Source: Alphaproteobacteria bacterium
GTDB lineage: Bacteria; Pseudomonadota; Alphaproteobacteria; JAAXGF01
Assembly (NCBI GenBank): GCA_963555825.3
Contig: CAUVXB020000001.1
Coordinates: 2,048,001 to 2,112,000 of the forward strand
DNA: 64,000 nt
Direction: 5' to 3'
Part shown: in pieces, positions 1 through 64,000 of the stretch
Layout of the letters: each line of letters begins with the position of its first letter
Numbering within the stretch: the stretch's first letter is position 1
Program-made: the position numbers and the translations under genes
The notes under the pieces: model-generated
Told to the model about the DNA's origin: nothing
The model's input: the letters and a program-made list of their open reading frames with translations, nothing else
Databases searched by the model: none

Positions 1-134
1 GGAGAGCCCAGCCTATACGCCGATTCGATGGGTATTTCCAGCCCGTTTCGCCCACGCCACCGCCCGCCCAGGACTTATATGGCTATCTTCGAACGCGATG
101 TCAGCACCGTCGCCCAGCCGGGTTTGACAGCCGT

Positions 135-1529
135 TTAGACCGGAACGCTATCGTGTCCCACGGCGGCCTGTGCGGGCACGGGCTCGGCAACGGGATCGCG
201 CATGGTGACGAACTCCTCGGCCGAGGTCGGGTGGATGCCCACGGTGGCGTCGAACTGGGCCTTGGTCGCGCCGCATTTGACCGCGATGCCGATGCCCTGA
301 ATGATCTCGCCCGCGTCGGGGCCGACCATGTGGACGCCGACGACCCGGTCCGACGCGCGGTCGACGATCAGCTTCATCAGCGTCTTCTCGTCGCGCCCGC
401 CGAGCGTGTGCTTCATCGCCCGGAAGTGCGAGCGGTAGACGTCGACCGCGCCATGGGTCTCGCGCGCCTGGCTCTCGGTCAGCCCGACCGTGCCGATGGC
501 CGGCTGGCTGAACACGGTCGACGCCACGTCGGCGTGATCGGGCCGGGTCGGGGCGCCGCCAAACACCGTGTCGGCGACCGCATGGCCCTCCTTGATCGCC
601 ACCGGCGTCAGGTTGACGCGGTCGGTGACGTCGCCGACGGCGTAGATGTTGTCGACCGACGTCTTGGAGTATGCGTCGACGACGATGGCGCCCTTGGCGT
701 TCAGCGCGACGCCGGCGTTCTCGAGACCGATATTCGCGGTCAGCGGCGCCCGGCCGGTGGCGTACATGATGCAGTCGGCATCGATCGTCGCGCCGTCCTC
801 GAGTGTCGCGCGCAGCGCGCCGTCGGCCTGCTCGATGCCGGCGATGTTGGCGTTGAAGCACAGCTCGATGCCCTTCTTGGCCATCTCCTCGGCGAGCGTG
901 GCGCGCACGTCCTGGTCGAAACCGCGCAGGAACAACGGCCCGCGGTAGAGCTGGGTGACCCGCGCGCCGAGGCCGTGGAAGATGCCGGCGAACTCGACCG
1001 CGATGTAGCCGCCGCCGACCACGACAACCCGCTCGGGCAGGCCGTCCAGGAAGAACGCCTCGTTCGAGGTGATCGCGTACTCGGCGCCGGGTACGTCGGG
1101 CTTGGCCGGCCAGCCGCCGACCGCGACCAGGATTGTATCGGCGCTAAAGGTCTGCTCGCCGACCGCAACGGTATGCGCATCGACCAGATCGGCGTGGCCG
1201 TCGAAGACGTCGACGCCACTGGCCTCCAGCATGCGCGCATAGACGGTGTTGAGCCGCTCGATTTCGCTGTTCTTGTTGGCGATCAACCGCGCCCAGTCGA
1301 AGCGGCGCTCGCCGACGGTCCAGCCGAAGCCGGCGGCGTCCTCGAAATCCTCGCCGAAGTGCGAGGCATAGACCAACAGCTTCTTGGGCACGCAGCCGAC
1401 ATTGACGCAGGTGCCGCCGAGATAGCGCTCCTCGGCCACCGCCACCTTGGCGCCATGGCCGCCCGCGATGCGCGCCGCGCGCACACCACCCGACCCGCCG
1501 CCGATGACGAAGAAATCGTAGTCTGCCAT
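135..1529 (-). CDS. gor: glutathione-disulfide reductase
   Basis: GGGSGG FAD motif, redox disulfide [14 protein letters not shown]-terminal IHPTSAEE. Confidence 0.95.
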
Positions 1530-1600
1530 GGATATTGCCTCTTATTCTCGGGGAGCGCTTGAACGCGACGTAGGGATCGTCGCGTGTGAATCAACGCGTG

Positions 1601-2959
1601 TCATGCGGTCGCGCCGGCGTCGATGCGCATCTCGTAGGCGCGCCATCGTCGGATGAGGAACGCCACCATCACGGCCGCCTGCAGAAACACCGGCAGGATC
1701 GCAATCAGCGGGTCGGCCCATGGTACGGGCAGGAACACGGGAAGCGCCGCGTCGCCATCGAAAACCTTCAAGAGCATCGGCACCAGCCCATAGAGCACCA
1801 GCCAATAGACCACCGCAGCCAAGTCCGCCCGTCGCGCGACGCGGCCGAGATGGAGGCTGAGCAGCAGCGCGATGTCGCGCGTCAGGAACAAGACAGCGGC
1901 GACGACGAACGTCATCTGGATGTCGCGGCTGGCGTCCGCGGCCTGTGTGATCGCGACCGCCACGGCTAGCGCGCTGCCCAAGGCAAGGCCATAGGTGATC
2001 ATCCAGAGTGGCAGGTTCTCGAGCGCCGTGCGGAATTCGGCGGCGCGCAGCGCGCCGAGCATGCGCCGAACCGCGACGACGTCTTTAGATTCGAACAGCA
2101 TGCCGACATAGTTGAGCGCGAAAATGACGGCGGTGAAGACCGCCACGCGAACAACCGTCGATTCCAGGGCGGCCGTCTCGTCGGCGTCCATGAGGCCGAC
2201 GACGTAGAGACCGAGGAAGAGACAGAACAACGGCCAGACCCAGGGCTTGCCGGCGAGCTGCAGCTCGGCGCGCATCACCCGGTAGACGCCGAACACGGCC
2301 CACAAGGCGAAGGCGACCGTCGAATTGACGGCGAAGGTCGCCGGCACGACGAGGACACCGTGCCAACGGCCGTAGAGGCCGTCATCGAACGCCCCAACCG
2401 CACCGTAAACCAACGAGATCATGGCCAAGCCGGCGAGTTGGAAGAGCGTGACGTTCAAGCGCCTTCCGACCACGTGGCCGCGCACCGACAACAGACTGAT
2501 CAGCAAGCCACCCGCCTGGCAGAGAACGCCGACCGCGAGATAGGTCACGGCGGACGTCATGATCGATTCGAGGCTTTCGTGGCCGATACGCGCGAGCGCG
2601 AAGACCGCGAGCGCGATCAGGCCGCCGTACCATGTGAACACCGTGCTGCCGAACAGCTTGCCGACGGTCATCGCCCAGGGCCCGACCGCGGTCAGCTTCT
2701 GGTCGTCCCAGGTGCGGTCCCTGATCTCCTCGACAACCGCGCCGGCGGCGAGCCGCCCGCCCCACATCACGACGATCAATCCATAGGCGACGAGCGCGAC
2801 GTCGGCCACGGTCGACGCCGCCTCGGCGTTGCCCAGCGCGAGTGAGCCACCCTTAAGGGCATAGGCGAGGATGAACACGGCGGCGAGCACGACCGGCATT
2901 GCGATCAATCGGTGTGTCGACAGCTCGAGCCATAGATTGCGGCGCAGCTCGGGGTTCAT
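1601..2959 (-). CDS. multi-pass membrane protein, putative ABC exporter permease
   Basis: About 12 hydrophobic segments; MNPELRRNLWLEL N-terminus; ATGA overlap with the upstream ABC ATPase. Confidence 0.7.
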   Translation of the reverse strand: MNPELRRNLWLELSTHRLIAMPVVLAAVFILAYALKGGSLALGNAEAASTVADVALVAYGLIVVMWGGRLAAGAVVEEIRDRTWDDQKLTAVGPWAMTVGKLFGSTVFTWYGGLIALAVFALARIGHESLESIMTSAVTYLAVGVLCQAGGLLISLLSVRGHVVGRRLNVTLFQLAGLAMISLVYGAVGAFDDGLYGRWHGVLVVPATFAVNSTVAFALWAVFGVYRVMRAELQLAGKPWVWPLFCLFLGLYVVGLMDADETAALESTVVRVAVFTAVIFALNYVGMLFESKDVVAVRRMLGALRAAEFRTALENLPLWMITYGLALGSALAVAVAITQAADASRDIQMTFVVAAVLFLTRDIALLLSLHLGRVARRADLAAVVYWLVLYGLVPMLLKVFDGDAALPVFLPVPWADPLIAILPVFLQAAVMVAFLIRRWRAYEMRIDAGATA

Positions 2960-3900
2960 CGCCCACCCCCTTCGTCGCCGTTCCGGCGCATGCGGGCGAG
3001 GTAGAGGTCGTGCATGCGCGCGCGATCCTCGGCGAACTCCACAACCGCAATATCGGCATCGAGCAGGTGCCTCAACAGCCGCCCGCGCGTCTCGGCGTCG
3101 GGGGCGATCGAGACGGTCGCCGTGGTTCCCTCGACCACGGCGTCGCTCGCGCCGTCGAACGCCGCCAGCACGCCCGGCAGCCGCGTATCGGGCGCGGCAA
3201 GCTCGATCCTGACCACTGTTGTCGCGGCATCGCGTGCATCGAGCCTTCGGTGGTCGATAACCCGGCCGTCGTCGATCATCAGCACGTCGGTCGAGTAGTC
3301 CTCGAGCTCGGACAGGATGTGCGAGGACACGATGAGCGTGATGCCGTTGCGGCTCAGCTCGACCAGCAGCTTCGAGAGCGACAGGCGCGCGCCGGGATCG
3401 AGGCCGGACGCCGGTTCGTCGAGCAACAGAATTCGGGGCTCATGCACCAGCGCCTGAGCGATCGCCAGGCCCTGCCGTTGGCCGCGCGACAGCGCGCCGG
3501 CCTTCTGGTCGAGCAGCGCGCCGATGTGGAGCCGCTCGGCGGCGAGCGCGACGGCCCGGTCGATATTCTCCGGCGCAACGCCCTGCGCGGCGGCGCGGTA
3601 GGTCAGGCACTGGCGCGCGGTGAGGTCCTCGTAGAGGCCGAAGAAGTCGGAGAGATAGCCGATCCTCCGGTGACATTCGCGCGGGTCGTCCGAGACGTCG
3701 ATGCCGTCGACCGTGATCGTGCCGTCGTAGGACCGCGCCAGGGCCGCGACGCAACGCAGCAGCGTCGTCTTACCCGCCCCGTTGGGGCCGACGAGCGCTG
3801 TGATCGTATCGGGCGCGACGTCGACCGACACGCCGTTGAGCGCGCGCTTGCCGGGATACTCGAAGACCAGATTGTCGACCCGGATCACCGGCTCAGCCAC
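2956..3900 (-). CDS. ABC transporter ATP-binding protein (ABC-2 type)
   Basis: Walker A GPNGAGKT, LSRGQRQ signature, LLLDEP, SSHIL. Confidence 0.93.
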   Translation of the reverse strand: MAEPVIRVDNLVFEYPGKRALNGVSVDVAPDTITALVGPNGAGKTTLLRCVAALARSYDGTITVDGIDVSDDPRECHRRIGYLSDFFGLYEDLTARQCLTYRAAAQGVAPENIDRAVALAAERLHIGALLDQKAGALSRGQRQGLAIAQALVHEPRILLLDEPASGLDPGARLSLSKLLVELSRNGITLIVSSHILSELEDYSTDVLMIDDGRVIDHRRLDARDAATTVVRIELAAPDTRLPGVLAAFDGASDAVVEGTTATVSIAPDAETRGRLLRHLLDADIAVVEFAEDRARMHDLYLARMRRNGDEGGGR

Positions 3901-3987
3901 GGCGCAGCCCTTCGTTCATGTGCATCGAATAGCATTGGGGACGGATAACGAACCCGCCCCCTGCTGGTCCCCTCGATTGGCTTCGGT

Positions 3988-5445
3988 CTATAGGTCGACA
4001 CCGCCCATGCACATGTATTTGACCTCGAGAAACTCGTCGAGGCCGTGGTGCGCGCCCTCGCGGCCGATGCCCGATTCCTTCATGCCGCCGAACGGCGCCA
4101 CCTCGGTCGAGATGATGCCCTCGTTGATGCCGACGATGCCGTATTCCAGCCCCTCGGCGACGCGCCAGATGCGGCCGATGTCGCGGCTGTAGAAGTAGGC
4201 CGCGAGGCCGAACTCGGTGTCGTTGGCGAGCCGGATCGCCTCGTCCTCGGTCGAAAAGCGGAACAGCGGCGCGACCGGGCCGAAGGTCTCCTCGCGGGCG
4301 ACCTTCATCTGGGTGTCGACGTCGGCCAGCACGGTCGGCTCGAAGAAGGTCCCGCCCAGTTCGTGGCGCTTGCCGCCGGCGATGACGCGGGCGCCCTTGG
4401 CGACGGCGTCCTCGATATGCTCCTCGACCTTGTCGACGGCGGCGGAGTCGATCAGCGGCCCCTGCTGGGTCTCGCCCTTGAGGCCGTCGCCGACGACTAG
4501 CTTGTTGGCCGCGTCGGCCAGCTTCTCGCTGAACTCGTCGTAGACGTTGTCCTGGATCAGGAAGCGGTTGGCGCAGACGCAGGTCTGCCCGGTGTTGCGG
4601 TACTTCGAGGCCATGGCGCCGGCGATCGCGGCGTCCATCTGGGCGTCGTCGAAGACGATGAACGGCGCATTGCCGCCCAACTCCATCGAAACCTTCTTCA
4701 CGGTGCGCGCCGACTGCTCCATGAGCATCTTGCCGACCTCGGTCGAGCCGGTGAAGGTGATCTTGCGGACGATCGGGTTCGAGGTCATCTCGCCGCCGAT
4801 CGCGCCGGCCGATCCGGTGACGACGCTGAACACGCCGGCCGGCACGCCGGCGCGCTCGGCCAGCTCGGCGAGCGCGGTCGCCGAATAGGGCGTCGCGGTC
4901 GCCGGCTTGGCGACGATGGTGCAGCCGGCGGCGAGCGCCGGACCGACTTTTCTGGTGATCATCGCCGAGGGGAAGTTCCACGGCGTGATCGAGGCGACGA
5001 CGCCGACCGGTTCCTTGGTGACGATGATGCGCCGGTCGCCGACGGTCTGCGGGATGACGTCGCCATAGGCGCGCTTGCCTTCTTCCGCGAACCACTCGAG
5101 GAACGACGCGGCATAGGCGATCTCGCCGCGCGATTCGGCCATCGGCTTGCCCTGCTCGGCGGTCATCAGCACGGCGAGGTCATCGAGGTTGGCGAGCATC
5201 AGCTCGAACCACTTGCGCAGCACGCCGGCGCGTTCCTTGGCGGTCTTGGCGCGCCACGCCGGATAGGCCGCGTCGGCCGCCTCGATGGCGCGCCGCGTCT
5301 CGTCGGCGCCCAAGCGGGGCACCGTGCCGATGGTCTCGCCGGTAGCCGGATTGGTGACGTCGACGGTCGCGCCCGTATCGGCGTCGACCCATGCGCCGTC
5401 GATATAGCATTGCTGACGGAACAGGCTGCTGTCCTGCAGTTTCAT
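3988..5445 (-). CDS. gabD: NAD(P)-dependent succinate-semialdehyde dehydrogenase
   Basis: ITPWNFP, FTGSTEVG, MELGGNAP, RNTGQTCVC, EETFGP motifs. Confidence 0.93.
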   Translation of the reverse strand: MKLQDSSLFRQQCYIDGAWVDADTGATVDVTNPATGETIGTVPRLGADETRRAIEAADAAYPAWRAKTAKERAGVLRKWFELMLANLDDLAVLMTAEQGKPMAESRGEIAYAASFLEWFAEEGKRAYGDVIPQTVGDRRIIVTKEPVGVVASITPWNFPSAMITRKVGPALAAGCTIVAKPATATPYSATALAELAERAGVPAGVFSVVTGSAGAIGGEMTSNPIVRKITFTGSTEVGKMLMEQSARTVKKVSMELGGNAPFIVFDDAQMDAAIAGAMASKYRNTGQTCVCANRFLIQDNVYDEFSEKLADAANKLVVGDGLKGETQQGPLIDSAAVDKVEEHIEDAVAKGARVIAGGKRHELGGTFFEPTVLADVDTQMKVAREETFGPVAPLFRFSTEDEAIRLANDTEFGLAAYFYSRDIGRIWRVAEGLEYGIVGINEGIISTEVAPFGGMKESGIGREGAHHGLDEFLEVKYMCMGGVDL

Positions 5446-5573
5446 GGCGATCTCCCTGGAACCTAAGTTCGGCCGCGCGCCGCTGCCGCGTGCCGGAATG
5501 GATGTGTGCCCCCAATATAGTCGCGCCCAAGCGTCCCGCCAAGACCGGGAAGATCACCGGCAACGGCGCCATC

Positions 5574-5635
5574 GGGTTGGGGCGTGGGGAAGGGCGAGCC
5601 CTTCCCCACCGCGAACGCCGCCTTGGCGGCGTCGA
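5574..5635 (+). repeat. 62-bp double-hairpin palindromic repeat, copy 1
   Basis: Hairpins GGGGAAGGG-cgag-CCCTTCCCC and GCCGCC-tt-GGCGGC; 54/62 identical to the reverse complement of 38359-38420. Confidence 0.8.
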
Positions 5636-5836
5636 CAACGGCACGGGCCTGGCGCCGACCAGATGGTCGCCAGCGCGCTGCGCTACCGCAGCCAAGCGCC
5701 CCCGATCGACGGGCTGATGAAGGAGATTGGCCTTTCGGGCGTCGATCTTGCCGGCCTCGCCGGCGGCCTCACCGGCCAACTTGCGAACGGCCACGACACC
5801 GCGCCCACCGGCGACGACAGCGTCGCCGCCGAGTAA
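5628..5836 (+). pseudogene. C-terminal remnant of a flotillin/YqiK-family gene
   Basis: Reads GVDNGTGLA/DQMVASALRYRSQAPPIDGLMKEIGLSG... with one frameshift near 5653, resembling the YqiK/flotillin tail (LA.Q...ALRYR.QAPLID.L..EIG); no N-terminal part present. Confidence 0.65.
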
Positions 5837-5854
5837 GGCCCGCCGACGGCGACC

Positions 5855-5910
5855 ACCCCTACTCCACCGTCACTGACTTGGCGAGGTTGCGGGGCTGGTC
5901 GACGTCGGTG
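5855..5910 (-). repeat. displaced duplicate of the glmS 3' end (TDVDQPRNLAKSVTVE*)
   Basis: 52/56 identical to 6760-6815; all 4 differences are synonymous third positions. Confidence 0.95.
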
Positions 5911-6070
5911 TCAATCCTCGCGGCCGCGCCATCATACCTTTTCGACGACGAGAAAGAGCAACCCGTGGTTAGATTTATTGCCATTGAAATGTTGCAATGG
6001 GACGCTAGTAAGAATATGCATTAAGTGCAACGGTGAGTTCGTATCGTAGTATTGTGCTAGAGGAAGATTC

Positions 6071-6631
6071 ATGCAAGCTCTCCGAGACGAACTTCTTGAA
6101 ACTCAAAAAGCTAGGACGAGTCTTACCAGATGGAAGATTGTCATTATCGCGGCGACCGGCGCGGCCGCCTTTAAGATTGGAGGTTTAGAGTTCGAGTTCG
6201 ACAACCGTGTTTTACTCGTCTTACTCCCTGTTATGTGTGTCTATGTCGATGGACTCATTTTCCATTATGCTTGGCGCGTCAAAGAAATCGGTTATTTCGT
6301 GCCGGTCTACTCAACGCCAGGACCGAACTGGGAATATTTGAGAGACTACGAAGTATGGCTCCGTCACAAGAAAGTCAGGGAACCTTTCAAATACCGGATT
6401 GAGGAATTTGCGGTAGCCTGGGCTACATACGTGGTTTGCTCGTTAGTATTTCTTGCTGGTCTGGTATTTCGTGATCTTGCGCTTGAAATACAAATATCCT
6501 TGTGGCTCTCGAGCCTGTTGGGGCTCATTACGAAGTATGTCAAACATCGATACGCCAAGAAATTGGTTGAGCTTGAATCCGAACCATATGAGCGACCGGA
6601 CAGCAAGTCGATCGACACTGATTCTGGATAA
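6071..6631 (+). CDS. AT-rich 4-TM membrane protein of unknown function (islet cargo)
   Basis: 186-aa ORF with GAGGA RBS, four hydrophobic helices, much lower GC than its flanks. Confidence 0.75.
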   Translation: MQALRDELLETQKARTSLTRWKIVIIAATGAAAFKIGGLEFEFDNRVLLVLLPVMCVYVDGLIFHYAWRVKEIGYFVPVYSTPGPNWEYLRDYEVWLRHKKVREPFKYRIEEFAVAWATYVVCSLVFLAGLVFRDLALEIQISLWLSSLLGLITKYVKHRYAKKLVELESEPYERPDSKSIDTDSG

Positions 6632-6763
6632 TTGCGCTTAAATTGACGTTCTCGGGTGTTTCGACCGGTGTGACCCACCCGGGTCTCGTTGCGGTGGGGT
6701 AGTCGAATATCCGTTAGGATAGCAAAAGCGATCTGCGACACCGACCAGAGGCGAACTATACCC

Positions 6764-8587
6764 CTACTCCACCGTCACCGACTTCGCCAGATTGCGGGGC
6801 TGGTCGACGTCGGTGCCGCGGATGACCGCAGTGTGATAGGCCAGGAGCTGCACCGGGATGGCGTAGAGGATCGGCGCGACGAAGGGGTCGACGGTGGGCA
6901 ACTCGATGGTCGCGGCGGCGAGATCGCCGAGTTGCGCGACGCCGCGGGCGTCGCTCAGGAACACGACATGAGCGCCGCGCGCGACGACCTCCTGCATGTT
7001 CGACGCGGTCTTCTCGAACAATGGGTCCGACGGCGCGACGACGATCACCGGCACGCCCTCGTCGATAAGCGCGATCGGCCCGTGCTTGAGTTCGCCGGCG
7101 GCGAAGCCCTCGGCGTGAATGTACGACAGCTCCTTGAGCTTGAGCGCGCCCTCGAGTGCGATCGGATAGCCGGTGCCCCGGCCGATGTAGATGACGTCCT
7201 GGGCGCGCGCGATTTCCTGCGCCAGCGCCTGAAGCCGTTCGTCGTGGTTGAGCACCTCGGCGGCGCGCGCCGGCACCTCGGCGAGCGCGGCCGAGAGCCG
7301 CGCGACGTCGTCCGCCCCGATCGCGCCGCGGGCGCGCGCGGCGACCAGCGCGAAGCAGGCCAGCGCGACCAACTGCGTGGTGAACGCCTTGGTCGAGGCG
7401 ACGCCGATCTCGGGTCCGGCGTGGATCTTCAGCACGAGATCGGATTCGCGCGCCATTGTGCTCTCGTCGACATTGACCAGCGAGACGATGTGCTGGCCCT
7501 GCTGGCGCGCATAGCGTAGCGCGGCCAGGGTGTCGGCGGTCTCGCCCGACTGCGAGATGAACAGCGCCAGGCCCCCCGCCGGCATCGGCGCGGCGCGGTA
7601 GCGGAACTCCGAGGCGATGTCGATCTCGACCGGCAGACGCGCCGTCTTCTCGAGCCAGTATTTGGCGATCAGCCCGGCAAGATACGACGTGCCGCAGGCG
7701 ACGATCGTCACCTTGGGCAGGGCGGCAAGATCGAACGACAGCGCGGGAAGCTGAACCTCGCCCGTCGCCGGGTGATAGAAACTGCCCAGCGTATCGCCGA
7801 TCACCGCCGGCTGCTCATAGATCTCCTTGAGCATGAAGTGACGGTAGTTGCCCTTGCCGATGGCCGCGCCGGATTGCGCGGTCAGATGAATCTCGCGCTC
7901 GACGATCGTGTCGCTGGCATCGCGAAATACCGCCCCGCCGTGGGTCAGCGCGACCCAATCGCCCTCCTCGAGGAAGGCGATGCGCTTGGTCAGCGGCGCC
8001 AGCGCCATGGTGTCCGAGCCCAGGAACATCTCGCCGTCGCCATAGCCGATGGCGAGCGGGGCGCCGCGGCGCGCGCCGACGATCAAGCCGTCCGCGCCGG
8101 TGAACAGGATGCCGAGCGCGAAGGCGCCCTCGAGACGCTTGAGCGCGCGCGCCGTCGCGTCCTCGGGCGAGGCGCCTTCTTCGAGGTAGTGGGTGATCAG
8201 ATGCGCGACGACCTCGGTGTCGGTGTCGGACTCGAAGACGCAGCCCTCGGCGGCGAGCTCGTCGCGCAGCGCCTGGAAGTTTTCGATGATGCCGTTGTGG
8301 ACGACGGCGACGCGCGGCGTCGTGTGCGGGTGCGCGTTGACCGTGGTCGGCGCGCCGTGCGTCGCCCAGCGGGTATGGCCGATGCCGACCTTGCCGTCGA
8401 GCGGGTCGCCGTCGAGCAGTGCTTCGAGCGCGGCGATCTTGCCCTCGCTGCGGCGCCGTTCGATATGGCCGTCGACGATGGTCGCAACGCCGGCCGAATC
8501 GTAACCGCGGTATTCGAGCCGCTTGAGGCCGTCGATCAGGAGGGGCGTTGCGGGCTCCTTGCCGATCACGCCGAGAATGCCGCACAT
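6764..8587 (-). CDS. glmS: glutamine--fructose-6-phosphate transaminase
   Basis: MCGI N-terminus, GHTRWATHG, SQSGET, C-terminal PRNLAKSVTVE. Confidence 0.98.
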   Translation of the reverse strand: MCGILGVIGKEPATPLLIDGLKRLEYRGYDSAGVATIVDGHIERRRSEGKIAALEALLDGDPLDGKVGIGHTRWATHGAPTTVNAHPHTTPRVAVVHNGIIENFQALRDELAAEGCVFESDTDTEVVAHLITHYLEEGASPEDATARALKRLEGAFALGILFTGADGLIVGARRGAPLAIGYGDGEMFLGSDTMALAPLTKRIAFLEEGDWVALTHGGAVFRDASDTIVEREIHLTAQSGAAIGKGNYRHFMLKEIYEQPAVIGDTLGSFYHPATGEVQLPALSFDLAALPKVTIVACGTSYLAGLIAKYWLEKTARLPVEIDIASEFRYRAAPMPAGGLALFISQSGETADTLAALRYARQQGQHIVSLVNVDESTMARESDLVLKIHAGPEIGVASTKAFTTQLVALACFALVAARARGAIGADDVARLSAALAEVPARAAEVLNHDERLQALAQEIARAQDVIYIGRGTGYPIALEGALKLKELSYIHAEGFAAGELKHGPIALIDEGVPVIVVAPSDPLFEKTASNMQEVVARGAHVVFLSDARGVAQLGDLAAATIELPTVDPFVAPILYAIPVQLLAYHTAVIRGTDVDQPRNLAKSVTVE

Positions 8588-8593
8588 GCCGTG

Positions 8594-9952
8594 TCAGTCC
8601 TTTCGCTTCTTGCCATCGGCCTGCGCCTTGGCCTCGTGGATACGTTTTGCCCATCCCTCGCGCGTCTCCAGGGGGGCGCGTGTCAGCGCCAGCGCGTCGC
8701 CCGGCACGTCGCGGGTGATCACGCTGCCGGCGCCGATGACGGCGCCGTCGCCGATCGTGACCGGCGCGACCAGCGCCGCGTTCGAGCCGATGAACGCGTC
8801 CGCGCCGATGTCGGTGTGCGACTTCTTCACGCCGTCGTAGTTGCAGGTGATGGTGCCGGCGCCGACGTTGGCGCCCGCGCCCAGCCGGGCGTCGCCGAGA
8901 TAGGACAGATGCATGACCTTGGCGCCCGCCTCGATGGTGGCGTTCTTGACCTCGACGAAGTTGCCGATGCGGGCCCCGGTGGCAATCTCGGCGCCCCGCC
9001 GGAGCCGCGCAAAGGGGCCGACGGTCACGCCGTCGCCGAGTTGCGCGCTCCCGAGATGCGAAAAGGCACCGATACGGACGTCCGAGCCGACGCGCACGCC
9101 GGGGCCGAACACGACGTTGGGCTCGACCACGACGTCCTGGCCGAACGTCGTGTCGAAGCTCAAATGCACGCTGGCGGGATCGATCAGCGTGACCCCGCCG
9201 GCCATCGCCCGGGCACGCAGGTTCTGTTGCACATGGGCCTCGGCGGCTGCCAGGTCTTCGCGCGAATCGATGCCGATGAGTTCCTCGGCCGGCGCCTCGA
9301 CGTAGCCGCAGGGCTCGCCGTCGGCGCGCGCCAAGGCGACCACTTCTGTCAGGTAATATTCATTCTTGGCGTTGTCGTTGCCGACCCGGCCGAGCAGATC
9401 GAACAGCCGGGCGCGATCGGCCACCATGGTGCCGGCGTTGCACAGCGGGATGGCGAGTTCGTCGTCGCTCGCGTCGCGCGCCTCGACGATGCGATCGAGG
9501 CCGCCGGCACCGTCGGTGACGAGCCGCGCATAGGCGCCCGGGTCATCGGGCCGCATACCGATGACGACGATGGCGGGCGCCGGCTCGGCGCGCCGCACTG
9601 CCAGAGCGGCATCGATCGTCGCGGCGCTGATCAACGGGTCGGCACCGAACAGGACGACGACGTCGCCGTCGAAATCGGCGAGCGCGTCGCGCGCCGCGAG
9701 CACCGCGTGTCCGGTGCCGAGCGGCGCGTCCTGAACGACCGTCTCGGCCGGCGCCGCCGCTTCGCTCACGGCCGCCATGTCGGGACCGACGACGACCGCG
9801 ACCCGCGCGGGTGCGAGCGTCGCGACGGTCGCCAGCAAATGGCCGATCATCGGCCGTCCGGCGATCTGATGCATGACCTTGGGAAGCCGGGATTTCATGC
9901 GCGTGCCGATACCGGCGGCGAGCACGATCGCGGCGAAATTACGTTCAGACAT
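8594..9952 (-). CDS. glmU: bifunctional UDP-GlcNAc pyrophosphorylase/glucosamine-1-P N-acetyltransferase
   Basis: LAAGIGTRMKS..PKVMH, GTITCNYDG, hexapeptide repeats; start set at ATG 9952; upstream of glmS. Confidence 0.96.
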   Translation of the reverse strand: MSERNFAAIVLAAGIGTRMKSRLPKVMHQIAGRPMIGHLLATVATLAPARVAVVVGPDMAAVSEAAAPAETVVQDAPLGTGHAVLAARDALADFDGDVVVLFGADPLISAATIDAALAVRRAEPAPAIVVIGMRPDDPGAYARLVTDGAGGLDRIVEARDASDDELAIPLCNAGTMVADRARLFDLLGRVGNDNAKNEYYLTEVVALARADGEPCGYVEAPAEELIGIDSREDLAAAEAHVQQNLRARAMAGGVTLIDPASVHLSFDTTFGQDVVVEPNVVFGPGVRVGSDVRIGAFSHLGSAQLGDGVTVGPFARLRRGAEIATGARIGNFVEVKNATIEAGAKVMHLSYLGDARLGAGANVGAGTITCNYDGVKKSHTDIGADAFIGSNAALVAPVTIGDGAVIGAGSVITRDVPGDALALTRAPLETREGWAKRIHEAKAQADGKKRKD

Positions 9953-10156
9953 TGATGACCAGTGCGACGAAGACCTGTGATGCGCTCGATTTCGCGCGAC
10001 CATGCCACAACTCGGGCCGACGCGCCAAATCACGAATTGTTACCGGTTGTGCCGAAAATATACCATTGCTTAACAAAGTATTACGCCGCTATTCTAAAGT
10101 CACGAAATAGATACCCGCGCACGGCAAACGCGACCGCCGCGGGGTACCTGCTTGGC

Positions 10157-10957
10157 TCAGCGGTCTTCGGGCGTCCAGGCGCCGAGCAGTTTGGGCAGGT
10201 CGCCAAACCGGGCGATCAGGCCGAAGACGGCGACGGCGAGCAGCATGAACAGCACGGCCGTCGAGGCGATGACCGGCGAATAGCCCGAGCGCAATTGCGA
10301 GAAGATCTTGACCGGCAGCGTCGCGATCGCGAACTGGCCGAGGAAATACGAGATGATGAACTCGTTCATGCTGAGCACGAAGACGAACGAGAAGCCGGCA
10401 ATCATGTAGGGCCGGACCAACGGCAGCACGATGGTCGTAAAGATGCGCCGGTCGTCGGCGCCCATGGTGCGCGCCGCCTCGACCACCTCGACGTCGATCG
10501 ATTCGAGGCCGAGCGAGATCATCACCATCGGCAGCGTCACCAGGAACACGCTGTGTCCAAGGACGATATTCTCCCACCTGCCGATATGGCCGAGCTCGCT
10601 CCAGAAGATGAGCATGCCGAGTGCGGTGATCACCGGCGGCAGCGCGAAGGGCAGCAGGCCGATGGCGTAGAGCGCCTTGGCGTAGAACACTCGATAGCGC
10701 CACAGGAAATAGGCGATCGGCAGCGCGATCGATAGCGCGATGATGCCCGCCGACACCGCCACCGTCAGGCTGGTCCAGAGCGGCTCGGACCACTTCGCCT
10801 TCTCGAACAGCTCGGCGTACCATTTGAACGAGAAGCCGCGCGGCGGGAAGATCATGAACTTCTTCTCGTTGAACGAGACGCCGGCAACGATGAACAACGG
10901 CGCGCTCATCAGCGCGACGACCAGGCCGAAGAACAGGTTGCGGGCGTGTCGGATCAC
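10157..10957 (-). CDS. ABC transporter permease (PotC-like)
   Basis: EAARTMGA loop, 6 TM segments, operon context. Confidence 0.9.
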   Translation of the reverse strand: MIRHARNLFFGLVVALMSAPLFIVAGVSFNEKKFMIFPPRGFSFKWYAELFEKAKWSEPLWTSLTVAVSAGIIALSIALPIAYFLWRYRVFYAKALYAIGLLPFALPPVITALGMLIFWSELGHIGRWENIVLGHSVFLVTLPMVMISLGLESIDVEVVEAARTMGADDRRIFTTIVLPLVRPYMIAGFSFVFVLSMNEFIISYFLGQFAIATLPVKIFSQLRSGYSPVIASTAVLFMLLAVAVFGLIARFGDLPKLLGAWTPEDR

Positions 10958-10967
10958 GGCGCGGCCC

Positions 10968-11854
10968 CTATCGCTGCCGGCCGAGCCGGACGGTGATGCC
11001 GACCAGGATCAAGGTGACGACGAGATAGAACATGGCGAGCGCCGCGGCGAACGGCTGATTGGCGCGTCTCAGGGCCTCGTCACCGATCAGCACCGCGTAC
11101 ATCCAGTGTTCGGGCTGGCCGAGCCAGATCGGCGTCACGAAGGCGCCCATCGAGAATACGAACAGGATGATGAAAGCGGTCATAATGGTCGGCTGCAGGA
11201 TCGGGATGACGACGGTCAGGAACGTGCGCACGGGCGACGCGCCCAGCGTCTGCGCGGCTTCCGTTATCTCGCGGTCGAGGCGGCTGCAGTTGGGGTACTG
11301 GATGAGCACCGCGATCGGCAGGTTGAAGTAGGTCAGCGCCAGCAGCACCGACCAGTAGCCGCGCGACCAGGACGTCGCCTTGTCCATGAAACCCAGCCAG
11401 ACGAAGAGGTTCGAAATGCCGGCCGGCTTGGACAGCATCACCGACCAGGAATAGGCGACGATGACCTCGGACAGCGACAACACACAGACGACGAAGACCA
11501 GCACCGGCACCTGGATGCGCCGCTGGTAGCGGGTCAGGAAGAAGGTGAACGGAAACGAGATCAGCAACGCGCCGATCGCCGCGAGACCAGCGAACTTGAC
11601 CGAGACCCACAGAAGCGTGGTGAACAGCGGCGAGAAGAAACGCTTGTAGTGAGTCAGCTCGAAACCCGGCTCGTACAGCCCGGACGGGATGTTATGGAAG
11701 AAACTGATCATCACCATGATGCCGAACGGCACCGCGAAGAAGATGCCGAGCACGGCCGCGGCGTAAGCGATGGGCAGGTGACGCCGCACCTCGTGGCCGA
11801 AGGTCGGGCGATCGAGCGCCCGTTCCTGGGCGGTCTCGCGCGCCGCCTCGGCGG

Positions 11855-11858
<4 letters not shown>
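10968..11858 (-). CDS. ABC transporter permease (PotB-like)
   Basis: EAAQTLGA loop; ATG 11858 overlaps the ATPase stop. Confidence 0.9.
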
Positions 11859-12910
<1,052 letters not shown>

Positions 12911-12951
12911 CGGAACGCCGCCGTTGTCTGCTCATGAACCCCGAATGAAAT

Positions 12952-12979
12952 GGGGCGAGGGACAACGGCCCCTCGCCCC
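12952..12979. terminator. intra-operonic hairpin after the SBP gene
   Basis: 10-bp stem GGGGCGAGGG/CCCTCGCCCC. Confidence 0.5.
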
Positions 12980-12990
12980 TTTTGGCTCGC

Positions 12991-14085
12991 CTAAGTTGCC
13001 GCACCGGTGATCAGTTCCTTCCAGCGCTCGGAGATCCAGTCGCCCTCGGCGATGTACACGTCGTAGGCGGGCACGATCGGCGGAATGTCGCTCGACACCG
13101 CGGCGAACTCCTCGTCGGTCAGGTCCATCAGCTCGCGCGGGATGGTCGGCGCGGTGCCGAGGTTGCGCGTGATCTTGGCCTGAATCTCGGCTGAGCAGCA
13201 GTAATCGATGAAGACATGCGCCACGTCGCCCATCTTCGACCCGGTGACCAGGCCCCACGAGCCGAAGTCGATGACGCCGCCTTCCTTGGGGAAGGTCGAG
13301 CGCACCGGGAAGCCGTCGGCGACCATCAGGTTGGTGACGTCGTGATAGTACTGGCCGGCCGGGATCTCGCCGGTCTGCAGCGCCTGCTGGAACGAGCCCT
13401 CGTCGCGATACCAGAGCGTCACGTTCGGCTTCAGCTCGGCCGCCTTCTGCATCACCTTCTCCAGGCCATCGCGCGTGTTCAGGATGTCCTGGCCGCCGAA
13501 GAAGGTAACCGCCGTGATGTCGAGCAGGTAGTTCGAGTCGGCCTCGGCGCCCCAGCCAAGCGCGTCCTTGAACTCGGGACCCCAGGCGTCGGCCCAGGAC
13601 GTCGGTGCTTCGGGGTAAGTCTCGGTGTTGGTCACGAAGGTGGTGTACCAGGCGAGCACCGCGACCGCGTCGAGCGCGCCGTCGGGCTTGCGGTGCCGCA
13701 GATAGTCGGGAACGTTCTTGGTGTTCGGCAGCCGGCTCTCGTCGAGCGGCTGGAAGACCTGCGGCGCGCGGCGCGGCGGCTGGCCGCCGCACATCGTCAC
13801 GTCGGTCGCCGGGTTGCCCGCCTTGGCGCCGGTCTCGAGCACGGTGAACCAGCTGAAGCCGCCTTCCTGGCTGACCGATTCGAGCTCGATGCCGGTGTCC
13901 TTGGTGAAATCTGGATAGATGTACTCCGACAGCGAATCTTCGAAGTAGCCGCCGTACGAGGACACCCTCAGCGGATCGGCCGCCCAGGCGCGTGGCAGAT
14001 AGGTGCCGACCGCTAATGTGCTGGCGGTCGCCGCGGTGGCGCCGAGAAACCGACGCCGACTGGTCCGAAACTTGTTCTTCGCCAT
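12991..14085 (-). CDS. polyamine/opine-type ABC substrate-binding protein, Tat-exported
   Basis: SRRRFLG twin-arginine signal; SYGG and PKEG motifs of the PotD/PotF family. Confidence 0.88.
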   Translation of the reverse strand: MAKNKFRTSRRRFLGATAATASTLAVGTYLPRAWAADPLRVSSYGGYFEDSLSEYIYPDFTKDTGIELESVSQEGGFSWFTVLETGAKAGNPATDVTMCGGQPPRRAPQVFQPLDESRLPNTKNVPDYLRHRKPDGALDAVAVLAWYTTFVTNTETYPEAPTSWADAWGPEFKDALGWGAEADSNYLLDITAVTFFGGQDILNTRDGLEKVMQKAAELKPNVTLWYRDEGSFQQALQTGEIPAGQYYHDVTNLMVADGFPVRSTFPKEGGVIDFGSWGLVTGSKMGDVAHVFIDYCCSAEIQAKITRNLGTAPTIPRELMDLTDEEFAAVSSDIPPIVPAYDVYIAEGDWISERWKELITGAAT

Positions 14086-14373
14086 GGTAGAGCCTCCCAA
14101 CTCATGCATTCGGTCCCCTTTTTTACCCCGCCGGGCCACGAAACGCGAGTCCGCGTGCGGCGCGCCGATTGACGTTGTCGTGGCGGCCGAAGCATGATCC
14201 GAACGATCGTAATCGATCGGATCATGCCAGCCCGCGCCAACCTTATTGGGACAAGAGGGGGCCGCCGACCGTACGGCAAGCTTTGATTCCGTAAGACTGG
14301 CATGCGCGGCGATTGAGCGCGGGCCATCCTTGACGCGCGTAATGATGGCCGCACAATAACTCTACCCGCTCGC

Positions 14374-14403
14374 TTGACAGGCCGAAGAGGCGCGCGCTAT
14401 AGG
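14374..14403 (+). promoter_or_regulatory. sigma70-type promoter of the tRNA
   Basis: TTGACA at 14374 and GCTATAGG around 14396-14403, about 33 nt before the tRNA. Confidence 0.6.
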
Positions 14404-14435
14404 GGCGCACCCACCCGCCGGGCGCCGGCGGTTTC

Positions 14436-14510
14436 GGGCGCGTAGCTCAGCGGGAGAGCACCGTCTTCACACGGCGGGGGTCGCTGGTTCAATCCCAGCC
14501 GCGCCCACCA
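14436..14510 (+). tRNA. tRNA-Val(CAC)
   Basis: GGGCGCG acceptor stem, TAGCTCAG D arm, anticodon arm CCGTC-TTCACAC-GGCGG, GGTTCAATCC T loop, encoded CCA. Confidence 0.96.
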
Positions 14511-14704
14511 GTTTTTTCAAAGGCTTACGAGACTTTAAGGCGGCGCTCCTTGGTTCAAATGAACCAACGGGCGCCGGCCTCTCGCGCCCCGGCCACACTC
14601 TCGAGCCCGGAAAGAAAATCTGTGCCCGGATGGAAAAGAGGGCCGCTCGGTCAAGGGTGTGACAAAAATGTGCATGATTTAGCAAGGTTGCCAGCGTGTT
14701 CCGC

Positions 14705-14877
14705 GTGACACATCCCCACCGGGACCTATAATGACGACGCTTGATGGCGGCACGGCCCCGGTTAGAGCGGGGCCGCACCTTTGAAAGGTTGTCAAGCTGG
14801 AGCGGGGAGGGGCTTCCGCCTAATTCGTAGGAGCCACACCCGCAACTCGGGGCGCAGCCGCCGCGCCCTTCTTTTTA
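14705..14877 (+). ncRNA. candidate small RNA (~140 nt) with its own promoter and terminator
   Basis: GTGACA-16-TATAAT (14705-14732), hairpin CGGCCCCG/CGGGGCCG, terminator GGGCGC/GCGCCC+TTCTTTTT; no ORF with an RBS. Confidence 0.45.
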
Positions 14878-14958
14878 TTAACTCCTAGCGGAATGTTATT
14901 CCGGGTAACTCCCGGTGTCGACAGAATTCATTACAATTCGCAATGCTCGATTTTCACG

Positions 14959-15174
14959 CTATTCAGAGAACACGCCGTCGCGTAACCAACCGTGCCAACC
15001 GCAAGCCGGCGTGTCGTGATCGATCGACGGCGTTAGCGTCCGCGCCGCGAGCGGGCCAGTGAGCGCCCAACTCGGCGAGCCGTCGGGCTTGATGCCGTCG
15101 AGACCGATCGCCAAGGCCGCCGCCTCGCCGCACCCTGGACATTTTAGCGCGAATTACCCCGCGTAACGACACAT
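14959..15174 (-). pseudogene. DUF6527-like (phage-associated, Cys/His) gene remnant
   Basis: MCRYAG*FALKCPGCGE...SWALTGPLAARTLTPSIDHDTPACGWHGWLRDGVFSE*; in-frame TAA at 15154-15156. Confidence 0.5.
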
Positions 15175-15592
15175 CTTGCTTTCTCTGAGCCTGACCATCC
15201 GAACCAGGATGTCGCCGAGCAGCAATCGATTCGACGCGTTATCGGGCGTTGTGTTGGAATCAGTTTCGGCGCTGAACCGAATAGCATTTGAATTATATTG
15301 TGCTTACCTTGGCGTATCACAATAATATACTGTATAGTGAATACAAGATAATATGCCCGTATGCCATTTCACCTGAAATCGATCTTGGCCAACGGGATTA
15401 TCTACAACATACGCACCTGATGGCTGAACGCCTGTTCCAGACACGGTTAACCTCGGGAATATCTCGAGGACGTGGCCCGACCGTAAGGCGAACTCATCAG
15501 TCTCATCGGCAGCTCCTACGCCAGCACAATGTTCCCGCCTTTCCTCGTAGCAATCCTTGTATCGCACCCGGTTCCTTGGACACAAGTTTGTC

Positions 15593-16504
15593 TCATGCGG
15601 CGGGCCTGAGTGACATCGCGGTGTGCCACGCCTGACGAGCTTGAGCGGGGCTCAGGTAGCCGTTCTTCTCCACGATCCACTGGGCATTGTACTGTTCGAC
15701 GAACCCGCGGACGGCGTTCCGCAGCTCCGCGATGTTGCGGTAGATGCGGCCATGGATGATCTGTTCCTTGAGCGTGCGATTGAACCTCTCGGCGACGCCG
15801 TTGGTCTGGGGCTGTTCGACGAAGGCGTAGGACGGCTGGATGCCCCAGAACTTGATCTGGTTGGTGAAGTGGTCCGACAGATACTGGGAGCCGTGATCCA
15901 TCCGCAAGGCCAGCCCCCGCGCCGCACCGGCGGAGGTCGAGGCATACAGCCTCGCAAGCCCCATGGAGATCGGCTGAAGGGCGGCGAAGCGGTCGCCTCG
16001 CTTGCACACATGCCAGCCGACGCACTCGGCGTTCCAATGCTCGATGGCGGTGAATATCCAGCCCCAGCCGTCGTCCACCGTGAACACCCGAACGCCGTCC
16101 GTGCCCCACATGAGGTTGGGGGCATGGGTGATGATCTCACCGACATGGGGATTTCCGCCACGGCGGCGGCAGCGATGGGGCGAGAGCAGGTTGTTCTCGC
16201 GCATCACCCGGAGCCCCCGCTTGCGGGAAACACGGATGCCACGACAGACCCGAAGCCGAGCCCAGACCTTGCGGTGTCCCTCGCCCTCCCAGGGGGATGC
16301 CTCCAGGTCGGCCTCGATGGCCACCAGCAGAGCCTCGTCCGAGATCGAGGGCTTCGGTCCCCGGCGCTTTGCTGGTGGGCGCTCAGCGGTGGCCTGCTGC
16401 CGGGATTTCATGGCGTAGAACGAGGAACGGGCAAAACCCCAGGCCGCACAGACCCGCTGGAGGCCGTAGGCCAAACCCGTGCCGGGAGAGGTGGCGGCAC
16501 TCAT
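15593..16504 (-). CDS. IS3-family transposase OrfB (DDE/rve)
   Basis: WGTDG, RMDHGSQY, PQTNGVAERFNRTLKE. Confidence 0.92.
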   Translation of the reverse strand: MSAATSPGTGLAYGLQRVCAAWGFARSSFYAMKSRQQATAERPPAKRRGPKPSISDEALLVAIEADLEASPWEGEGHRKVWARLRVCRGIRVSRKRGLRVMRENNLLSPHRCRRRGGNPHVGEIITHAPNLMWGTDGVRVFTVDDGWGWIFTAIEHWNAECVGWHVCKRGDRFAALQPISMGLARLYASTSAGAARGLALRMDHGSQYLSDHFTNQIKFWGIQPSYAFVEQPQTNGVAERFNRTLKEQIIHGRIYRNIAELRNAVRGFVEQYNAQWIVEKNGYLSPAQARQAWHTAMSLRPAA

Positions 16505-16932
16505 CGCCGCGACCTCCGCCGCCCCAAAGGGCCGGACGTCTCCGTCTTGGCCTCCAGCAGTTCCACCTGCATGATCAACTCCCCGATCCGCTTCATGGCG
16601 ATGTCCAGTTCCGCCTTCACCGGATCGCCCTTGCGTTCCTTGAGCGAGGCATCGATCCCGGCGATCGCCTTCTCACGCCACTGCTCGAGCCGGAAAATCT
16701 CCACGCCCAACTGCCGCGACAAAAGTTCCACCGGCTCGCCACGCAAAAGCCGCAGGGCAACCTCACGCTTGCGCGTCACCGTCCACCGCTGGCCAAGTCC
16801 CAGCGGGCCTGCCGGCGAAACCTGGCCCGGGGAAAACGTGGACGAGCCAAGCTCGCCCTCGTTTACCACAGGCCCATCAACAGCAACTTTGTTCTCAAAA
16901 TTGTCGGTCATGTTCCGGTCCTCCTTGGACAC
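16501..16932 (-). CDS. IS3-family OrfA (HTH)
   Basis: RWTVTRKREVALRLLRGE HTH; ATGA overlap with orfB. Confidence 0.85.
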   Translation of the reverse strand: MSKEDRNMTDNFENKVAVDGPVVNEGELGSSTFSPGQVSPAGPLGLGQRWTVTRKREVALRLLRGEPVELLSRQLGVEIFRLEQWREKAIAGIDASLKERKGDPVKAELDIAMKRIGELIMQVELLEAKTETSGPLGRRRSRR

Positions 16933-16977
16933 TTCGATTAAGCCAATTCTGTGTCCAAGGAAATCGGGTCCGACTCA

Positions 16978-17429
16978 ATCAAGACAACGGTAACCAAAGT
17001 TTTCGCAAAAATGCTTAAGTGAAGTCCTGAATTTCCCACAAATTCAAACGTGCTGGACAGCACATTGATTGATACGGGTCTCGCAATGCAACAAACTATT
17101 AATAGTGGATAGGTTAATCCAGCAATAGACAAGAATATTAAAATCATATCTTTCTCGTAGTCCTTGCCGATGTTGAATATTAGATACCATAATACCATAT
17201 CCAATATAACAGAGATTTCTACTGGAATACAATAAACCGCAATTTTCTTCAACGAAATAGTCTGAGGAAAATCCAATATTAGCCCGCATAACACAGCCAG
17301 TATGATTACGACCAAGATCTTGTTTTCATCAAGTGCATAGGCGACGAGCCACGCAAAAGTAAACGCCATCATACAGCAGAAGGCGACTTGCGCGCGCAAG
17401 GATGGCGTTTGTGTTTCGGTAGTCGGCAC
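16978..17429 (-). pseudogene. AT-rich membrane-protein gene truncated by the IS
   Basis: Hydrophobic low-GC ORF whose last 12 codons run into the IS end. Confidence 0.55.
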
Positions 17430-17761
17430 GAAGAACCCTCCCGGATGTCAAAAGGTAGTTCTTTCCGAGTGCTTACGCTCTCATCGCACTAGGTTTCTTC
17501 CGACGTCTCAGTCCATATTTGATCCGACATTCCCGGATAACCGCTTTTCCGACTTGTCACGATAGCACAAAGGGCGCTCAGCGAGGAGTATTCCATTATA
17601 CGGGGTCAGCAAAATTACAATCTATCAGGAGAATCCGGGTTTAAGAAAATATGGGTCGGCGGGTCGTCTGGATAACGGTTCGCGCCGGGTCCGGCGGCCG
17701 TGAATTCCTCGACGGTCGCGCAAAATACCGCCTTCACGCGACCGCCTCGCGCACGCCCTCC

Positions 17762-18724
17762 TCAGCCCGCGTCCTCGTCCGCCCGCGCTTGCGCCGCCGC
17801 CCGGTCGCGTTGGTGGGCGCGCCAGCTTTGCGCCTCGATGAAGACGCGGGTGACTTCGGGGTGGGCCTGCTTGACGCGTTGCTCGATCGACGAGATGGTG
17901 TCCTCGACGTCGCCGGCGGTGAGCGTGTCGGTGAAATCGAGGCTCAGCGTCAGCAGCACGTCGGTCGGCCCGATGTGCAGCGTCAACAGCTCGTTAATGC
18001 GCCGGATGCCGGCGGTTTCCGAGACGATCTCGTTGACGCCGCGGACGATGTGCGGGCTGGCCGCCTCGCCGATGAGAAGGCCCTTGCATTCGTAAGCCAG
18101 GATGGCCGCCGTCAGGGCCAGGATTACGCCGATGACGATCGACGCCGCGGCATCGGCCCAGACCAGGCCGAACTGATCGACGAGGGCGATGCCGATCAAC
18201 GCGACGAGCAGGCCGAGCATCGCCGCCGAATCCTCGAACAATACGGTGAACACCGTCGGATCCTTGCTCTCGCGGACCGCCTCGAGATAGCCGCGGTCGC
18301 CCTTGGTGGCCCGGAACTCCTTGAACGCCACCGACCACGAGACGCCCTCGAACACGATCGCGAAGCCGAGCACGATGTAGTTGATGTAGGCGTCCGTCAT
18401 CGGGTGCGGGTGCGCGAGCTTGTCGAAGCCCTCATAGAGCGACAGACCCGCGCCGACGGCGAAGACCAGCAGCGCCACGACGAAGGCCCAGAAATAGACC
18501 TCGGCGCCGTAACCGAACGGGTGCGTCGCGTCGGCTGGCCGGCTCGCGCGGCGCAGGCCCAACAGCAGCAGGAACTGGTTGCCGGTGTCGACCAGCGAGT
18601 GGATCGCCTCGCTCAGCATCGCCGAGGAGCCGGTGTAGGCCGACGCGCCGAACTTGGTCGCCGCGATCAGCCCGTTGCCGGCCAGTGCGGCGTAGATCAC
18701 CTTCTTCGACGACTGCGACGCCAT
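17762..18724 (-). CDS. cation diffusion facilitator family transporter
   Basis: SEAIHSLVD, HPFGYG, FEDSAA motifs; C-terminal dimerisation domain. Confidence 0.92.
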   Translation of the reverse strand: MASQSSKKVIYAALAGNGLIAATKFGASAYTGSSAMLSEAIHSLVDTGNQFLLLLGLRRASRPADATHPFGYGAEVYFWAFVVALLVFAVGAGLSLYEGFDKLAHPHPMTDAYINYIVLGFAIVFEGVSWSVAFKEFRATKGDRGYLEAVRESKDPTVFTVLFEDSAAMLGLLVALIGIALVDQFGLVWADAAASIVIGVILALTAAILAYECKGLLIGEAASPHIVRGVNEIVSETAGIRRINELLTLHIGPTDVLLTLSLDFTDTLTAGDVEDTISSIEQRVKQAHPEVTRVFIEAQSWRAHQRDRAAAQARADEDAG

Positions 18725-18927
18725 GACGCCCCCACACCCAGATCAGAGCGCCCGAGTATACGATGGATCGGCGCCGTGCGGACAACCCGCGTCGGCGGCG
18801 ATTTGAGCATCGTGCGCTCAATCGCCGCGCTCGCTCTCGCCGAACGGTCGGCGGCCCTCCTCTTATTGGAATCGAGACTGACGCAAGCTGGCATCATCCG
18901 ACCGATCGGCATCGATCGGATCATGCT

Positions 18928-19624
18928 CTACGGAATCTGGTAGAGGATCTCCGAGCCGTCACGCGCGATCAGCCGCAGGCGCACCAGCATGCCGTCGGCG
19001 CCGTACCACAGCTCGCGCTCGACATCGCCCGAAACGATGTAGCGGGTCGCGCGCACCGGACGTCCGGCGACAGACACGGTCTCCGGGCCGGCCCAGTGGA
19101 CCACGACCTCGAGGCGGTCGCCGTCCTCGACACCGAGCAACGTGGCGTTGTCGACGAGATCGCGATGCCACAGGCTCGAGGGCGCGATCGACGGCGGGCG
19201 GCGCCGTCCAACGCCCGCCGTCGGCGGTGACCTCGATCACGCCGGCCTCGGCGAACGCGCGTACGGCGTGACGCTCGCCGTCGTCGTCGGTCGTCGAGTC
19301 GAACGACACCAACCGGCCGGCGCGCCACACCTCGCGCGCGTCGAGCGCATAGCGATAGAGCGTAATGAATCCGAAGGCGACCTCGATACGAACGGCAGTC
19401 GAGACGGTCACGCGATCGCCCTCGGTGCGGACCGTTACGGTATAGCTGCCGATCGGCGCGCCGTCGCGCGTGACGCGGTATTCGACGGCATGGCCGTCGG
19501 GCAGCCGCACGCTTAACGGCGCCGCCCGCGACACCGACGCCACCGTCATGCCGGCGGCGAGCAGCACGGTCCCGAGGATAGCGGGCCATCGCCGAAAACG
19601 ATCGCTCCGTCTCAATCGATTCAT
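18928..19624 (-). pseudogene. DUF6134-like secreted protein, frameshifted
   Basis: Signal peptide and YRVTRDGAPIG...YRY...EVW; frame shifts near 19195 and continues IAPSSLWHRDLVDN...ELWYGADGMLV. Confidence 0.65.
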
Positions 19625-19785
19625 AGTCGTTTGCCGCGTTGTTCGTGATTGCGCACTCAGACTGAGCGAGATAATTCCTGCCCGCGGAATGTCAAGGACC
19701 GCGCGGCGCGGACGGCCCCGTGGCCGGGCCTCTCGATCGACGCTATTGTTGAAGGCCTAGCCCGGCAATCGGTGAGGATCTCCTC

Positions 19786-19922
19786 ATGACCGACAGCTTG
19801 CCCGTCGTCGCATCCACCCGCCAAGCACCGTGTGCGCCGCCACGGTGAGGGCGGCCGCGACCGTCGGCGATCGCTCCATGTCTGACACCGATTGGGCCGC
19901 CATCAAGGCGATCTGCGACTGA
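19786..19922 (+). pseudogene. internally deleted gene remnant, possibly aldo/keto reductase
   Basis: GAGG RBS + MTDSLPV start joined to ...VRAAATVGDRSMSDTDWAAIKAICD*, which resembles AKR tails. Confidence 0.3.
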
Positions 19923-20037
19923 GGCGCGATTGGTCCGAACCACGCGGCACGAACCTGCCCGAATTCCGATCCAATGATACTTTCCAGTATGCCAAAGTCC
20001 TTGTCTTCAAGGATTTCATCATATTTATTGAACGTTC

Positions 20038-21620
20038 GTAACTGCCCAGGTAGGTCTGGGCCTATCAAGCATCGCGGAGACGAGCGATCAGGGTTTCGGG
20101 ATTTTCCATGAGCGCGGGAATGATGTTCCAGCCCTGTTTTTTGGCGGTCGAGATGAAGCCGCGGATGGTCGCGAAGTCGTTCGCCCCTTGTTCGGATCGG
20201 AAGCCGCCGGAGATTTTCTGCTTGAGCTTCGCCATGCGCACGTCCTGCTCGGCCTGATTGTTGGTGAAGGGCACGGCGAGGTTGGCGAGGAAGCGTAGCG
20301 CGTCTTCCTTGCGCGCCTGAAGACGTAGGAGAAGGTTGTGGCCGGTACGGCGCGGCTTGCGTCCACGGCGCTTGGCCTGGCCCTCGGCCGGTGCGGGGCC
20401 GAGCGGGGGCTGGGCCTCGTGAAAGCGGATGCCCTCGGCCGTGATGGCGTCCCACCATCGTCGGAAGCCTTCGACGAGGCTCGGTTGCAGCGCCACGCCC
20501 CGCTCCCGGGCGAGGTTTGCCGCGTGGCAGGCACGGCGGAGCAGCCTTTGCATCTTGCGCGCCCAGCCTTCCTTCTCGATCTCGATCAGGGCTTGCAACT
20601 CTCGAAGGTGATGGGCGTTGCACAGCGCATGGTCCACGCCTTGCATCGTGAAGTACGGCTTCCAGTGGTCGTGCACGACGATGCCGGCGACGCCATCGAG
20701 CAGGCTGCCGCGCCCGGCCGAGACCCGGTAGAAGGTCAGCCCGGCACTCGAGGCGACGTGCAGCCATTGGGTCCGCCCGCCGACCCGCAAGCCGGTCTCG
20801 TCCATGTGCTTGACCGGCGCCGATTTCACCAAGTCGCGGATCACCTCGACGACGCCTTCGAAGCGCCGGGCGCGGCTTCGGCCCATCCGCGCGACGGTCG
20901 CCGGAACCAGGGCGACGGCGAACAGATCCGCCATCAACTCGGCCAGACGATCTTCGGGCAAGAGCTGGTAGTGCGACAGGTAGACCACCATGGCCCCGAT
21001 CCGCGCGCCATACCGCACCGGGCCGGTGACGCCAGCGGGAAAGGCGGCCCTGGTTTGCCTGCCACATAGCCCGCAACGGCAACGATGCGCCCGATGCTCC
21101 ATGACCACCAGGGGCCGGGGCTCGGGCAGATCGAAAACCTGGCGGGCGCCATGGCCGGTGGACATCTCCGGCGTCAATCCCGAACCACAGTTCGGGCAGG
21201 TCTCGGGATAATGATCGGTAATCGCGTCGGGTTCGGCGACTTGGCGCAGGGTCTCGCCCTCGTGGCCCTTCTGCCCGCCCGGCTTGCGGCCCGACTTCTC
21301 GCGCAGGCTCCCGGTGCGCCGCCGCTTCTGCTTCCCCGCCGGCGGCTTGCTCAGTCCATCGCTGGACGGCGGCTTGCCGCTGTTGGTGCTGTTCAGGCCG
21401 AGCCGGCGCTCGAGTTCGTCGAGCCGTGCCGCCAGAGACAGCACCAAATCGATCAGTTCGTCTTTCGACAAGAGGGCAAGGGCTTCACGATTCATTGGAT
21501 TCTTGAATCGCATCACCCCCTGCTTGTCAATCAAAACCTAGGCATTCAGTCCATCAAACCTACAAAATCTGCCCGTCCGTCCTATCCAGCCGCTCGGCCA
21601 TCGGCTACCTGGGCAGTTAC
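20038..21620 (-). mobile_element. IS66-family element (single-ORF, ISBst12-like), 1583 bp
   Basis: IRs GTAACTGCCCAGGTAG / CTACCTGGGCAGTTAC; 8-bp TSD GAACGTTC at 20030-20037 and 21621-21628. Confidence 0.95.
20065..21534 (-). CDS. IS66-family transposase
   Basis: NSTNSGKPPSSD, zinc ribbon CPNCG, HMDETG, CNAHHLREL, FTNNQAEQDVR. Confidence 0.95.
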   Translation of the reverse strand: MIDKQGVMRFKNPMNREALALLSKDELIDLVLSLAARLDELERRLGLNSTNSGKPPSSDGLSKPPAGKQKRRRTGSLREKSGRKPGGQKGHEGETLRQVAEPDAITDHYPETCPNCGSGLTPEMSTGHGARQVFDLPEPRPLVVMEHRAHRCRCGLCGRQTRAAFPAGVTGPVRYGARIGAMVVYLSHYQLLPEDRLAELMADLFAVALVPATVARMGRSRARRFEGVVEVIRDLVKSAPVKHMDETGLRVGGRTQWLHVASSAGLTFYRVSAGRGSLLDGVAGIVVHDHWKPYFTMQGVDHALCNAHHLRELQALIEIEKEGWARKMQRLLRRACHAANLARERGVALQPSLVEGFRRWWDAITAEGIRFHEAQPPLGPAPAEGQAKRRGRKPRRTGHNLLLRLQARKEDALRFLANLAVPFTNNQAEQDVRMAKLKQKISGGFRSEQGANDFATIRGFISTAKKQGWNIIPALMENPETLIARLRDA

Positions 21621-21733
21621 GAACGTTCAGCAAATCACCATATACTGCACCGATTGACGCCCCGATTGGGTATCGGCGGGGGTCCGCGGCCGACGCGGTT
21701 CGGCCGTCGCGGACGATCGACCGGGAGGACGAC

Positions 21734-22525
21734 ATGGCGGGACTCGAACGCAGCGACCGGGGCGCGGTACGCAGGCTCACGCTCAACCGGCCCGAGGCGC
21801 GCAACGCGCTCAATTTCGCATTGCTTCAGGCGCTGCGCGCGGAACTGGCCGCCGCCGCAGAGGCCGACGCCGGTGTCCGCTGCCTGATCCTGGCCGGTGC
21901 CGGCAAGGGCTTCTGCGCGAGCGCCGACGTGCGCGAGTGGTCCGCGCTCGCCGCAGCCGGCAACGACCGGCCCAAGGGCCGTGACTGGGTCGCCGAGGCG
22001 CACCGGCTGGTCGCCGAGCTGGCCGAATTTCCGCGCCCGACCATCGCGGTGATCAACGGCGCCGTCGCTGGCACCGGGGTCGACCTGGCGCTCGCCTGCG
22101 ATTTCCGCTTCGCCGCCGACGACGCGCGCTTCATCTGTTCGTACACGCGCATGGACTACCCGCCCGACGCCGGCGGCACCTGGCTGCTGCCGCGCGTGAT
22201 CGGCCCCGAGGCGGCCAAGCGCTTCGCCTTCACCGGCGCGCCGTGGGACGCACAGAAGGCGTTCGCCCGCGGCATGGTCGGCGAGGTCCACCCGGCCGCC
22301 GAAGTCCTCGCCGTGGCCGAGGCCTTCGCCGCCGAACTCGCGACCGGTCCGACGGTGGCGCAGATGCACGCCAAACGCCTGATCGACACCGCCCACATGC
22401 GCAGCCTCACCGAGCAGCTCGACGCCGAAACCCTCGCCGGCCGGGCCTGCAAGCAGACCGACGACGCCAAGGAAGCGATGCGCGCGGCGGTCGAGCGGCG
22501 CGCACCCGTCTTCATCGGCCGCTAG
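21734..22525 (+). CDS. enoyl-CoA hydratase/isomerase family protein
   Basis: LNRPEARNAL, FCASAD, LACDFR crotonase motifs. Confidence 0.9.
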   Translation: MAGLERSDRGAVRRLTLNRPEARNALNFALLQALRAELAAAAEADAGVRCLILAGAGKGFCASADVREWSALAAAGNDRPKGRDWVAEAHRLVAELAEFPRPTIAVINGAVAGTGVDLALACDFRFAADDARFICSYTRMDYPPDAGGTWLLPRVIGPEAAKRFAFTGAPWDAQKAFARGMVGEVHPAAEVLAVAEAFAAELATGPTVAQMHAKRLIDTAHMRSLTEQLDAETLAGRACKQTDDAKEAMRAAVERRAPVFIGR

Positions 22526-22542
22526 CCATAGGAGAACACGCC

Positions 22543-23703
22543 ATGGACTTCGCCCTGAGCACCGAGCAGAACCTCCTCGTCGACTCGCTGCGCGCCTTCA
22601 TCGAGCAGGAGCTCTACCCCTATGAGCAGGAGGTCGACCGCTCGGGCGAGGTGACGCCCGAGCTCGCCGCGCAGATCCGCGCGCGCGCCCTCGAGCAGGG
22701 TTTCTACGCCGCCAACATGCCCGAGGACGTCGGCGGCGCCGGCCTCGACACGGTGACGCTGGCGCTCGTCGAACGCGAGCTGGGCGCCGCGAGCTGGGCG
22801 CTTCAGACCCATGTCGGGCGGCCGTCGAAGATCCTGCTCGCCTGCCAGGACGATCAGGTCGAGCGCTACCTGATGCCCTGCGTGCGCGGCGAGAAGATCG
22901 AGTGCTTCGCGCTGACCGAACCGGGCGCGGGTTCCGACGTCATGTCGATGTCGACGCGCGCCGAGCCGGACGGCGACGGTTTCGTACTCAACGGCGCCAA
23001 GCATTTCATCAGCCATGCCGACATCGCCGACTTCGCCATCGTCTTCGCCGCTTCGGGCGAGACGGAGACGCCGCGCGGCCCGCGCAAGCTGATCACCGCC
23101 TTCCTGGTCGACAAGGGCACGCCCGGCTTCGACGTCGGCCGCGGGGCGGCCTGCGTCAGCAACCGCGGCTATCACCAGAACGAGCTGGTCTTCACCGACT
23201 GCCGGCTCGGGCCCGAGCAGGTCCTTGGCGAGGTGCACAAGGGCTTCGACATCGCCGGCGAATGGCTCTTCGACGGCCGGCTGATGGTCGCCGCCAACTG
23301 CGTCGGGCGGGCACGCCGGGTGCTCGACATGACGCTCGACTGGGCGGCGACGCGCAAGCAGTTCGGCCAGACGATCGGGCGCTTCCAGGGTGTCTCGTTC
23401 AAGCTCGCCGACATGGCGACCGAGCTGCACGCCGCCGAGATGATGACCTTCCACGGTGCCTGGCAGCACGACCAGGGCGCGCTGACCGACGAGGGCGCCG
23501 CGATGGCCAAGCTGTTCGCGACCGAGATGCTCGGCCGGGTCACCGACAACGCGGTGCAGATCTTCGGCGGCATGGGGCTGATGGAGGATCTGCCGATCGA
23601 GCGCTTCTGGCGCGACGCCCGGGTCGAGCGCATCTGGGAGGGCACCTCCGAAATCCAGCGCCACATCATCTCGCGCGCCATGCTGCGCCGGCTCGGCAGC
23701 TGA
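22543..23703 (+). CDS. acyl-CoA dehydrogenase
   Basis: FALTEPGAGSD, RKQFG, QIFGGMG, IWEGTSEIQR; GGAG RBS before ATG 22543. Confidence 0.94.
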   Translation: MDFALSTEQNLLVDSLRAFIEQELYPYEQEVDRSGEVTPELAAQIRARALEQGFYAANMPEDVGGAGLDTVTLALVERELGAASWALQTHVGRPSKILLACQDDQVERYLMPCVRGEKIECFALTEPGAGSDVMSMSTRAEPDGDGFVLNGAKHFISHADIADFAIVFAASGETETPRGPRKLITAFLVDKGTPGFDVGRGAACVSNRGYHQNELVFTDCRLGPEQVLGEVHKGFDIAGEWLFDGRLMVAANCVGRARRVLDMTLDWAATRKQFGQTIGRFQGVSFKLADMATELHAAEMMTFHGAWQHDQGALTDEGAAMAKLFATEMLGRVTDNAVQIFGGMGLMEDLPIERFWRDARVERIWEGTSEIQRHIISRAMLRRLGS

Positions 23704-23705
23704 CC

Positions 23706-24320
23706 GTGGCCGCACGCGCCGCCCGCACCGACGCCGCCGAGCGCCGCCAGGATCTGATCGCCGCGACCGTCCGCGCGATCGCCGAGCACGGCGTCGCCGA
23801 CTCGACGGTGGAGCGCATCTGCGCCGCCGCCGGCGTCTCGCGCGGCCTGATCAGCCACTATTTCGCCGGCAAGGCCGAGCTGTTGCTCGAGACATACCGC
23901 CAGCTTACCGACGAGCTGGGCCGCGAGACCGCTAGTGCGGCACGGGCGCGTGGCGACGACGCGCTCGGGCAGCTGCGTGCCGCGGTCGAGGTCTCGTTCC
24001 GGCCGCCCGTGTTCGAGGCCGACAAGCTGTCCGTCTGGCTCGCCTTCTGGAACGAGGCGCGCACCACGCCCGAACTCAATGCGCTCAACCGCGACCTCTA
24101 CCGTGGCTACCGCGCGGTGATCACTCGGCTGATGACCGAGGCGGCGCGCGAGCGCGGCGTCGCACTCGACGCGCACCGCGCGACCGTCGGGCTGACCGCC
24201 CTGATCGACGGCCTGTGGCTCGAATGGACGCTGGATGCGGAAGCCTTCTCGCCGGCCGAGGCCGAGGCGGTCTGCCAAGACTACCTCGACCGCCTGTTCG
24301 CCGCGCCGCCGGCATCGTGA
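23706..24320 (+). CDS. TetR-family regulator (BetI-like)
   Basis: HTH ICAAAGVSRGLISHYF and C-terminal ALIDGLWL. Confidence 0.88.
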   Translation: MAARAARTDAAERRQDLIAATVRAIAEHGVADSTVERICAAAGVSRGLISHYFAGKAELLLETYRQLTDELGRETASAARARGDDALGQLRAAVEVSFRPPVFEADKLSVWLAFWNEARTTPELNALNRDLYRGYRAVITRLMTEAARERGVALDAHRATVGLTALIDGLWLEWTLDAEAFSPAEAEAVCQDYLDRLFAAPPAS

Positions 24321-24368
24321 TAGCCTCGCCGCTCGATCACGAAAACGCCAGACCGGGAGCCGAGCGCA

Positions 24369-24863
24369 GTGACCGATGAATTCATGGTTCAGGCAATCGC
24401 CGAGGCGCGGGCGAGCTACCAGGAAGGCGGCCTGCCGATCGGTTCGCTGCTGGTCAAGGACGGCCGGGTGCTCGGTCGCGGCCGCAACATGCTCTATCAA
24501 AACAGCGATCCAACCGGCCACGCCGAAATGGAGGCCTATCGAGACGCCGCGCGGCGCGCCGCCGAGACGCACACACCCAACGAGATCGAAGCGCTGGTCA
24601 TCGGCGGCACCGTCTACACGACGATGATGCCCTGCGAGATGTGCGCCGGCGCGATCATACGCTTCCAGGCCACGCGGGTCGTCGTCGCCGAGACGCGCAG
24701 CTACCGGCCCTCGGCGACCCAGCGGCTGATGGAGATGCAGGGCATCGAGGTCGTCGTGCTCGACGAAGCGGACTCGGTCGCGCTGGTCGAGACTTACTAT
24801 GCCGAGCATCCGGACAAACGAGAGGCGTGGATGTCGCCATGCGAGCCCGACTTACAGCTTTAG
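24369..24863 (+). CDS. zinc-dependent nucleoside/cytosine deaminase
   Basis: EGGLPIG, HAE, PCEMC motifs. Confidence 0.88.
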   Translation: MTDEFMVQAIAEARASYQEGGLPIGSLLVKDGRVLGRGRNMLYQNSDPTGHAEMEAYRDAARRAAETHTPNEIEALVIGGTVYTTMMPCEMCAGAIIRFQATRVVVAETRSYRPSATQRLMEMQGIEVVVLDEADSVALVETYYAEHPDKREAWMSPCEPDLQL

Positions 24864-25579
24864 GCGCGCCGCTTGGCGTCGCGGCGGCCGTGTTCCTGCT
24901 GTGCGCCGGGCCGGCGCGCGCCGAGGCCGAGGTCGACCTTCAATTGATCCTGGCGATCGATTCGTCGGCGAGTATCGATACGCAAGAGTTCGACCTGCAA
25001 ATGGCCGGCATCGCCGCAGCGTTTCGCGACGGCGAGGTCGTCGAGGCGATCCGCTCGGGTCCCTTCGGGCGGATCGCCGTTGCCGCCATATTCTGGGCCG
25101 AGGCGGGCTACCCGATCGACGCGACGCCGTGGTACGTCGTCGGCGACGCCGCCAGCGCAGTCGTCTTCGCTCGGACCATCGCGCTTTGGCCGCGCCGGGT
25201 CGAGGGCGGCACCGGCATCGGCAGCGCGATCTTCACCGGCGTCAAGATGCTCGAGGCCAGCGGATATATCAGCCCACGCCAGGTCATCGACCTCTCGGGC
25301 GACGGCCGCGAGACGACCATGCGCGAGTTCCGCATCACGCCGAGCCTGGCGCGCAACATGGCGGCGGGCCGCGGCATCACGGTCAACGGCCTGGCGATCC
25401 TGGACGACGAACCCGACCTCGGCGCCTATTACCGCCACGAGGTGATCGGCGGTCCGGGCGCCTTCGTCGAGATCGCCGACACGATCGACGACTTCGCCCG
25501 GGCGATGCGCGTCAAGCTGTTGCGCGAGATCGAACACCGCCCGGTGGTCGGCCAGATCGCCGCCCCGCCCGCGTCCTGA
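24839..25579 (+). CDS. DUF1194 vWA-like secreted protein
   Basis: Signal peptide, LAIDSSASI, IDLSGDG, VIGGPGAFV, KLLREI. Confidence 0.85.
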   Translation: MRARLTALGAPLGVAAAVFLLCAGPARAEAEVDLQLILAIDSSASIDTQEFDLQMAGIAAAFRDGEVVEAIRSGPFGRIAVAAIFWAEAGYPIDATPWYVVGDAASAVVFARTIALWPRRVEGGTGIGSAIFTGVKMLEASGYISPRQVIDLSGDGRETTMREFRITPSLARNMAAGRGITVNGLAILDDEPDLGAYYRHEVIGGPGAFVEIADTIDDFARAMRVKLLREIEHRPVVGQIAAPPAS

Positions 25580-25602
25580 CCCAGCTCGAAAGCGAGACGA
25601 CC

Positions 25603-26607
25603 ATGACCGAAGGCCTCACGACGCCGCTCACCGATCTCCTCGGCATCGCCGCGCCGATCGTCCAGGCGCCGATCAGCGACCTCGTCCGGCCACCGCTCGT
25701 CGCGGCGGTATCGAACGCCGGCGGCCTCGGCGTCCATCCCTTTTCCTGGAGCGAGCCTGCGACGCTTGACGGCATCATCGCGGAGACCCGCGCGCTGACG
25801 GCCAAGCCGTTCGCCGTCAACCTCGCGCTCTACCTCGATCAGGACGAGCGCCTCGGCGTCTGCCTCGACGCCGGTGTCGCTTTGGTCTCCTTCTTCTGGG
25901 GCGATTCCAGCCAGTTGGTCGGTCGCGTGCATGCCGCCGGCGCCAAGGCGATCCAGACGGTGGCGAGCGCCGACGAGACGAAGCGCGCGGTCGACACCGG
26001 CGTCGACGTCATCGTCGCCCAGGGCTGGGAGGCAGGCGGCCACGTCCGGGGTGAGGTCGGCTCGATGGCGCTGATCCCCGCCGTCGTCGACGCGGCCGGT
26101 GACGTGCCCGTCATTGCCGCCGGCGGCATCGCCGACGGCCGCGGTCTCGCCGCGGCGCTCATGCTCGGCGCCGCCGGCGTCTGGATGGGCACCCGCTTCG
26201 TCGCGAGCCGCGAGGCCGTCACCCATCCCGGCTACCTCGACCGCCTTGTCGAGGCGCGCGAAAACGAGACCGAGATCGGCACCCTGTTCGATCTCGGCTG
26301 GCCCGATGCGCCCCACCGGACGCTGCGCAACAGCACCATCGAAGCGTGGCGCGCCGCCGGCTCGCCGCCCTCCGGCGCGCGCCCCGGCGAGGGCGAGCCG
26401 GTCGCAGCCTACGCCGACGGCAGTCCGATCCTCCGCTACGAGCATGAGCCGCCGGCCAATGACATGACGGGCGACTGGGAGGCCATGACGCTCTTCGCCG
26501 GGCAGGGCGTCGCCTTGGTCGGCGACGTCAAGCCGGCGGCCGACATCGTCGCCGACACCGTCGCCGAGGCGCGCCGTGTGCTGGCGCGCTGGGCAGGGGC
26601 GGCATAG
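25603..26607 (+). CDS. nitronate monooxygenase family flavoprotein
   Basis: PIVQAP, AVSNAGGLG, QGWEAGGH, AAGGIADGRG, MGTRF. Confidence 0.9.
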   Translation: MTEGLTTPLTDLLGIAAPIVQAPISDLVRPPLVAAVSNAGGLGVHPFSWSEPATLDGIIAETRALTAKPFAVNLALYLDQDERLGVCLDAGVALVSFFWGDSSQLVGRVHAAGAKAIQTVASADETKRAVDTGVDVIVAQGWEAGGHVRGEVGSMALIPAVVDAAGDVPVIAAGGIADGRGLAAALMLGAAGVWMGTRFVASREAVTHPGYLDRLVEARENETEIGTLFDLGWPDAPHRTLRNSTIEAWRAAGSPPSGARPGEGEPVAAYADGSPILRYEHEPPANDMTGDWEAMTLFAGQGVALVGDVKPAADIVADTVAEARRVLARWAGAA

Positions 26608-26727
26608 CCACGCCATGACCGGCGCGCGCGATCGAAAAGCCCGCGACTTTCGAGCTCCCGACCGGCTATCGTGGCCGCCGACGCGCTGGTGCGAATTGCC
26701 GATCAATAATTCCAACAAGGAGAGACC

Positions 26728-27540
26728 ATGAGTGACATCGTCAGGACCACGCGCCGCGGCAAGGTGCTGGAAATCGTCTTCGACCGACCGCCGGTCAACG
26801 CCATCAACCGGGCCGCGAGCCGCGCGCTTTACGGCGCCTTCGCCGAGCTGCGCGACGACCCCGATCTGATCATCGGTATCGTCACCGGCACCGGCGACAA
26901 GGTCTTCTCGGCCGGCTGGGACCTCAGGGAAGCGTCGACGCCCGGCTACGACACGATCGACGAGAACGATCCCGAGCAAGGCTCGGGTGGCGGCGGCTTC
27001 GCCGGCAATACCGAGCTGTGGGACTGCCACAAGCCGCTGATCGCCGCCGTCAACGGCGTCGCGGTCGGCGGCGGATTTGAGCTGGCGCTCGGTTGTGACC
27101 TGATGGTCGCCGCCGAGCACGCCACCTTCGGCCTGCCTGAGATGCAGCGCGGTCTGCTCGCCGACGCCGGCGCGATCCAGCGCCTGCCCCGGCGCATTCC
27201 TTACAATGTCTGTATGGAGCTGTTGCTGACCGGACGCTGGATGAGCGCCGCCGAGGCCATGCAATGGGGCCTCGTCAACCGTGTCGTGCCTGCCGACAAG
27301 CTGATGGACGAAGCGCGCGCTTTGGCCAACGAGATCGCCGAAGGCGCCCCGCTCGCCATGCAGGCGCTCAAGGCGATCATGCAGGAGATCGAGATGCTGC
27401 CGCTCCGTCAAGCCATGGCGAAGTCCAAGAAGGGTAAGAGCGGCGTCGACGCCTACGAACGCATGGCCCAATCCGAGGACTACCTAGAGGGCCCCCTCGC
27501 CTTCACCGAAAAGCGCAAGCCCAATTGGAAGGGCCGCTAG
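26728..27540 (+). CDS. caiD: carnitinyl-CoA dehydratase-like crotonase
   Basis: FSAGWDL, GGFAGNTE, ADAGAIQRLPRRIPYN, EGPLAFTEKRKPNWKGR. Confidence 0.75.
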   Translation: MSDIVRTTRRGKVLEIVFDRPPVNAINRAASRALYGAFAELRDDPDLIIGIVTGTGDKVFSAGWDLREASTPGYDTIDENDPEQGSGGGGFAGNTELWDCHKPLIAAVNGVAVGGGFELALGCDLMVAAEHATFGLPEMQRGLLADAGAIQRLPRRIPYNVCMELLLTGRWMSAAEAMQWGLVNRVVPADKLMDEARALANEIAEGAPLAMQALKAIMQEIEMLPLRQAMAKSKKGKSGVDAYERMAQSEDYLEGPLAFTEKRKPNWKGR

Positions 27541-27568
27541 GCGCTGAAGCCACCGAGGAATTTGCGCC

Positions 27569-27597
27569 GTAGGGGCGGGTTTCAAACCCGCCCCTGC
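27569..27597 (+). repeat. GTAG-type REP palindrome
   Basis: GTAGGGGCGGGTTT-C-AAACCCGCCCCTGC. Confidence 0.75.
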
Positions 27598-27617
27598 AAA
27601 CATCGTAACCCTGTGAT

Positions 27618-27795
27618 TCAAAGCGACTGTAGCCGTCGCCGTACGCGGATCTGCATGAGCATGGCGACGACGGCGAGCGCGAGCGCGAGGCCCGACCAGA
27701 CGCCGACGCCTTCGTAGCCGAGGCCGAAGCCGAGGGCGGGCAGGCGGCGCCACCGACCAGCCGGTAGCCGGCGGGCGCAATGGCCAGCGCGGCGC
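27618..27795 (-). pseudogene. C-terminal remnant of a MATE efflux transporter
   Basis: AIAPAGYRLVG / LGFGLGYEGVGVWSGLALALAVVAMLMQIR* (one frameshift) matches the last two MATE helices (GYWLVG...G.GG.G.W.GL). Confidence 0.6.
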
Positions 27796-27960
27796 CTACG
27801 CGCCGACTTCCCCGTCCCGCGCCTCGTCTTCGTCCGGGTCGGGGTCGCCTAGCTCGCCGTCCTCTGGCCCCTGCCCGTCCTCGGCCTCGACCTGCTTTTG
27901 CTTGGCGCGCCACTTGCGCCGCCAGGCCTCCTTGTCGCCGCTGTATTCCTTGGGCAGCAT
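27796..27960 (-). CDS. small hypothetical protein (54 aa, basic then acidic)
   Basis: MLPKEYSGDKEAWRRKWRAK...; host-like codons; ATG 4 nt after the displaced racemase stop. Confidence 0.5.
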   Translation of the reverse strand: MLPKEYSGDKEAWRRKWRAKQKQVEAEDGQGPEDGELGDPDPDEDEARDGEVGA

Positions 27961-27964
27961 GGCG

Positions 27965-28013
27965 TTACGCCACCTCGCTGATTTGGTGTTCGGCCGCCTC
28001 GAGCCAGGCGGGG
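27965..28013 (-). repeat. displaced duplicate of the mandelate-racemase-family gene 3' end
   Basis: 44/49 identical to 30676-30724; PAWLEAAEHQISEVA* versus PAWLEAAEHQVSEVA*. Confidence 0.93.
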
Positions 28014-28120
28014 AAACAAATTGCAACTTTGTATATTGATAAGACCATTCAAAATCGCCACGTCATCGACGGAATGTTGGCCAATGTGCGTCAGTTAAAC
28101 AAATACGGGAAGCAGTAGAC

Positions 28121-29098
28121 ATGACCAATCAAACCTGCCCGATTTGGGGAACCCCGGCAACGTATATCGGACACATTGGACCGACGGATTCCGAACTGTG
28201 GGATTCGCCGCGCGCAGGAGGTCGGTTCGTAGTAACAGCAGAGGCAGTGGCGGAGGTCGGCGATGTACCAGATGGCGACAAAATTCGACTGACGACGTGG
28301 ATTGTGAATCAAAATCGGTTGAGTTCTACCCCGCCAGCAGTTGCATTGGGGGATATTGATAGGATTAAGGCTGATCGTGATCTTACCGTCTTGGAGCGGC
28401 GTGACGCGCTATTGACCTATCTTCAACGGAAGGAGACACGAATTGGTTCTGGTGTACAAGTCGGCGGTACCGTCAGCAAAGAATATCTAGTTTCTCAAGC
28501 CGAGCTTCTAGCCTGGACCGGCTCTCTAGACCACAAAGAGGTGTACTACCTCATCGATTCTAGCGTCGATACTGGACATACAAAACTAATTAAATCTCCA
28601 CAACCAACGCTACGTTTAACGACTCACGGGTATGAATATCTCCAAAATCTTCAGTCCGTTCAGAGTAGCTCAGAACAAGCATTCGTTGCGATGTGGTTCG
28701 ATGAAACCATGAGACAGGCATACGACATGGGATTTCACACTGCGATTACCGATACCGGGTATAGACCGAAGCGCATCGATCGGAAGGAACACATAACCAA
28801 GATTGACGATGAAATTGTCGCCGAAATCCGCCGATCGCGTTTCGTTGTCGCTGATTTTACGTCGGAACCCGACAACCCACGAGGCGGCGTCTATTTCGAG
28901 GCCGGGTTCGCTTACGAATTACAAATACCTGTAATTTGGACGTGCCGAGATGATCTAATTCATCACGTTCATTTTGATACGCGCCAGTTCAATCATATAG
29001 TCTGGTCGGCCCCGGACGATCTCTATACCAAGCTCAAAAATCGCATTGGCGCCGTCATCGGTGAGGGTCCGTTGACCAAAGTCACGATCGAACACTGA
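28121..29098 (+). CDS. nucleoside 2-deoxyribosyltransferase/TIR-like domain protein (islet cargo)
   Basis: C-terminal AFVAMWF...IDDEIVAEIRRSRFVVADFT...RGGVYFEAGFA...HFDTRQFNHI; low GC. Confidence 0.8.
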   Translation: MTNQTCPIWGTPATYIGHIGPTDSELWDSPRAGGRFVVTAEAVAEVGDVPDGDKIRLTTWIVNQNRLSSTPPAVALGDIDRIKADRDLTVLERRDALLTYLQRKETRIGSGVQVGGTVSKEYLVSQAELLAWTGSLDHKEVYYLIDSSVDTGHTKLIKSPQPTLRLTTHGYEYLQNLQSVQSSSEQAFVAMWFDETMRQAYDMGFHTAITDTGYRPKRIDRKEHITKIDDEIVAEIRRSRFVVADFTSEPDNPRGGVYFEAGFAYELQIPVIWTCRDDLIHHVHFDTRQFNHIVWSAPDDLYTKLKNRIGAVIGEGPLTKVTIEH

Positions 29099-29183
29099 CC
29101 GCTTCACCAAGCGTTCAGTCATCGCAGAACAATTTCGCGATACAAAGCGATATTCGACGGTAAACTAATCTGGGTTTGAGTAG

Positions 29184-29909
29184 TCAAATGCCGGGAAAAA
29201 GGGGTAACTCCTCGCCTGCAGGGGTACGGCGACGTTTTTGGTCTGCAGGTGCGATCTTTACCGCCATATCAAAGCCAGAAAAGAAGATAGTCAGTAGATC
29301 ACGCGCTTCCTTTGATTCAAACGTCGGCAGGCCGCTTTGATGGCAAACTTTGGCGGTTCTCGCTCCATCATCGTCGACACTGAAATCTATAAACTCAATC
29401 GGAAAACCAGCCACTTCTCCTCGGGCGAATGCCCGTCGTACGATCCAGGAATAAAACGACCATTGCCGTGGAGTAAGTACAAAACTCTTCCTCGGTTGCG
29501 GCACTAATATGGTCGGTCCAGATTCTCGCAAGATCAAGGGGCCAGGCCGAATGGTCGTCATCAACCTAGGCGCAGGTCTCAATTGCAAGCGCTTGGTTGA
29601 AAGTGGGACTGCTCGGAATTTGCCACCGCCGTATTTACGATAAAGGCACCGAGCGACATCTACATTGTGGTCCCGGCCCTTCTTGTGTCCTCAATTAGCA
29701 CAAGTTGCCGCCGCCTCATCCTCACTTCGACATTTCGAAACGATGTCATGGCTGGCATCAACAAACGGACCATACCCCCAAACCGGTGGCCGCTTCCAAA
29801 ACTCCAAAAGGTTTTCAGCAGTAGCTTTGGCGTTCGAATCTTCGGTTGAATATGTGCTCGCAACCAAACGAGCGATATCCTGCGCTGGGGGAGCTGATCT
29901 ACTGGCCAT
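29184..29909 (-). pseudogene. socB: SocB-like type VI TA toxin interrupted by an in-frame TGA
   Basis: The two listed ORFs are one frame split only by TGA at 29691-29693; motifs DIARL, RPPVWGYGP, PQPRK..LT, R.AKV...LPTFE resemble SocB; downstream of a SocA-like gene. Confidence 0.6.
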
Positions 29910-30033
29910 GTACTTTTCGACGGTCGATGGGGAAAAATCGCTGATAGTGTAGTCGGAGAACGAGATAATTACCACATATAGCGTGGCGAGTCGATTCGGA
30001 ATGCGCCCTATTTGTTCTCAAATTCCGCCTGTA

Positions 30034-30534
30034 TCAATGAATTTTATGTACGCTGTCCACAGATTGAAAATGTTGGAAAATCAAATCATCGTCAATGATA
30101 TCGCCGGGCGCAACAATCTTGTCATTGAATACAGCGTCCCAAGGACCACCAGATGCATGAGTTAGGTCAACTAAATGAAATGTAGTAATTTTCGAATAAT
30201 ATAAAAATATTTCTTCGACGAGGTATTTTTCTGACGAATTGAACTCTGGTCGCGATTCTACGCTGAGAGATGTTTCGAAATCGAATATCTCGGCTCGTCC
30301 CGTGATCGGACTCGCGCTTGGCGTTTCGCGAAACGCTTCGTACACCAGTCTAATCACTGGTCCATAATTCCATGCTTCGAACGATTGCCGAATAAGTGGT
30401 CCTGAATTCCGGGCAAGCCACCACCCGTGCGTGAAGTAGAGCAACTTTTGAAGGTGCAACATAGTAAGCGGACGTGAATATTGATCTGACAAGTCTAAAA
30501 GATGGTTCGCGACCGCACGTGCATCATGCGCCAT
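30034..30534 (-). CDS. socA: Panacea/DUF4065 (SocA-like) antitoxin
   Basis: AVANHLL, LQKLLYFTHG, FEAWNYGPV, LTHASGGPW. Confidence 0.85.
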   Translation of the reverse strand: MAHDARAVANHLLDLSDQYSRPLTMLHLQKLLYFTHGWWLARNSGPLIRQSFEAWNYGPVIRLVYEAFRETPSASPITGRAEIFDFETSLSVESRPEFNSSEKYLVEEIFLYYSKITTFHLVDLTHASGGPWDAVFNDKIVAPGDIIDDDLIFQHFQSVDSVHKIH

Positions 30535-30675
30535 GAGTCAAAGACCTTTGCCAGTCCACATTACAAGGTTAACGATAAAATATTGTTTTAGCCAGAAATT
30601 TGGAGCGATTTTTCAAGAGAGTCCTTCCTATCGATCCCGGTTTGGCAAAGTGAGATGGAGTTCCAAATCACTCAA

Positions 30676-31776
30676 TTACGCGACCTCGCTGACCTGGTGC
30701 TCGGCCGCCTCGAGCCAGGCCGGGTTGATCTCGACGCCCCAGCCGGGGCCGTCGGGGATGGCGACTTTGCCGTCGCGCGCTTCGAGCGCGGGCGTGAAAA
30801 GGCCGTCCTGCCAAGGATAGTAGTCGAGGCCCTCGATCGAGAACTCGACGTAGGGTCCGGCGTTGGCGATCGCGCCCATCATGTGCAGCGTGAAGACCGT
30901 GACCATCGAGAGATTGGCGCAATGCGGCGTGCAGGGCAGGCCCGCGTCTTGCGCCATTCTGGCGACGCGCAAGGCGCGGGTCAGGCCGCCGACATAGCAG
31001 ATGTCGGGCTGGACGACGTCGACAGCGCGCATCTCGATCATGCGGCGCCAGGTCGGCAGATCGCAGTCCTGCTCGCCGCCGGTGACGTCGAGCGCGAGCG
31101 CGCGGGTTACCTCGGCCGTCCAGTCGAGCTCCCAATAGGGACAGGGCTCCTCGAAATGGACGACGCCGTTGTCCTCGAGCATGCGGCCGAGCGTGATCGC
31201 CCGAGCCGGCGTGTAGCAGCTGTTGCCGTCGACCAGCAGCGTTGCGTCGTCGCCGAGTGCTGCGCGCACCGCCGGGACGATCGCCTCGGAGCGGCCGGGC
31301 CATTCGTCCTCGTCGCGGCCGACCTCCTTGCCGACGCGGAACTTGAAGGCGTCGTAGCCGTGCGCGTCGCGCAGCCGGGCGAAACGCGCGGCCTCGTCCT
31401 CGGGCGTGATGTCGCGGCGCATGCTCGAGGCATAGACCCGGAGCGGCCGCGGCGTGCCGCCCAAGAGTTCGCAGACGCTCTTGCCCTCGAGCCGGCCGCG
31501 CAGGTCCCACAGCGCGGTGTCGAGCCCGCCAATCGCGCGGCGCAGGTACGAGCCCGGAAACTTGTGCTCGCGCTCGGGGATCAGATCGACCAGCGCGTCG
31601 ATGTCGGCGGCGTCGGCGCCCAGCGCGTGGGGCGCGACCTGGCGGTGCATCACGGTCGCCGCGATGTCCGAGAAATAGGGCGAAATCTGGCCCCAGCCCT
31701 CGGCCCTGTCGTCCGTCGTGACGCGGACGAAGCTGACGTCCTCGGTGCTGAACGTCTCGATTCGGGCGATTTTCAT
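30676..31776 (-). CDS. mandelate racemase/muconate lactonizing enzyme family protein
   Basis: LDTALWDL.G, FKFRVG, VDGN, FEEP, GGEQ, QPD; ATGA overlap with the TauD gene. Confidence 0.92.
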   Translation of the reverse strand: MKIARIETFSTEDVSFVRVTTDDRAEGWGQISPYFSDIAATVMHRQVAPHALGADAADIDALVDLIPEREHKFPGSYLRRAIGGLDTALWDLRGRLEGKSVCELLGGTPRPLRVYASSMRRDITPEDEAARFARLRDAHGYDAFKFRVGKEVGRDEDEWPGRSEAIVPAVRAALGDDATLLVDGNSCYTPARAITLGRMLEDNGVVHFEEPCPYWELDWTAEVTRALALDVTGGEQDCDLPTWRRMIEMRAVDVVQPDICYVGGLTRALRVARMAQDAGLPCTPHCANLSMVTVFTLHMMGAIANAGPYVEFSIEGLDYYPWQDGLFTPALEARDGKVAIPDGPGWGVEINPAWLEAAEHQVSEVA

Positions 31777-32636
31777 GATGCGCCGAGCGGCACGCCCTCG
31801 ACCGTGATGCGGTGCATCAGACGGCGCTCGCCGCCGTAGTCGTTGGCGGCGTAGTGCCAGGTCGCCCGATTGTCCCAGAAGGCGATCGAGCCGGGCGCCC
31901 ATTGGAAGCGGCAGACGAACTCGGGCCGCACCGCGTGCTCGTAGAGATAGTCGAGCAGCGGCTTCGATTCCTCGTCGGTCCAGCCCTCGAAGCGCAGGGT
32001 GAAGCCGGGGTTGACGTATAGCGCCTTGCGCCCGGTGTCGGGATGGCGCAGCACGACCGGGTGGACGGCGTCCTGAGTGGCGAGCTCGGGATTGCCGGTA
32101 CGGCCTTCGATGTCGGCGTCGTCGTGATAGCTGTCCTCGCCGAAGACGTGGCAGCTCGAATGCTCCGCGCGCAAACCGGCAAGCATCGCCTTCATGCCGT
32201 CGGATAGCGCGTCATAGGCCGCGTACATGCCAGCGAACAGCGTGTCGCCGCCGAGCGGCGGCACCTCGAGCGCGTAGAGGATCGAGCCCAGCGCGGGCGC
32301 CGTGTCGTAGGAATGGTCGGTGTGCCAGCTGCCGCCGATGTTGGTCTCCTGGTGAGGCTCCTTGCGCACCTCGGCGATCATCGGATAGCCGTCGACCGAT
32401 TCGAAGAAGCGGTTGATGTTGATCGCGCCCCAGCGCTCGGCGAAGGCGATGTGCTGCTCGGGCGTGATGTCCTGGTCGCGGAAGAAGATGACGCCATAGC
32501 GGTGGAAGGCGTCGCGCACTTCGACAAACTGTTCGTCGCTCAGGCCCCGAGCGAGATCGACAGCGTGGATCTCGGCACCCAGCGCCGGCGCGGATTGCCG
32601 TACGTCGATGGTTTGGTATGACTGGGTCATCGTCAC
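31773..32636 (-). CDS. TauD/TfdA-family 2-oxoglutarate dioxygenase
   Basis: WHTDHSY, GGDTLF, HPVV..HP, WDNRATWH. Confidence 0.93.
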   Translation of the reverse strand: MTMTQSYQTIDVRQSAPALGAEIHAVDLARGLSDEQFVEVRDAFHRYGVIFFRDQDITPEQHIAFAERWGAININRFFESVDGYPMIAEVRKEPHQETNIGGSWHTDHSYDTAPALGSILYALEVPPLGGDTLFAGMYAAYDALSDGMKAMLAGLRAEHSSCHVFGEDSYHDDADIEGRTGNPELATQDAVHPVVLRHPDTGRKALYVNPGFTLRFEGWTDEESKPLLDYLYEHAVRPEFVCRFQWAPGSIAFWDNRATWHYAANDYGGERRLMHRITVEGVPLGAS

Positions 32637-32645
32637 ATCCTCCGA

Positions 32646-33725
32646 TTAGAACACGATTACGTTGCGCAGCGCTTCGCCCCGGTTGACCTCGGCGAAGGCC
32701 TCGTTGATCTCTTCGATCGGATAGCGGTGGGTGATCAGCTCGTCGAGCTTGAGCCGGCCCTGCTGGTACAGCTCGACCAGCTTGGGCACGTCGACGCGCA
32801 GCCGCGTCGAGCCCATCTTGCTGCCGACCACCCGATGCCCGCAGTCGGCCAAACTGAGCGCCTCGAAGGCCACCTTGGCGCCGACCGCGGGCATGCCGAC
32901 GATGACCATGGTGCCCGAGCGCCTGAGCAGCCCGACGCCCTGCTCCATCGCCTTGACGCTGCCGACGGTGACGAACACGTAATCGGCGCCGCGGCCGCCG
33001 GTGACGGCGCGCACCGCCGCGGCGGCGTCTTCGGCCGCCGGGTTGACGGTGTGGGTCGCGCCGAACGCCCTGGCGGCCTCGAGCTTGGCGTCGGAGAGAT
33101 CGAGCGCGACGATGGTATGCGCACCCGACAGCACGGCGCCCTGGACGCTGTTCAACCCGACGCCGCCGGTGCCGATGACCACGACGCTCGAGCCCGAGGG
33201 CACCTTGGCGGTGTTGACCACCGCGCCCAGCCCGGTGATGACGCCGCAGGCGAGCAGCGAGGCGCTGTCGAACGGCAGATCCTTGGGGATCGTCACCGCC
33301 TGCGACTGGTCGACGACGACATATTCGGCGAAGGCGCCGGTGCGCAGGCCCTGGACCAAGGCGCGGCCGTCGGGGAAGTGCAACCGCCCCGCCTGGTCGA
33401 TCGGAAAGCTGCCCTCGCACATCACCGGGTCGCCCTGGGCGCAGTAGAAGCAGCGCCCGCAGGAGCGGATCAGGGTGACGACGACATGGTCGCCGGTCTC
33501 GACCAGCGTGACGCCGGGGCCGACCGCCTCGACGATGCCCGTCGCCTCGTGGCCGTAGACCGCCGGCAACTCGCCGCCCCAGGCGCCCTCGGCGTAGTGG
33601 ATGTCTGAGTGACAGATCGCGCAGGCCGCCAGCTTGACCTTGATCTCGCCGGCTTGCGGCTCATCGATCGTGATATCCTCGACGACCAGCGGCTTGCCGA
33701 ATTCGTAGCAGACGGCTGCTTTCAC
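32646..33725 (-). CDS. zinc-dependent alcohol dehydrogenase
   Basis: CHSD, GHE, CGRCFYC...C, LACGVITG, GTGGVG. Confidence 0.93.
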   Translation of the reverse strand: MKAAVCYEFGKPLVVEDITIDEPQAGEIKVKLAACAICHSDIHYAEGAWGGELPAVYGHEATGIVEAVGPGVTLVETGDHVVVTLIRSCGRCFYCAQGDPVMCEGSFPIDQAGRLHFPDGRALVQGLRTGAFAEYVVVDQSQAVTIPKDLPFDSASLLACGVITGLGAVVNTAKVPSGSSVVVIGTGGVGLNSVQGAVLSGAHTIVALDLSDAKLEAARAFGATHTVNPAAEDAAAAVRAVTGGRGADYVFVTVGSVKAMEQGVGLLRRSGTMVIVGMPAVGAKVAFEALSLADCGHRVVGSKMGSTRLRVDVPKLVELYQQGRLKLDELITHRYPIEEINEAFAEVNRGEALRNVIVF

Positions 33726-33906
33726 GGCGGGTGGCTCCTCGTAGCGCGCAGTGCGTGACCGTTACGGCGGGATATCGCATTAACGACCGGCACGCAATCG
33801 CCCATTCCGAACGCGCCGAGAATCCACCGCCGTCATTCTGCCGGGATCAAACCGCCCTATTTCGTATACCATGGGCGAAACGACACACATCGGGGAGGAC
33901 GAGGCG

Positions 33907-34860
33907 ATGAGCGAGCAGTTCAATCAGCCGATCGGCGGCAACGAAATGCCGCGCTTCGGCGGGCCTGCGACGATGATGCGCCTGCCGGCGGTCGACAGCG
34001 CCGAGGGCCTCGACGCCTGCTTCGTCGGCGTGCCCTTCGACATCGGCACCTCGAACCGCGCCGGAGCGCGCCATGGGCCGCGCCAGATTCGCGCCGAATC
34101 GACGCTTATGCGACCCTACAACATGGCCACGCGGGCGGCGCCGTTCGACAGCCTGCAGGTCGCCGACCTCGGCGACGTCGCGATCAACCCCTTCAATCTC
34201 GCCAAGAGCGTGCAGATCATCGAGGACGCCTACGACGCGATCGCGGCGACCGGCGCCAAGCCGCTCTCGATGGGCGGCGACCACACCATCGTGCTGCCGA
34301 TCCTGCGCGCGCTGGCCAAGGTTCACGGGCCGGTCGGCATCGTCCACATCGACGCCCACGCCGACGTCAACGACCACATGTTCGGCGAGCCGGTCGCCCA
34401 CGGCACGCCGTTCCGCCGCATCGTCGAGGAGGGCCTGTGCGACCCCAAGCGCGTCGTCCAGATCGGCCTGCGCGCGACCGGCTACACGGCCGAGGACTTC
34501 GACTGGTCGCGCGACCAGGGCATCCGCGTCGTGCAGGCCGAGGAATGCTGGTACCACTCGCTGACGCCCCTGATGGCCGAGGTGCGCGAGCAGGTCGGCG
34601 GCGGCCCGGTCTATATCTCGTTCGACATCGACGGCCTCGACCCGGCCTACGCGCCGGGCACCGGCACGCCCGAGGTCGGCGGCCTGACCTCGATGCAGGG
34701 GCTCGAGATAATCCGCGGCTGCCGCGGCCTCGACGTCGTCGGCGGCGACCTGGTCGAGATCGCGCCGCCCTACGACCTATCGGGCAACACTGCCATGCTC
34801 GGCAGCAACTTGCTTTACGAGATGCTCTGCGTCCTGCCCGGGGTGGTCTACCGGAACTGA
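33907..34860 (+). CDS. gbuA: guanidinobutyrase/agmatinase (ureohydrolase)
   Basis: QPIGGNEMPRFGG N-terminus as in Pseudomonas GbuA, GGDH, DAHAD, SFDIDGLDP. Confidence 0.8.
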   Translation: MSEQFNQPIGGNEMPRFGGPATMMRLPAVDSAEGLDACFVGVPFDIGTSNRAGARHGPRQIRAESTLMRPYNMATRAAPFDSLQVADLGDVAINPFNLAKSVQIIEDAYDAIAATGAKPLSMGGDHTIVLPILRALAKVHGPVGIVHIDAHADVNDHMFGEPVAHGTPFRRIVEEGLCDPKRVVQIGLRATGYTAEDFDWSRDQGIRVVQAEECWYHSLTPLMAEVREQVGGGPVYISFDIDGLDPAYAPGTGTPEVGGLTSMQGLEIIRGCRGLDVVGGDLVEIAPPYDLSGNTAMLGSNLLYEMLCVLPGVVYRN

Positions 34861-34873
34861 GAAGGCAGTCCAC

Positions 34874-35704
34874 ATGGCCACCACACATACCCAATTCTCC
34901 GGCTCGATTCCCGAGATCTACGACACCCATCTGGGGCCGCTGTTCTTCGAGTTCTACGCGGCGGACCTAGCGCGGCGGCTCGACCTGCCGGCCAGCGGGC
35001 GCGTGCTCGAGACCGCCTGCGGCACCGGCATCTCGACCGAGCACCTGCGCGGCACTCTGCGCGATGGCGTGGAGATCGTCGCCACCGACCTCAACCAGGC
35101 GATGCTCGACTTCGCCAGCGCCAAACGCGGCGACCTGGCGAACGTCAGCTTCCGCCAGGTCGACGCCCTCGAACTGCCTTTCGAGGACGCCAGCTTCGAC
35201 GCCGTGACCTGCCAGTTCGGCTTGATGTTCTTTCCCGACAAGGCGGCCCGCATGGCCGAGGCGATGCGGGTGCTGAAGCCGGGCGGCATGCTCGCTTTCA
35301 ACGTCTGGGATTCGCTGGATGAAAACCCCATCGCGCGGGTTGCCCACGAGACCATTGGGACGTTCTTCAGCGAGGATCCGCCGAGCTTCCTGCTGCTCCC
35401 CTTCAGCTATCACCAGCGCGATACCATCGCGGCGCTGGTCTCCGAGGCCGGGTTCGATGCGGTTGCTATCGAGACGGTCGATACGGTGGTCGAGCGCCCG
35501 TCGGCGCGGGACCTGGCGACCGGCTTCGTCGAGGGCAATCCGGGCATTCACGAGATCAACGAGCGGGCCACGGCGGGGCCCGAAACAATCGCCGACGCGG
35601 TCGCCGAGGCCTTCCGCGGTGCCTTCGGCGACGCGCCGCTGCGCGCGTCGCTCCGGGCCATCGTGGCGACCGCGCGCCGGCCCGGCGTGGCCTACCGGGA
35701 CTGA
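34874..35704 (+). CDS. class I SAM-dependent methyltransferase
   Basis: FSGSIPEIYD, VLETACGTG, CQFGLMFFPD, RVLKPGG. Confidence 0.9.
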   Translation: MATTHTQFSGSIPEIYDTHLGPLFFEFYAADLARRLDLPASGRVLETACGTGISTEHLRGTLRDGVEIVATDLNQAMLDFASAKRGDLANVSFRQVDALELPFEDASFDAVTCQFGLMFFPDKAARMAEAMRVLKPGGMLAFNVWDSLDENPIARVAHETIGTFFSEDPPSFLLLPFSYHQRDTIAALVSEAGFDAVAIETVDTVVERPSARDLATGFVEGNPGIHEINERATAGPETIADAVAEAFRGAFGDAPLRASLRAIVATARRPGVAYRD

Positions 35705-35715
35705 GGACCGACGCC

Positions 35716-36564
35716 TTGCCGCGTCCGCGCCGGGCCGTCGGACTGGTCGTGCTCGTGCTATGGGCGGGCACGGCGCTGGCCGAGCCGGCGCTGATCGCCG
35801 AATCCGATCGGTCCTTCTTGGAGCCGCACGACCTGGTCGTCTCGGCCGACGGCAAGCACCTCTACGTCGCCGACGTCGGCAATGACGTCATCAAAGTGCT
35901 CGATCCCAAGACACTCGAGACGATCGGCACGCTTGGCGCCGGCGAGCTGAGCGCGCCGCACGACGTCGCGCTCGACGCCGACGGCACGCTGATCGTCGCC
36001 GACAGCGGCAACGACCGGATCGTCGCACTGTCACCCGATGGCGGCGATGTCGTCCAGCTCGCCGGCTGGCGCGACGGCCTGGGCAGCCCCGAGGGCGCCG
36101 CCACCGCGGCCAACGGCTGGATCTATCTGGCCAACGCGTCGCAGCACACAGTGATGCTGCTGTGGGCCGGCACGGTCATCGACCGGGCCGGTGGCTTCGG
36201 CGATGGCCCCAACCAGTACATCCGGCCGCACGACGTCGAGGTCGGCCCCGGCGGCCGGGTCTACGTCGCCGATCCCGGTAACCATCGCATCCAGGTGCTG
36301 AGCCGCGAGCTCAGCCCGCTCGAAACGATCGGCGGCGACCCGTATGATTTCAACGAACCCAAGTACATCGCGCTGGACACGCGCGGTTGGCTCTATGTCG
36401 CCGACGAGTACAACGACCGTATCGTCGTCATGGACGAGCAGCGCCGCATCGTCGAGACCTTCGGCGCCGGCATGCTCGACCGGCCCGAGGGCATCGAGGT
36501 CATCGGCAATTTCATCTGGGTCTCGGACACCCACAACAACCGGATACTTCTGTTTCGGCGGTAA
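35716..36564 (+). CDS. secreted NHL-repeat beta-propeller protein
   Basis: Signal peptide; repeated PHDV...YVAD.GN.RI units. Confidence 0.85.
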   Translation: MPRPRRAVGLVVLVLWAGTALAEPALIAESDRSFLEPHDLVVSADGKHLYVADVGNDVIKVLDPKTLETIGTLGAGELSAPHDVALDADGTLIVADSGNDRIVALSPDGGDVVQLAGWRDGLGSPEGAATAANGWIYLANASQHTVMLLWAGTVIDRAGGFGDGPNQYIRPHDVEVGPGGRVYVADPGNHRIQVLSRELSPLETIGGDPYDFNEPKYIALDTRGWLYVADEYNDRIVVMDEQRRIVETFGAGMLDRPEGIEVIGNFIWVSDTHNNRILLFRR

Positions 36565-36596
36565 TCGACGGTCACGGCACGCTGGGAGGCACGAAA

Positions 36597-37364
36597 ATGT
36601 TCACATCGATCGCGGGTAAATCGGTCGTCGTCACGGGCGGCAGCAAGGGTATTGGCAAGGGCATCGCGCGCGTCTTCGCGGCCGAGGGCGCCATGGTGCT
36701 GCTGACCGGGCGCGACGCGGCGACCGGCGCGACAGCGGTCGAGGCGATCACCGGCGCCGGCGGCGTGGCGACCTTTCTCGAGGGCGACGTCGTCTCGTGG
36801 GACGACATGCGGGCGATGGCCGCCGCCGCGCTCGAGCGACACGGCGGCATCGATATCCTATGCGCCAACGCCGGCATCTTCCCGAGCGCCAACCTGGTCG
36901 ACATGGCGCCCGAGGATTGGGACGAGACGCTCGGCGTCAACCTCAAGGGCAGCTTCCTCGCGGTCAAGGCCTGCTTGCCGCACATGATCGAGCAATCCAG
37001 CGGACGCATCGTCCTGACCTCGTCGATCACCGGGCCGATCACCGGCATGCCCGGCTGGTCGCACTACGGCGCCAGCAAGGCCGGCCAGCTCGGCATGATG
37101 CGCGCCGCCGCGCTCGAGCTCGCGCCGCACGGCATCACGATCAACGCGGTCATGCCCGGCAACATCATGACCGAGGGCATGGCCGAGGCCGGCGAGGACT
37201 ACATCCGCCGCATGGCCGAGACGGTGCCCATGAAGCAGCTCGGCACCGTCGAGGACATCGCCTACGCGGCGCTCTACTTCGCCTCCGACGAGGCCGGCTA
37301 CGTCACCGGCCAGACCATCGTCGTCGACGGCGGCCAAGTACTGCCCGAAGCGCTGACCGATTGA
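36597..37364 (+). CDS. SDR family oxidoreductase
   Basis: TGGSKGIG, NAG, YGASK; ATG at 36597 after GGAGG. Confidence 0.9.
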   Translation: MFTSIAGKSVVVTGGSKGIGKGIARVFAAEGAMVLLTGRDAATGATAVEAITGAGGVATFLEGDVVSWDDMRAMAAAALERHGGIDILCANAGIFPSANLVDMAPEDWDETLGVNLKGSFLAVKACLPHMIEQSSGRIVLTSSITGPITGMPGWSHYGASKAGQLGMMRAAALELAPHGITINAVMPGNIMTEGMAEAGEDYIRRMAETVPMKQLGTVEDIAYAALYFASDEAGYVTGQTIVVDGGQVLPEALTD

Positions 37365-37414
37365 CCGCGCGGCCGAACAATGTACCAAACTATTCAAGAA
37401 CAACCATTTATCAC

Positions 37415-37490
37415 GGTGTCAGACACCATAAATTTACGATATTCGTTAAAACAACAACTTAGTAGGGTGTCAGACACCTTAGTTGTTGTC
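37415..37490. repeat. AT-rich patch with two GGTGTCAGACACC palindromes
   Basis: Copies at 37415-37427 and 37466-37478; the second is nested in an ACAACAACT/AGTTGTTGT inverted repeat. Confidence 0.7.
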
Positions 37491-37600
37491 ACCTTAGTTG
37501 CTCTATCGTTTTGGCATTCGTCGTGTTTGCGCGTGCCATCTCGGCTTGGGCGTCCTCACCGGGGACTTTCGGCGACCGCGTCCGTGAACGCCAGCCCGGT

Positions 37601-38194
37601 CTACAGCGCCGCGGCGTCGGCCAGCACGGTGGCGAAGCGGTCGGCGAGCGCGGCGAGTTCGGCGCGCTGGAGCTGATTGGCGGCGATCACGCCACCCGCG
37701 CCGTCGGGCAGGTCGCGGGTCGCGCAGGCGCCGGCCACCACCGAGCAGCGGTAGCCGAGGTCGAGCGCCGCGCGCACCGTCGAGCTGACACACATATGGG
37801 TCATGAAGCCGGCGACCACGAGATGCTTGCGGCCGGCCGCGGCCAGCGCGTCGTCGAGGCCGGTCGCGGCGAAGGCGTTGGGCAAAGCCTTCTCGACGAC
37901 CGCCTCGCCGGCCTCGGGCGCGACCGCGTCGACGATCGCGAAGCTCGGCCCCTCGGGGTCGAACAGGCCGCCCGGCCGGCCGCGATGCTGGACGTGGAAC
38001 ACCGGGATGCCGCGCGAACGCGCCGCCGCGACGAGCCGCGCGCCCTCGGCCAGCGCCGCCTCGACGCCGACGAGCGGCAGGTGGCCATCGAGGTATTCGC
38101 GCTGGCAATCGATCATCACCACCGCGGCGTCGGCCGGGTCGACCGACGCGGGCGCCGCGCCGGCCATCTCGAGCAGGGTCTTGGGTTGGGTCAT
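37601..38194 (-). CDS. isochorismatase-family cysteine hydrolase
   Basis: IDCQREY, K..PNAF, GFMTHMCVSST. Confidence 0.9.
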   Translation of the reverse strand: MTQPKTLLEMAGAAPASVDPADAAVVMIDCQREYLDGHLPLVGVEAALAEGARLVAAARSRGIPVFHVQHRGRPGGLFDPEGPSFAIVDAVAPEAGEAVVEKALPNAFAATGLDDALAAAGRKHLVVAGFMTHMCVSSTVRAALDLGYRCSVVAGACATRDLPDGAGGVIAANQLQRAELAALADRFATVLADAAAL

Positions 38195-38285
38195 GGCATC
38201 ATTCTCTCTGCGCGATGTCGTGTGGGCGCGATCTTACGGGCTGGGAGTTGGGGCGCAAGTCGGCCTGACGCGGGCCGAAGCTCAA

Positions 38286-38340
38286 TAAACGTAAGCAGTA
38301 TACCTTATCTCAGTAATTAAATGTATACTGCTTACGTTTA
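38286..38340. repeat. AT-rich perfect 18-bp inverted repeat
   Basis: TAAACGTAAGCAGTATAC-19nt-GTATACTGCTTACGTTTA. Confidence 0.85.
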
Positions 38341-38358
38341 AATTTGCGGCGCTCGCGC

Positions 38359-38420
38359 TCGACGCCGCCTAGGCGGCGTTGGCGGCGGGGAAGGGATATC
38401 CCTTCCCCACACCCCTACCC
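38359..38420 (-). repeat. 62-bp double-hairpin palindromic repeat, copy 2
   Basis: 54/62 identical to 5574-5635 in inverted orientation. Confidence 0.8.
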
Positions 38421-38443
38421 ACTCGAGCCGAGACAAGGTTCTA

Positions 38444-40024
38444 TCAGGCCCGCTCGGGCACCCACCACTCCTCGCCGCGCACCGTCGTCACGTACTCCGG
38501 CCAGCGGTAGTGGATCGGCGCCTCGAAGTCGCTCGGGAGAAGCGGCGCGACCCACTTCGAGCCGCCGATGCCGCCGCCGGTGCGCGCGTCGAACTCGGCC
38601 TTGGCGCGATCGATCCCGGCGGAGTCGGTCAGCAGATCCACGATGGTCGCGCCGATGCAGCGCGCCGCGGCGAACACCATAGGGTCGATCGCCGGCGCAT
38701 AGCCGCCGAGCGCGTTCCATACCCAGGCCGGGTATTGGTAGCCGGGCTCGGGCAGCTGCAGCCGCGGCCGGCCGATGAACAGGCGCACGGTCGGCGCGTG
38801 CCAGGTGTAATCGACGTAGTCGTCCGACGTGTAGTTGAGCTGCCACGGTGGCAGCGCCGAACGCACCGCCGCCTCGGCGTCTTGCGGGGTCGTAAGTTCC
38901 ATCATGCCCTGGATGAACGGCGCCGCCATCGGCTCGAGCCCCAGGTTCGTCTGAATCTCGCGGGCGAAGGCCACGGCCTCGTCGCCGAATACCGGCGCGC
39001 CGGTCGCCTCCAGGTTGCGGTAGGTGATCTCGGCCATGGCATGGTTGGCGAGGCCCACGCGGGTCTTGGTGACCCAGTCACTGGTAACTTCGCAGTGGGT
39101 GATCCGGGCGACATGCTCGGCGTTGTGGTCGAGCACTTGTGTAATGCGCTCGGCCATCGCCAGCGTCGGGCAGCGCCAGGCGTACTGGATCTGGCTGAAG
39201 CGCGGCGGCAGATTGTCCGAGGTCGCCTGGCCGGCGGCGAGGATCGCCTCGTTGAGCGTCCACGTGCCGGTGTGCGGCAGCATCGCCTCCTTGGTGTATT
39301 TCGTCGTCGTGTACATCAGGCAGACCGCGTCGATCGCGCCCGGCGCGCGCGCCTGGGTGTGCGAACTGCCCGGCTCGCCGCCCGCGCCCATGCCGGCCCA
39401 GGTCTCGGGCTCGACGCATTCGAAGGTATAGACCTTGCTCCAATAACAGCCGCAGTGGGTCTCCCAGACGCAGGTGTTGGCGAGGTCCGACAGATAGGCC
39501 GGGTGGAAGCTGATCGCGGCGTCGATGTCGTCGAAGTAGCCGCGCGCGGCGTGCACCGGCTTGGAGCCGCAGACCTTCTCGGCCGGCTCGCCGAAGAACT
39601 TGAGACGCCCCTCGATGCCGTGCTCTTCGATCGCCGCCTTGGCCGCCAGCACGCCGCCCAGCGCGCCGATGCCGAGCCCCGAATGCGGGTCGGTATGGCC
39701 GGCGGCCCAGCGGTGCACACCCTCGCGCGGCGCCGCATACGGCGTCTGCTGCTGCGAGTTGCCCGGCACCGCGTCGTATTCGGCGTAAGACGCGATGACC
39801 GGGCCCTTTTCGCCCCAGGTCGCGCAGAACGCGGTCGGCATGGTCGCCGAGCCGGCCTCGACTTCGAAGCCCTCGGCGCGCAGCCGCTCGACATACCAGG
39901 CGGCCGATTTGTACTCGCGCCAGGCGGGCTCGGCGAAATGCCAGATCGTCTGATGCCAGTCGGACAGATTTCGCTCGTTGGCGGCGACCCAGTCGATCGC
40001 GGTTTGCTTTGCCGGCGTCATCAT
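38444..40024 (-). CDS. M20-family amidohydrolase (AbgB-like)
   Basis: MPTAF, AEYDAVPG, GEPAEK, SFHP motifs. Confidence 0.8.
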   Translation of the reverse strand: MMTPAKQTAIDWVAANERNLSDWHQTIWHFAEPAWREYKSAAWYVERLRAEGFEVEAGSATMPTAFCATWGEKGPVIASYAEYDAVPGNSQQQTPYAAPREGVHRWAAGHTDPHSGLGIGALGGVLAAKAAIEEHGIEGRLKFFGEPAEKVCGSKPVHAARGYFDDIDAAISFHPAYLSDLANTCVWETHCGCYWSKVYTFECVEPETWAGMGAGGEPGSSHTQARAPGAIDAVCLMYTTTKYTKEAMLPHTGTWTLNEAILAAGQATSDNLPPRFSQIQYAWRCPTLAMAERITQVLDHNAEHVARITHCEVTSDWVTKTRVGLANHAMAEITYRNLEATGAPVFGDEAVAFAREIQTNLGLEPMAAPFIQGMMELTTPQDAEAAVRSALPPWQLNYTSDDYVDYTWHAPTVRLFIGRPRLQLPEPGYQYPAWVWNALGGYAPAIDPMVFAAARCIGATIVDLLTDSAGIDRAKAEFDARTGGGIGGSKWVAPLLPSDFEAPIHYRWPEYVTTVRGEEWWVPERA

Positions 40025-40056
40025 GCAACCCTCCCTTCGCGTTGACCGCCCCGGCT

Positions 40057-40331
40057 TAGCCCGGCCATCTCACCATGGACAGGCGCGTCATCGCGTCGGG
40101 CGGTCGCCGATCCGCCAGAAGAAGGCCGCGGAGCGTAGCCTGGGCTACGCGCAAGGCCTTCGACGCCGCGCACGCCCCGCCCGGCGCGACCCTTAAGGAC
40201 GGCGGAAATCGGACGACAGGCCGCGTCAAAGCGCTTGCCCGATGCGACAGCATCGTGGCCCGCGCGCTTTTCCTAGCCTGTCGTCCGATTTCCGCCGTGC
40301 CGTACCTGTCCATGGTGAGAAGTCCGGGTTA
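40057..40331. mobile_element. MITE (~275 bp) with TA ends
   Basis: 27-bp terminal IRs TAGCCCGGCCATCTCACCATGGACAGG / TAACCCGGACTTCTCACCATGGACAGG (3 mismatches); internal long stem GGCGGAAATCGGACGACAGG/CCTGTCGTCCGATTTCCGCC. Confidence 0.82.
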
Positions 40332-40379
40332 GGGGCGCTACATCCTAGCCGATCAACCACCGTGCAGCGAGGGCCAGGG

Positions 40380-41519
40380 GTGTCGAACGACTGCGATTTC
40401 CTCGTCATCGGCGCCGGCATCGCGGGCGCGTCGGCGGCCTATTTCCTGGCCGAAAAGGGCCGGGTCACCGTGCTCGAGCGTGAGGACGCACCGGGCTACC
40501 ACACGACCGGACGCTCCGCCGCGCTGTTCATTGCGAGCACCGGCCCGCCCACGGTCTGCGCGCTGGCCAGAGCCGCGCAGCCATTCTTCGAGACGCCGCC
40601 CGCCGGCTTCGCTGAACATCCATTATTGACGCCGCGCGGCGCGCTGACCTTCGCCCGGCCGGGCGAAGAGGGCGCGCTCGCCGCGTTGTTCACCGATATA
40701 TCGAGCGCCGCGCCGACGGCACGCATGATCGACGCGGCCGAGGCGATCGTGCTGTGCGAAGCGCTCGAGCGCAAGGCGATTGCCGCCGCCATCTGGGAGC
40801 CCGACGTCTTCGACATCGATGTCGGCGCCATGTTGGCCGGCTATCTGAGCGGCCTCAAGGCGCGCGGCGGCACGCTGGTGACCGGCGCCGAGGTCACCCG
40901 CCTGGCGCGCGCCGACGGCCGGTGGACCGCCGAGACCACGGCCGGAAGCTTCACCGCGCCGGTCGTCGTCAACGCCGCCGGCGCCTGGGCCGACGTCATC
41001 GCGGGGCTCGCCGGCGTCACGCCCGTTGGCCTGGTGCCCAAGCGGCGCACGGCGTTCACCTTCGACCCGCCCGCAGGCATGGACTGCGACGCCTTCCCGG
41101 TCGTCGGTGACGTCACGGACAGCTTCTACTTCAAGCCCGAGGCGGGCCGTGTGCTGGTCAGCCCGGCCGACGCGACGCCCAGTCCGCCCTGCGACGCACA
41201 GCCCGAGGAACTCGACGTCGCCATCGCGGCCGACCGCATGGAACGGGTGACCACGTTCGAGGTTCGCCGCGTGACCCACAAATGGGCGGGTTTGCGCAGC
41301 TTCGTCGCCGATGGCTTGCCGATCGCCGGCTTCGCGCCCGACGCGGGCGGCTTCTTCTGGCTCGCCGGCCAGGGCGGCTACGGCATCCTGACCTCGCCCG
41401 CCATGGGCCGCCTGACTGCCGCCTTGGCGACCGGTGAACCCATGCCGGCCGACATCCTGGCGCAAGGCGTCACCGCCGATGACCTGGCGCCAGGCCGCGC
41501 GGGACTCACGTCGGTCTAG
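40380..41519 (+). CDS. FAD-dependent D-amino acid dehydrogenase (DauA-like)
   Basis: GAGIAG, GYHTTGRSAA, PKRRTAF, QPEELD, WAGLRSF, GQGGYG. Confidence 0.85.
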   Translation: MSNDCDFLVIGAGIAGASAAYFLAEKGRVTVLEREDAPGYHTTGRSAALFIASTGPPTVCALARAAQPFFETPPAGFAEHPLLTPRGALTFARPGEEGALAALFTDISSAAPTARMIDAAEAIVLCEALERKAIAAAIWEPDVFDIDVGAMLAGYLSGLKARGGTLVTGAEVTRLARADGRWTAETTAGSFTAPVVVNAAGAWADVIAGLAGVTPVGLVPKRRTAFTFDPPAGMDCDAFPVVGDVTDSFYFKPEAGRVLVSPADATPSPPCDAQPEELDVAIAADRMERVTTFEVRRVTHKWAGLRSFVADGLPIAGFAPDAGGFFWLAGQGGYGILTSPAMGRLTAALATGEPMPADILAQGVTADDLAPGRAGLTSV

Positions 41520-41525
41520 GCCCGG

Positions 41526-42167
41526 TTACTTCCAGGCGAAAGCCGGCTGGTCGTAGTGCGCGACGCGGGTCGGCTCGCCGCGCAGCGCGACCTCGCGGAA
41601 CTGGTAGAGAATTGCGGCAGTCGGCGCGAACAGGTGGTGGCCGAGTGTCGGGAGCGGCGCTGAAAGAACCGGGTGCTCGCTCTCGGGCGTCATCTCCAGA
41701 TGGGGGATTTCGGGGCTGTCGAGCTCGGTGAACGGGACCTGGAATACGCGCGCGACCTCGACCGCGTCGGGTACCAAGTCGACCGCGCCCGCGCCCCAGA
41801 CGACGATCGGCGTGATGCGAAAGCCCGAGCGCGTCGGGCAGTCGTCGAGCGTGCCGAGGATGTCGCCGGGATCGAGCGTCACGCCCAGCTCTTCCGCCAT
41901 TTCGCGGAGCGCCGCCTGGATCGGCGTTTCGCCCTCGTCGAGCCGGCCGCCGGGCAGCGCGTACTGGCCGCCGTGCCGGCGCAGGCTGTCCGGCCGCTTG
42001 GTCAGGAGGACGCCCGCCTCGCCGCCGTCCTCGCCTTCGACGATGACGATGGCGACCGCGGCCTGCCTGAGCGTGTCGTCATCGATGCCGCGCCGCTCGA
42101 ACGCGGCAAGATTTCCTGCGATGTCGCGGCGCAGGCCGTCGCCGAACGCGAAGTCGGTCAGGCGCAC
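41526..42167 (-). CDS. Nudix CoA pyrophosphatase
   Basis: LRRHGGQYALPGGRLDEGE...AALREMAEELG. Confidence 0.88.
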   Translation of the reverse strand: MRLTDFAFGDGLRRDIAGNLAAFERRGIDDDTLRQAAVAIVIVEGEDGGEAGVLLTKRPDSLRRHGGQYALPGGRLDEGETPIQAALREMAEELGVTLDPGDILGTLDDCPTRSGFRITPIVVWGAGAVDLVPDAVEVARVFQVPFTELDSPEIPHLEMTPESEHPVLSAPLPTLGHHLFAPTAAILYQFREVALRGEPTRVAHYDQPAFAWK

Positions 42168-42181
42168 GACGGGAGAGCGCT

Positions 42182-43060
42182 CTATACCGCGTCGCGGCGC
42201 AGCGGCTGGCACATGCAGTGGACGCCGCCGCCGCCCATGGTGAACATGGTGACGTCGGGGTCGTAGACGGTGAAGCCATGGGCGCGCAGCCGCGCGTTTA
42301 GGTCCGTGCTCTGCGCCGTCGACAGCACCTTGTCGTTGCCCAGTGCGACGACGTTGCAGCCCAAGGCCATGGTGTCGCGGTAGCTGACCGGCACGATCTC
42401 GATGCCCTTGCCCTCGAGCCACTCGATGATGCTGTCGTCGGTCGTGTCGAGGCAGACCGCGGCGAGCTTGTGGCCGAGCATGCAGACCATCAGGTCGATG
42501 TGCACGTAGTGCTCGGCGATCGGCGCCAGGCGCACCTCCCAGCCCTCGGCCTCGAACCAGCCCTGGGCCTGCTTGGCGGCGGGCTCCTGGGTGCGCTCGC
42601 CGCAATAGCCGATCAACACGCAACCCGGTTCGATAACGTCGAAGTCGCCGCCCTCGAACGAGGCGGCGGTGATCATGTTGTAGATCGGGATTCCCGCACC
42701 CTGATAGAAGCGGATGACCGGCGCGTACTCGCCGCGACGCCACCACTGGGCCATCTGGGTGATGACCGCGCCGTACGGCGTCATGAAGCTCGAATCGCGC
42801 GCGTACACTTGATACGGCAGTGTCTCCTCGGTCTCCAGGTAGTGGCAGGTCGCTCCGGCGTCCTCATAGGCCTGGACCACTTCGTCGTGCTGCTTCATGG
42901 CGAGCTGCCGGTCGAACTTGGCGCCGCTCTTGAGCGTCGCCTTCGAGATCGAGCTGGTCGGCAGCCAGTGGAAATACTCGGGCCGGCACAACAGCACATC
43001 ATGCAGCGCGCCGTATTCCGAATTCACGCCCCAGCCGTTGGCTGTTTCGCTGGTCGTCAT
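42182..43060 (-). CDS. amidinotransferase/dimethylarginase (pentein) family protein
   Basis: YARD, RRGE, FEGGD, HID, GGGVHCM. Confidence 0.88.
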   Translation of the reverse strand: MTTSETANGWGVNSEYGALHDVLLCRPEYFHWLPTSSISKATLKSGAKFDRQLAMKQHDEVVQAYEDAGATCHYLETEETLPYQVYARDSSFMTPYGAVITQMAQWWRRGEYAPVIRFYQGAGIPIYNMITAASFEGGDFDVIEPGCVLIGYCGERTQEPAAKQAQGWFEAEGWEVRLAPIAEHYVHIDLMVCMLGHKLAAVCLDTTDDSIIEWLEGKGIEIVPVSYRDTMALGCNVVALGNDKVLSTAQSTDLNARLRAHGFTVYDPDVTMFTMGGGGVHCMCQPLRRDAV

Positions 43061-43186
43061 GTCCTCACCTATCGAAGAGATTTGATGTCATTCGAGCGGC
43101 CGGGACAGTATCATCACCGGCCAGCAGACGGCAACCGATCCGCGCGGCGATTGCCCGGCGCATCGCACCGATTTCTTGGAGGACCG

Positions 43187-44797
43187 ATGAGCACCAACGT
43201 TACCTGCGGCCAGGCCGTGCCGATGCTTCTGGAGGCCTACGGCGTCGATACCGTGTTCGGCATTCCGGGCGTCCATACGCTCGAGCTTTACAAGGGCATG
43301 ACGGAAACCAGGATCCGCCACGTCCAGACGCGCCACGAGCAGGGCGCCGGCTTCATGGCCGACGGCTACGCGCGCGTCTCGGGCCGGCCCGGCGTCTGCC
43401 TGTTGATCACCGGTCCTGGCGTGACCAACGCCGCGACCGCGATGGGCCAGGCGTTCTCCGATTCGATCCCGATGCTGGTCGTCTCGAGCACCAACGCGAC
43501 GGCCGACATCGGCATGGGCCGCGGCCGGCTGCACGAGATCACCTCGCAGGACGCCGTGACCGCGCCGCTCACCGCCTTCAGCAGGACCGCGCCGTCGGCC
43601 GCCGACGTGCCCAACCTGATGGCACGCGCGTTTGCCGTGTTCCGCAACGCCCGCCCGCGCCCGGTGCATATCTCGCTGCCGCTCGACGTGCTCGACGCGC
43701 CCGGCGACTTCGACCGCACGCCGCGCGTGCCCGCGCCGCCGCCGGCGCCGGCGGCCCCCTCGGTCGAGGCGGCGGTTGCCATCCTCGCCGGCGCCAAGCG
43801 GCCGGTGATCATCGCCGGCGGCGGTACGGTCGCATGCGCCGCCGCGGTGACCGCGCTCGCCGAGACGCTCGGCGCCGCCGTCTTGCCGACCATCGCCGGC
43901 AAGGGCGTGGTGCCCGACGACCACCCGCTGTGCCTCGGCGCCAACCTCTCGAACAAGCCGGCGCAGGAGTTCCTGGCGACCGCCGACGTCGTCGTCGCGA
44001 TCGGCACCGAACTCGCCGAGACCGACTTCTGGGTCGACCGGGCACCGATCAACGGCAAGCTGATCCGTATCGACATCGATGCGTCATCGACCCAGCGCGA
44101 CTACCCGGCGGCCGCCGCCATGGTCGGCGACGCGGGCCAGGCGGTCGAGGCGATCCTGGCGTGCCTCGACGGCGCCGCCGGCCCCGGCTTCGCCGACGGC
44201 GAGCTGAGCGCGGTGCGCGACGCGCTGGCGGCGTTCATCCCGCCGCTCGACCGCATTCACGGCCAGGTGCTCGACGCGTTGCGCGCGGCGCTGCCCGACG
44301 ACGGCGTCGTCTTCTCGGACGCGACGCAGATCGCCTACACCGGCAACTATTATTACCCGTGCCGCCAGCCGCGCACGTGGTTCCACCCGACCGGCTTCTG
44401 CACGCTGGGCTGGGCCATGCCGGCGGCGATCGGCGCCAAGCTCGCCGCGCCCGAGCGGCCGATCGTCGCGCTCGCCGGCGACGCCGGCTTCCTGTTCACG
44501 GTGCAGGAGCTGGCGACCGCGGTCGAGCTCGAGCTGCCGCTGCCGATCGTGTTGTGGAACAACGACGGGCTCGGCGCGATCCGCGCCGGCATGGACGACC
44601 AGGACATCCCGCAGATCGCCGTCAACCCGCGCAACCCCGACTTCATCATGATGGCCAAATCATTCGGCTGCCACACCGCGCAGCCCGACAGCCTCGAGGC
44701 CTTCCAAGAAGCGCTGGCGGCGGCCTTCACGGCCGACGCCCCGACCCTGATCGAGGTGCGCCAGGACGCGCCGTATCTAGGCGGAGGCTCGGCTTAG
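43187..44797 (+). CDS. aruI: TPP-dependent 5-guanidino-2-oxopentanoate decarboxylase
   Basis: TCG, FGIPGVHTLELY, RHEQGAGFMADGYAR, TQIAYTGN, GDAGFLFT..EL. Confidence 0.78.
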   Translation: MSTNVTCGQAVPMLLEAYGVDTVFGIPGVHTLELYKGMTETRIRHVQTRHEQGAGFMADGYARVSGRPGVCLLITGPGVTNAATAMGQAFSDSIPMLVVSSTNATADIGMGRGRLHEITSQDAVTAPLTAFSRTAPSAADVPNLMARAFAVFRNARPRPVHISLPLDVLDAPGDFDRTPRVPAPPPAPAAPSVEAAVAILAGAKRPVIIAGGGTVACAAAVTALAETLGAAVLPTIAGKGVVPDDHPLCLGANLSNKPAQEFLATADVVVAIGTELAETDFWVDRAPINGKLIRIDIDASSTQRDYPAAAAMVGDAGQAVEAILACLDGAAGPGFADGELSAVRDALAAFIPPLDRIHGQVLDALRAALPDDGVVFSDATQIAYTGNYYYPCRQPRTWFHPTGFCTLGWAMPAAIGAKLAAPERPIVALAGDAGFLFTVQELATAVELELPLPIVLWNNDGLGAIRAGMDDQDIPQIAVNPRNPDFIMMAKSFGCHTAQPDSLEAFQEALAAAFTADAPTLIEVRQDAPYLGGGSA

Positions 44798-45564
44798 GTC
44801 CGATACGACGGGTCGGTTCGGTCGAGGCCGCGGAGCAGGGCTTCCCAGGCCAGATTCTTGCTTTCTCTCGGCGTGTTGAAGTCGCTGGCGACCTGCTCGC
44901 AGATCTCGTCGGCGACCGGCGTGATCGGCGCGCCGATCGACTGCGCGTCGATCTGGATCTTGCACGCCATCTCGAGGAAATACATGCGCACGAACGCCTC
45001 GCCGACGGTCTCGCCGGTGGTCAACAGGCCGTGGTTGCGCATCACCAGGACGTTCAACTCGCCGAGGTCGGCCGACAGCCGCGCGCATTCCTCGTGCTCG
45101 TCGGCGAAGCCCTCGTAGGCGTGATAGGCGACGCGGTCGTGGAACGCCATGGCGTGCTGGCTGATCGGCAGCAGGCCGCTCTCCAGGCACGAGACCGCAA
45201 CGCCGGCGCGGGTGTGCGTATGCAGCGCGCAGGTGACGTCGGGCCGGCCGGCGAGCACAGCGCCGTGGATGATGTAGCCCGCCCAGTTGATGCCCCATTC
45301 ACTCTCGCCGACGACGTTGCCGTCCGGATCGACCTCGACCAGGCTCGAGGCGGTGATCTCGTCGAACATCAGGCCGTAGGGGTTGAGCAGGAAGTTACCG
45401 TCCTTGCCGGGCAGCCGCGCCGAGACATGGGTGAAGATCAAGTCGGTCATACCGAACTTGGGCATCAGCCGGTAGCAGGCGGCGAGCTGCACCCTGGTTT
45501 CCCACTCGGCGGCGTCGTAGAGCGGCGTTTGATCGCTGGTCGTGGCGGTGGCGGTGACCGACAT
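44794..45564 (-). CDS. class II aldolase/adducin family protein
   Basis: THVSAR, NPYGLMFDEITASSL, HTHT, MRNHG. Confidence 0.92.
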   Translation of the reverse strand: MSVTATATTSDQTPLYDAAEWETRVQLAACYRLMPKFGMTDLIFTHVSARLPGKDGNFLLNPYGLMFDEITASSLVEVDPDGNVVGESEWGINWAGYIIHGAVLAGRPDVTCALHTHTRAGVAVSCLESGLLPISQHAMAFHDRVAYHAYEGFADEHEECARLSADLGELNVLVMRNHGLLTTGETVGEAFVRMYFLEMACKIQIDAQSIGAPITPVADEICEQVASDFNTPRESKNLAWEALLRGLDRTDPSYRT

Positions 45565-45688
45565 GTCTCGTCTCCGAATGTAAGAATTCGGCGCCAAGAA
45601 TGGCCCCGGCGCCAGGCGAGGTCAACCGCGCCGTGGGCGTGGCGGCCGCGCCGACGGCAAGGCTGATGCGCTCTCCGCGCATGGCCGA

Positions 45689-46357
45689 ATGTCTTTGACT
45701 GGCGTGCCGCGCGCCCAGATGATGACCGCCATGGGTGTTCTCTACCGCGTCATGACGATCGCCTTCGCCGTCGCCAGCTTCGCGGTCGCCGCGCAGGCGC
45801 GGCCGATCACCGTCGAGGGCCTCACCTTCTCCGACGAGCTGGGTGGCTTCACGGTCATCGGCGCCTGGGGCACCGGCACCAAGGCCGATCCCTTCGTCGT
45901 GGTCGAGGAGATAACCGGGCCGACCGCGGCGATCCTGGTCATCCGCGGCATGACGCCGGAATTCGGCAACCGCGCCGGCACGCTGCACCCGAACGGCTTC
46001 ATCCTGCGTAAGATCATCACCAATCGCACCCGCTTCATCTGGAACATCGTCGACTTCGAACTGCAACAGGTCATCGGCGTCTCCTCGGACACGCTCGACG
46101 GTCTTTCGTTCGGCCAGGGTGCCCAAGCCAACCGGCCGTTCAAGTCGAACAAGTTCGACTCGACGTCCGAGGTCAAGGAACCACTCGATTTCGTCACCTT
46201 CCATAACGGCGCGCTGAGACCGGGCGAGACCGCGACCTTCGACATCGTGATCACCGACACCACGCCGGTCGCGGCTTTCTATCTGGTGCAGCGCCCCAAT
46301 CGGCCGATGTCGTACCTGGACGCGCCACCCGCGACCGTGGCGAGGGCCGGGCCATGA
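45689..46357 (+). CDS. secreted hypothetical protein
   Basis: Signal peptide, FSDELGGF..., DGLSFGQ; ATGA overlap with the cyclase; exact start uncertain. Confidence 0.7.
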   Translation: MSLTGVPRAQMMTAMGVLYRVMTIAFAVASFAVAAQARPITVEGLTFSDELGGFTVIGAWGTGTKADPFVVVEEITGPTAAILVIRGMTPEFGNRAGTLHPNGFILRKIITNRTRFIWNIVDFELQQVIGVSSDTLDGLSFGQGAQANRPFKSNKFDSTSEVKEPLDFVTFHNGALRPGETATFDIVITDTTPVAAFYLVQRPNRPMSYLDAPPATVARAGP

Positions 46358-48066
46358 TCCGACGGCTGAGGCTGTGGTCGGGCCTGGTGCTGTTCGCTTA
46401 TGTCGCGACGCATCTGGCCAACCATGCGCTCGGCCTGATCTCGCTCGAGGAGCTCGAGCGCGGCCGCGCGTGGTTCCTCGCGCTGTGGCGCAATCCGGTC
46501 GGCACCGTGGCGCTGTACGGCGCCATGGCGACCCATCTGTCGTTGGTGCTGTGGGGGCTCTACCAGCGGCGCGCGCTGCGCATGCCGGGCTGGGAGGCCG
46601 GCCAGATCGTGCTCGGCCTGGTCATCCCGGTCCTGCTGATCGAGCATATCATCGGCACGCGGCTGCTCCACGAACTCTACGGCGTCGAAGACAGCTACGT
46701 CTACGTCGTGCTGATCCTGTGGGAATTCGTCCCCGAGAAGGGCGCGCTTCAATCGGTTCTGCTGATCATCGCCTGGCTGCACGGCTGCATGGGCCTGCAC
46801 TTCTGGCTGCGCCTGCAGCCGTGGTACGCGCGCGCCCTGCCCTATCTGTACGCCACCGCGCTGCTGCTGCCGACGCTCGCGCTGCTCGGTTTCGCCAATG
46901 CCGGACAGACCATCGCGCTGCTCGCCCGCGAGGGCGATTGGGTGGCCGCCACGCTCGCCGAACTCCACTTCCCCGACGAGGCGGCTGTCGGCTTCGCGCT
47001 CGCGCTGATCGAACGCATGAAATACGGCTTCGTCGGGCTCGTCGTCGCGGTCGCCCTCGCGCGCGTCGCGCGTCTGGCGTGGGAGCGACGCCACGGCGTC
47101 TTCATCATCAGCTACCCGGGTAACCGGCGCGTCCGCGCCCGTCCCGGCATCACGATCCTCGAGGCGAGCCGGGGCGCGGGCATCCCGCACGCCTCGGTAT
47201 GCGGCGGCCGTGGCCGCTGCTCGACCTGCCGCGTGCGCGTCGGCGAGGGCATCGACGATCTCGAGCCGCCGAGCGCCGGCGAAGCACGCGTGCTGAAGCG
47301 CGTCAAGGTGCCGCCCAACGTCCGGCTCGCCTGCCAGACGCGGCCGACACGCGACGTCGAGGTCATCCCCCTGCTGCCGCCCGACGCCGGGCCACGCGAC
47401 GCCCGGCCACGTCCCAACCACATGCAGGGCACCGAGCGCGAGATCGCCGTGCTGTTCGCCGACATCCGCGCCTTCACCCAGTTTTCCGAGCACAAGCTGC
47501 CCTATGACGTGGTCTTCGTGCTCAACCGCTATTTCCGTTCGATGGGCGAGGCGGTCGAGGGCGCCGGCGGCCAGGTCGACAAATTCATCGGCGACGGCGT
47601 GATGGCGCTGTTCGGCGTCGACGGCGACGGCGCGCGGGCGTGCCGTCAGGCGCTGGCTGGCGCACGCGCCATGTCGAACATGCTCGACGAGCTCAACCGC
47701 ACACTCGCCAACGACCTGGAAGAACCCCTGCGCATGGGCATCGGCATCCATTTCGGGCCGGCCATCGTCGGCGAGATGGGCTATGCCAAGGCGATCGGCG
47801 TTACCGCGATCGGCGACACGGTCAATACCGCGAGCCGCCTCGAGACGCTGACCAAGGAGTTTACCTGCCAGCTCATCGTATCCAGCGAGGTCGAGCGCAA
47901 CGCCGGCGTCGACCTCGCGGCGTTTCCCGAGCATGATGTCGAGGTCCGCGGACGCCGCGACCGGCTGCGTATCCGAGTCATTGACGACGCGCGCACGCTG
48001 CCCGATCTTGTGGCGGGCGACCGTGCGTCGGGTCGCGGGCGCGCAGCGGCGGGGACGAACGGGTGA
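46354..48066 (+). CDS. class III adenylate cyclase with His-bearing TM domain and 2Fe-2S ferredoxin (CyaC-like)
   Basis: TM helices with His (THLANH, AWLHGCMGLH), CGGRGRCSTC...LAC, FADIRAFT, DKFIGD, GDTVNTASR. Confidence 0.9.
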   Translation: MIRRLRLWSGLVLFAYVATHLANHALGLISLEELERGRAWFLALWRNPVGTVALYGAMATHLSLVLWGLYQRRALRMPGWEAGQIVLGLVIPVLLIEHIIGTRLLHELYGVEDSYVYVVLILWEFVPEKGALQSVLLIIAWLHGCMGLHFWLRLQPWYARALPYLYATALLLPTLALLGFANAGQTIALLAREGDWVAATLAELHFPDEAAVGFALALIERMKYGFVGLVVAVALARVARLAWERRHGVFIISYPGNRRVRARPGITILEASRGAGIPHASVCGGRGRCSTCRVRVGEGIDDLEPPSAGEARVLKRVKVPPNVRLACQTRPTRDVEVIPLLPPDAGPRDARPRPNHMQGTEREIAVLFADIRAFTQFSEHKLPYDVVFVLNRYFRSMGEAVEGAGGQVDKFIGDGVMALFGVDGDGARACRQALAGARAMSNMLDELNRTLANDLEEPLRMGIGIHFGPAIVGEMGYAKAIGVTAIGDTVNTASRLETLTKEFTCQLIVSSEVERNAGVDLAAFPEHDVEVRGRRDRLRIRVIDDARTLPDLVAGDRASGRGRAAAGTNG

Positions 48067-49196
48067 GCGAGGCGCAGGGCTGGATCAAGACCGCACTGGA
48101 CGGCGACCGCTTGGTCGTCGCGCTCGGCGGGCGCTGGACGATCGGCGAGGCCGCGCGGCTCGACGACGACCTCGGCCAGCTCTCGCCCGGCGCGGCCAAG
48201 GCGGTCTGGATCGACATGGGCGGTGTCGAGAGGCTCGATACCGCGGTCGCCTGGATTCTTTACCGCACTGTGGCGCGGTTGCGCGACGCCGGTTACGCCG
48301 CCGATTTCACGCGCGCCCGGCCGGAACAGATCGCGCTGTTGGAACTGGTCCACACGCATGACGCGCCGGTCGAATGCCGGCCGCCCAGCGAGCCTTCTGT
48401 CCGCGCCGTCGCCGAACATATCGGGCGCGCGACTTTCGATATCCTTGACGAGACCTTCAGGCTGCTGTCGTTCCTCGGTCTCACCGTCCAGGCGCTCGGC
48501 CGCAGCATCGTCCAGCCGGGGCGCATCCGCTTCACGGCCTTGATCAGCCACATGGAGAAGACCGGCCTCGACGCGCTGCCGATCGTCGGGCTGATCTCAT
48601 TTCTGATCGGCGTCGTACTCGCCTATCAAGGCGCCGACCAACTGCGCCGTTTCGGCGCCGAGATCTTCGTCGTCAACCTGGTCGGCGTCTCGATTTTGCG
48701 CGAGATCGGCATCCTGCTAACCGCGATCGTCATCGCCGGCCGTTCGGGCAGCGCCTTCACCGCGTCGATCGGCTCTATGAAGGTGCGCGAGGAGATCGAC
48801 GCCATGCGAACGCTGGGCCTCGACCCGATGGACGTGCTGGTCCTGCCGCGCCTCATCGCCCTGGTGCTTACCCTGCCGATGCTCGCCTTCTTCGCCGACA
48901 TGATGGGGTTGTTGGGCGGCTGTCTGTTGGCCTGGGGCGCGCTCGGCATCAACCCGGGCCAGTTCGTCGATCGCCTGCTCGATGCGATCCCGATGTGGAC
49001 ATTCTGGGTCGGCATCATCAAGGCGCCGGTGTTCGCCTTCCTGATCGCGTTGATCGGCTGCTTCGAGGGCTTCCAGGTCAGCGGCAGCGCCGAGAGCGTC
49101 GGCCAATACACGACGCGCGCCGTGGTCGAGGCGATCTTCCTGGTCATCGTGTTCGACGCGGCGTTCTCGATCATGTTCGCCTATCTGGGAATCTAG
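48063..49196 (+). CDS. MlaE-family permease with N-terminal STAS domain
   Basis: LDTA STAS motif; REIG.LLTAI..AGRSGSAF..EEIDA. Confidence 0.92.
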   Translation: MSEAQGWIKTALDGDRLVVALGGRWTIGEAARLDDDLGQLSPGAAKAVWIDMGGVERLDTAVAWILYRTVARLRDAGYAADFTRARPEQIALLELVHTHDAPVECRPPSEPSVRAVAEHIGRATFDILDETFRLLSFLGLTVQALGRSIVQPGRIRFTALISHMEKTGLDALPIVGLISFLIGVVLAYQGADQLRRFGAEIFVVNLVGVSILREIGILLTAIVIAGRSGSAFTASIGSMKVREEIDAMRTLGLDPMDVLVLPRLIALVLTLPMLAFFADMMGLLGGCLLAWGALGINPGQFVDRLLDAIPMWTFWVGIIKAPVFAFLIALIGCFEGFQVSGSAESVGQYTTRAVVEAIFLVIVFDAAFSIMFAYLGI

Positions 49197-49202
49197 CCGT
49201 CG

Positions 49203-49991
49203 ATGCCGGGCAACGATCAGACATCGGTGATCCGCGTGCGCGCGCTGCGCACGCAGTTCGGCGCGCAAGTCATCCACGACGGCCTCGACCTCGACGTGCG
49301 GCGCGGCGAGGTGCTCGGCGTCGTCGGCGGCTCGGGTACCGGCAAGTCGGTGCTGCTGCGCACCATCGTCGGGCTCAACACGCCGGCCAGCGGCTCGATC
49401 GAAGTGTTCGGCCAGGACGTCGCGACGGCCGACGCCGCCGAGCGGCGCGCGATCGAGACGCGTTGGGGCGTCCTGTTCCAGGACGGCGCGTTGTTCAGCT
49501 CGCTCACCGTGGCGCAGAACATCCAGGTGCCGCTGATCGAGCACACCGGACTTTCGGCGCAGATCATCGACGAGATCACGGCGATAAAGATTGGCATGGT
49601 CGGTCTACCGCGCGACGCGGCGGGCAAATATCCGTCCGAGCTGTCGGGCGGCATGCGCAAGCGCGCGGGTCTTGCGCGCGCGCTCGCGCTGGACCCCGAG
49701 ATCGTCTTCCTCGACGAGCCGACCGCCGGGCTCGACCCGATCGGCGCGGCGGCGTTCGACGATCTCATCGGCGGCTTGCAGCGGACCCTGGGCCTGACCG
49801 TCTTCATGGTGACCCATGACCTGGACAGCCTGGGAGCAATCTGCAACCGTATAGCCGTGTTGGCCGAGAAGCACGTTCTGGTCGTCGGCCCCATGGACGA
49901 GATGTTGCGCTACAATCACCCATGGGTGCATGACTATTTCCACGGGCCGCGGGCACGCGCTGCGCAGATGACTTATACCAAGGATCAGTGA
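49203..49991 (+). CDS. MlaF-family ABC ATPase
   Basis: GGSGTGKS, LFQDGALF, LSGGMRKR, DEPTAGLDP; stop codon supplied by the MITE. Confidence 0.93.
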   Translation: MPGNDQTSVIRVRALRTQFGAQVIHDGLDLDVRRGEVLGVVGGSGTGKSVLLRTIVGLNTPASGSIEVFGQDVATADAAERRAIETRWGVLFQDGALFSSLTVAQNIQVPLIEHTGLSAQIIDEITAIKIGMVGLPRDAAGKYPSELSGGMRKRAGLARALALDPEIVFLDEPTAGLDPIGAAAFDDLIGGLQRTLGLTVFMVTHDLDSLGAICNRIAVLAEKHVLVVGPMDEMLRYNHPWVHDYFHGPRARAAQMTYTKDQ

Positions 49992-50238
49992 TAAAGACCC
50001 ATAGAGACGGTTTCCCGTGGTTCTCGGCTAGGCGCGCCCGTCGCGGCGATGCCTTGGCATCGCAAGATGGGTGGAACGACGTCCGAGAGCCTCGGCAAGC
50101 CGCCCTTCGGGTCGCGTCCGCTTATCGCCGGCGGGCGCCAGGTTGCCTAGCCGATGCGCTGCATCGCCCGTGGCTCCCTTGCCTCACCGGCGAAAAGCGG
50201 ACGCGATCTCTAGGGGCCTTTATCACTGATCCTTGGTA
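49976..50238. mobile_element. MITE (~263 bp), TA-flanked, IS630/Tc1-like ends
   Basis: 32-bp IRs TACCAAGGATCAGTGATAAAGACCCATAGAGA / TACCAAGGATCAGTGATAAAGGCCCCTAGAGA (2 mismatches). Confidence 0.87.
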
Positions 50239-50255
50239 TTGAGCGACAGGTAACG

Positions 50256-51716
50256 ATGGAAACCAAGGCCAATCACCTCGCCGTCGGCGTCTTCGTGCTG
50301 GTCGCCTTCGCCGGCTTCTTCGCCTTCGTCATGTGGCTCGGCAAGACCGAGCTAGACCGCGAGGTCGACGCCTATCACATTTACTTCCGCGGGTCGGTCA
50401 GCGGGCTCACGTCGTCGAGCACGGTGCGCTACCGCGGCGTCCCCGTCGGCAGCGTGACCGATATCGTCATCGATCCGAAGAACAGTGAGCAGGTGCTGGT
50501 CACCATCGAAGTGACCGGCGGCACGCCGATCAAGGAAGACGCCACCGCCTCGCTCGAAATGCAGGGCATCACCGGCCTGGTCAACGTCCAGATCGGCGGC
50601 GGCGCCAAGGAGAGCCCCAGGCTGGTCGCCAAGGAAGGTCAGCCGCTGCCGGTCGTCGCGTCGGTGCCGTCGGCGATCGAGGCGCTGTTCGAGGACATCC
50701 CGCGCGCCATCGTCCGTATCACCGATCTGGTCGAGCGTGCGACGCTGCTGCTCAGCGACGAGAACATGCAGGCGATCACCGACACGCTGCAAAGCGTCCG
50801 GCGCCTCGGCGACACCCTGGCGGAGAGTTCTGACGACGTTGCGGCGCTGACCAACGACGTCGCGGTGACGGCGGCCGAAATCCGGCGCGCCGCCGAGGAG
50901 ATGAATTCGCTCGTAGCCGACATTCGCGAACGCGTGCCGGCGCTGCTCGACACCACCACCGCGACCCTGAGCGCCGCCGAGGGCGCGTTCAACGCGGTCA
51001 GCGGCAATGTCGACACGCTGACCGGCGAGGCCCAGCTATCGCTCGGCCAGCTGCGCGCCAACGCCGAGACGCTGACCGCCGAGACGACAGCCACCCTGCG
51101 CGAGGTGCGCGAGAGCGCCGATCAACTGGCGGGCGAGGTCCAACCGACGCTGCGCCAGTTCCGTGAGAGCGCCGAGACCCTGTCCAGCGAGGCCGAGCTT
51201 ACGCTGCGCCAGGTGCGCGAGAGCGCCGAGGCCCTGACCGCAGAGGCCGTGCCGACACTCCGCCAGGTGCGCGAGAGCGCCGAGACGCTGACCGCCGAGG
51301 CGGGGCCGACGCTGCGCCAGTTCCGCGAGAGCACCGCGACGCTGACTGGCGAAAGCCAGCTCACGCTGCGCCAGAATCGCGAGACGACCGATGCGGTCGG
51401 CACCGAGGCCGAACTCGCCCTGCGCGAGGTGCGCCAAAGCGCCGCCGCGCTGACCGACGACGCGCGGATCGCCTTGCACGACATCCGCAAGACCGCCGAG
51501 ACACTGGCCAACACGGCCGAGGACCTTCAGCTGATCGTCTCGGAGAACCGCGAGGCATTCCGTGATTTTTCCAACGAAGGCCTGTATGAGTTGTCGCGCT
51601 TCCTGGTCGAGGCGCGCGAGCTGGTCGGCGGCCTGACGCTCATCGTCGAGCGCTTCGAGGCCGACCCCGCCAGGTTCCTGTTTGGTGATTCTCAAGCCGG
51701 GTTCGAGCCACAATGA
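50256..51716 (+). CDS. MlaD/MCE-family protein with an expanded helical repeat region
   Basis: METKANH N-terminus, VSGL..S.VRYRGVPVG.V MCE domain, DPARFLFG C-terminus. Confidence 0.92.
   Translation: METKANHLAVGVFVLVAFAGFFAFVMWLGKTELDREVDAYHIYFRGSVSGLTSSSTVRYRGVPVGSVTDIVIDPKNSEQVLVTIEVTGGTPIKEDATASLEMQGITGLVNVQIGGGAKESPRLVAKEGQPLPVVASVPSAIEALFEDIPRAIVRITDLVERATLLLSDENMQAITDTLQSVRRLGDTLAESSDDVAALTNDVAVTAAEIRRAAEEMNSLVADIRERVPALLDTTTATLSAAEGAFNAVSGNVDTLTGEAQLSLGQLRANAETLTAETTATLREVRESADQLAGEVQPTLRQFRESAETLSSEAELTLRQVRESAEALTAEAVPTLRQVRESAETLTAEAGPTLRQFRESTATLTGESQLTLRQNRETTDAVGTEAELALREVRQSAAALTDDARIALHDIRKTAETLANTAEDLQLIVSENREAFRDFSNEGLYELSRFLVEARELVGGLTLIVERFEADPARFLFGDSQAGFEPQ
51030..51515 (+). 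repeat. nine in-frame 54-bp (18-aa) tandem repeats in mlaD
   Basis: Units such as AVPTLRQVRESAETLTAE and AGPTLRQFRESTATLTGE. Confidence 0.9.
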
Positions 51717-52342
51717 CGAACATGCCACGACAGCGCCGCACCGCACCGCTTGCCGCCGCCCTCTCCCTCGCCTTCCTTCTGGTCGCCTGCGCCGGCATGC
51801 TGCCCGGCAGCGGCGCGCCGCCCGACCTGTACACGCTGACCCCGAAGAGCACCTATTCCGCCGACCTGCCGACGGTGACTTGGCAGCTCGCCATCGAGGT
51901 GCCGGTCGCCGCCGAGAGCCTGAACAACTCGCGCATCGCGCTGCGCCACGATCCGCTGTCGCTGCTCTACTACAAGGGCGCGCGCTGGACCGAGCGGGCG
52001 CCGGTGATGGTGCAGACGCTGCTGATCGAATCCTTCGAGAACTCGGGCAAGATCGTCGCCGTCGCGCGCAAGGCGACCGACATTCGGGCCGACTACGTAC
52101 TCAAGACCGACCTGCGCGAGTTCCAGGCCGAGTACGACGCCGGCGGCGCGCCGGTCGCGCATGTCCGCCTGAACGCGAAGCTGGTGGTCATGCCCAAGCG
52201 GGCGATCATCGCCTCCAAAACCTTCGAGAGCTCGGTCCAAGCCGCCGGCAGCAATGTTTCCCAAGTCATCGCCGCCTTCGATTTGGCGCTCGGCAGGACC
52301 CTCAAGCAGATCGTCGAATGGGGGCTCACCGTCCCCGAGTAA
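51713..52342 (+). CDS. PqiC-like ABC auxiliary lipoprotein
   Basis: Lipobox LVAC, YYKGARW..., LREFQAEY. Confidence 0.85.
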   Translation: MTNMPRQRRTAPLAAALSLAFLLVACAGMLPGSGAPPDLYTLTPKSTYSADLPTVTWQLAIEVPVAAESLNNSRIALRHDPLSLLYYKGARWTERAPVMVQTLLIESFENSGKIVAVARKATDIRADYVLKTDLREFQAEYDAGGAPVAHVRLNAKLVVMPKRAIIASKTFESSVQAAGSNVSQVIAAFDLALGRTLKQIVEWGLTVPE

Positions 52343-52351
52343 CACGCGCTG

Positions 52352-52891
52352 CTACCCCGCGCGGGCGAGCCATTCCTCGCGCGACATGGCGTAGAGCATG
52401 AGCTCGACGCCGTCCTCCTTGCGCCAGCGGCGGACGAGCCCGAAGCCGAGCTTCTCGATCGCGCCGCGCGAGCGCGTGTTGCTCGCCCGGGCGACGCCGA
52501 CGATGCGATCGAGGCCCGCGACACCGAAGCCATAATCCAGCGCCGCGCGGGCCGCCTCGCCCGAGAGCCCCCGCCCCCACCACGCCTTGTCGAGCACCGC
52601 GCGCATGGCGATGCCTTCGCCGTCGTCGCGCACCCAGAAGCCGCATTCGCCGACATACGCGCCGCTCGCCTTGTCGCGCAACGTCCAGATACCGAAACCA
52701 TGATCGCGCCAGGTCGCGAGATAGCCGCTCAGCACGTCCGCGACCTGGTCCAGGCTTTCGGCGCCGAAACGCATGCCGGCCATGATCTCGGGGTCGCCGT
52801 GGAGCCGCGCCAGCGCGTCGAAATCGCCCGCCTCGATCGGCCGCATGCACAGCCGTGCGGTTTCGAGATGTCTGCTTGCCGTGTCGCTCAT
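52352..52891 (-). CDS. GNAT acetyltransferase (RimJ/RimL type)
   Basis: LETARL, WWGRGL..EAA, N.RS...EKLGF. Confidence 0.85.
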   Translation of the reverse strand: MSDTASRHLETARLCMRPIEAGDFDALARLHGDPEIMAGMRFGAESLDQVADVLSGYLATWRDHGFGIWTLRDKASGAYVGECGFWVRDDGEGIAMRAVLDKAWWGRGLSGEAARAALDYGFGVAGLDRIVGVARASNTRSRGAIEKLGFGLVRRWRKEDGVELMLYAMSREEWLARAG

Positions 52892-53108
52892 CCGGTCCAC
52901 GTCATCCGCCAATTCAGTCGGTCGCGCATGATGGCCCATCGCCTGCTTCGATGCGAGCGCCGGACGATCGATCGCCGTGCAAATCTTGCAACGAACGTTC
53001 CAAGATTCATAAATTCGATTCGTATGTTGCAGCCGCGCCGTTGGACAGCTATCGTGGGTCCCAGCGGGCCGAACGAAGCCCGCGAAATGTGGGAGCGACC
53101 TGCGGACG

Positions 53109-54002
53109 ATGGCTGATTTCGCCGCCGTAACCGAACGCATCGAGGGCAGCTATCCGCGCCTGAGCCCACGGCTCAGGCAAGCGGCGCGCTATATGCTCGG
53201 CCAGCCGGACGACGTCGCCTTGAGTTCGATGCGCCGCGTTGCCGAGCGCGCCGGCGTCCACCCTTCGACCATGGTGCGCCTCGCCCATGCATTGAGCTAT
53301 CCGGGCTACGACGAGCTGCGCGAACCCTTCCGCCGCCACCTGACTGGCGGGCGGCACTATGCCGACCGCGCGCGCGAACTGGTGGCGCGCGGTGCGGGGT
53401 CGGAGACCGAGGCGCTGCTCGGCGAGCTGGCCGCCGACGACATTGCCAACATCGAACGCAGCTACGCGGACATCGCGACGGACGACTTCGCCGCCGCGGT
53501 CGAGGCGTTGGACACGGCAAGACGCGTTTACGTCGTCGGTCTGCGCAAATGCTTTCCGATCGCCGCCTATTTCCATTATGCGCACCGGATGTTTCGCGAC
53601 ACGGCGGTGCTCGCCACCGGCCGAGACGCACTGCTGACCGACGAGCTACGGACGCTTGGCGCAAGCGACGCGATGCTCGCGGTCAGCTTCAGCCGCTATA
53701 CGCGCGATACGGTCGAAGCGGTCCGTTACGCCGCCGCGCGGGGCGCCGCCGTCGTCGCCATCACCGACAGCCGGCTCTCGCCATTGGCCGCCAGCGCCCG
53801 CCACGTGCTGGTGACCGCCAAGCGCGGCCCGTCGTTCTTCGGCTCGCTGGTCGGCGCGTTGTCGCTCGCCCAGGCGCTGATCGCGGCATTGGTCGCACGT
53901 GGCGGTGGCGAGACGATCGCCGCGCTTGGCGAGACCGAGCGCCACCTCGACGCCTTCGACACCTATTGGGAGGGCGCCCCGACACGGGGCGCGCGGCGAT
54001 GA
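53109..54002 (+). CDS. MurR/RpiR-family regulator
   Basis: N-terminal HTH (AGVHPSTMVRLA) plus SIS domain (ITDSRLSPL). Confidence 0.92.
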   Translation: MADFAAVTERIEGSYPRLSPRLRQAARYMLGQPDDVALSSMRRVAERAGVHPSTMVRLAHALSYPGYDELREPFRRHLTGGRHYADRARELVARGAGSETEALLGELAADDIANIERSYADIATDDFAAAVEALDTARRVYVVGLRKCFPIAAYFHYAHRMFRDTAVLATGRDALLTDELRTLGASDAMLAVSFSRYTRDTVEAVRYAAARGAAVVAITDSRLSPLAASARHVLVTAKRGPSFFGSLVGALSLAQALIAALVARGGGETIAALGETERHLDAFDTYWEGAPTRGARR

Positions 54003-55333
54003 GCCACGTCTTCCACCGCCGGCCGCGCGACGTCATGCCGACCGCCGTCGAGGGCGACGGCATTTACGTCGTCGACGCCGACGGGCGGCGCTATCTCGAC
54101 GCCTCGGGCGGCGCCGCTGTATCGTGTCTTGGCCACAGCCACCCCAAGGTGATCGAGGCGATCAAGCGCCAGGTCGACCAGATCGCCTACGCCCACACTT
54201 CGTTCTTCACCAACGAACCGATGGAGCGCCTCGCCGACATGCTGATCGAGGCGGCGCCCGAGGGGCTCGAGCGCGTCTACTTCGTCTCGGGTGGCTCCGA
54301 GGCCATGGAATCGGCGCTCAAACTCGCGCGCCAGTATTTCCTCGAGCGCGGCGAGGAGGGCCGGCACCACATCATCGCGCGGCGCCAGAGCTATCACGGC
54401 AATACGCTCGGAGCACTCGCCGCCGGCGGCAACATGTGGCGCCGCGAGCCGTTCGACCCGCTGCTGATCGAAACCCACCACATCGCGCCCTGCTACGCCT
54501 ATCGCGACCGCCGCGCGGACGAGACCGACGTCGCCTACGGCGAGCGCGTCGCCGACGAGCTCGACGTCAAGATCACCGAGCTCGGCGCGGGGACCGTCAT
54601 CGGCTTCATCGCCGAACCGGTGGTCGGCGCGACCGCCGGCGCACTGGCGCCAGTGCCCGGCTATTTCAAGCGCATCCGCGAGATCTGCGACCGCCACGGC
54701 GTGCTGTTGATCCTCGACGAGGTGATGTGCGGCATGGGCCGCACCGGCTCGCTGTTCGCCTGCGAGCAGGACGGCGTCAGCCCCGATCTGTTGATCGCCG
54801 CCAAGGGCCTGGGCGCCGGTTATCAGCCGATCGGCGCGCTGTTCGTCTCGGGCGACATCTATGACACGATCGTCGGCGGTTCGGGCTTCTTCCAGCACGG
54901 TCACACCTATATGGGTCACGCGACCGGCTGCGCCGCCTCGCTGGCGGTCCAGCGGGTGATCCGCGACGACAACCTGCTCGACAATGTCAAGCGCCAGGGC
55001 GCGACGCTGATGCGTCGCCTCGCCGAGCGTTTCGGCAATCACGCGCATGTCGGCGACATTCGCGGCCGCGGGCTGTTCATCGGCGTCGAGCTGGTCGCCG
55101 ACCGGTCGAGCAAGACGCCCTTCGACCCATCGTTGAAACTGAACGCCCGGGTCAAGTCGAACGCCATGGCGCGCGGCCTGATGTGCTATCCCGCGGGCGG
55201 CACGATCGACGGCAAGCGAGGCGACCACATCCTGATCGCGCCGCCCTTCATCGTCACGCCGCCCGACATCGAGATCATCGTCGAGCGCCTCGGCGACGCC
55301 GTCGACGCGGCGATTACCGAGGCCAAGGCGTGA
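53999..55333 (+). CDS. class III aminotransferase
   Basis: DASGGAAVSCLGH, SGGSEA, SYHGNT, DEVMCGMGRTG, AKGLG. Confidence 0.93.
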   Translation: MSHVFHRRPRDVMPTAVEGDGIYVVDADGRRYLDASGGAAVSCLGHSHPKVIEAIKRQVDQIAYAHTSFFTNEPMERLADMLIEAAPEGLERVYFVSGGSEAMESALKLARQYFLERGEEGRHHIIARRQSYHGNTLGALAAGGNMWRREPFDPLLIETHHIAPCYAYRDRRADETDVAYGERVADELDVKITELGAGTVIGFIAEPVVGATAGALAPVPGYFKRIREICDRHGVLLILDEVMCGMGRTGSLFACEQDGVSPDLLIAAKGLGAGYQPIGALFVSGDIYDTIVGGSGFFQHGHTYMGHATGCAASLAVQRVIRDDNLLDNVKRQGATLMRRLAERFGNHAHVGDIRGRGLFIGVELVADRSSKTPFDPSLKLNARVKSNAMARGLMCYPAGGTIDGKRGDHILIAPPFIVTPPDIEIIVERLGDAVDAAITEAKA

Positions 55334-55486
55334 GCGGCGCCATGCCGCGAACGCCCGTCACCGGCTCATGGACCTGGTCGAACAGGCCCACGGCCAACCA
55401 CCCCCATCCAAGCGCCGACGGTTGCCGGTGGGGTACGAGAGTGTTATCGATTCCAATAGAGAAAACCAGGGAGGAATAATTTCGTC

Positions 55487-56473
55487 ATGAAACGCATAGC
55501 ATTGACTACTCTTGCGGTCGCCGTAGCGGCGGGCGCCTACTTGGCCGTTCCGGTAAGCAACGCCGTGGCCCAGCAGGAATTCATCACCATCGGCACCGGC
55601 GGCATCACCGGCGTCTACTATCCGACCGGCGGCGCCATCTGCCGTCTCGTCAACAAGGGCCGAAAAGATCACGGCGTGCGTTGCTCGGTCGAATCGACGG
55701 GCGGTTCCGTCTACAACCTCAACACCATCCGCGCCGGCGAGCTCGACATGGGCGTCGTCCAGTCCGACTGGCAGTATCACGCCTTCCACGGCACCGGAAA
55801 GCAGTCCTTCATCGACGCCGGGCCTTTCACGGAACTTCGCGCGGTCTTCGCGATTCACGGCGAGCCCGTGACGATCATCGCGCGCGCCGACGCTGGCATC
55901 AAGACGGTCAAAGACCTGGTCGGCAAGCGGGTCAACATCGGCAACCCGGGTTCGGGCACGGAAGCCACCTGGAACGTCATGTGGAGCGCCATGGGTCACA
56001 CCAATGACGATCTCAAGCTGGCCGCCCAGATGAAGTCGGCGGAAACCCCCGGCGCGCTGTGCGACAACAAGATCGACGCCTTGTTCTGGCTGGTCGGCCA
56101 CCCCAACGGCCTGTCCAAGGAAGCCACCACGACCTGCGACGCGGTGATGGTCGAGGTCTCGGGTCCGGCCATCGATAAGCTGGTGGCGGACAATTCCTAT
56201 TATTTCAAGGCGACGATTCCGGGCGGCATGTATCAGGGCAGCCCGAACGACACCCCCACCTTCGGCGTGGGCGCCACCTTCGTGTCCTCGACCTCGACGC
56301 CTGAGAACACGGTCTATCAAGTGGTCAAGGCGGTGTTCGACAACATCGACAGCTTCAAGAAGCTGCATCCGGCGTTCAACAATCTGGTGGACACCGATAT
56401 GGTCAACAACGGACGTTCCGCGCCGCTTCATGCCGGCGCGGCCAAGTACTACAAAGAACGCGGCTGGGAGTAG
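55487..56473 (+). CDS. TAXI-family TRAP solute-binding protein
   Basis: [43 protein letters not shown]. Confidence 0.95.
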
Positions 56474-56650
56474 TCGCGTCGCTTCCCAACCTGGGTGACT
56501 AGCCTGGGGGAATGGGAAGCAAAGGATACGGGTGGAGAAGCGCGGAAAAAGCTTCTCCACCCTCCTCCTTGATCGGCCGCCGTTTCGCGCGGTAGGCCGC
56601 ATCGAGGCAGGTTCGAGGCGAGGCGACAGGGCTGCCTTGGGGGTAGGACA

Positions 56651-57641
56651 ATGAGAACAGGCATTGTTCCGCTGGCGACGGCGTTCGTGGTCGCCATTCG
56701 GCATTTCGGCCGGCGTGGCGTCATCGGACCGGGCGCGCGCCGCCGACGTGATCATCGGCGCCGGCCAGGAAGCGCCGGTGCATTTCCATGTCGGGCGGGC
56801 GATCTGCCGCGCCATCAGGACGTCGATCGAGGGCAAGACCTGTCAGGCCGAGCGCATCGAGGGCCGGGACGCAGCCGAGCCGCTCGCGGTTCTCGGCGAC
56901 GTACGCAACGGCGCAATCGAGATCGGCATCGTCCAGTCCGACTGGGTCCATCACGCCTTCACCGGCAGCGGTCCGGTCGAGTTCTTGGAAATCGGGTTCG
57001 AGAACCTCAGAACCCTGTTGCTGCTCCACGGCGAGCCGTTCACGGTGGTCGCCCGGCGCGACGCCGGAATTTCCAAACTCGCCGACCTGGCTGGCAAACG
57101 GGTCAATATCGGCGTTACGGGTTCCGACCAACGGGTGGTCATGCAGCAGGTGATGACGGCCATGGGTTGGTCGCGCGACAGTTTCAGCCTCGCCGACGAG
57201 CTGACCGGACCCGAACAATCCCTGGCGCTGTGCCACGACCGTATTCAGGCGATGGTCGGGATGGTCGCCCATCCCGACGCCGACCTGGCCAAGACCATGG
57301 CACTGTGCGACGCCGAGCTCGTCGAGATCTCCGGTCCCGAAATCGCCGGTCTGGTCGCGGACAAACCCTATTTCTCGGTCGCCGAGATTCCGGCGGGGAG
57401 CTATGAAAACCAGGACACCGCCGTCAAGACGTTCGGCGTCAGGGTCGTCGCGGTGGTCTCCGAGGACATGCCGGACGAAACGGCCTACGACATCGTCCAA
57501 GCGGTCTTCGGCAATTTCGACCGCTTCAAGAGACTTCATCCGGCGTTGCGTCAGTTGCGGCCGCAAGACATGAAGAGCGAAGGGGATGCCGCACCGATGC
57601 ATCCCGGCGCGCTCCGAAAGTTCACTGAAGTCGGCATGTAA
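56651..57641 (+). pseudogene. second TAXI solute-binding protein, frameshifted in its signal peptide
   Basis: ATG 56651 (RBS AGGA) gives MRTGIVPLATAFVVA, and the TAXI body continues in the +1 frame from about 56694. Confidence 0.65.
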
Positions 57642-57700
57642 CGGACCGCCGGACTTCGCGCGGCGTGGTGGATACCGGAAAATCCGAGGGTAGGTTAACG

Positions 57701-60298
57701 ATGAGCGATCAAATCAACGGCACGGAACCGGATAGCGGCGAACAGGACGCCGCGGCCATCGTCGCCGAGGCCGATACCGGCGCACGGTCGCCCAGCGGCA
57801 TCCCGGCGAAGATCCTGTGGTACGTGCCTTTGGCCTGGGCGGCCTTTCAGCTTTGGCTGGCCTCGCCGCTGCCGTTCATGTTGAGGTTCGGCATCTTCAA
57901 CTCGACCGAGGCCCGGTCGATCCATCTGGCCTTCGCCATTTTCCTCGCCTTCCTGGCCTTCCCCGCGCTCAAGCGTTCGCCGCGTCACTACATCCCGATC
58001 CAGGACTGGATCATCGCCCTCGTCGCCGCCTTCTGTACCGGCTATCAGTATCTCTTCTTCATCGAGCTGTCCGATCGGCCCGGCTTGCCGACGCAAATGG
58101 ATATCGTGGTCTCCGTGATCGGCCTGGCGCTCATTCTCGAAGGCACGCGGCGCGCCCTGGGGCCGCCGCTGATGATCGTCGCCGCGGTGTTCATGTGTTA
58201 CACCTTCTTCGGCCATCTGGCGCCCGAGGTCATCCAGTGGAAAGGCGCGTCGCTCAACAAGGCGATGTCGCATTACTATCTGACGACGGAGGGCGTCTAC
58301 GGCATCGCGCTCGGCGTTTCGACCAGTCTGGTGTTCCTGTTCGTGCTGTTCGGTTCGCTGTTGGAAAAAGCCGGGGCGGGCAACTACTTCATCTGCGTCG
58401 CCTTCGCGCTGATGGGCCATATGAAGGGCGGGCCGGCCAAGGCGGCGGTCGTGTCGTCGGCCATGACCGGATTGGTCTCCGGTTCGGCGATCGCCAATGT
58501 GGTTACCACCGGCACCTTCACCATTCCCTTGATGCGCAGGGTCGGGTTCTCGGCTGAAAAGGCGGGGGCGGTAGAAGTGGCGTCCTCCACCAACGGCCAG
58601 TTAACCCCGCCGGTCATGGGCGCGGTCGCATTCCTGATGATCGAATATGTCGGCATCTCCTATGTCGAGGTCATCAAGCACGCCGCCCTGCCGGCGCTGA
58701 TTTCGTACATCGCACTGGTCTACATCGTCCATCTCGAGGCCCTGAAGGCCGACATGCAGGGGCTTCCCCGCCGCAGCCCGCCAAACTTCATTCGCAGCCT
58801 GATGATGTTTTGCCTCACGATCGTCGGCTTGGCCATATTAACGGCGATCGTCTATTTCGGCCTCGGCTGGATGAAGGTCGCCTTCGGCGAGGCAACCTTG
58901 TGGATTGCCTCGGTCTTGTTGGTGATCACCTATATCGGCCTAGTCGCATTTGGCTGCAGGTATCCCGAACTCGACACCTCGATGGATATCTCCGAATTGC
59001 CCGAGGCGGGTCCGACCATCAAGGCCGGACTCTATTATCTCCTGCCAGTCGTTGTGCTGGTCTGGTGCCTCACGGTGGAGCGGCTGTCGCCTGGGCTGTC
59101 GGCCTACTACGCTACGCTGTTCATGCTTTTCATTCTGCTCACCCAGCGCCCGCTCAAGGCGATCTTGCGCAAAACCGGCGAAAGTATCGCCGGCAGCATC
59201 AAAGATGGAATCGTGGACAGCCTCGAGGGCCTGATCAGCGGCGCGCGCAACATGATCGGCATCGGCGTCGCAACCGCCGCCGCCGGCATCATCGTCGGCA
59301 CCATTTCCCTGACCGGCATCGGTTTCGTGATGTCCGAGTTCGTCGAGTTCATCTCGGGCGGTCATGTGCTCATTATGCTGTTCCTCACCGCCATTCTCAG
59401 CCTGATCCTCGGCATGGGGCTGCCGACCACCGCCAACTACATCGTGGTGTCGTCCCTGTTGGCCCCGGTGATCGTCACCGTCGGGGCGCAGAACGGCCTG
59501 ATCGTGCCGTTGATCGCCGTCCATATGTTCGTGTTTTACTTCGGCATCCTGGCCGACGACACGCCGCCCGTGGCGCTGGCCGCCTTCGCCGCCGCCGCGA
59601 TCTCGAAGGGCGACCCGATAAAAACCGGCATTCAGGGATTCATGTACGACATTCGCACGGCGATCCTGCCGTTCCTGTTCATCTACAATACCGAACTGCT
59701 GATGATTGGCGTCGAGACCTGGTATCACCTGTTGGCCACGATCGTCACCGCGATGGGGGCGATGATGTTGTTCGCCGCCGCGACCCAGGGATATTTCATC
59801 GTCAAATCCCGATTTTGGGAGACCCTCGCACTGCTGCTGATCGCCTTCACCTTGTTCCGGCCGGCATTCTGGATGGACCAGATCTATCCGCCGTTGGAAT
59901 CCAGATCCGCCAGCGTTATCTATGACATCGCCGGGGAAATGCCGGTCGATGCCCAGATCCGCATCCGGGTCGTGGGCGAAGACCTCGAGGGACGCCAGAT
60001 CGACAAGACGGTCATGCTGCCGCTCGGCGCCGCGGGCAGTGGCGAGGAACGGCTCTTCGAGGCCGGTCTCGAGCTCATCGTCGATGACGGCAAGACGATC
60101 GTCGACAACGTCGTCTTCGGCAGCGCCGCCAAGAAACAGGAAATCGACTTCGACTTCGAGGTCGTCAGTATCGAGGTGCCAACGGACCGACCGGGGAAGC
60201 AGTGGTTCTACCTGCCGGCGCTGCTCGCGCTCGGCCTCATCGTCATGCTGCAGCGCGGCCGCCGCGAGAAGACGCCGGCCGTCTCCGCCGCCGAGTAG
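57701..60298 (+). CDS. TRAP 4TM/12TM fused permease
   Basis: GGPAKAAV, ANVVTTG, GMGLPTTANY, ADDTPPV, C-terminal DUF3394-like domain. Confidence 0.94.
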   Translation: MSDQINGTEPDSGEQDAAAIVAEADTGARSPSGIPAKILWYVPLAWAAFQLWLASPLPFMLRFGIFNSTEARSIHLAFAIFLAFLAFPALKRSPRHYIPIQDWIIALVAAFCTGYQYLFFIELSDRPGLPTQMDIVVSVIGLALILEGTRRALGPPLMIVAAVFMCYTFFGHLAPEVIQWKGASLNKAMSHYYLTTEGVYGIALGVSTSLVFLFVLFGSLLEKAGAGNYFICVAFALMGHMKGGPAKAAVVSSAMTGLVSGSAIANVVTTGTFTIPLMRRVGFSAEKAGAVEVASSTNGQLTPPVMGAVAFLMIEYVGISYVEVIKHAALPALISYIALVYIVHLEALKADMQGLPRRSPPNFIRSLMMFCLTIVGLAILTAIVYFGLGWMKVAFGEATLWIASVLLVITYIGLVAFGCRYPELDTSMDISELPEAGPTIKAGLYYLLPVVVLVWCLTVERLSPGLSAYYATLFMLFILLTQRPLKAILRKTGESIAGSIKDGIVDSLEGLISGARNMIGIGVATAAAGIIVGTISLTGIGFVMSEFVEFISGGHVLIMLFLTAILSLILGMGLPTTANYIVVSSLLAPVIVTVGAQNGLIVPLIAVHMFVFYFGILADDTPPVALAAFAAAAISKGDPIKTGIQGFMYDIRTAILPFLFIYNTELLMIGVETWYHLLATIVTAMGAMMLFAAATQGYFIVKSRFWETLALLLIAFTLFRPAFWMDQIYPPLESRSASVIYDIAGEMPVDAQIRIRVVGEDLEGRQIDKTVMLPLGAAGSGEERLFEAGLELIVDDGKTIVDNVVFGSAAKKQEIDFDFEVVSIEVPTDRPGKQWFYLPALLALGLIVMLQRGRREKTPAVSAAE

Positions 60299-60306
60299 AG
60301 GGAGCC

Positions 60307-60735
60307 ATGTACAACGACATCCTGGTCGCCGTCGACCTCAATGACGAGACGTCATCGAAGAAGACCGTGGACGTGGCGGTTGCGTGTTGCCGCACGTTCG
60401 GCGCGCGCTTGCACCTGCTCAGCGTGGTTCCCGATTTCGGCATGAGCATCGTCAGCCAATACTTTCCCGACGACTATGCCCAGAAGGCGGTCGACGGCGC
60501 GACCGCCAAGCTCGCCGAGTTCAAGGACGCGACCGTTCCCAACGACATCGAGGCGCACGACATCGTCGCCAACGGCACCGTCTACGACGAGATCCTGGCG
60601 ACCGCCAAAAAGATCGACGCCGATCTCATCGTGCTCGGCGCGAACCGGCCCGATCTCAAGGACTATCTGCTCGGCCCCAACGCCTCGCGCGTCGTGCGTC
60701 ACTCGGCGCGCTCCGTCCTCGTGGTGCGCGACTGA
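60307..60735 (+). CDS. universal stress protein
   Basis: ILVAVDL, ADLIVLGA, LLGPNASRVVRH. Confidence 0.92.
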   Translation: MYNDILVAVDLNDETSSKKTVDVAVACCRTFGARLHLLSVVPDFGMSIVSQYFPDDYAQKAVDGATAKLAEFKDATVPNDIEAHDIVANGTVYDEILATAKKIDADLIVLGANRPDLKDYLLGPNASRVVRHSARSVLVVRD

Positions 60736-60859
60736 TCCGCCGCCATTCGGGCCGTCCGGCCCGATTTCGTGATCAATCGGATCCATCCGGCCGACACGCG
60801 GGTCGGCATTGATCCGTTCGCCGCCAGAGCGGCGCAGTGAAAAGGCCGAACATCGCAAT

Positions 60860-60890
60860 AAAAAGGCCGCCGGAAGTTGCCCGGCGGCCT
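60860..60890 (-). terminator. rho-independent terminator of the cytochrome c gene
   Basis: AGGCCGCCGG/CCGGCGGCCT stem followed by TTTTT on the minus strand. Confidence 0.75.
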
Positions 60891-60915
60891 GTCGACTCGT
60901 TCGCCCGGATCGGCG

Positions 60916-61344
60916 CTACTGCGCGTTCTCCTTGAAATAGGCGACCAGATTGTCGACGTCCTCGTCCTTCTTGAGGCCCGGGAACGCCATCTTGGTCTTC
61001 GCTTTTTTCTTGTCGATGAAACTGCCGATAAACTTCTTGGTGCCGTCCTTCTTCCTGATGTAGCTGGCTAGGGTCTCCTCGCTCCAGACCAAGCCGGCCT
61101 CGCCGGCGGCAACCATGTCCTTGGAATACTTCGTGTAACCGTCCGCCGTCCCCGCCTGCCGGCCGAACAATGCCCAGAGGTTCGGGCCGATCTTGTGCTT
61201 GCCGCCTTCGTCGACGGTGTGGCAGGCCTTGCATTTCTTGAATACTTTCGCACCCGCTTCGGCGTCGCCTTCGGCCAACGCGGGCGAACCGGCGAAGGCG
61301 AACGCTGATACCAGGGCGATGCCGAGCAGTTTGGCCGTTCTCAT
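60916..61344 (-). CDS. cytochrome c2/c550 family protein
   Basis: Signal peptide, [26 protein letters not shown]. Confidence 0.93.
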
Positions 61345-61433
61345 CAAACGTCTCCTGAAAATTCGAAATTCGGTGGCATTATCTACATTTTCGGCGCGCG
61401 GCATAGCGGTTTCAACCGGCCCCGCGTGACTCA

Positions 61434-62608
61434 TACCAGTGAGCCTATGAAATCACCTTCATGATCCATGGATAGGCGCAGAGGGTTCGCATACGATCCG
61501 GTTCTGCGATGAGGTCGATCCATGCTTGGCAACAGGCGTCGATGATGGCCTCGGTGTCGTCGAGGACGCGGAGCGATAGGAAGCGTTCGCGTAGGTAGAG
61601 CCAAACCCGCTCGACGGGGTTGAGTTCGGGACTGTAAGGCGGCAACAGCGCCAAGGTGACGTTGTCGGGGACGGTGAGGGCGCGCTCGTCGTGCCAACCG
61701 GCGCCGTCGCACATCATGACGGCGTGCGCATCCTGGTCCAGGGTATCGGCGAAGTGTGCGAGAAACAGGTCCATGACCTTGGCGTTGACGCTCGGCATCA
61801 CCAGGGTGACGTCGTCGCCGGTGTCCGGGCGCACGGCGGAGAAGATGTAGGCCCACTGGTAGCCGATTTGACGCGTCCCGGGGGCACGCTCGCCCCTGCG
61901 CCACCACCGGTGACACACCCGGCCCTTGTTGCCGACGCGCGCTTCATCCTGAAACCACAGCTGTAGGCGCTTGTCGGGATGCGCCGCGGCGGTCGCCTTC
62001 AGGATGTCGCGAAGCCCCCTTTTTTGAAGCGCTCCTGCGCTTCGGCGTCCCTTCGCGGGTGGCTCGGGCGCGCCTTCTGGCGGGAAAATCCCATCCGCCG
62101 TAGAACCCGGGTCATGCTCGAGGGGTGGTAGGTCTTGGCGAAGCGCTCCTCCAGCCAGCGGCACAGATCGGCCCGGGTCCAGGCGCAAACCCCGTCGCGC
62201 TCAGGCTCCGGCCCGGCGATGATGACCGCCGCCAGCGCCGCTTCCTCGTCTGCCGTCAGCCGCCGCGGCGAGTAGCCCTTTGGACGGTCGTGAAGCCCCT
62301 CCAATCCCTTTGCATTGTAACGAACAACCGCGTCGCGAAGCGTTTGGCGATCCATCCCCGCAAGCCGCGCGGCATCAGCCCGGGGCATCTCCTCCAAAGC
62401 ATTCGCGATCCCATAGGCCCGCGCCGCCGCTCGACCGTACGATTCCACGCGAGCCCAGCGCCGAAGCTCCAAAGGCGTCAAATCATCCCGTATCTTGAGT
62501 GCTGATCCCATGACATCCCCCACATCTGGTGGGAGACCATAGAATCACAATCCGCCATCATCCGCCATCAATGAATATCCCGAGAGTCAATTCAGGCGCT
62601 CACTGGTA
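61434..62608 (-). mobile_element. IS630-family insertion sequence
   Basis: TA-flanked IRs TACCAGTGAGC / GCTCACTGGTA; two ORFs joined by slippery site AAAAAAGGGGG. Confidence 0.93.
61445..62523 (-). CDS. IS630 transposase (programmed -1 frameshift near 62015-62026)
   Basis: HTH half ...QERFKKGG; catalytic half [24 protein letters not shown]. Confidence 0.9.
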
Positions 62609-62621
62609 TCAGGCCAATTCA

Positions 62622-63116
62622 TCAGCAGTTTACACAAGCCGCGACGGGCAGGCCGCGGTTGAGCCAGCCAGGGCCGTGCGCCGAGCCGATCATGCCTTCC
62701 GAGATGCTGTAGACCGTCGAGAAACCGCTTCTTTCGAGCAGTCCTTGCGCATAGGCGGAGCGGTTGCCGCGCGCGCAGATCAAGGCGATGGGGGTCGATT
62801 TGTCATTGCCGACCGCCGCCAGAACGTCGTCGACGAAGGTCGGATTCGCGACGCCCCATTCGGGCAGCAATGCGACCTCGCGCGCGCCTTCGGGCACGCC
62901 GGTCTGGGTCCATTCCTCGATCGTGCGCACATCGACGATGACGAGTTCGCCCGAGCTTGCCAACGCGTGTGCACGTGGCGCGTCGATGACCTCGCCGCCG
63001 GCCAGCGCGGCCGACGCGACGATCGTCCATACCGCCTACCCGGCGACGAGGCATCGCCTCGCCGCCGGGTAGGCGCCGCCGGTCTTCGGAATAGCTGCGT
63101 CGGCCGTGGCTCGCAT
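62622..63116 (-). pseudogene. secreted rhodanese-domain protein with an in-frame TAG in the leader
   Basis: ATG 63116 with GAGG RBS; TAG at 63036-63038; DVRTIEEW, ICARGNRS; may be expressed from TTG 62963. Confidence 0.65.
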
Positions 63117-63135
63117 CGCCCCTCGTGGGTCGCGT

Positions 63136-63999
63136 TTAGAACGACGCGCGGTACTCATCGGGCAGGAACATCAGCGAATCGGTGTCCTCGGCCGCGATAT
63201 GGCAACCGATACAGAACGCGACGTTCTTCGAGCCGGCGCCGTTCGTCGTGCCGATGACCTTACCGCTCGGCAAGACCAGCGTATAACGCCAGTTGCCGCT
63301 GTCGGCGTTGAAGTTGGCCGGCATCTTCTCCATGACGAACAGCGGTCCGGCCGATATCTTGCCGCCGCGGACGACGAAGCTGTCCTTGGCGAGGACCGCA
63401 CCGGCCGGCAGCCGGCCGACATCCTCGTACTTGCCGTACGTCTTCGCCTTCCTGTTGCCGTAATTCTGGACGAAACGGCCGCCATGCGTGTCCGACACAT
63501 AGGCACGCGTGCTGAACTGCATCCAGCCCTGATAGTCGGCCGCGACGGCGAGGCCCGTCGCCGACATCAGCTTTGACTTGGCGTAACCCGCCCCCATGGC
63601 GCCCTTCGCGCAATCATACGCCGCCAACGCCTCGGCGTCGGTCAGCTCGACTTCGGCCGCCGCCGCGCCACAGGGAGCACACGGATTGCACGCGCCGCAG
63701 GGATTGCACGGATTGCAGGCCGACGCCGCGCAGGGATTGCACGGATTGCAGGCGGCGGCCGCGCAGGGGTTACACGGATTGCATGCCGACGCCGCACAAG
63801 GGTTGCACGGGTTGCAGGCGGCGGCCGCGCAGGGATTGCACGGGTTGCAGGCGGCTGCCGCACAGGGATTGCACGGGTTGCACGCCGAGGCGGCACAGGG
63901 GTTACACGGATTGCAGGCGGCGGCCGCGCAGGGATTGCAGGCCGACGCCGTCACCAGGCGGGGAACCACGCAATGGGTCGTGCCACCGGCCGCAGCCGC
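63136..63999 (-). CDS. cytochrome P460-family protein with Cys-rich CNPC repeats (5' end outside the window)
   Basis: [25 protein letters not shown]-terminal CIGCH; frame open to the window edge. Confidence 0.8.
63670..63939 (-). repeat. 33-bp tandem repeat encoding AA(A/S)ACNPCNPC, seven full units
   Basis: 26 Cys in 90 codons. Confidence 0.92.
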
Positions 64000-64000
64000 G

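Follow-up and report, generated by a model that had tools for sequence, protein, structure and literature searches.

Duplicated gene ends flank small islets at four loci

The window, by which we mean the whole 64,000-nucleotide stretch of DNA that was analysed, contains four loci at which a host gene with an intact 3′ end is followed by cargo and then by an orphan second copy of the end of that gene. The original prediction had named them as glmS, a racemase gene, gbuA and possibly tetR, and all four exist: the glmS (52/56) and racemase (44/49) repeats lie far above chance, and those at gbuA (22–23/26) and tetR (19/23) are short but non-random. When the ends of 79 high-GC3 frames from the window were scanned, glmS (21/23), racemase (20/23) and gbuA (20/23) ranked above the next best frame (18/23), and tetR fell outside the best 12 rows. 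The glmS islet comprises the following features.

6764–8587, minus strand: glmS host gene, intact, with Pfam SIS and GATase domains (ORF list)
6760–6815, minus strand: resident repeat copy, spanning the final 51 coding nt of glmS and a further 5 nt
5911–6759: glmS islet cargo, 849 bp, GC 0.478
5855–5910, minus strand: orphan copy of the glmS end, matching the resident copy at 52/56

This is the top-ranked non-tandem direct repeat in the window, and the DNA that it encloses (GC 0.478) is set in flanks with a GC content of 0.69. The two copies differ at four positions, all of them third-position silent changes. The rare codon AAT in the resident copy is also present in the resident copy of a relative, G007, and the orphan codons (AAC CTC GCC) resemble the unoccupied alleles of relatives. 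The sole ORF of the cargo (6071–6631, plus strand, 186 aa) gave no Pfam or PADLOC match and has no close relative among species-representative genomes. A sponge-metagenome contig (X1) covers 4977–7280 with the structure of this islet; in X5, better-covered contigs lose the match at the glmS stop and at 5508, and in X3 different sequence lies directly before 6763 in three contigs. Among the joints listed from contig-level runs there was no empty-site or circle joint and no supported joint across an islet, which speaks neither for nor against excision. Sliding-window identity against 10 relatives, all only ~72–90% identical, gave no clear recombination tract in glmS, and a search of phage and plasmid collections with the glmS end yielded nothing attP-like, all matches being whole glmS genes or unannotated fragments.

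The racemase islet is larger and carries three ORFs.

30676–31902, minus strand: host gene of the MR_MLE enolase superfamily ("racemase", Pfam)
30676–30724, minus strand: resident copy of the racemase gene end
28014–30675: racemase islet cargo, ~2.7 kb, GC 0.484
30034–30534, minus strand: cargo ORF with a SocA/Panacea domain
29184–29588, minus strand: cargo ORF, 134 aa, no match
28121–29098, plus strand: cargo ORF, 325 aa, with a weak Nuc_deoxyrib_tr match (24.7 bits; curated cut-off 28.8) and a weak TIR-effector match
27965–28013, minus strand: orphan copy of the racemase gene end, 44/49

Positions 27965–28009 and 30676–30720 agree at 41/45, extending to 44/49, and three of the four coding differences are silent. 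The codon that reads Val in the resident copy is still Ile in the orphan, as it is in the relatives G001 and G012. The 325-aa protein has 29 related loci, 26 of which were scanned for flanking repeats. Close inspection of seven revealed a short low-GC patch of ~1–2.5 kb in six (the dip at L060 is slight) and no duplicated gene end around the homologues in any of them, the best left-right local alignments scoring 10–15.

At gbuA the orphan copy lies within the cargo gene.

33871–34860, plus strand: gbuA-like arginase-family host gene, resident tip PGVVYRN-stop
34874–35704, plus strand: cargo methyltransferase ORF, whose last 8 codons (35679–35704) are the orphan gbuA tip PGVAYRD-stop

The final 26 nt of gbuA match 35679–35704 at 22/26, or 23/26 when the compared segment is moved by one base, and the stop codons are aligned; for 400 random 26-mers the best match within 10 kb was at most 21. 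The orphan tip is identical in amino acid sequence to the gbuA end of G002. In G005 and G010 the methyltransferase gene lies directly 3′ of gbuA and has its own C-terminus, KPKG-stop, resembling a donor state, and in G006 the next gene lies directly 3′ of gbuA, the empty state. In the genome studied here (G000) the methyltransferase is ~4 codons short and is fused in frame to the orphan gbuA tip. A cargo gene cut short in this way would be more readily explained by an illegitimate join than by an att site, and the locus fits the predicted homology-anchored recombination with a junction just inside the end of the ORF.

The tetR locus repeats the gbuA pattern.

24298–24320, plus strand: resident tetR tip, AAPPAS-stop (TetR_N domain at 23754–23891)
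24641–25579, plus strand: ORF downstream of tetR, whose last 23 nt (25557–25579) are the orphan tetR tip

The two tips match at 19/23, both encode AAPPAS-stop and all four mismatches are silent. Since 3 of 400 random 23-mers gave at least 19 matches, the bare figure of 19/23 is near chance, and the repeat is credible because frame and stop codons align. Alignments of the downstream ORF with its homologues in relatives end just before the orphan tip. At both gbuA and tetR, then, a cargo ORF lacking its own end runs into the orphan copy, which forms the C-terminus of the inserted gene.

The architecture recurs across the genome

Genome-wide there are 128 two-copy local direct repeats, compared with 0, 2, 0 and 2 in four shifted controls. 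The architecture described above is present at 19 loci and its mirror image at one, which bears out the claim that it is recurrent. Twelve of the 19 islets enclose lower-GC DNA (low-GC cargo 0.48–0.53, flanks 0.68–0.70), and the islet repeats have no third copy in the genome. Islet targets include conserved housekeeping genes, namely glmS, trmE/mnmE and the NAD synthase gene. The cargo had been described as often defence-like, and this holds for part of it: TIR-like, Panacea-domain and AbiE genes are present, with MNT/HepT in a relative, but the remainder consists of a methyltransferase, a GST, a glyoxalase or genes with no family match. Junction positions and repeat lengths vary among islets. 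At glmS and racemase the 20–24 nt adjoining the junction are identical and the differences lie closer to the stop, but this pattern fails over 12 islets, in which 72 differences have a mean relative position of 0.475.

Silent changes account for 18 of the 19 coding differences over six loci: glmS, racemase and tetR, for which the counts are given above, the NAD synthase gene (1/1), the locus at position 542482 of contig C1 (2/2) and trmE (4/4). This set includes a CTC/TTG leucine pair, and the trmE copies also differ in their stop codon (TGA and TAA). Because of this predominance of silent changes, and because the orphans match relatives at racemase, gbuA and glmS, the two copies at these six loci are diverged functional alleles and not fresh target duplications, as originally proposed. 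Other islets are different. At the UbiA, Rieske-oxygenase and C1 2180897 islets all codon positions are affected by the differences, and stops or amino-acid changes occur in the orphan. At the Rieske-oxygenase islet, comparison with G010 makes the orphan look like the derived copy at three of the four differences. Over 587 nt the host gene of the latter islet shares 92.5% identity with a gene of another genus, against a background of ~70–80%, which suggests inter-genus exchange at this locus; identity between genera is generally ~75–85%.

glmS islets and empty sites in relatives

Searches for relatives at the family and order levels gave an identical set of 13 genomes. Islets at glmS are present in four further genomes (G004, G007, G013 and G122). 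Other genera carry different small cargo (0.7–1.3 kb) and an orphan at this gene, and the pattern recurs across several families of the class. The four cargoes measured in other genomes (709–1291 bp) are mutually unrelated and all consist of intact ORFs, not debris. Orphan lengths differ, being 56, 96, 113, 129 and 150 nt for the five copies examined, which come from four genomes. The head of the G007 orphan is a foreign allele, ACC, where both the G007 resident copy and G006 have GTG. In G122 the glmS-type unit has been amplified in tandem, and the G004 orphan is among those with stops or amino-acid changes and with differences over all codon positions. The empty alleles expected in relatives were found at glmS (G011 and G006), at trmE (G011, G009, G021 and G015) and, as described above, at gbuA.

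Recombinases, cassette ends and integrase-bearing islands

We confirmed that the islets lack a recombinase and a shared end sequence. None of the 47 tyrosine recombinase (PF00589) and 4 serine recombinase (PF00239) matches in the genome lies inside any of the 19 islets, and neither family has a match within the window. Comparison of 22 ends from 11 islets revealed no shared sequence beyond a 12-nt exact word, and no conserved motif or structure marking the cassette ends was found. PF00589 had no match on the glmS contigs of G004, G007, G013 and G122, and the G013 genome (98% complete) contains only two matches in all. A glmS match was obtained in 145 of 251 class-level genomes (3 candidates scored per genome), and in these no larger or second island and no integrase was seen at glmS. 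XerCD/dif-type exploitation and integron cassettes were also considered and dropped: on visual inspection nothing in the repeats, which are GC-rich coding sequence, resembled dif or attC. The genome encodes a ComEC homologue; Ku (PF02735) and a gene transfer agent (GTA) marker (PF13547) gave no genome match, which carries little weight.

Larger versions of the islets with conventional integrases in relatives were named in the original prediction as grounds for refuting it, and this applies in part: integrase-bearing islands occur in the same genome, although none was found as a larger version at glmS, racemase, gbuA or tetR. A 7.4-kb ABC-ATPase island with a tyrosine integrase (C1 2278414–2279421) has the same architecture as the islets, its repeat consisting of a 43/45 head block followed by a diverged replacement tail, and islands at tRNA-Arg and tRNA-Ser contain decaying integrases or integrase remnants.

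Comparison with known systems

Phage 21 and e14 in icd, and SGI1 in trmE, are examples of integrative elements by which the 3′ end of the target gene is restored; trmE is also a target of one islet here. As with such elements, the target of an islet is intact, with a synonymously diverged end supplied by the element, and its native end now lies beyond the cargo. Unlike them, the islets are only 0.7–2.7 kb long, contain neither integrase nor remnant, occupy many unrelated genes in one genome and have no shared arms or ends. Tn7 and Tn7-like elements use attTn7, downstream of glmS, and the conserved glmS end is a landmark for Tn7 and the glmS islet alike. However, the islet has no tns/tniQ genes or Tn7 ends, its one ORF is without a Pfam match, and where Tn7 makes a short exact duplication downstream of the stop, the islet has its junction 51 nt inside the ORF and a 56-nt imperfect repeat.

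CIMEs are defined as elements that have no integration or transfer genes but keep attL and attR, and as derivatives of ICEs or IMEs located where related intact elements integrate (PMC5704250). The islets resemble them in being non-autonomous, with both att-like repeats at a gene 3′ end and no integration or transfer genes, but differ in that no related intact element was found at glmS, racemase, gbuA or tetR and that two junctions cut cargo genes. The integrase-less H47 genomic island of E. coli also has extensive imperfect direct repeats and encodes no recombinase; its excision and integration are described as RecA-independent and as proceeding via these repeats, within segments of identity between them (PMC3191183). 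H47 is a single 13-kb island whose mobility was shown experimentally, whereas the islets are many and lie at gene ends, and any excision of them is hypothetical. Models of the homology-facilitated illegitimate recombination (HFIR) type have been proposed for T6SS effector-immunity arrays and Rhs tips (PMC5361080) and for dimorphic variable segments (PMC2884548). Displacement at Rhs/T6SS loci, as outlined there, has in common with the islets one-sided upstream homology, the entry of a new 3′ part with downstream genes and the orphaning of the old 3′ part downstream. The Rhs/T6SS model concerns polymorphic toxin loci, whereas here the hosts are housekeeping or metabolic genes, the orphans are 7–50 codons long and the protein end encoded by the new tip is unchanged.

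A possible origin by host recombination anchored in the gene end

We tentatively favour, with a probability of about 0.45, an origin of the islets by HFIR-type host recombination anchored in a conserved gene, and prefer it to att-flanked remnants or trans-mobilised elements, which we regard as possible but doubtful. Each locus would be a recombination scar within the last 23–170 bp of the resident gene. Incoming DNA would bring a functional gene end of its own and, behind it, a cargo of one to a few genes, with homologous pairing in the conserved gene as its anchor; the second join would be illegitimate, or made at short homology, just upstream of the recipient stop codon. As a result of this homology-facilitated illegitimate recombination the host gene would now end in the imported tip and the native tip would be stranded beyond the cargo. 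With no recombinase travelling with the cargo, most of the small islets may be the work of the host's own enzymes, and the finished unit of tip, cargo and orphan could then spread among relatives by ordinary homologous recombination. Which enzymes acted, and in what sequence, is our inference; the islets are probably of mixed origin, since some may be ordinary integrase scars.

The genome-wide excess, the silent differences, the gbuA locus and the lack of a recombinase all count in favour of host recombination, as do the variable length of the glmS orphan, the lack of shared ends, the Rieske exchange, the presence of ComEC and the earlier proposals of this model for T6SS, Rhs and dimorphic loci. 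The states expected from HFIR are seen in relatives for the gbuA-methyltransferase pair, both donor-like (G005 and G010) and empty (G006), whereas for glmS and trmE the empty arrangement alone was found. The orphan looks native at gbuA, at racemase and at glmS of this genome. However, the foreign head of the G007 glmS orphan is not predicted by pure HFIR and would fit a single crossover with a circle, or the import of a ready-made unit. No donor tract is visible upstream of the repeat with relatives that are ~80% identical, and its lack at glmS, together with the lack of Ku and the GTA marker, was counted against HFIR. The low-GC cargo is foreign to the lineage, yet the donor in HFIR has to be fairly close, and how such cargo first entered is a further point against this reading; between-genus identity of only ~75–85% should strongly depress homologous recombination. 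Further points against it are the housekeeping targets, the integrase-bearing island of the same architecture and the identical 20–24 nt head at glmS and racemase, which resembles that of the ABC-ATPase island.

An extension of the same reasoning, which we think unlikely, is that the unit of replacement tip, cargo and orphan tip is a self-sufficient, enzyme-free mobile cassette with the gene-end copies as portable homology arms. There is likewise a small chance that any relative with the gene could take up such a cassette by its own homologous recombination, whatever lies downstream, and a similarly modest one that the ends of glmS, trmE and the NAD synthase gene are hot through conservation and not through recognition by a recombinase. 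This model predicts the chimeric G007 orphan and the tandem amplification in G122.

The most serious alternative to host recombination, although the lesser of the two in our judgement, is that the islets are CIME-like, derived from ordinary site-specific integrative elements as their remains or satellites and flanked by att sites. A tyrosine integrase would have made the crossover in a short core in the gene end; the replacement tip would have come with the element, and the integrase module would since have been lost or would always have acted in trans from a helper that has gone. Housekeeping genes such as glmS and trmE are classic targets of site-specific elements, and the architecture is that of attL and attR at gene 3′ ends. 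The ABC-ATPase, tRNA-Arg and tRNA-Ser islands of this genome, the conserved targets (glmS, trmE and NAD synthase), the low-GC and partly defence or toxin-antitoxin cargo and the identical 20–24 nt head all agree with it, and CIMEs and the integrase-less H47 island are precedents (PMC5704250; PMC3191183). Such an origin is opposed by the lack of any integrase or integrase fragment in 19 islets, by glmS cargoes of 709–1291 bp that are too small ever to have held an integrase beside the intact cargo, and by the absence of a larger island in the 145 glmS-matching genomes of 251 at class level (three candidates scored in each). It would also leave the unequal orphan lengths at glmS and the truncated, fused cargo genes at gbuA and tetR to be accounted for, and would require as many specificities as there are unrelated targets, of which there are more than 12; the survey is biased in that it reveals only loci at which both repeats have been kept. 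A dedicated, sequence-tolerant recombinase acting in trans, or a new mobile element, that places small circular cassettes into gene ends would explain many tiny single-gene or operon cassettes in unrelated targets without a recombinase in cis or shared ends, and the spread of the glmS pattern through several families. We consider this, the second candidate of the original prediction, improbable: no candidate enzyme was identified, G013 has only two tyrosine recombinases, nothing conserved in motif or structure marks the cassette ends, junctions and repeats differ in position and length from islet to islet, and the gbuA and tetR junctions cut into cargo genes. Nor does anything show a single lineage-specific machine; the set looks heterogeneous.

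Two further explanations concern the repeats themselves. If they were fresh local duplications, target-site-like or produced by slippage when the cargo entered, and had then diverged by mutation, the scattered differences and the stops or amino-acid changes in the UbiA, Rieske, C1 2180897 and G004 glmS orphans would be expected, as would the derived state of the Rieske orphan at three of four differences relative to G010. Against this stand the 18 silent differences out of 19 at six loci, the CTC/TTG and TGA/TAA pairs, the agreement of the racemase, gbuA and glmS orphans with relatives and the G007 orphan, in which three bases would have had to revert together; the explanation is disfavoured at glmS, racemase, trmE and tetR and overall has a very low probability. 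Chance similarity in GC-rich coding sequence, which taken over the whole set is barely credible, finds its one foothold in the tetR repeat, where at least 19 matches were reached by 3 of 400 random 23-mers, so that 19/23 alone is a tail value under the null. It is countered by the 128 repeats against 0–2 in shifted controls, the ratio of 19 to 1 against the mirror architecture, the alignment of stops and frames and the silent differences, and is refuted for glmS and racemase and very unlikely for gbuA and tetR. Overall, the interpretation in the original prediction is partly supported.

Implications for the acquisition of small DNA segments

Much of the variation between bacterial strains, defence genes included, consists of small islets of one to three genes. 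Our analysis points to repeated uptake of one or a few foreign genes at the ends of resident genes and so to a little-described route for the acquisition of small DNA segments. A silently recoded duplicate of a gene end is a legible scar, which marks the junction, tells the imported side from the native one and lends itself to searches of any genome. If the islets are the products of host recombination, the places where foreign genes enter uncultured symbiont-type bacteria could be predicted from conserved genes beside variable regions; if they are satellites of unseen integrases, they would mark a large hidden population of helper elements.

Duplicated 3′ ends of four host genes

The source genome comprises 6.04 Mb on two contigs (C1, where the window spans 2048001–2112000, and C2) at ~65% GC. 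Among the genomes compared, its closest relatives are drafts from other genera of a single family (13 genomes), with which it shares ~75–85% DNA identity. Scanning the window along ungapped diagonals revealed two non-tandem direct repeats that stand out, at glmS and at a racemase gene of the MR_MLE enolase superfamily. Each repeat consists of a resident copy attached to the host gene and an orphan copy across the cargo, the whole forming an islet. The features, in window coordinates, are:

6764–8587, minus strand: glmS
5855–5910 and 6760–6815: glmS repeat pair, 52/56 identical
30676–31902, minus strand: racemase gene
27965–28009 and 30676–30720: racemase repeat pair, 41/45, or 44/49 when extended
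33871–34860: gbuA (arginase family), its last 26 nt repeated at 35679–35704, 22/26, or 23/26 when shifted by one base (our own count on the alignment)
24298–24320 and 25557–25579: tetR repeat pair, 19/23, found by direct check and absent from the rows listed in the ORF-end scan

The glmS pair encloses 849 bp (GC 0.478) immediately downstream of glmS, the racemase pair encloses ~2.7 kb (GC 0.484) downstream of its gene, and at both loci the stop codon lies inside the gene-attached copy. The gbuA copies have their stop codons in register, and their 22/26 match compares with a best match within 10 kb that never exceeded 21 for 400 random 26-mers. Taken bare, the 19/23 match at tetR is near chance (3 of 400 random 23-mers reached it); the pair is credible because reading frame, stop and silent pattern agree, both copies encoding AAPPAS-stop with all four mismatches silent and at third positions. 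The orphans at gbuA and tetR are not free-standing and form the last 7–8 codons of the inserted gene. The original prediction, which gave 52/56, 44/49 and 23/26 for the first three genes and 19/23 for a possible fourth, is thus upheld at every locus.

Other features of the window include an IS3-family transposase pair (15593–16504, with rve domains, and 16501–16932, within 15593–17600) adjoining a third low-GC patch at ~16800–17600 (GC 0.44), in which a 163-aa ORF (16938–17429, minus strand) had no Pfam or PADLOC match. A 36-nt palindromic sequence at 14192–14227 and 18891–18926 (4.7 kb apart, 32/36) looks like a hairpin-type intergenic repeat, and long, in-frame-looking tandem repeats occur at 63696–63950 (33-nt period) and 51062–51444 (54-nt period).

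Recurrence across the genome

Pairs of 10-mers spaced 200–15,000 bp apart were seeded and extended across the source genome, keeping short single hits and sequences with at most two genomic copies. This yielded 128 local direct repeats (50 on C1, 78 on C2), compared with 0, 2, 0 and 2 in controls in which one copy was shifted by 0.5 or 0.9 Mb; coincidental matching is accordingly a most improbable source. In 19 pairs the copy upstream of the cargo holds the stop codon of an open frame no shorter than 150 codons whose GC3 is 0.8 or higher. The mirror architecture occurs once, in a pair that is ambiguous because it is also counted within the 19, and tandem paralogues account for two pairs. Of the 19 pairs, twelve enclose DNA at least 0.05 below the GC of their flanks; a few may rest on antisense frames, and ~12–15 are clean. 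Further clean host genes include trmE (mnmE) and those for a glutamine-dependent NAD synthase, a UbiA prenyltransferase, a Rieske oxygenase subunit and a fatty-acid hydroxylase. Four cases cluster inside 42 kb, within or directly beside the window. The genome-wide excess confirms that duplicated gene ends reach well beyond the window. An AT-rich, ATACTGCTTACGTT-like motif lies beside two direct-repeat pairs (C2 ~1393920–1394600 and ~2113880–2113914).

Silent differences and the origin of the copies

Coding differences between resident and orphan copies
glmS: 4/4 silent
racemase: 3/4 silent, the fourth Val/Ile
NAD synthase: 1/1 silent
C1 542482: 2/2 silent
trmE: 4/4 silent, including a CTC/TTG leucine pair; stops TGA vs TAA
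tetR: 4/4 silent

Over these six loci, 18 of 19 coding differences are silent. At the racemase gene, gbuA and glmS, where relatives reveal the polarity, it is the orphan that has the relatives' state. The racemase orphan carries the Ile codon found in two relatives (G001 and G012); the gbuA orphan reads PGVAYRD-stop, as does gbuA of G002, and the resident tip PGVVYRN-stop; at glmS the orphan shares its AAC CTC GCC codons with unoccupied relatives, and the resident tip has a rare AAT codon. The proposal that the two copies are allelic tips was therefore correct. Fresh duplication followed by decay is an unlikely account of the set, although the islets at UbiA, Rieske and C1 2180897 and a glmS orphan in G004 show changes at every codon position and stops in the orphan, as expected for older, decaying orphans.

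Empty sites in relatives

Empty sites, another expectation of the original prediction, were found for glmS, gbuA and trmE. The distance from glmS to the aldehyde dehydrogenase gene is 117 bp in G011 and ~150 bp in G006; in G006, 102 bp separate gbuA from the gene that in the source genome follows the methyltransferase; and a 64-nt stretch is single-copy between trmE and mnmG in G011, G009, G021 and G015. A 130-aa ORF (window 5444–5836), flanked by the aldehyde dehydrogenase gene and the glmS orphan, is missing from the G011 empty site, and has a ~60-nt motif in common with three other places in the source genome, including window 38359–38420 and C2 1388855–1389727.

A conserved TGTTTCACGTGAAACA-like palindrome, which resembles the parS consensus, is found after the stop of trmE in 6 of 8 relatives inspected (G011, G009, G021, G015, G002 and G010, not G006 or G018; loci L081–L088). 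In the source genome it occurs at C2:2121029–2121044 and 2121901–2121918 (L034). The repeat of the trmE islet ends within the palindrome, so that the trmE-side copy is truncated; the complete palindrome is at the orphan, beside mnmG.

The glmS end in other genera

In other genera, too, the end of glmS is a hot spot.

Islets at glmS in other genomes
G007: MNT/HepT toxin–antitoxin pair; cargo 709 bp; orphan 150 nt (137/150)
G013 (another family): 172-aa ORF of no family; cargo 782 bp; orphan 129 nt (120/129)
G004: metallo-beta-lactamase-fold protein; cargo 1291 bp; orphan 96 nt (89/96)
G004, second contig: HepT-like ORF beside the copy; orphan 113 nt
G122: glmS tip plus sulfotransferase-like gene, three in tandem; ~0.8 kb per unit; orphans ~45 nt each

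The triplicated unit lies directly after glmS (G122:C1:76812–78505, L025; ~822-bp spacing, 46% GC) in a genome of 1.8 Mb. A possible case in G049 consists solely of two match rows, and second matches in G117, G135 and G198 were rejected as full-length paralogues. In a class-level sample, 145 of 251 genomes had a glmS match, and the three candidates scored for each of these 145 included no large island bearing a second glmS end.

The best plasmid matches to the glmS end of the source genome are alphaproteobacterial, and the locus is present in sponge-metagenome runs. Contigs from two runs (X3 and X5) match glmS to its stop (window 6763) and continue into different, partly AT-rich sequence; the adjoining stretch therefore differs among co-occurring strains or species.

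Recombinases and the origin of the islets

Integrating elements that replace the end of their target gene are classical, as at icd (phage 21, e14) and trmE (SGI1). The source genome has an ordinary example, a 7.4-kb low-GC island (C1:2273847–2281437, L037) at the 3′ end of a gene for an ABC-transporter ATPase (C1 2281320–2282021), bounded on its far side by a ~117-nt orphan of that end, with a tyrosine integrase, an IS-like 448-aa ORF, a 43/45 block at the junction and a replacement tail differing in amino acids. Islands at tRNA-Arg and tRNA-Ser have integrases that are fragmentary or interrupted by a stop. Of the genome's 47 PF00589 matches, which often form repeated trios, and its four PF00239 matches, none falls inside the window or the 19 islets. 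PF00589 matches number 3, 5, 2 and 3 in G004, G007, G013 and G122, respectively, with none on their glmS contigs. Comparison of 150-nt ends of 11 islets found no common sequence longer than a 12-nt word. The predicted lack of an integrase and of shared ends thus holds. The tyrosine-recombinase matches often form repeated clusters of two or three adjoining genes (around C2 601578–603959, 2326091–2329931 and 3600917–3603298; C1 202290–203977 and 2390330–2392017), which we take to resemble recombinase-in-trio elements.

Any route must place a second, imported gene-end copy ahead of the cargo. This could occur by one crossover joining the chromosome with a circle of tip and cargo, through an integrase or host enzymes; by homology-facilitated illegitimate recombination (HFIR), with one-sided homologous recombination and an illegitimate second join just upstream of the recipient's stop; or by a double crossover with a donor already having the whole unit. 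The three routes yield an identical product. At gbuA the HFIR route is favoured, because in the donor-like G005 and G010 a methyltransferase gene with its own terminus (KPKG-stop) comes directly after gbuA, G006 shows the empty arrangement, and in the source genome the methyltransferase has lost ~four codons and is fused with the native tip of gbuA. The same pattern recurs at tetR, where relatives' homologues of the inserted ORF cease to align just before the orphan. The 3′ 587 nt of the Rieske oxygenase gene (C2:1625966–1626552, L032) are 92.5% identical to a gene of another genus (G010:C304, the contig ending at the match), compared with ~70–80% between these genomes elsewhere, which suggests recent exchange. 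In G007 the head of the glmS orphan is foreign and its tail native-like, with the resident copy reversed, and the glmS and racemase copies have identical heads of 20–24 nt; these features point to crossover within the repeat or to an imported ready-made unit.

HFIR has been proposed as the source of orphaned 3′ parts at T6SS and Rhs loci (PMC5361080) and for dimorphic variable segments (PMC2884548). We tentatively favour host recombination, in which islets arose by an HFIR-type event and then spread by ordinary recombination (probability about 0.45). Ranked below it, though a serious contender, is the reading that the islets are trans-mobilised satellites or remnants like cis-mobilizable elements, which have lost integration and transfer genes and kept attL and attR (as defined in PMC5704250); PMC3191183 describes an island that has imperfect repeats and no integrase and moves without RecA. 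Low-GC cargo and housekeeping targets fit site-specific elements well, but integrase traces are wholly absent, the islets are tiny yet their cargo is intact, orphan lengths vary and cargo genes are cut at the junction; the ranking follows from this evidence on both sides. A new, flexible trans-acting system is improbable, if marginally ahead of fresh duplication, and the single new integrase-less route originally proposed is not established. The set is probably mixed in origin, with host recombination the leading reading.

In the main texts of openly accessible journals, we found no account of many tiny integrase-less islets with silently recoded duplicates of the ends of housekeeping and metabolic genes, and none of glmS-end orphans. 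The mechanism behind the islets is testable and potentially general.
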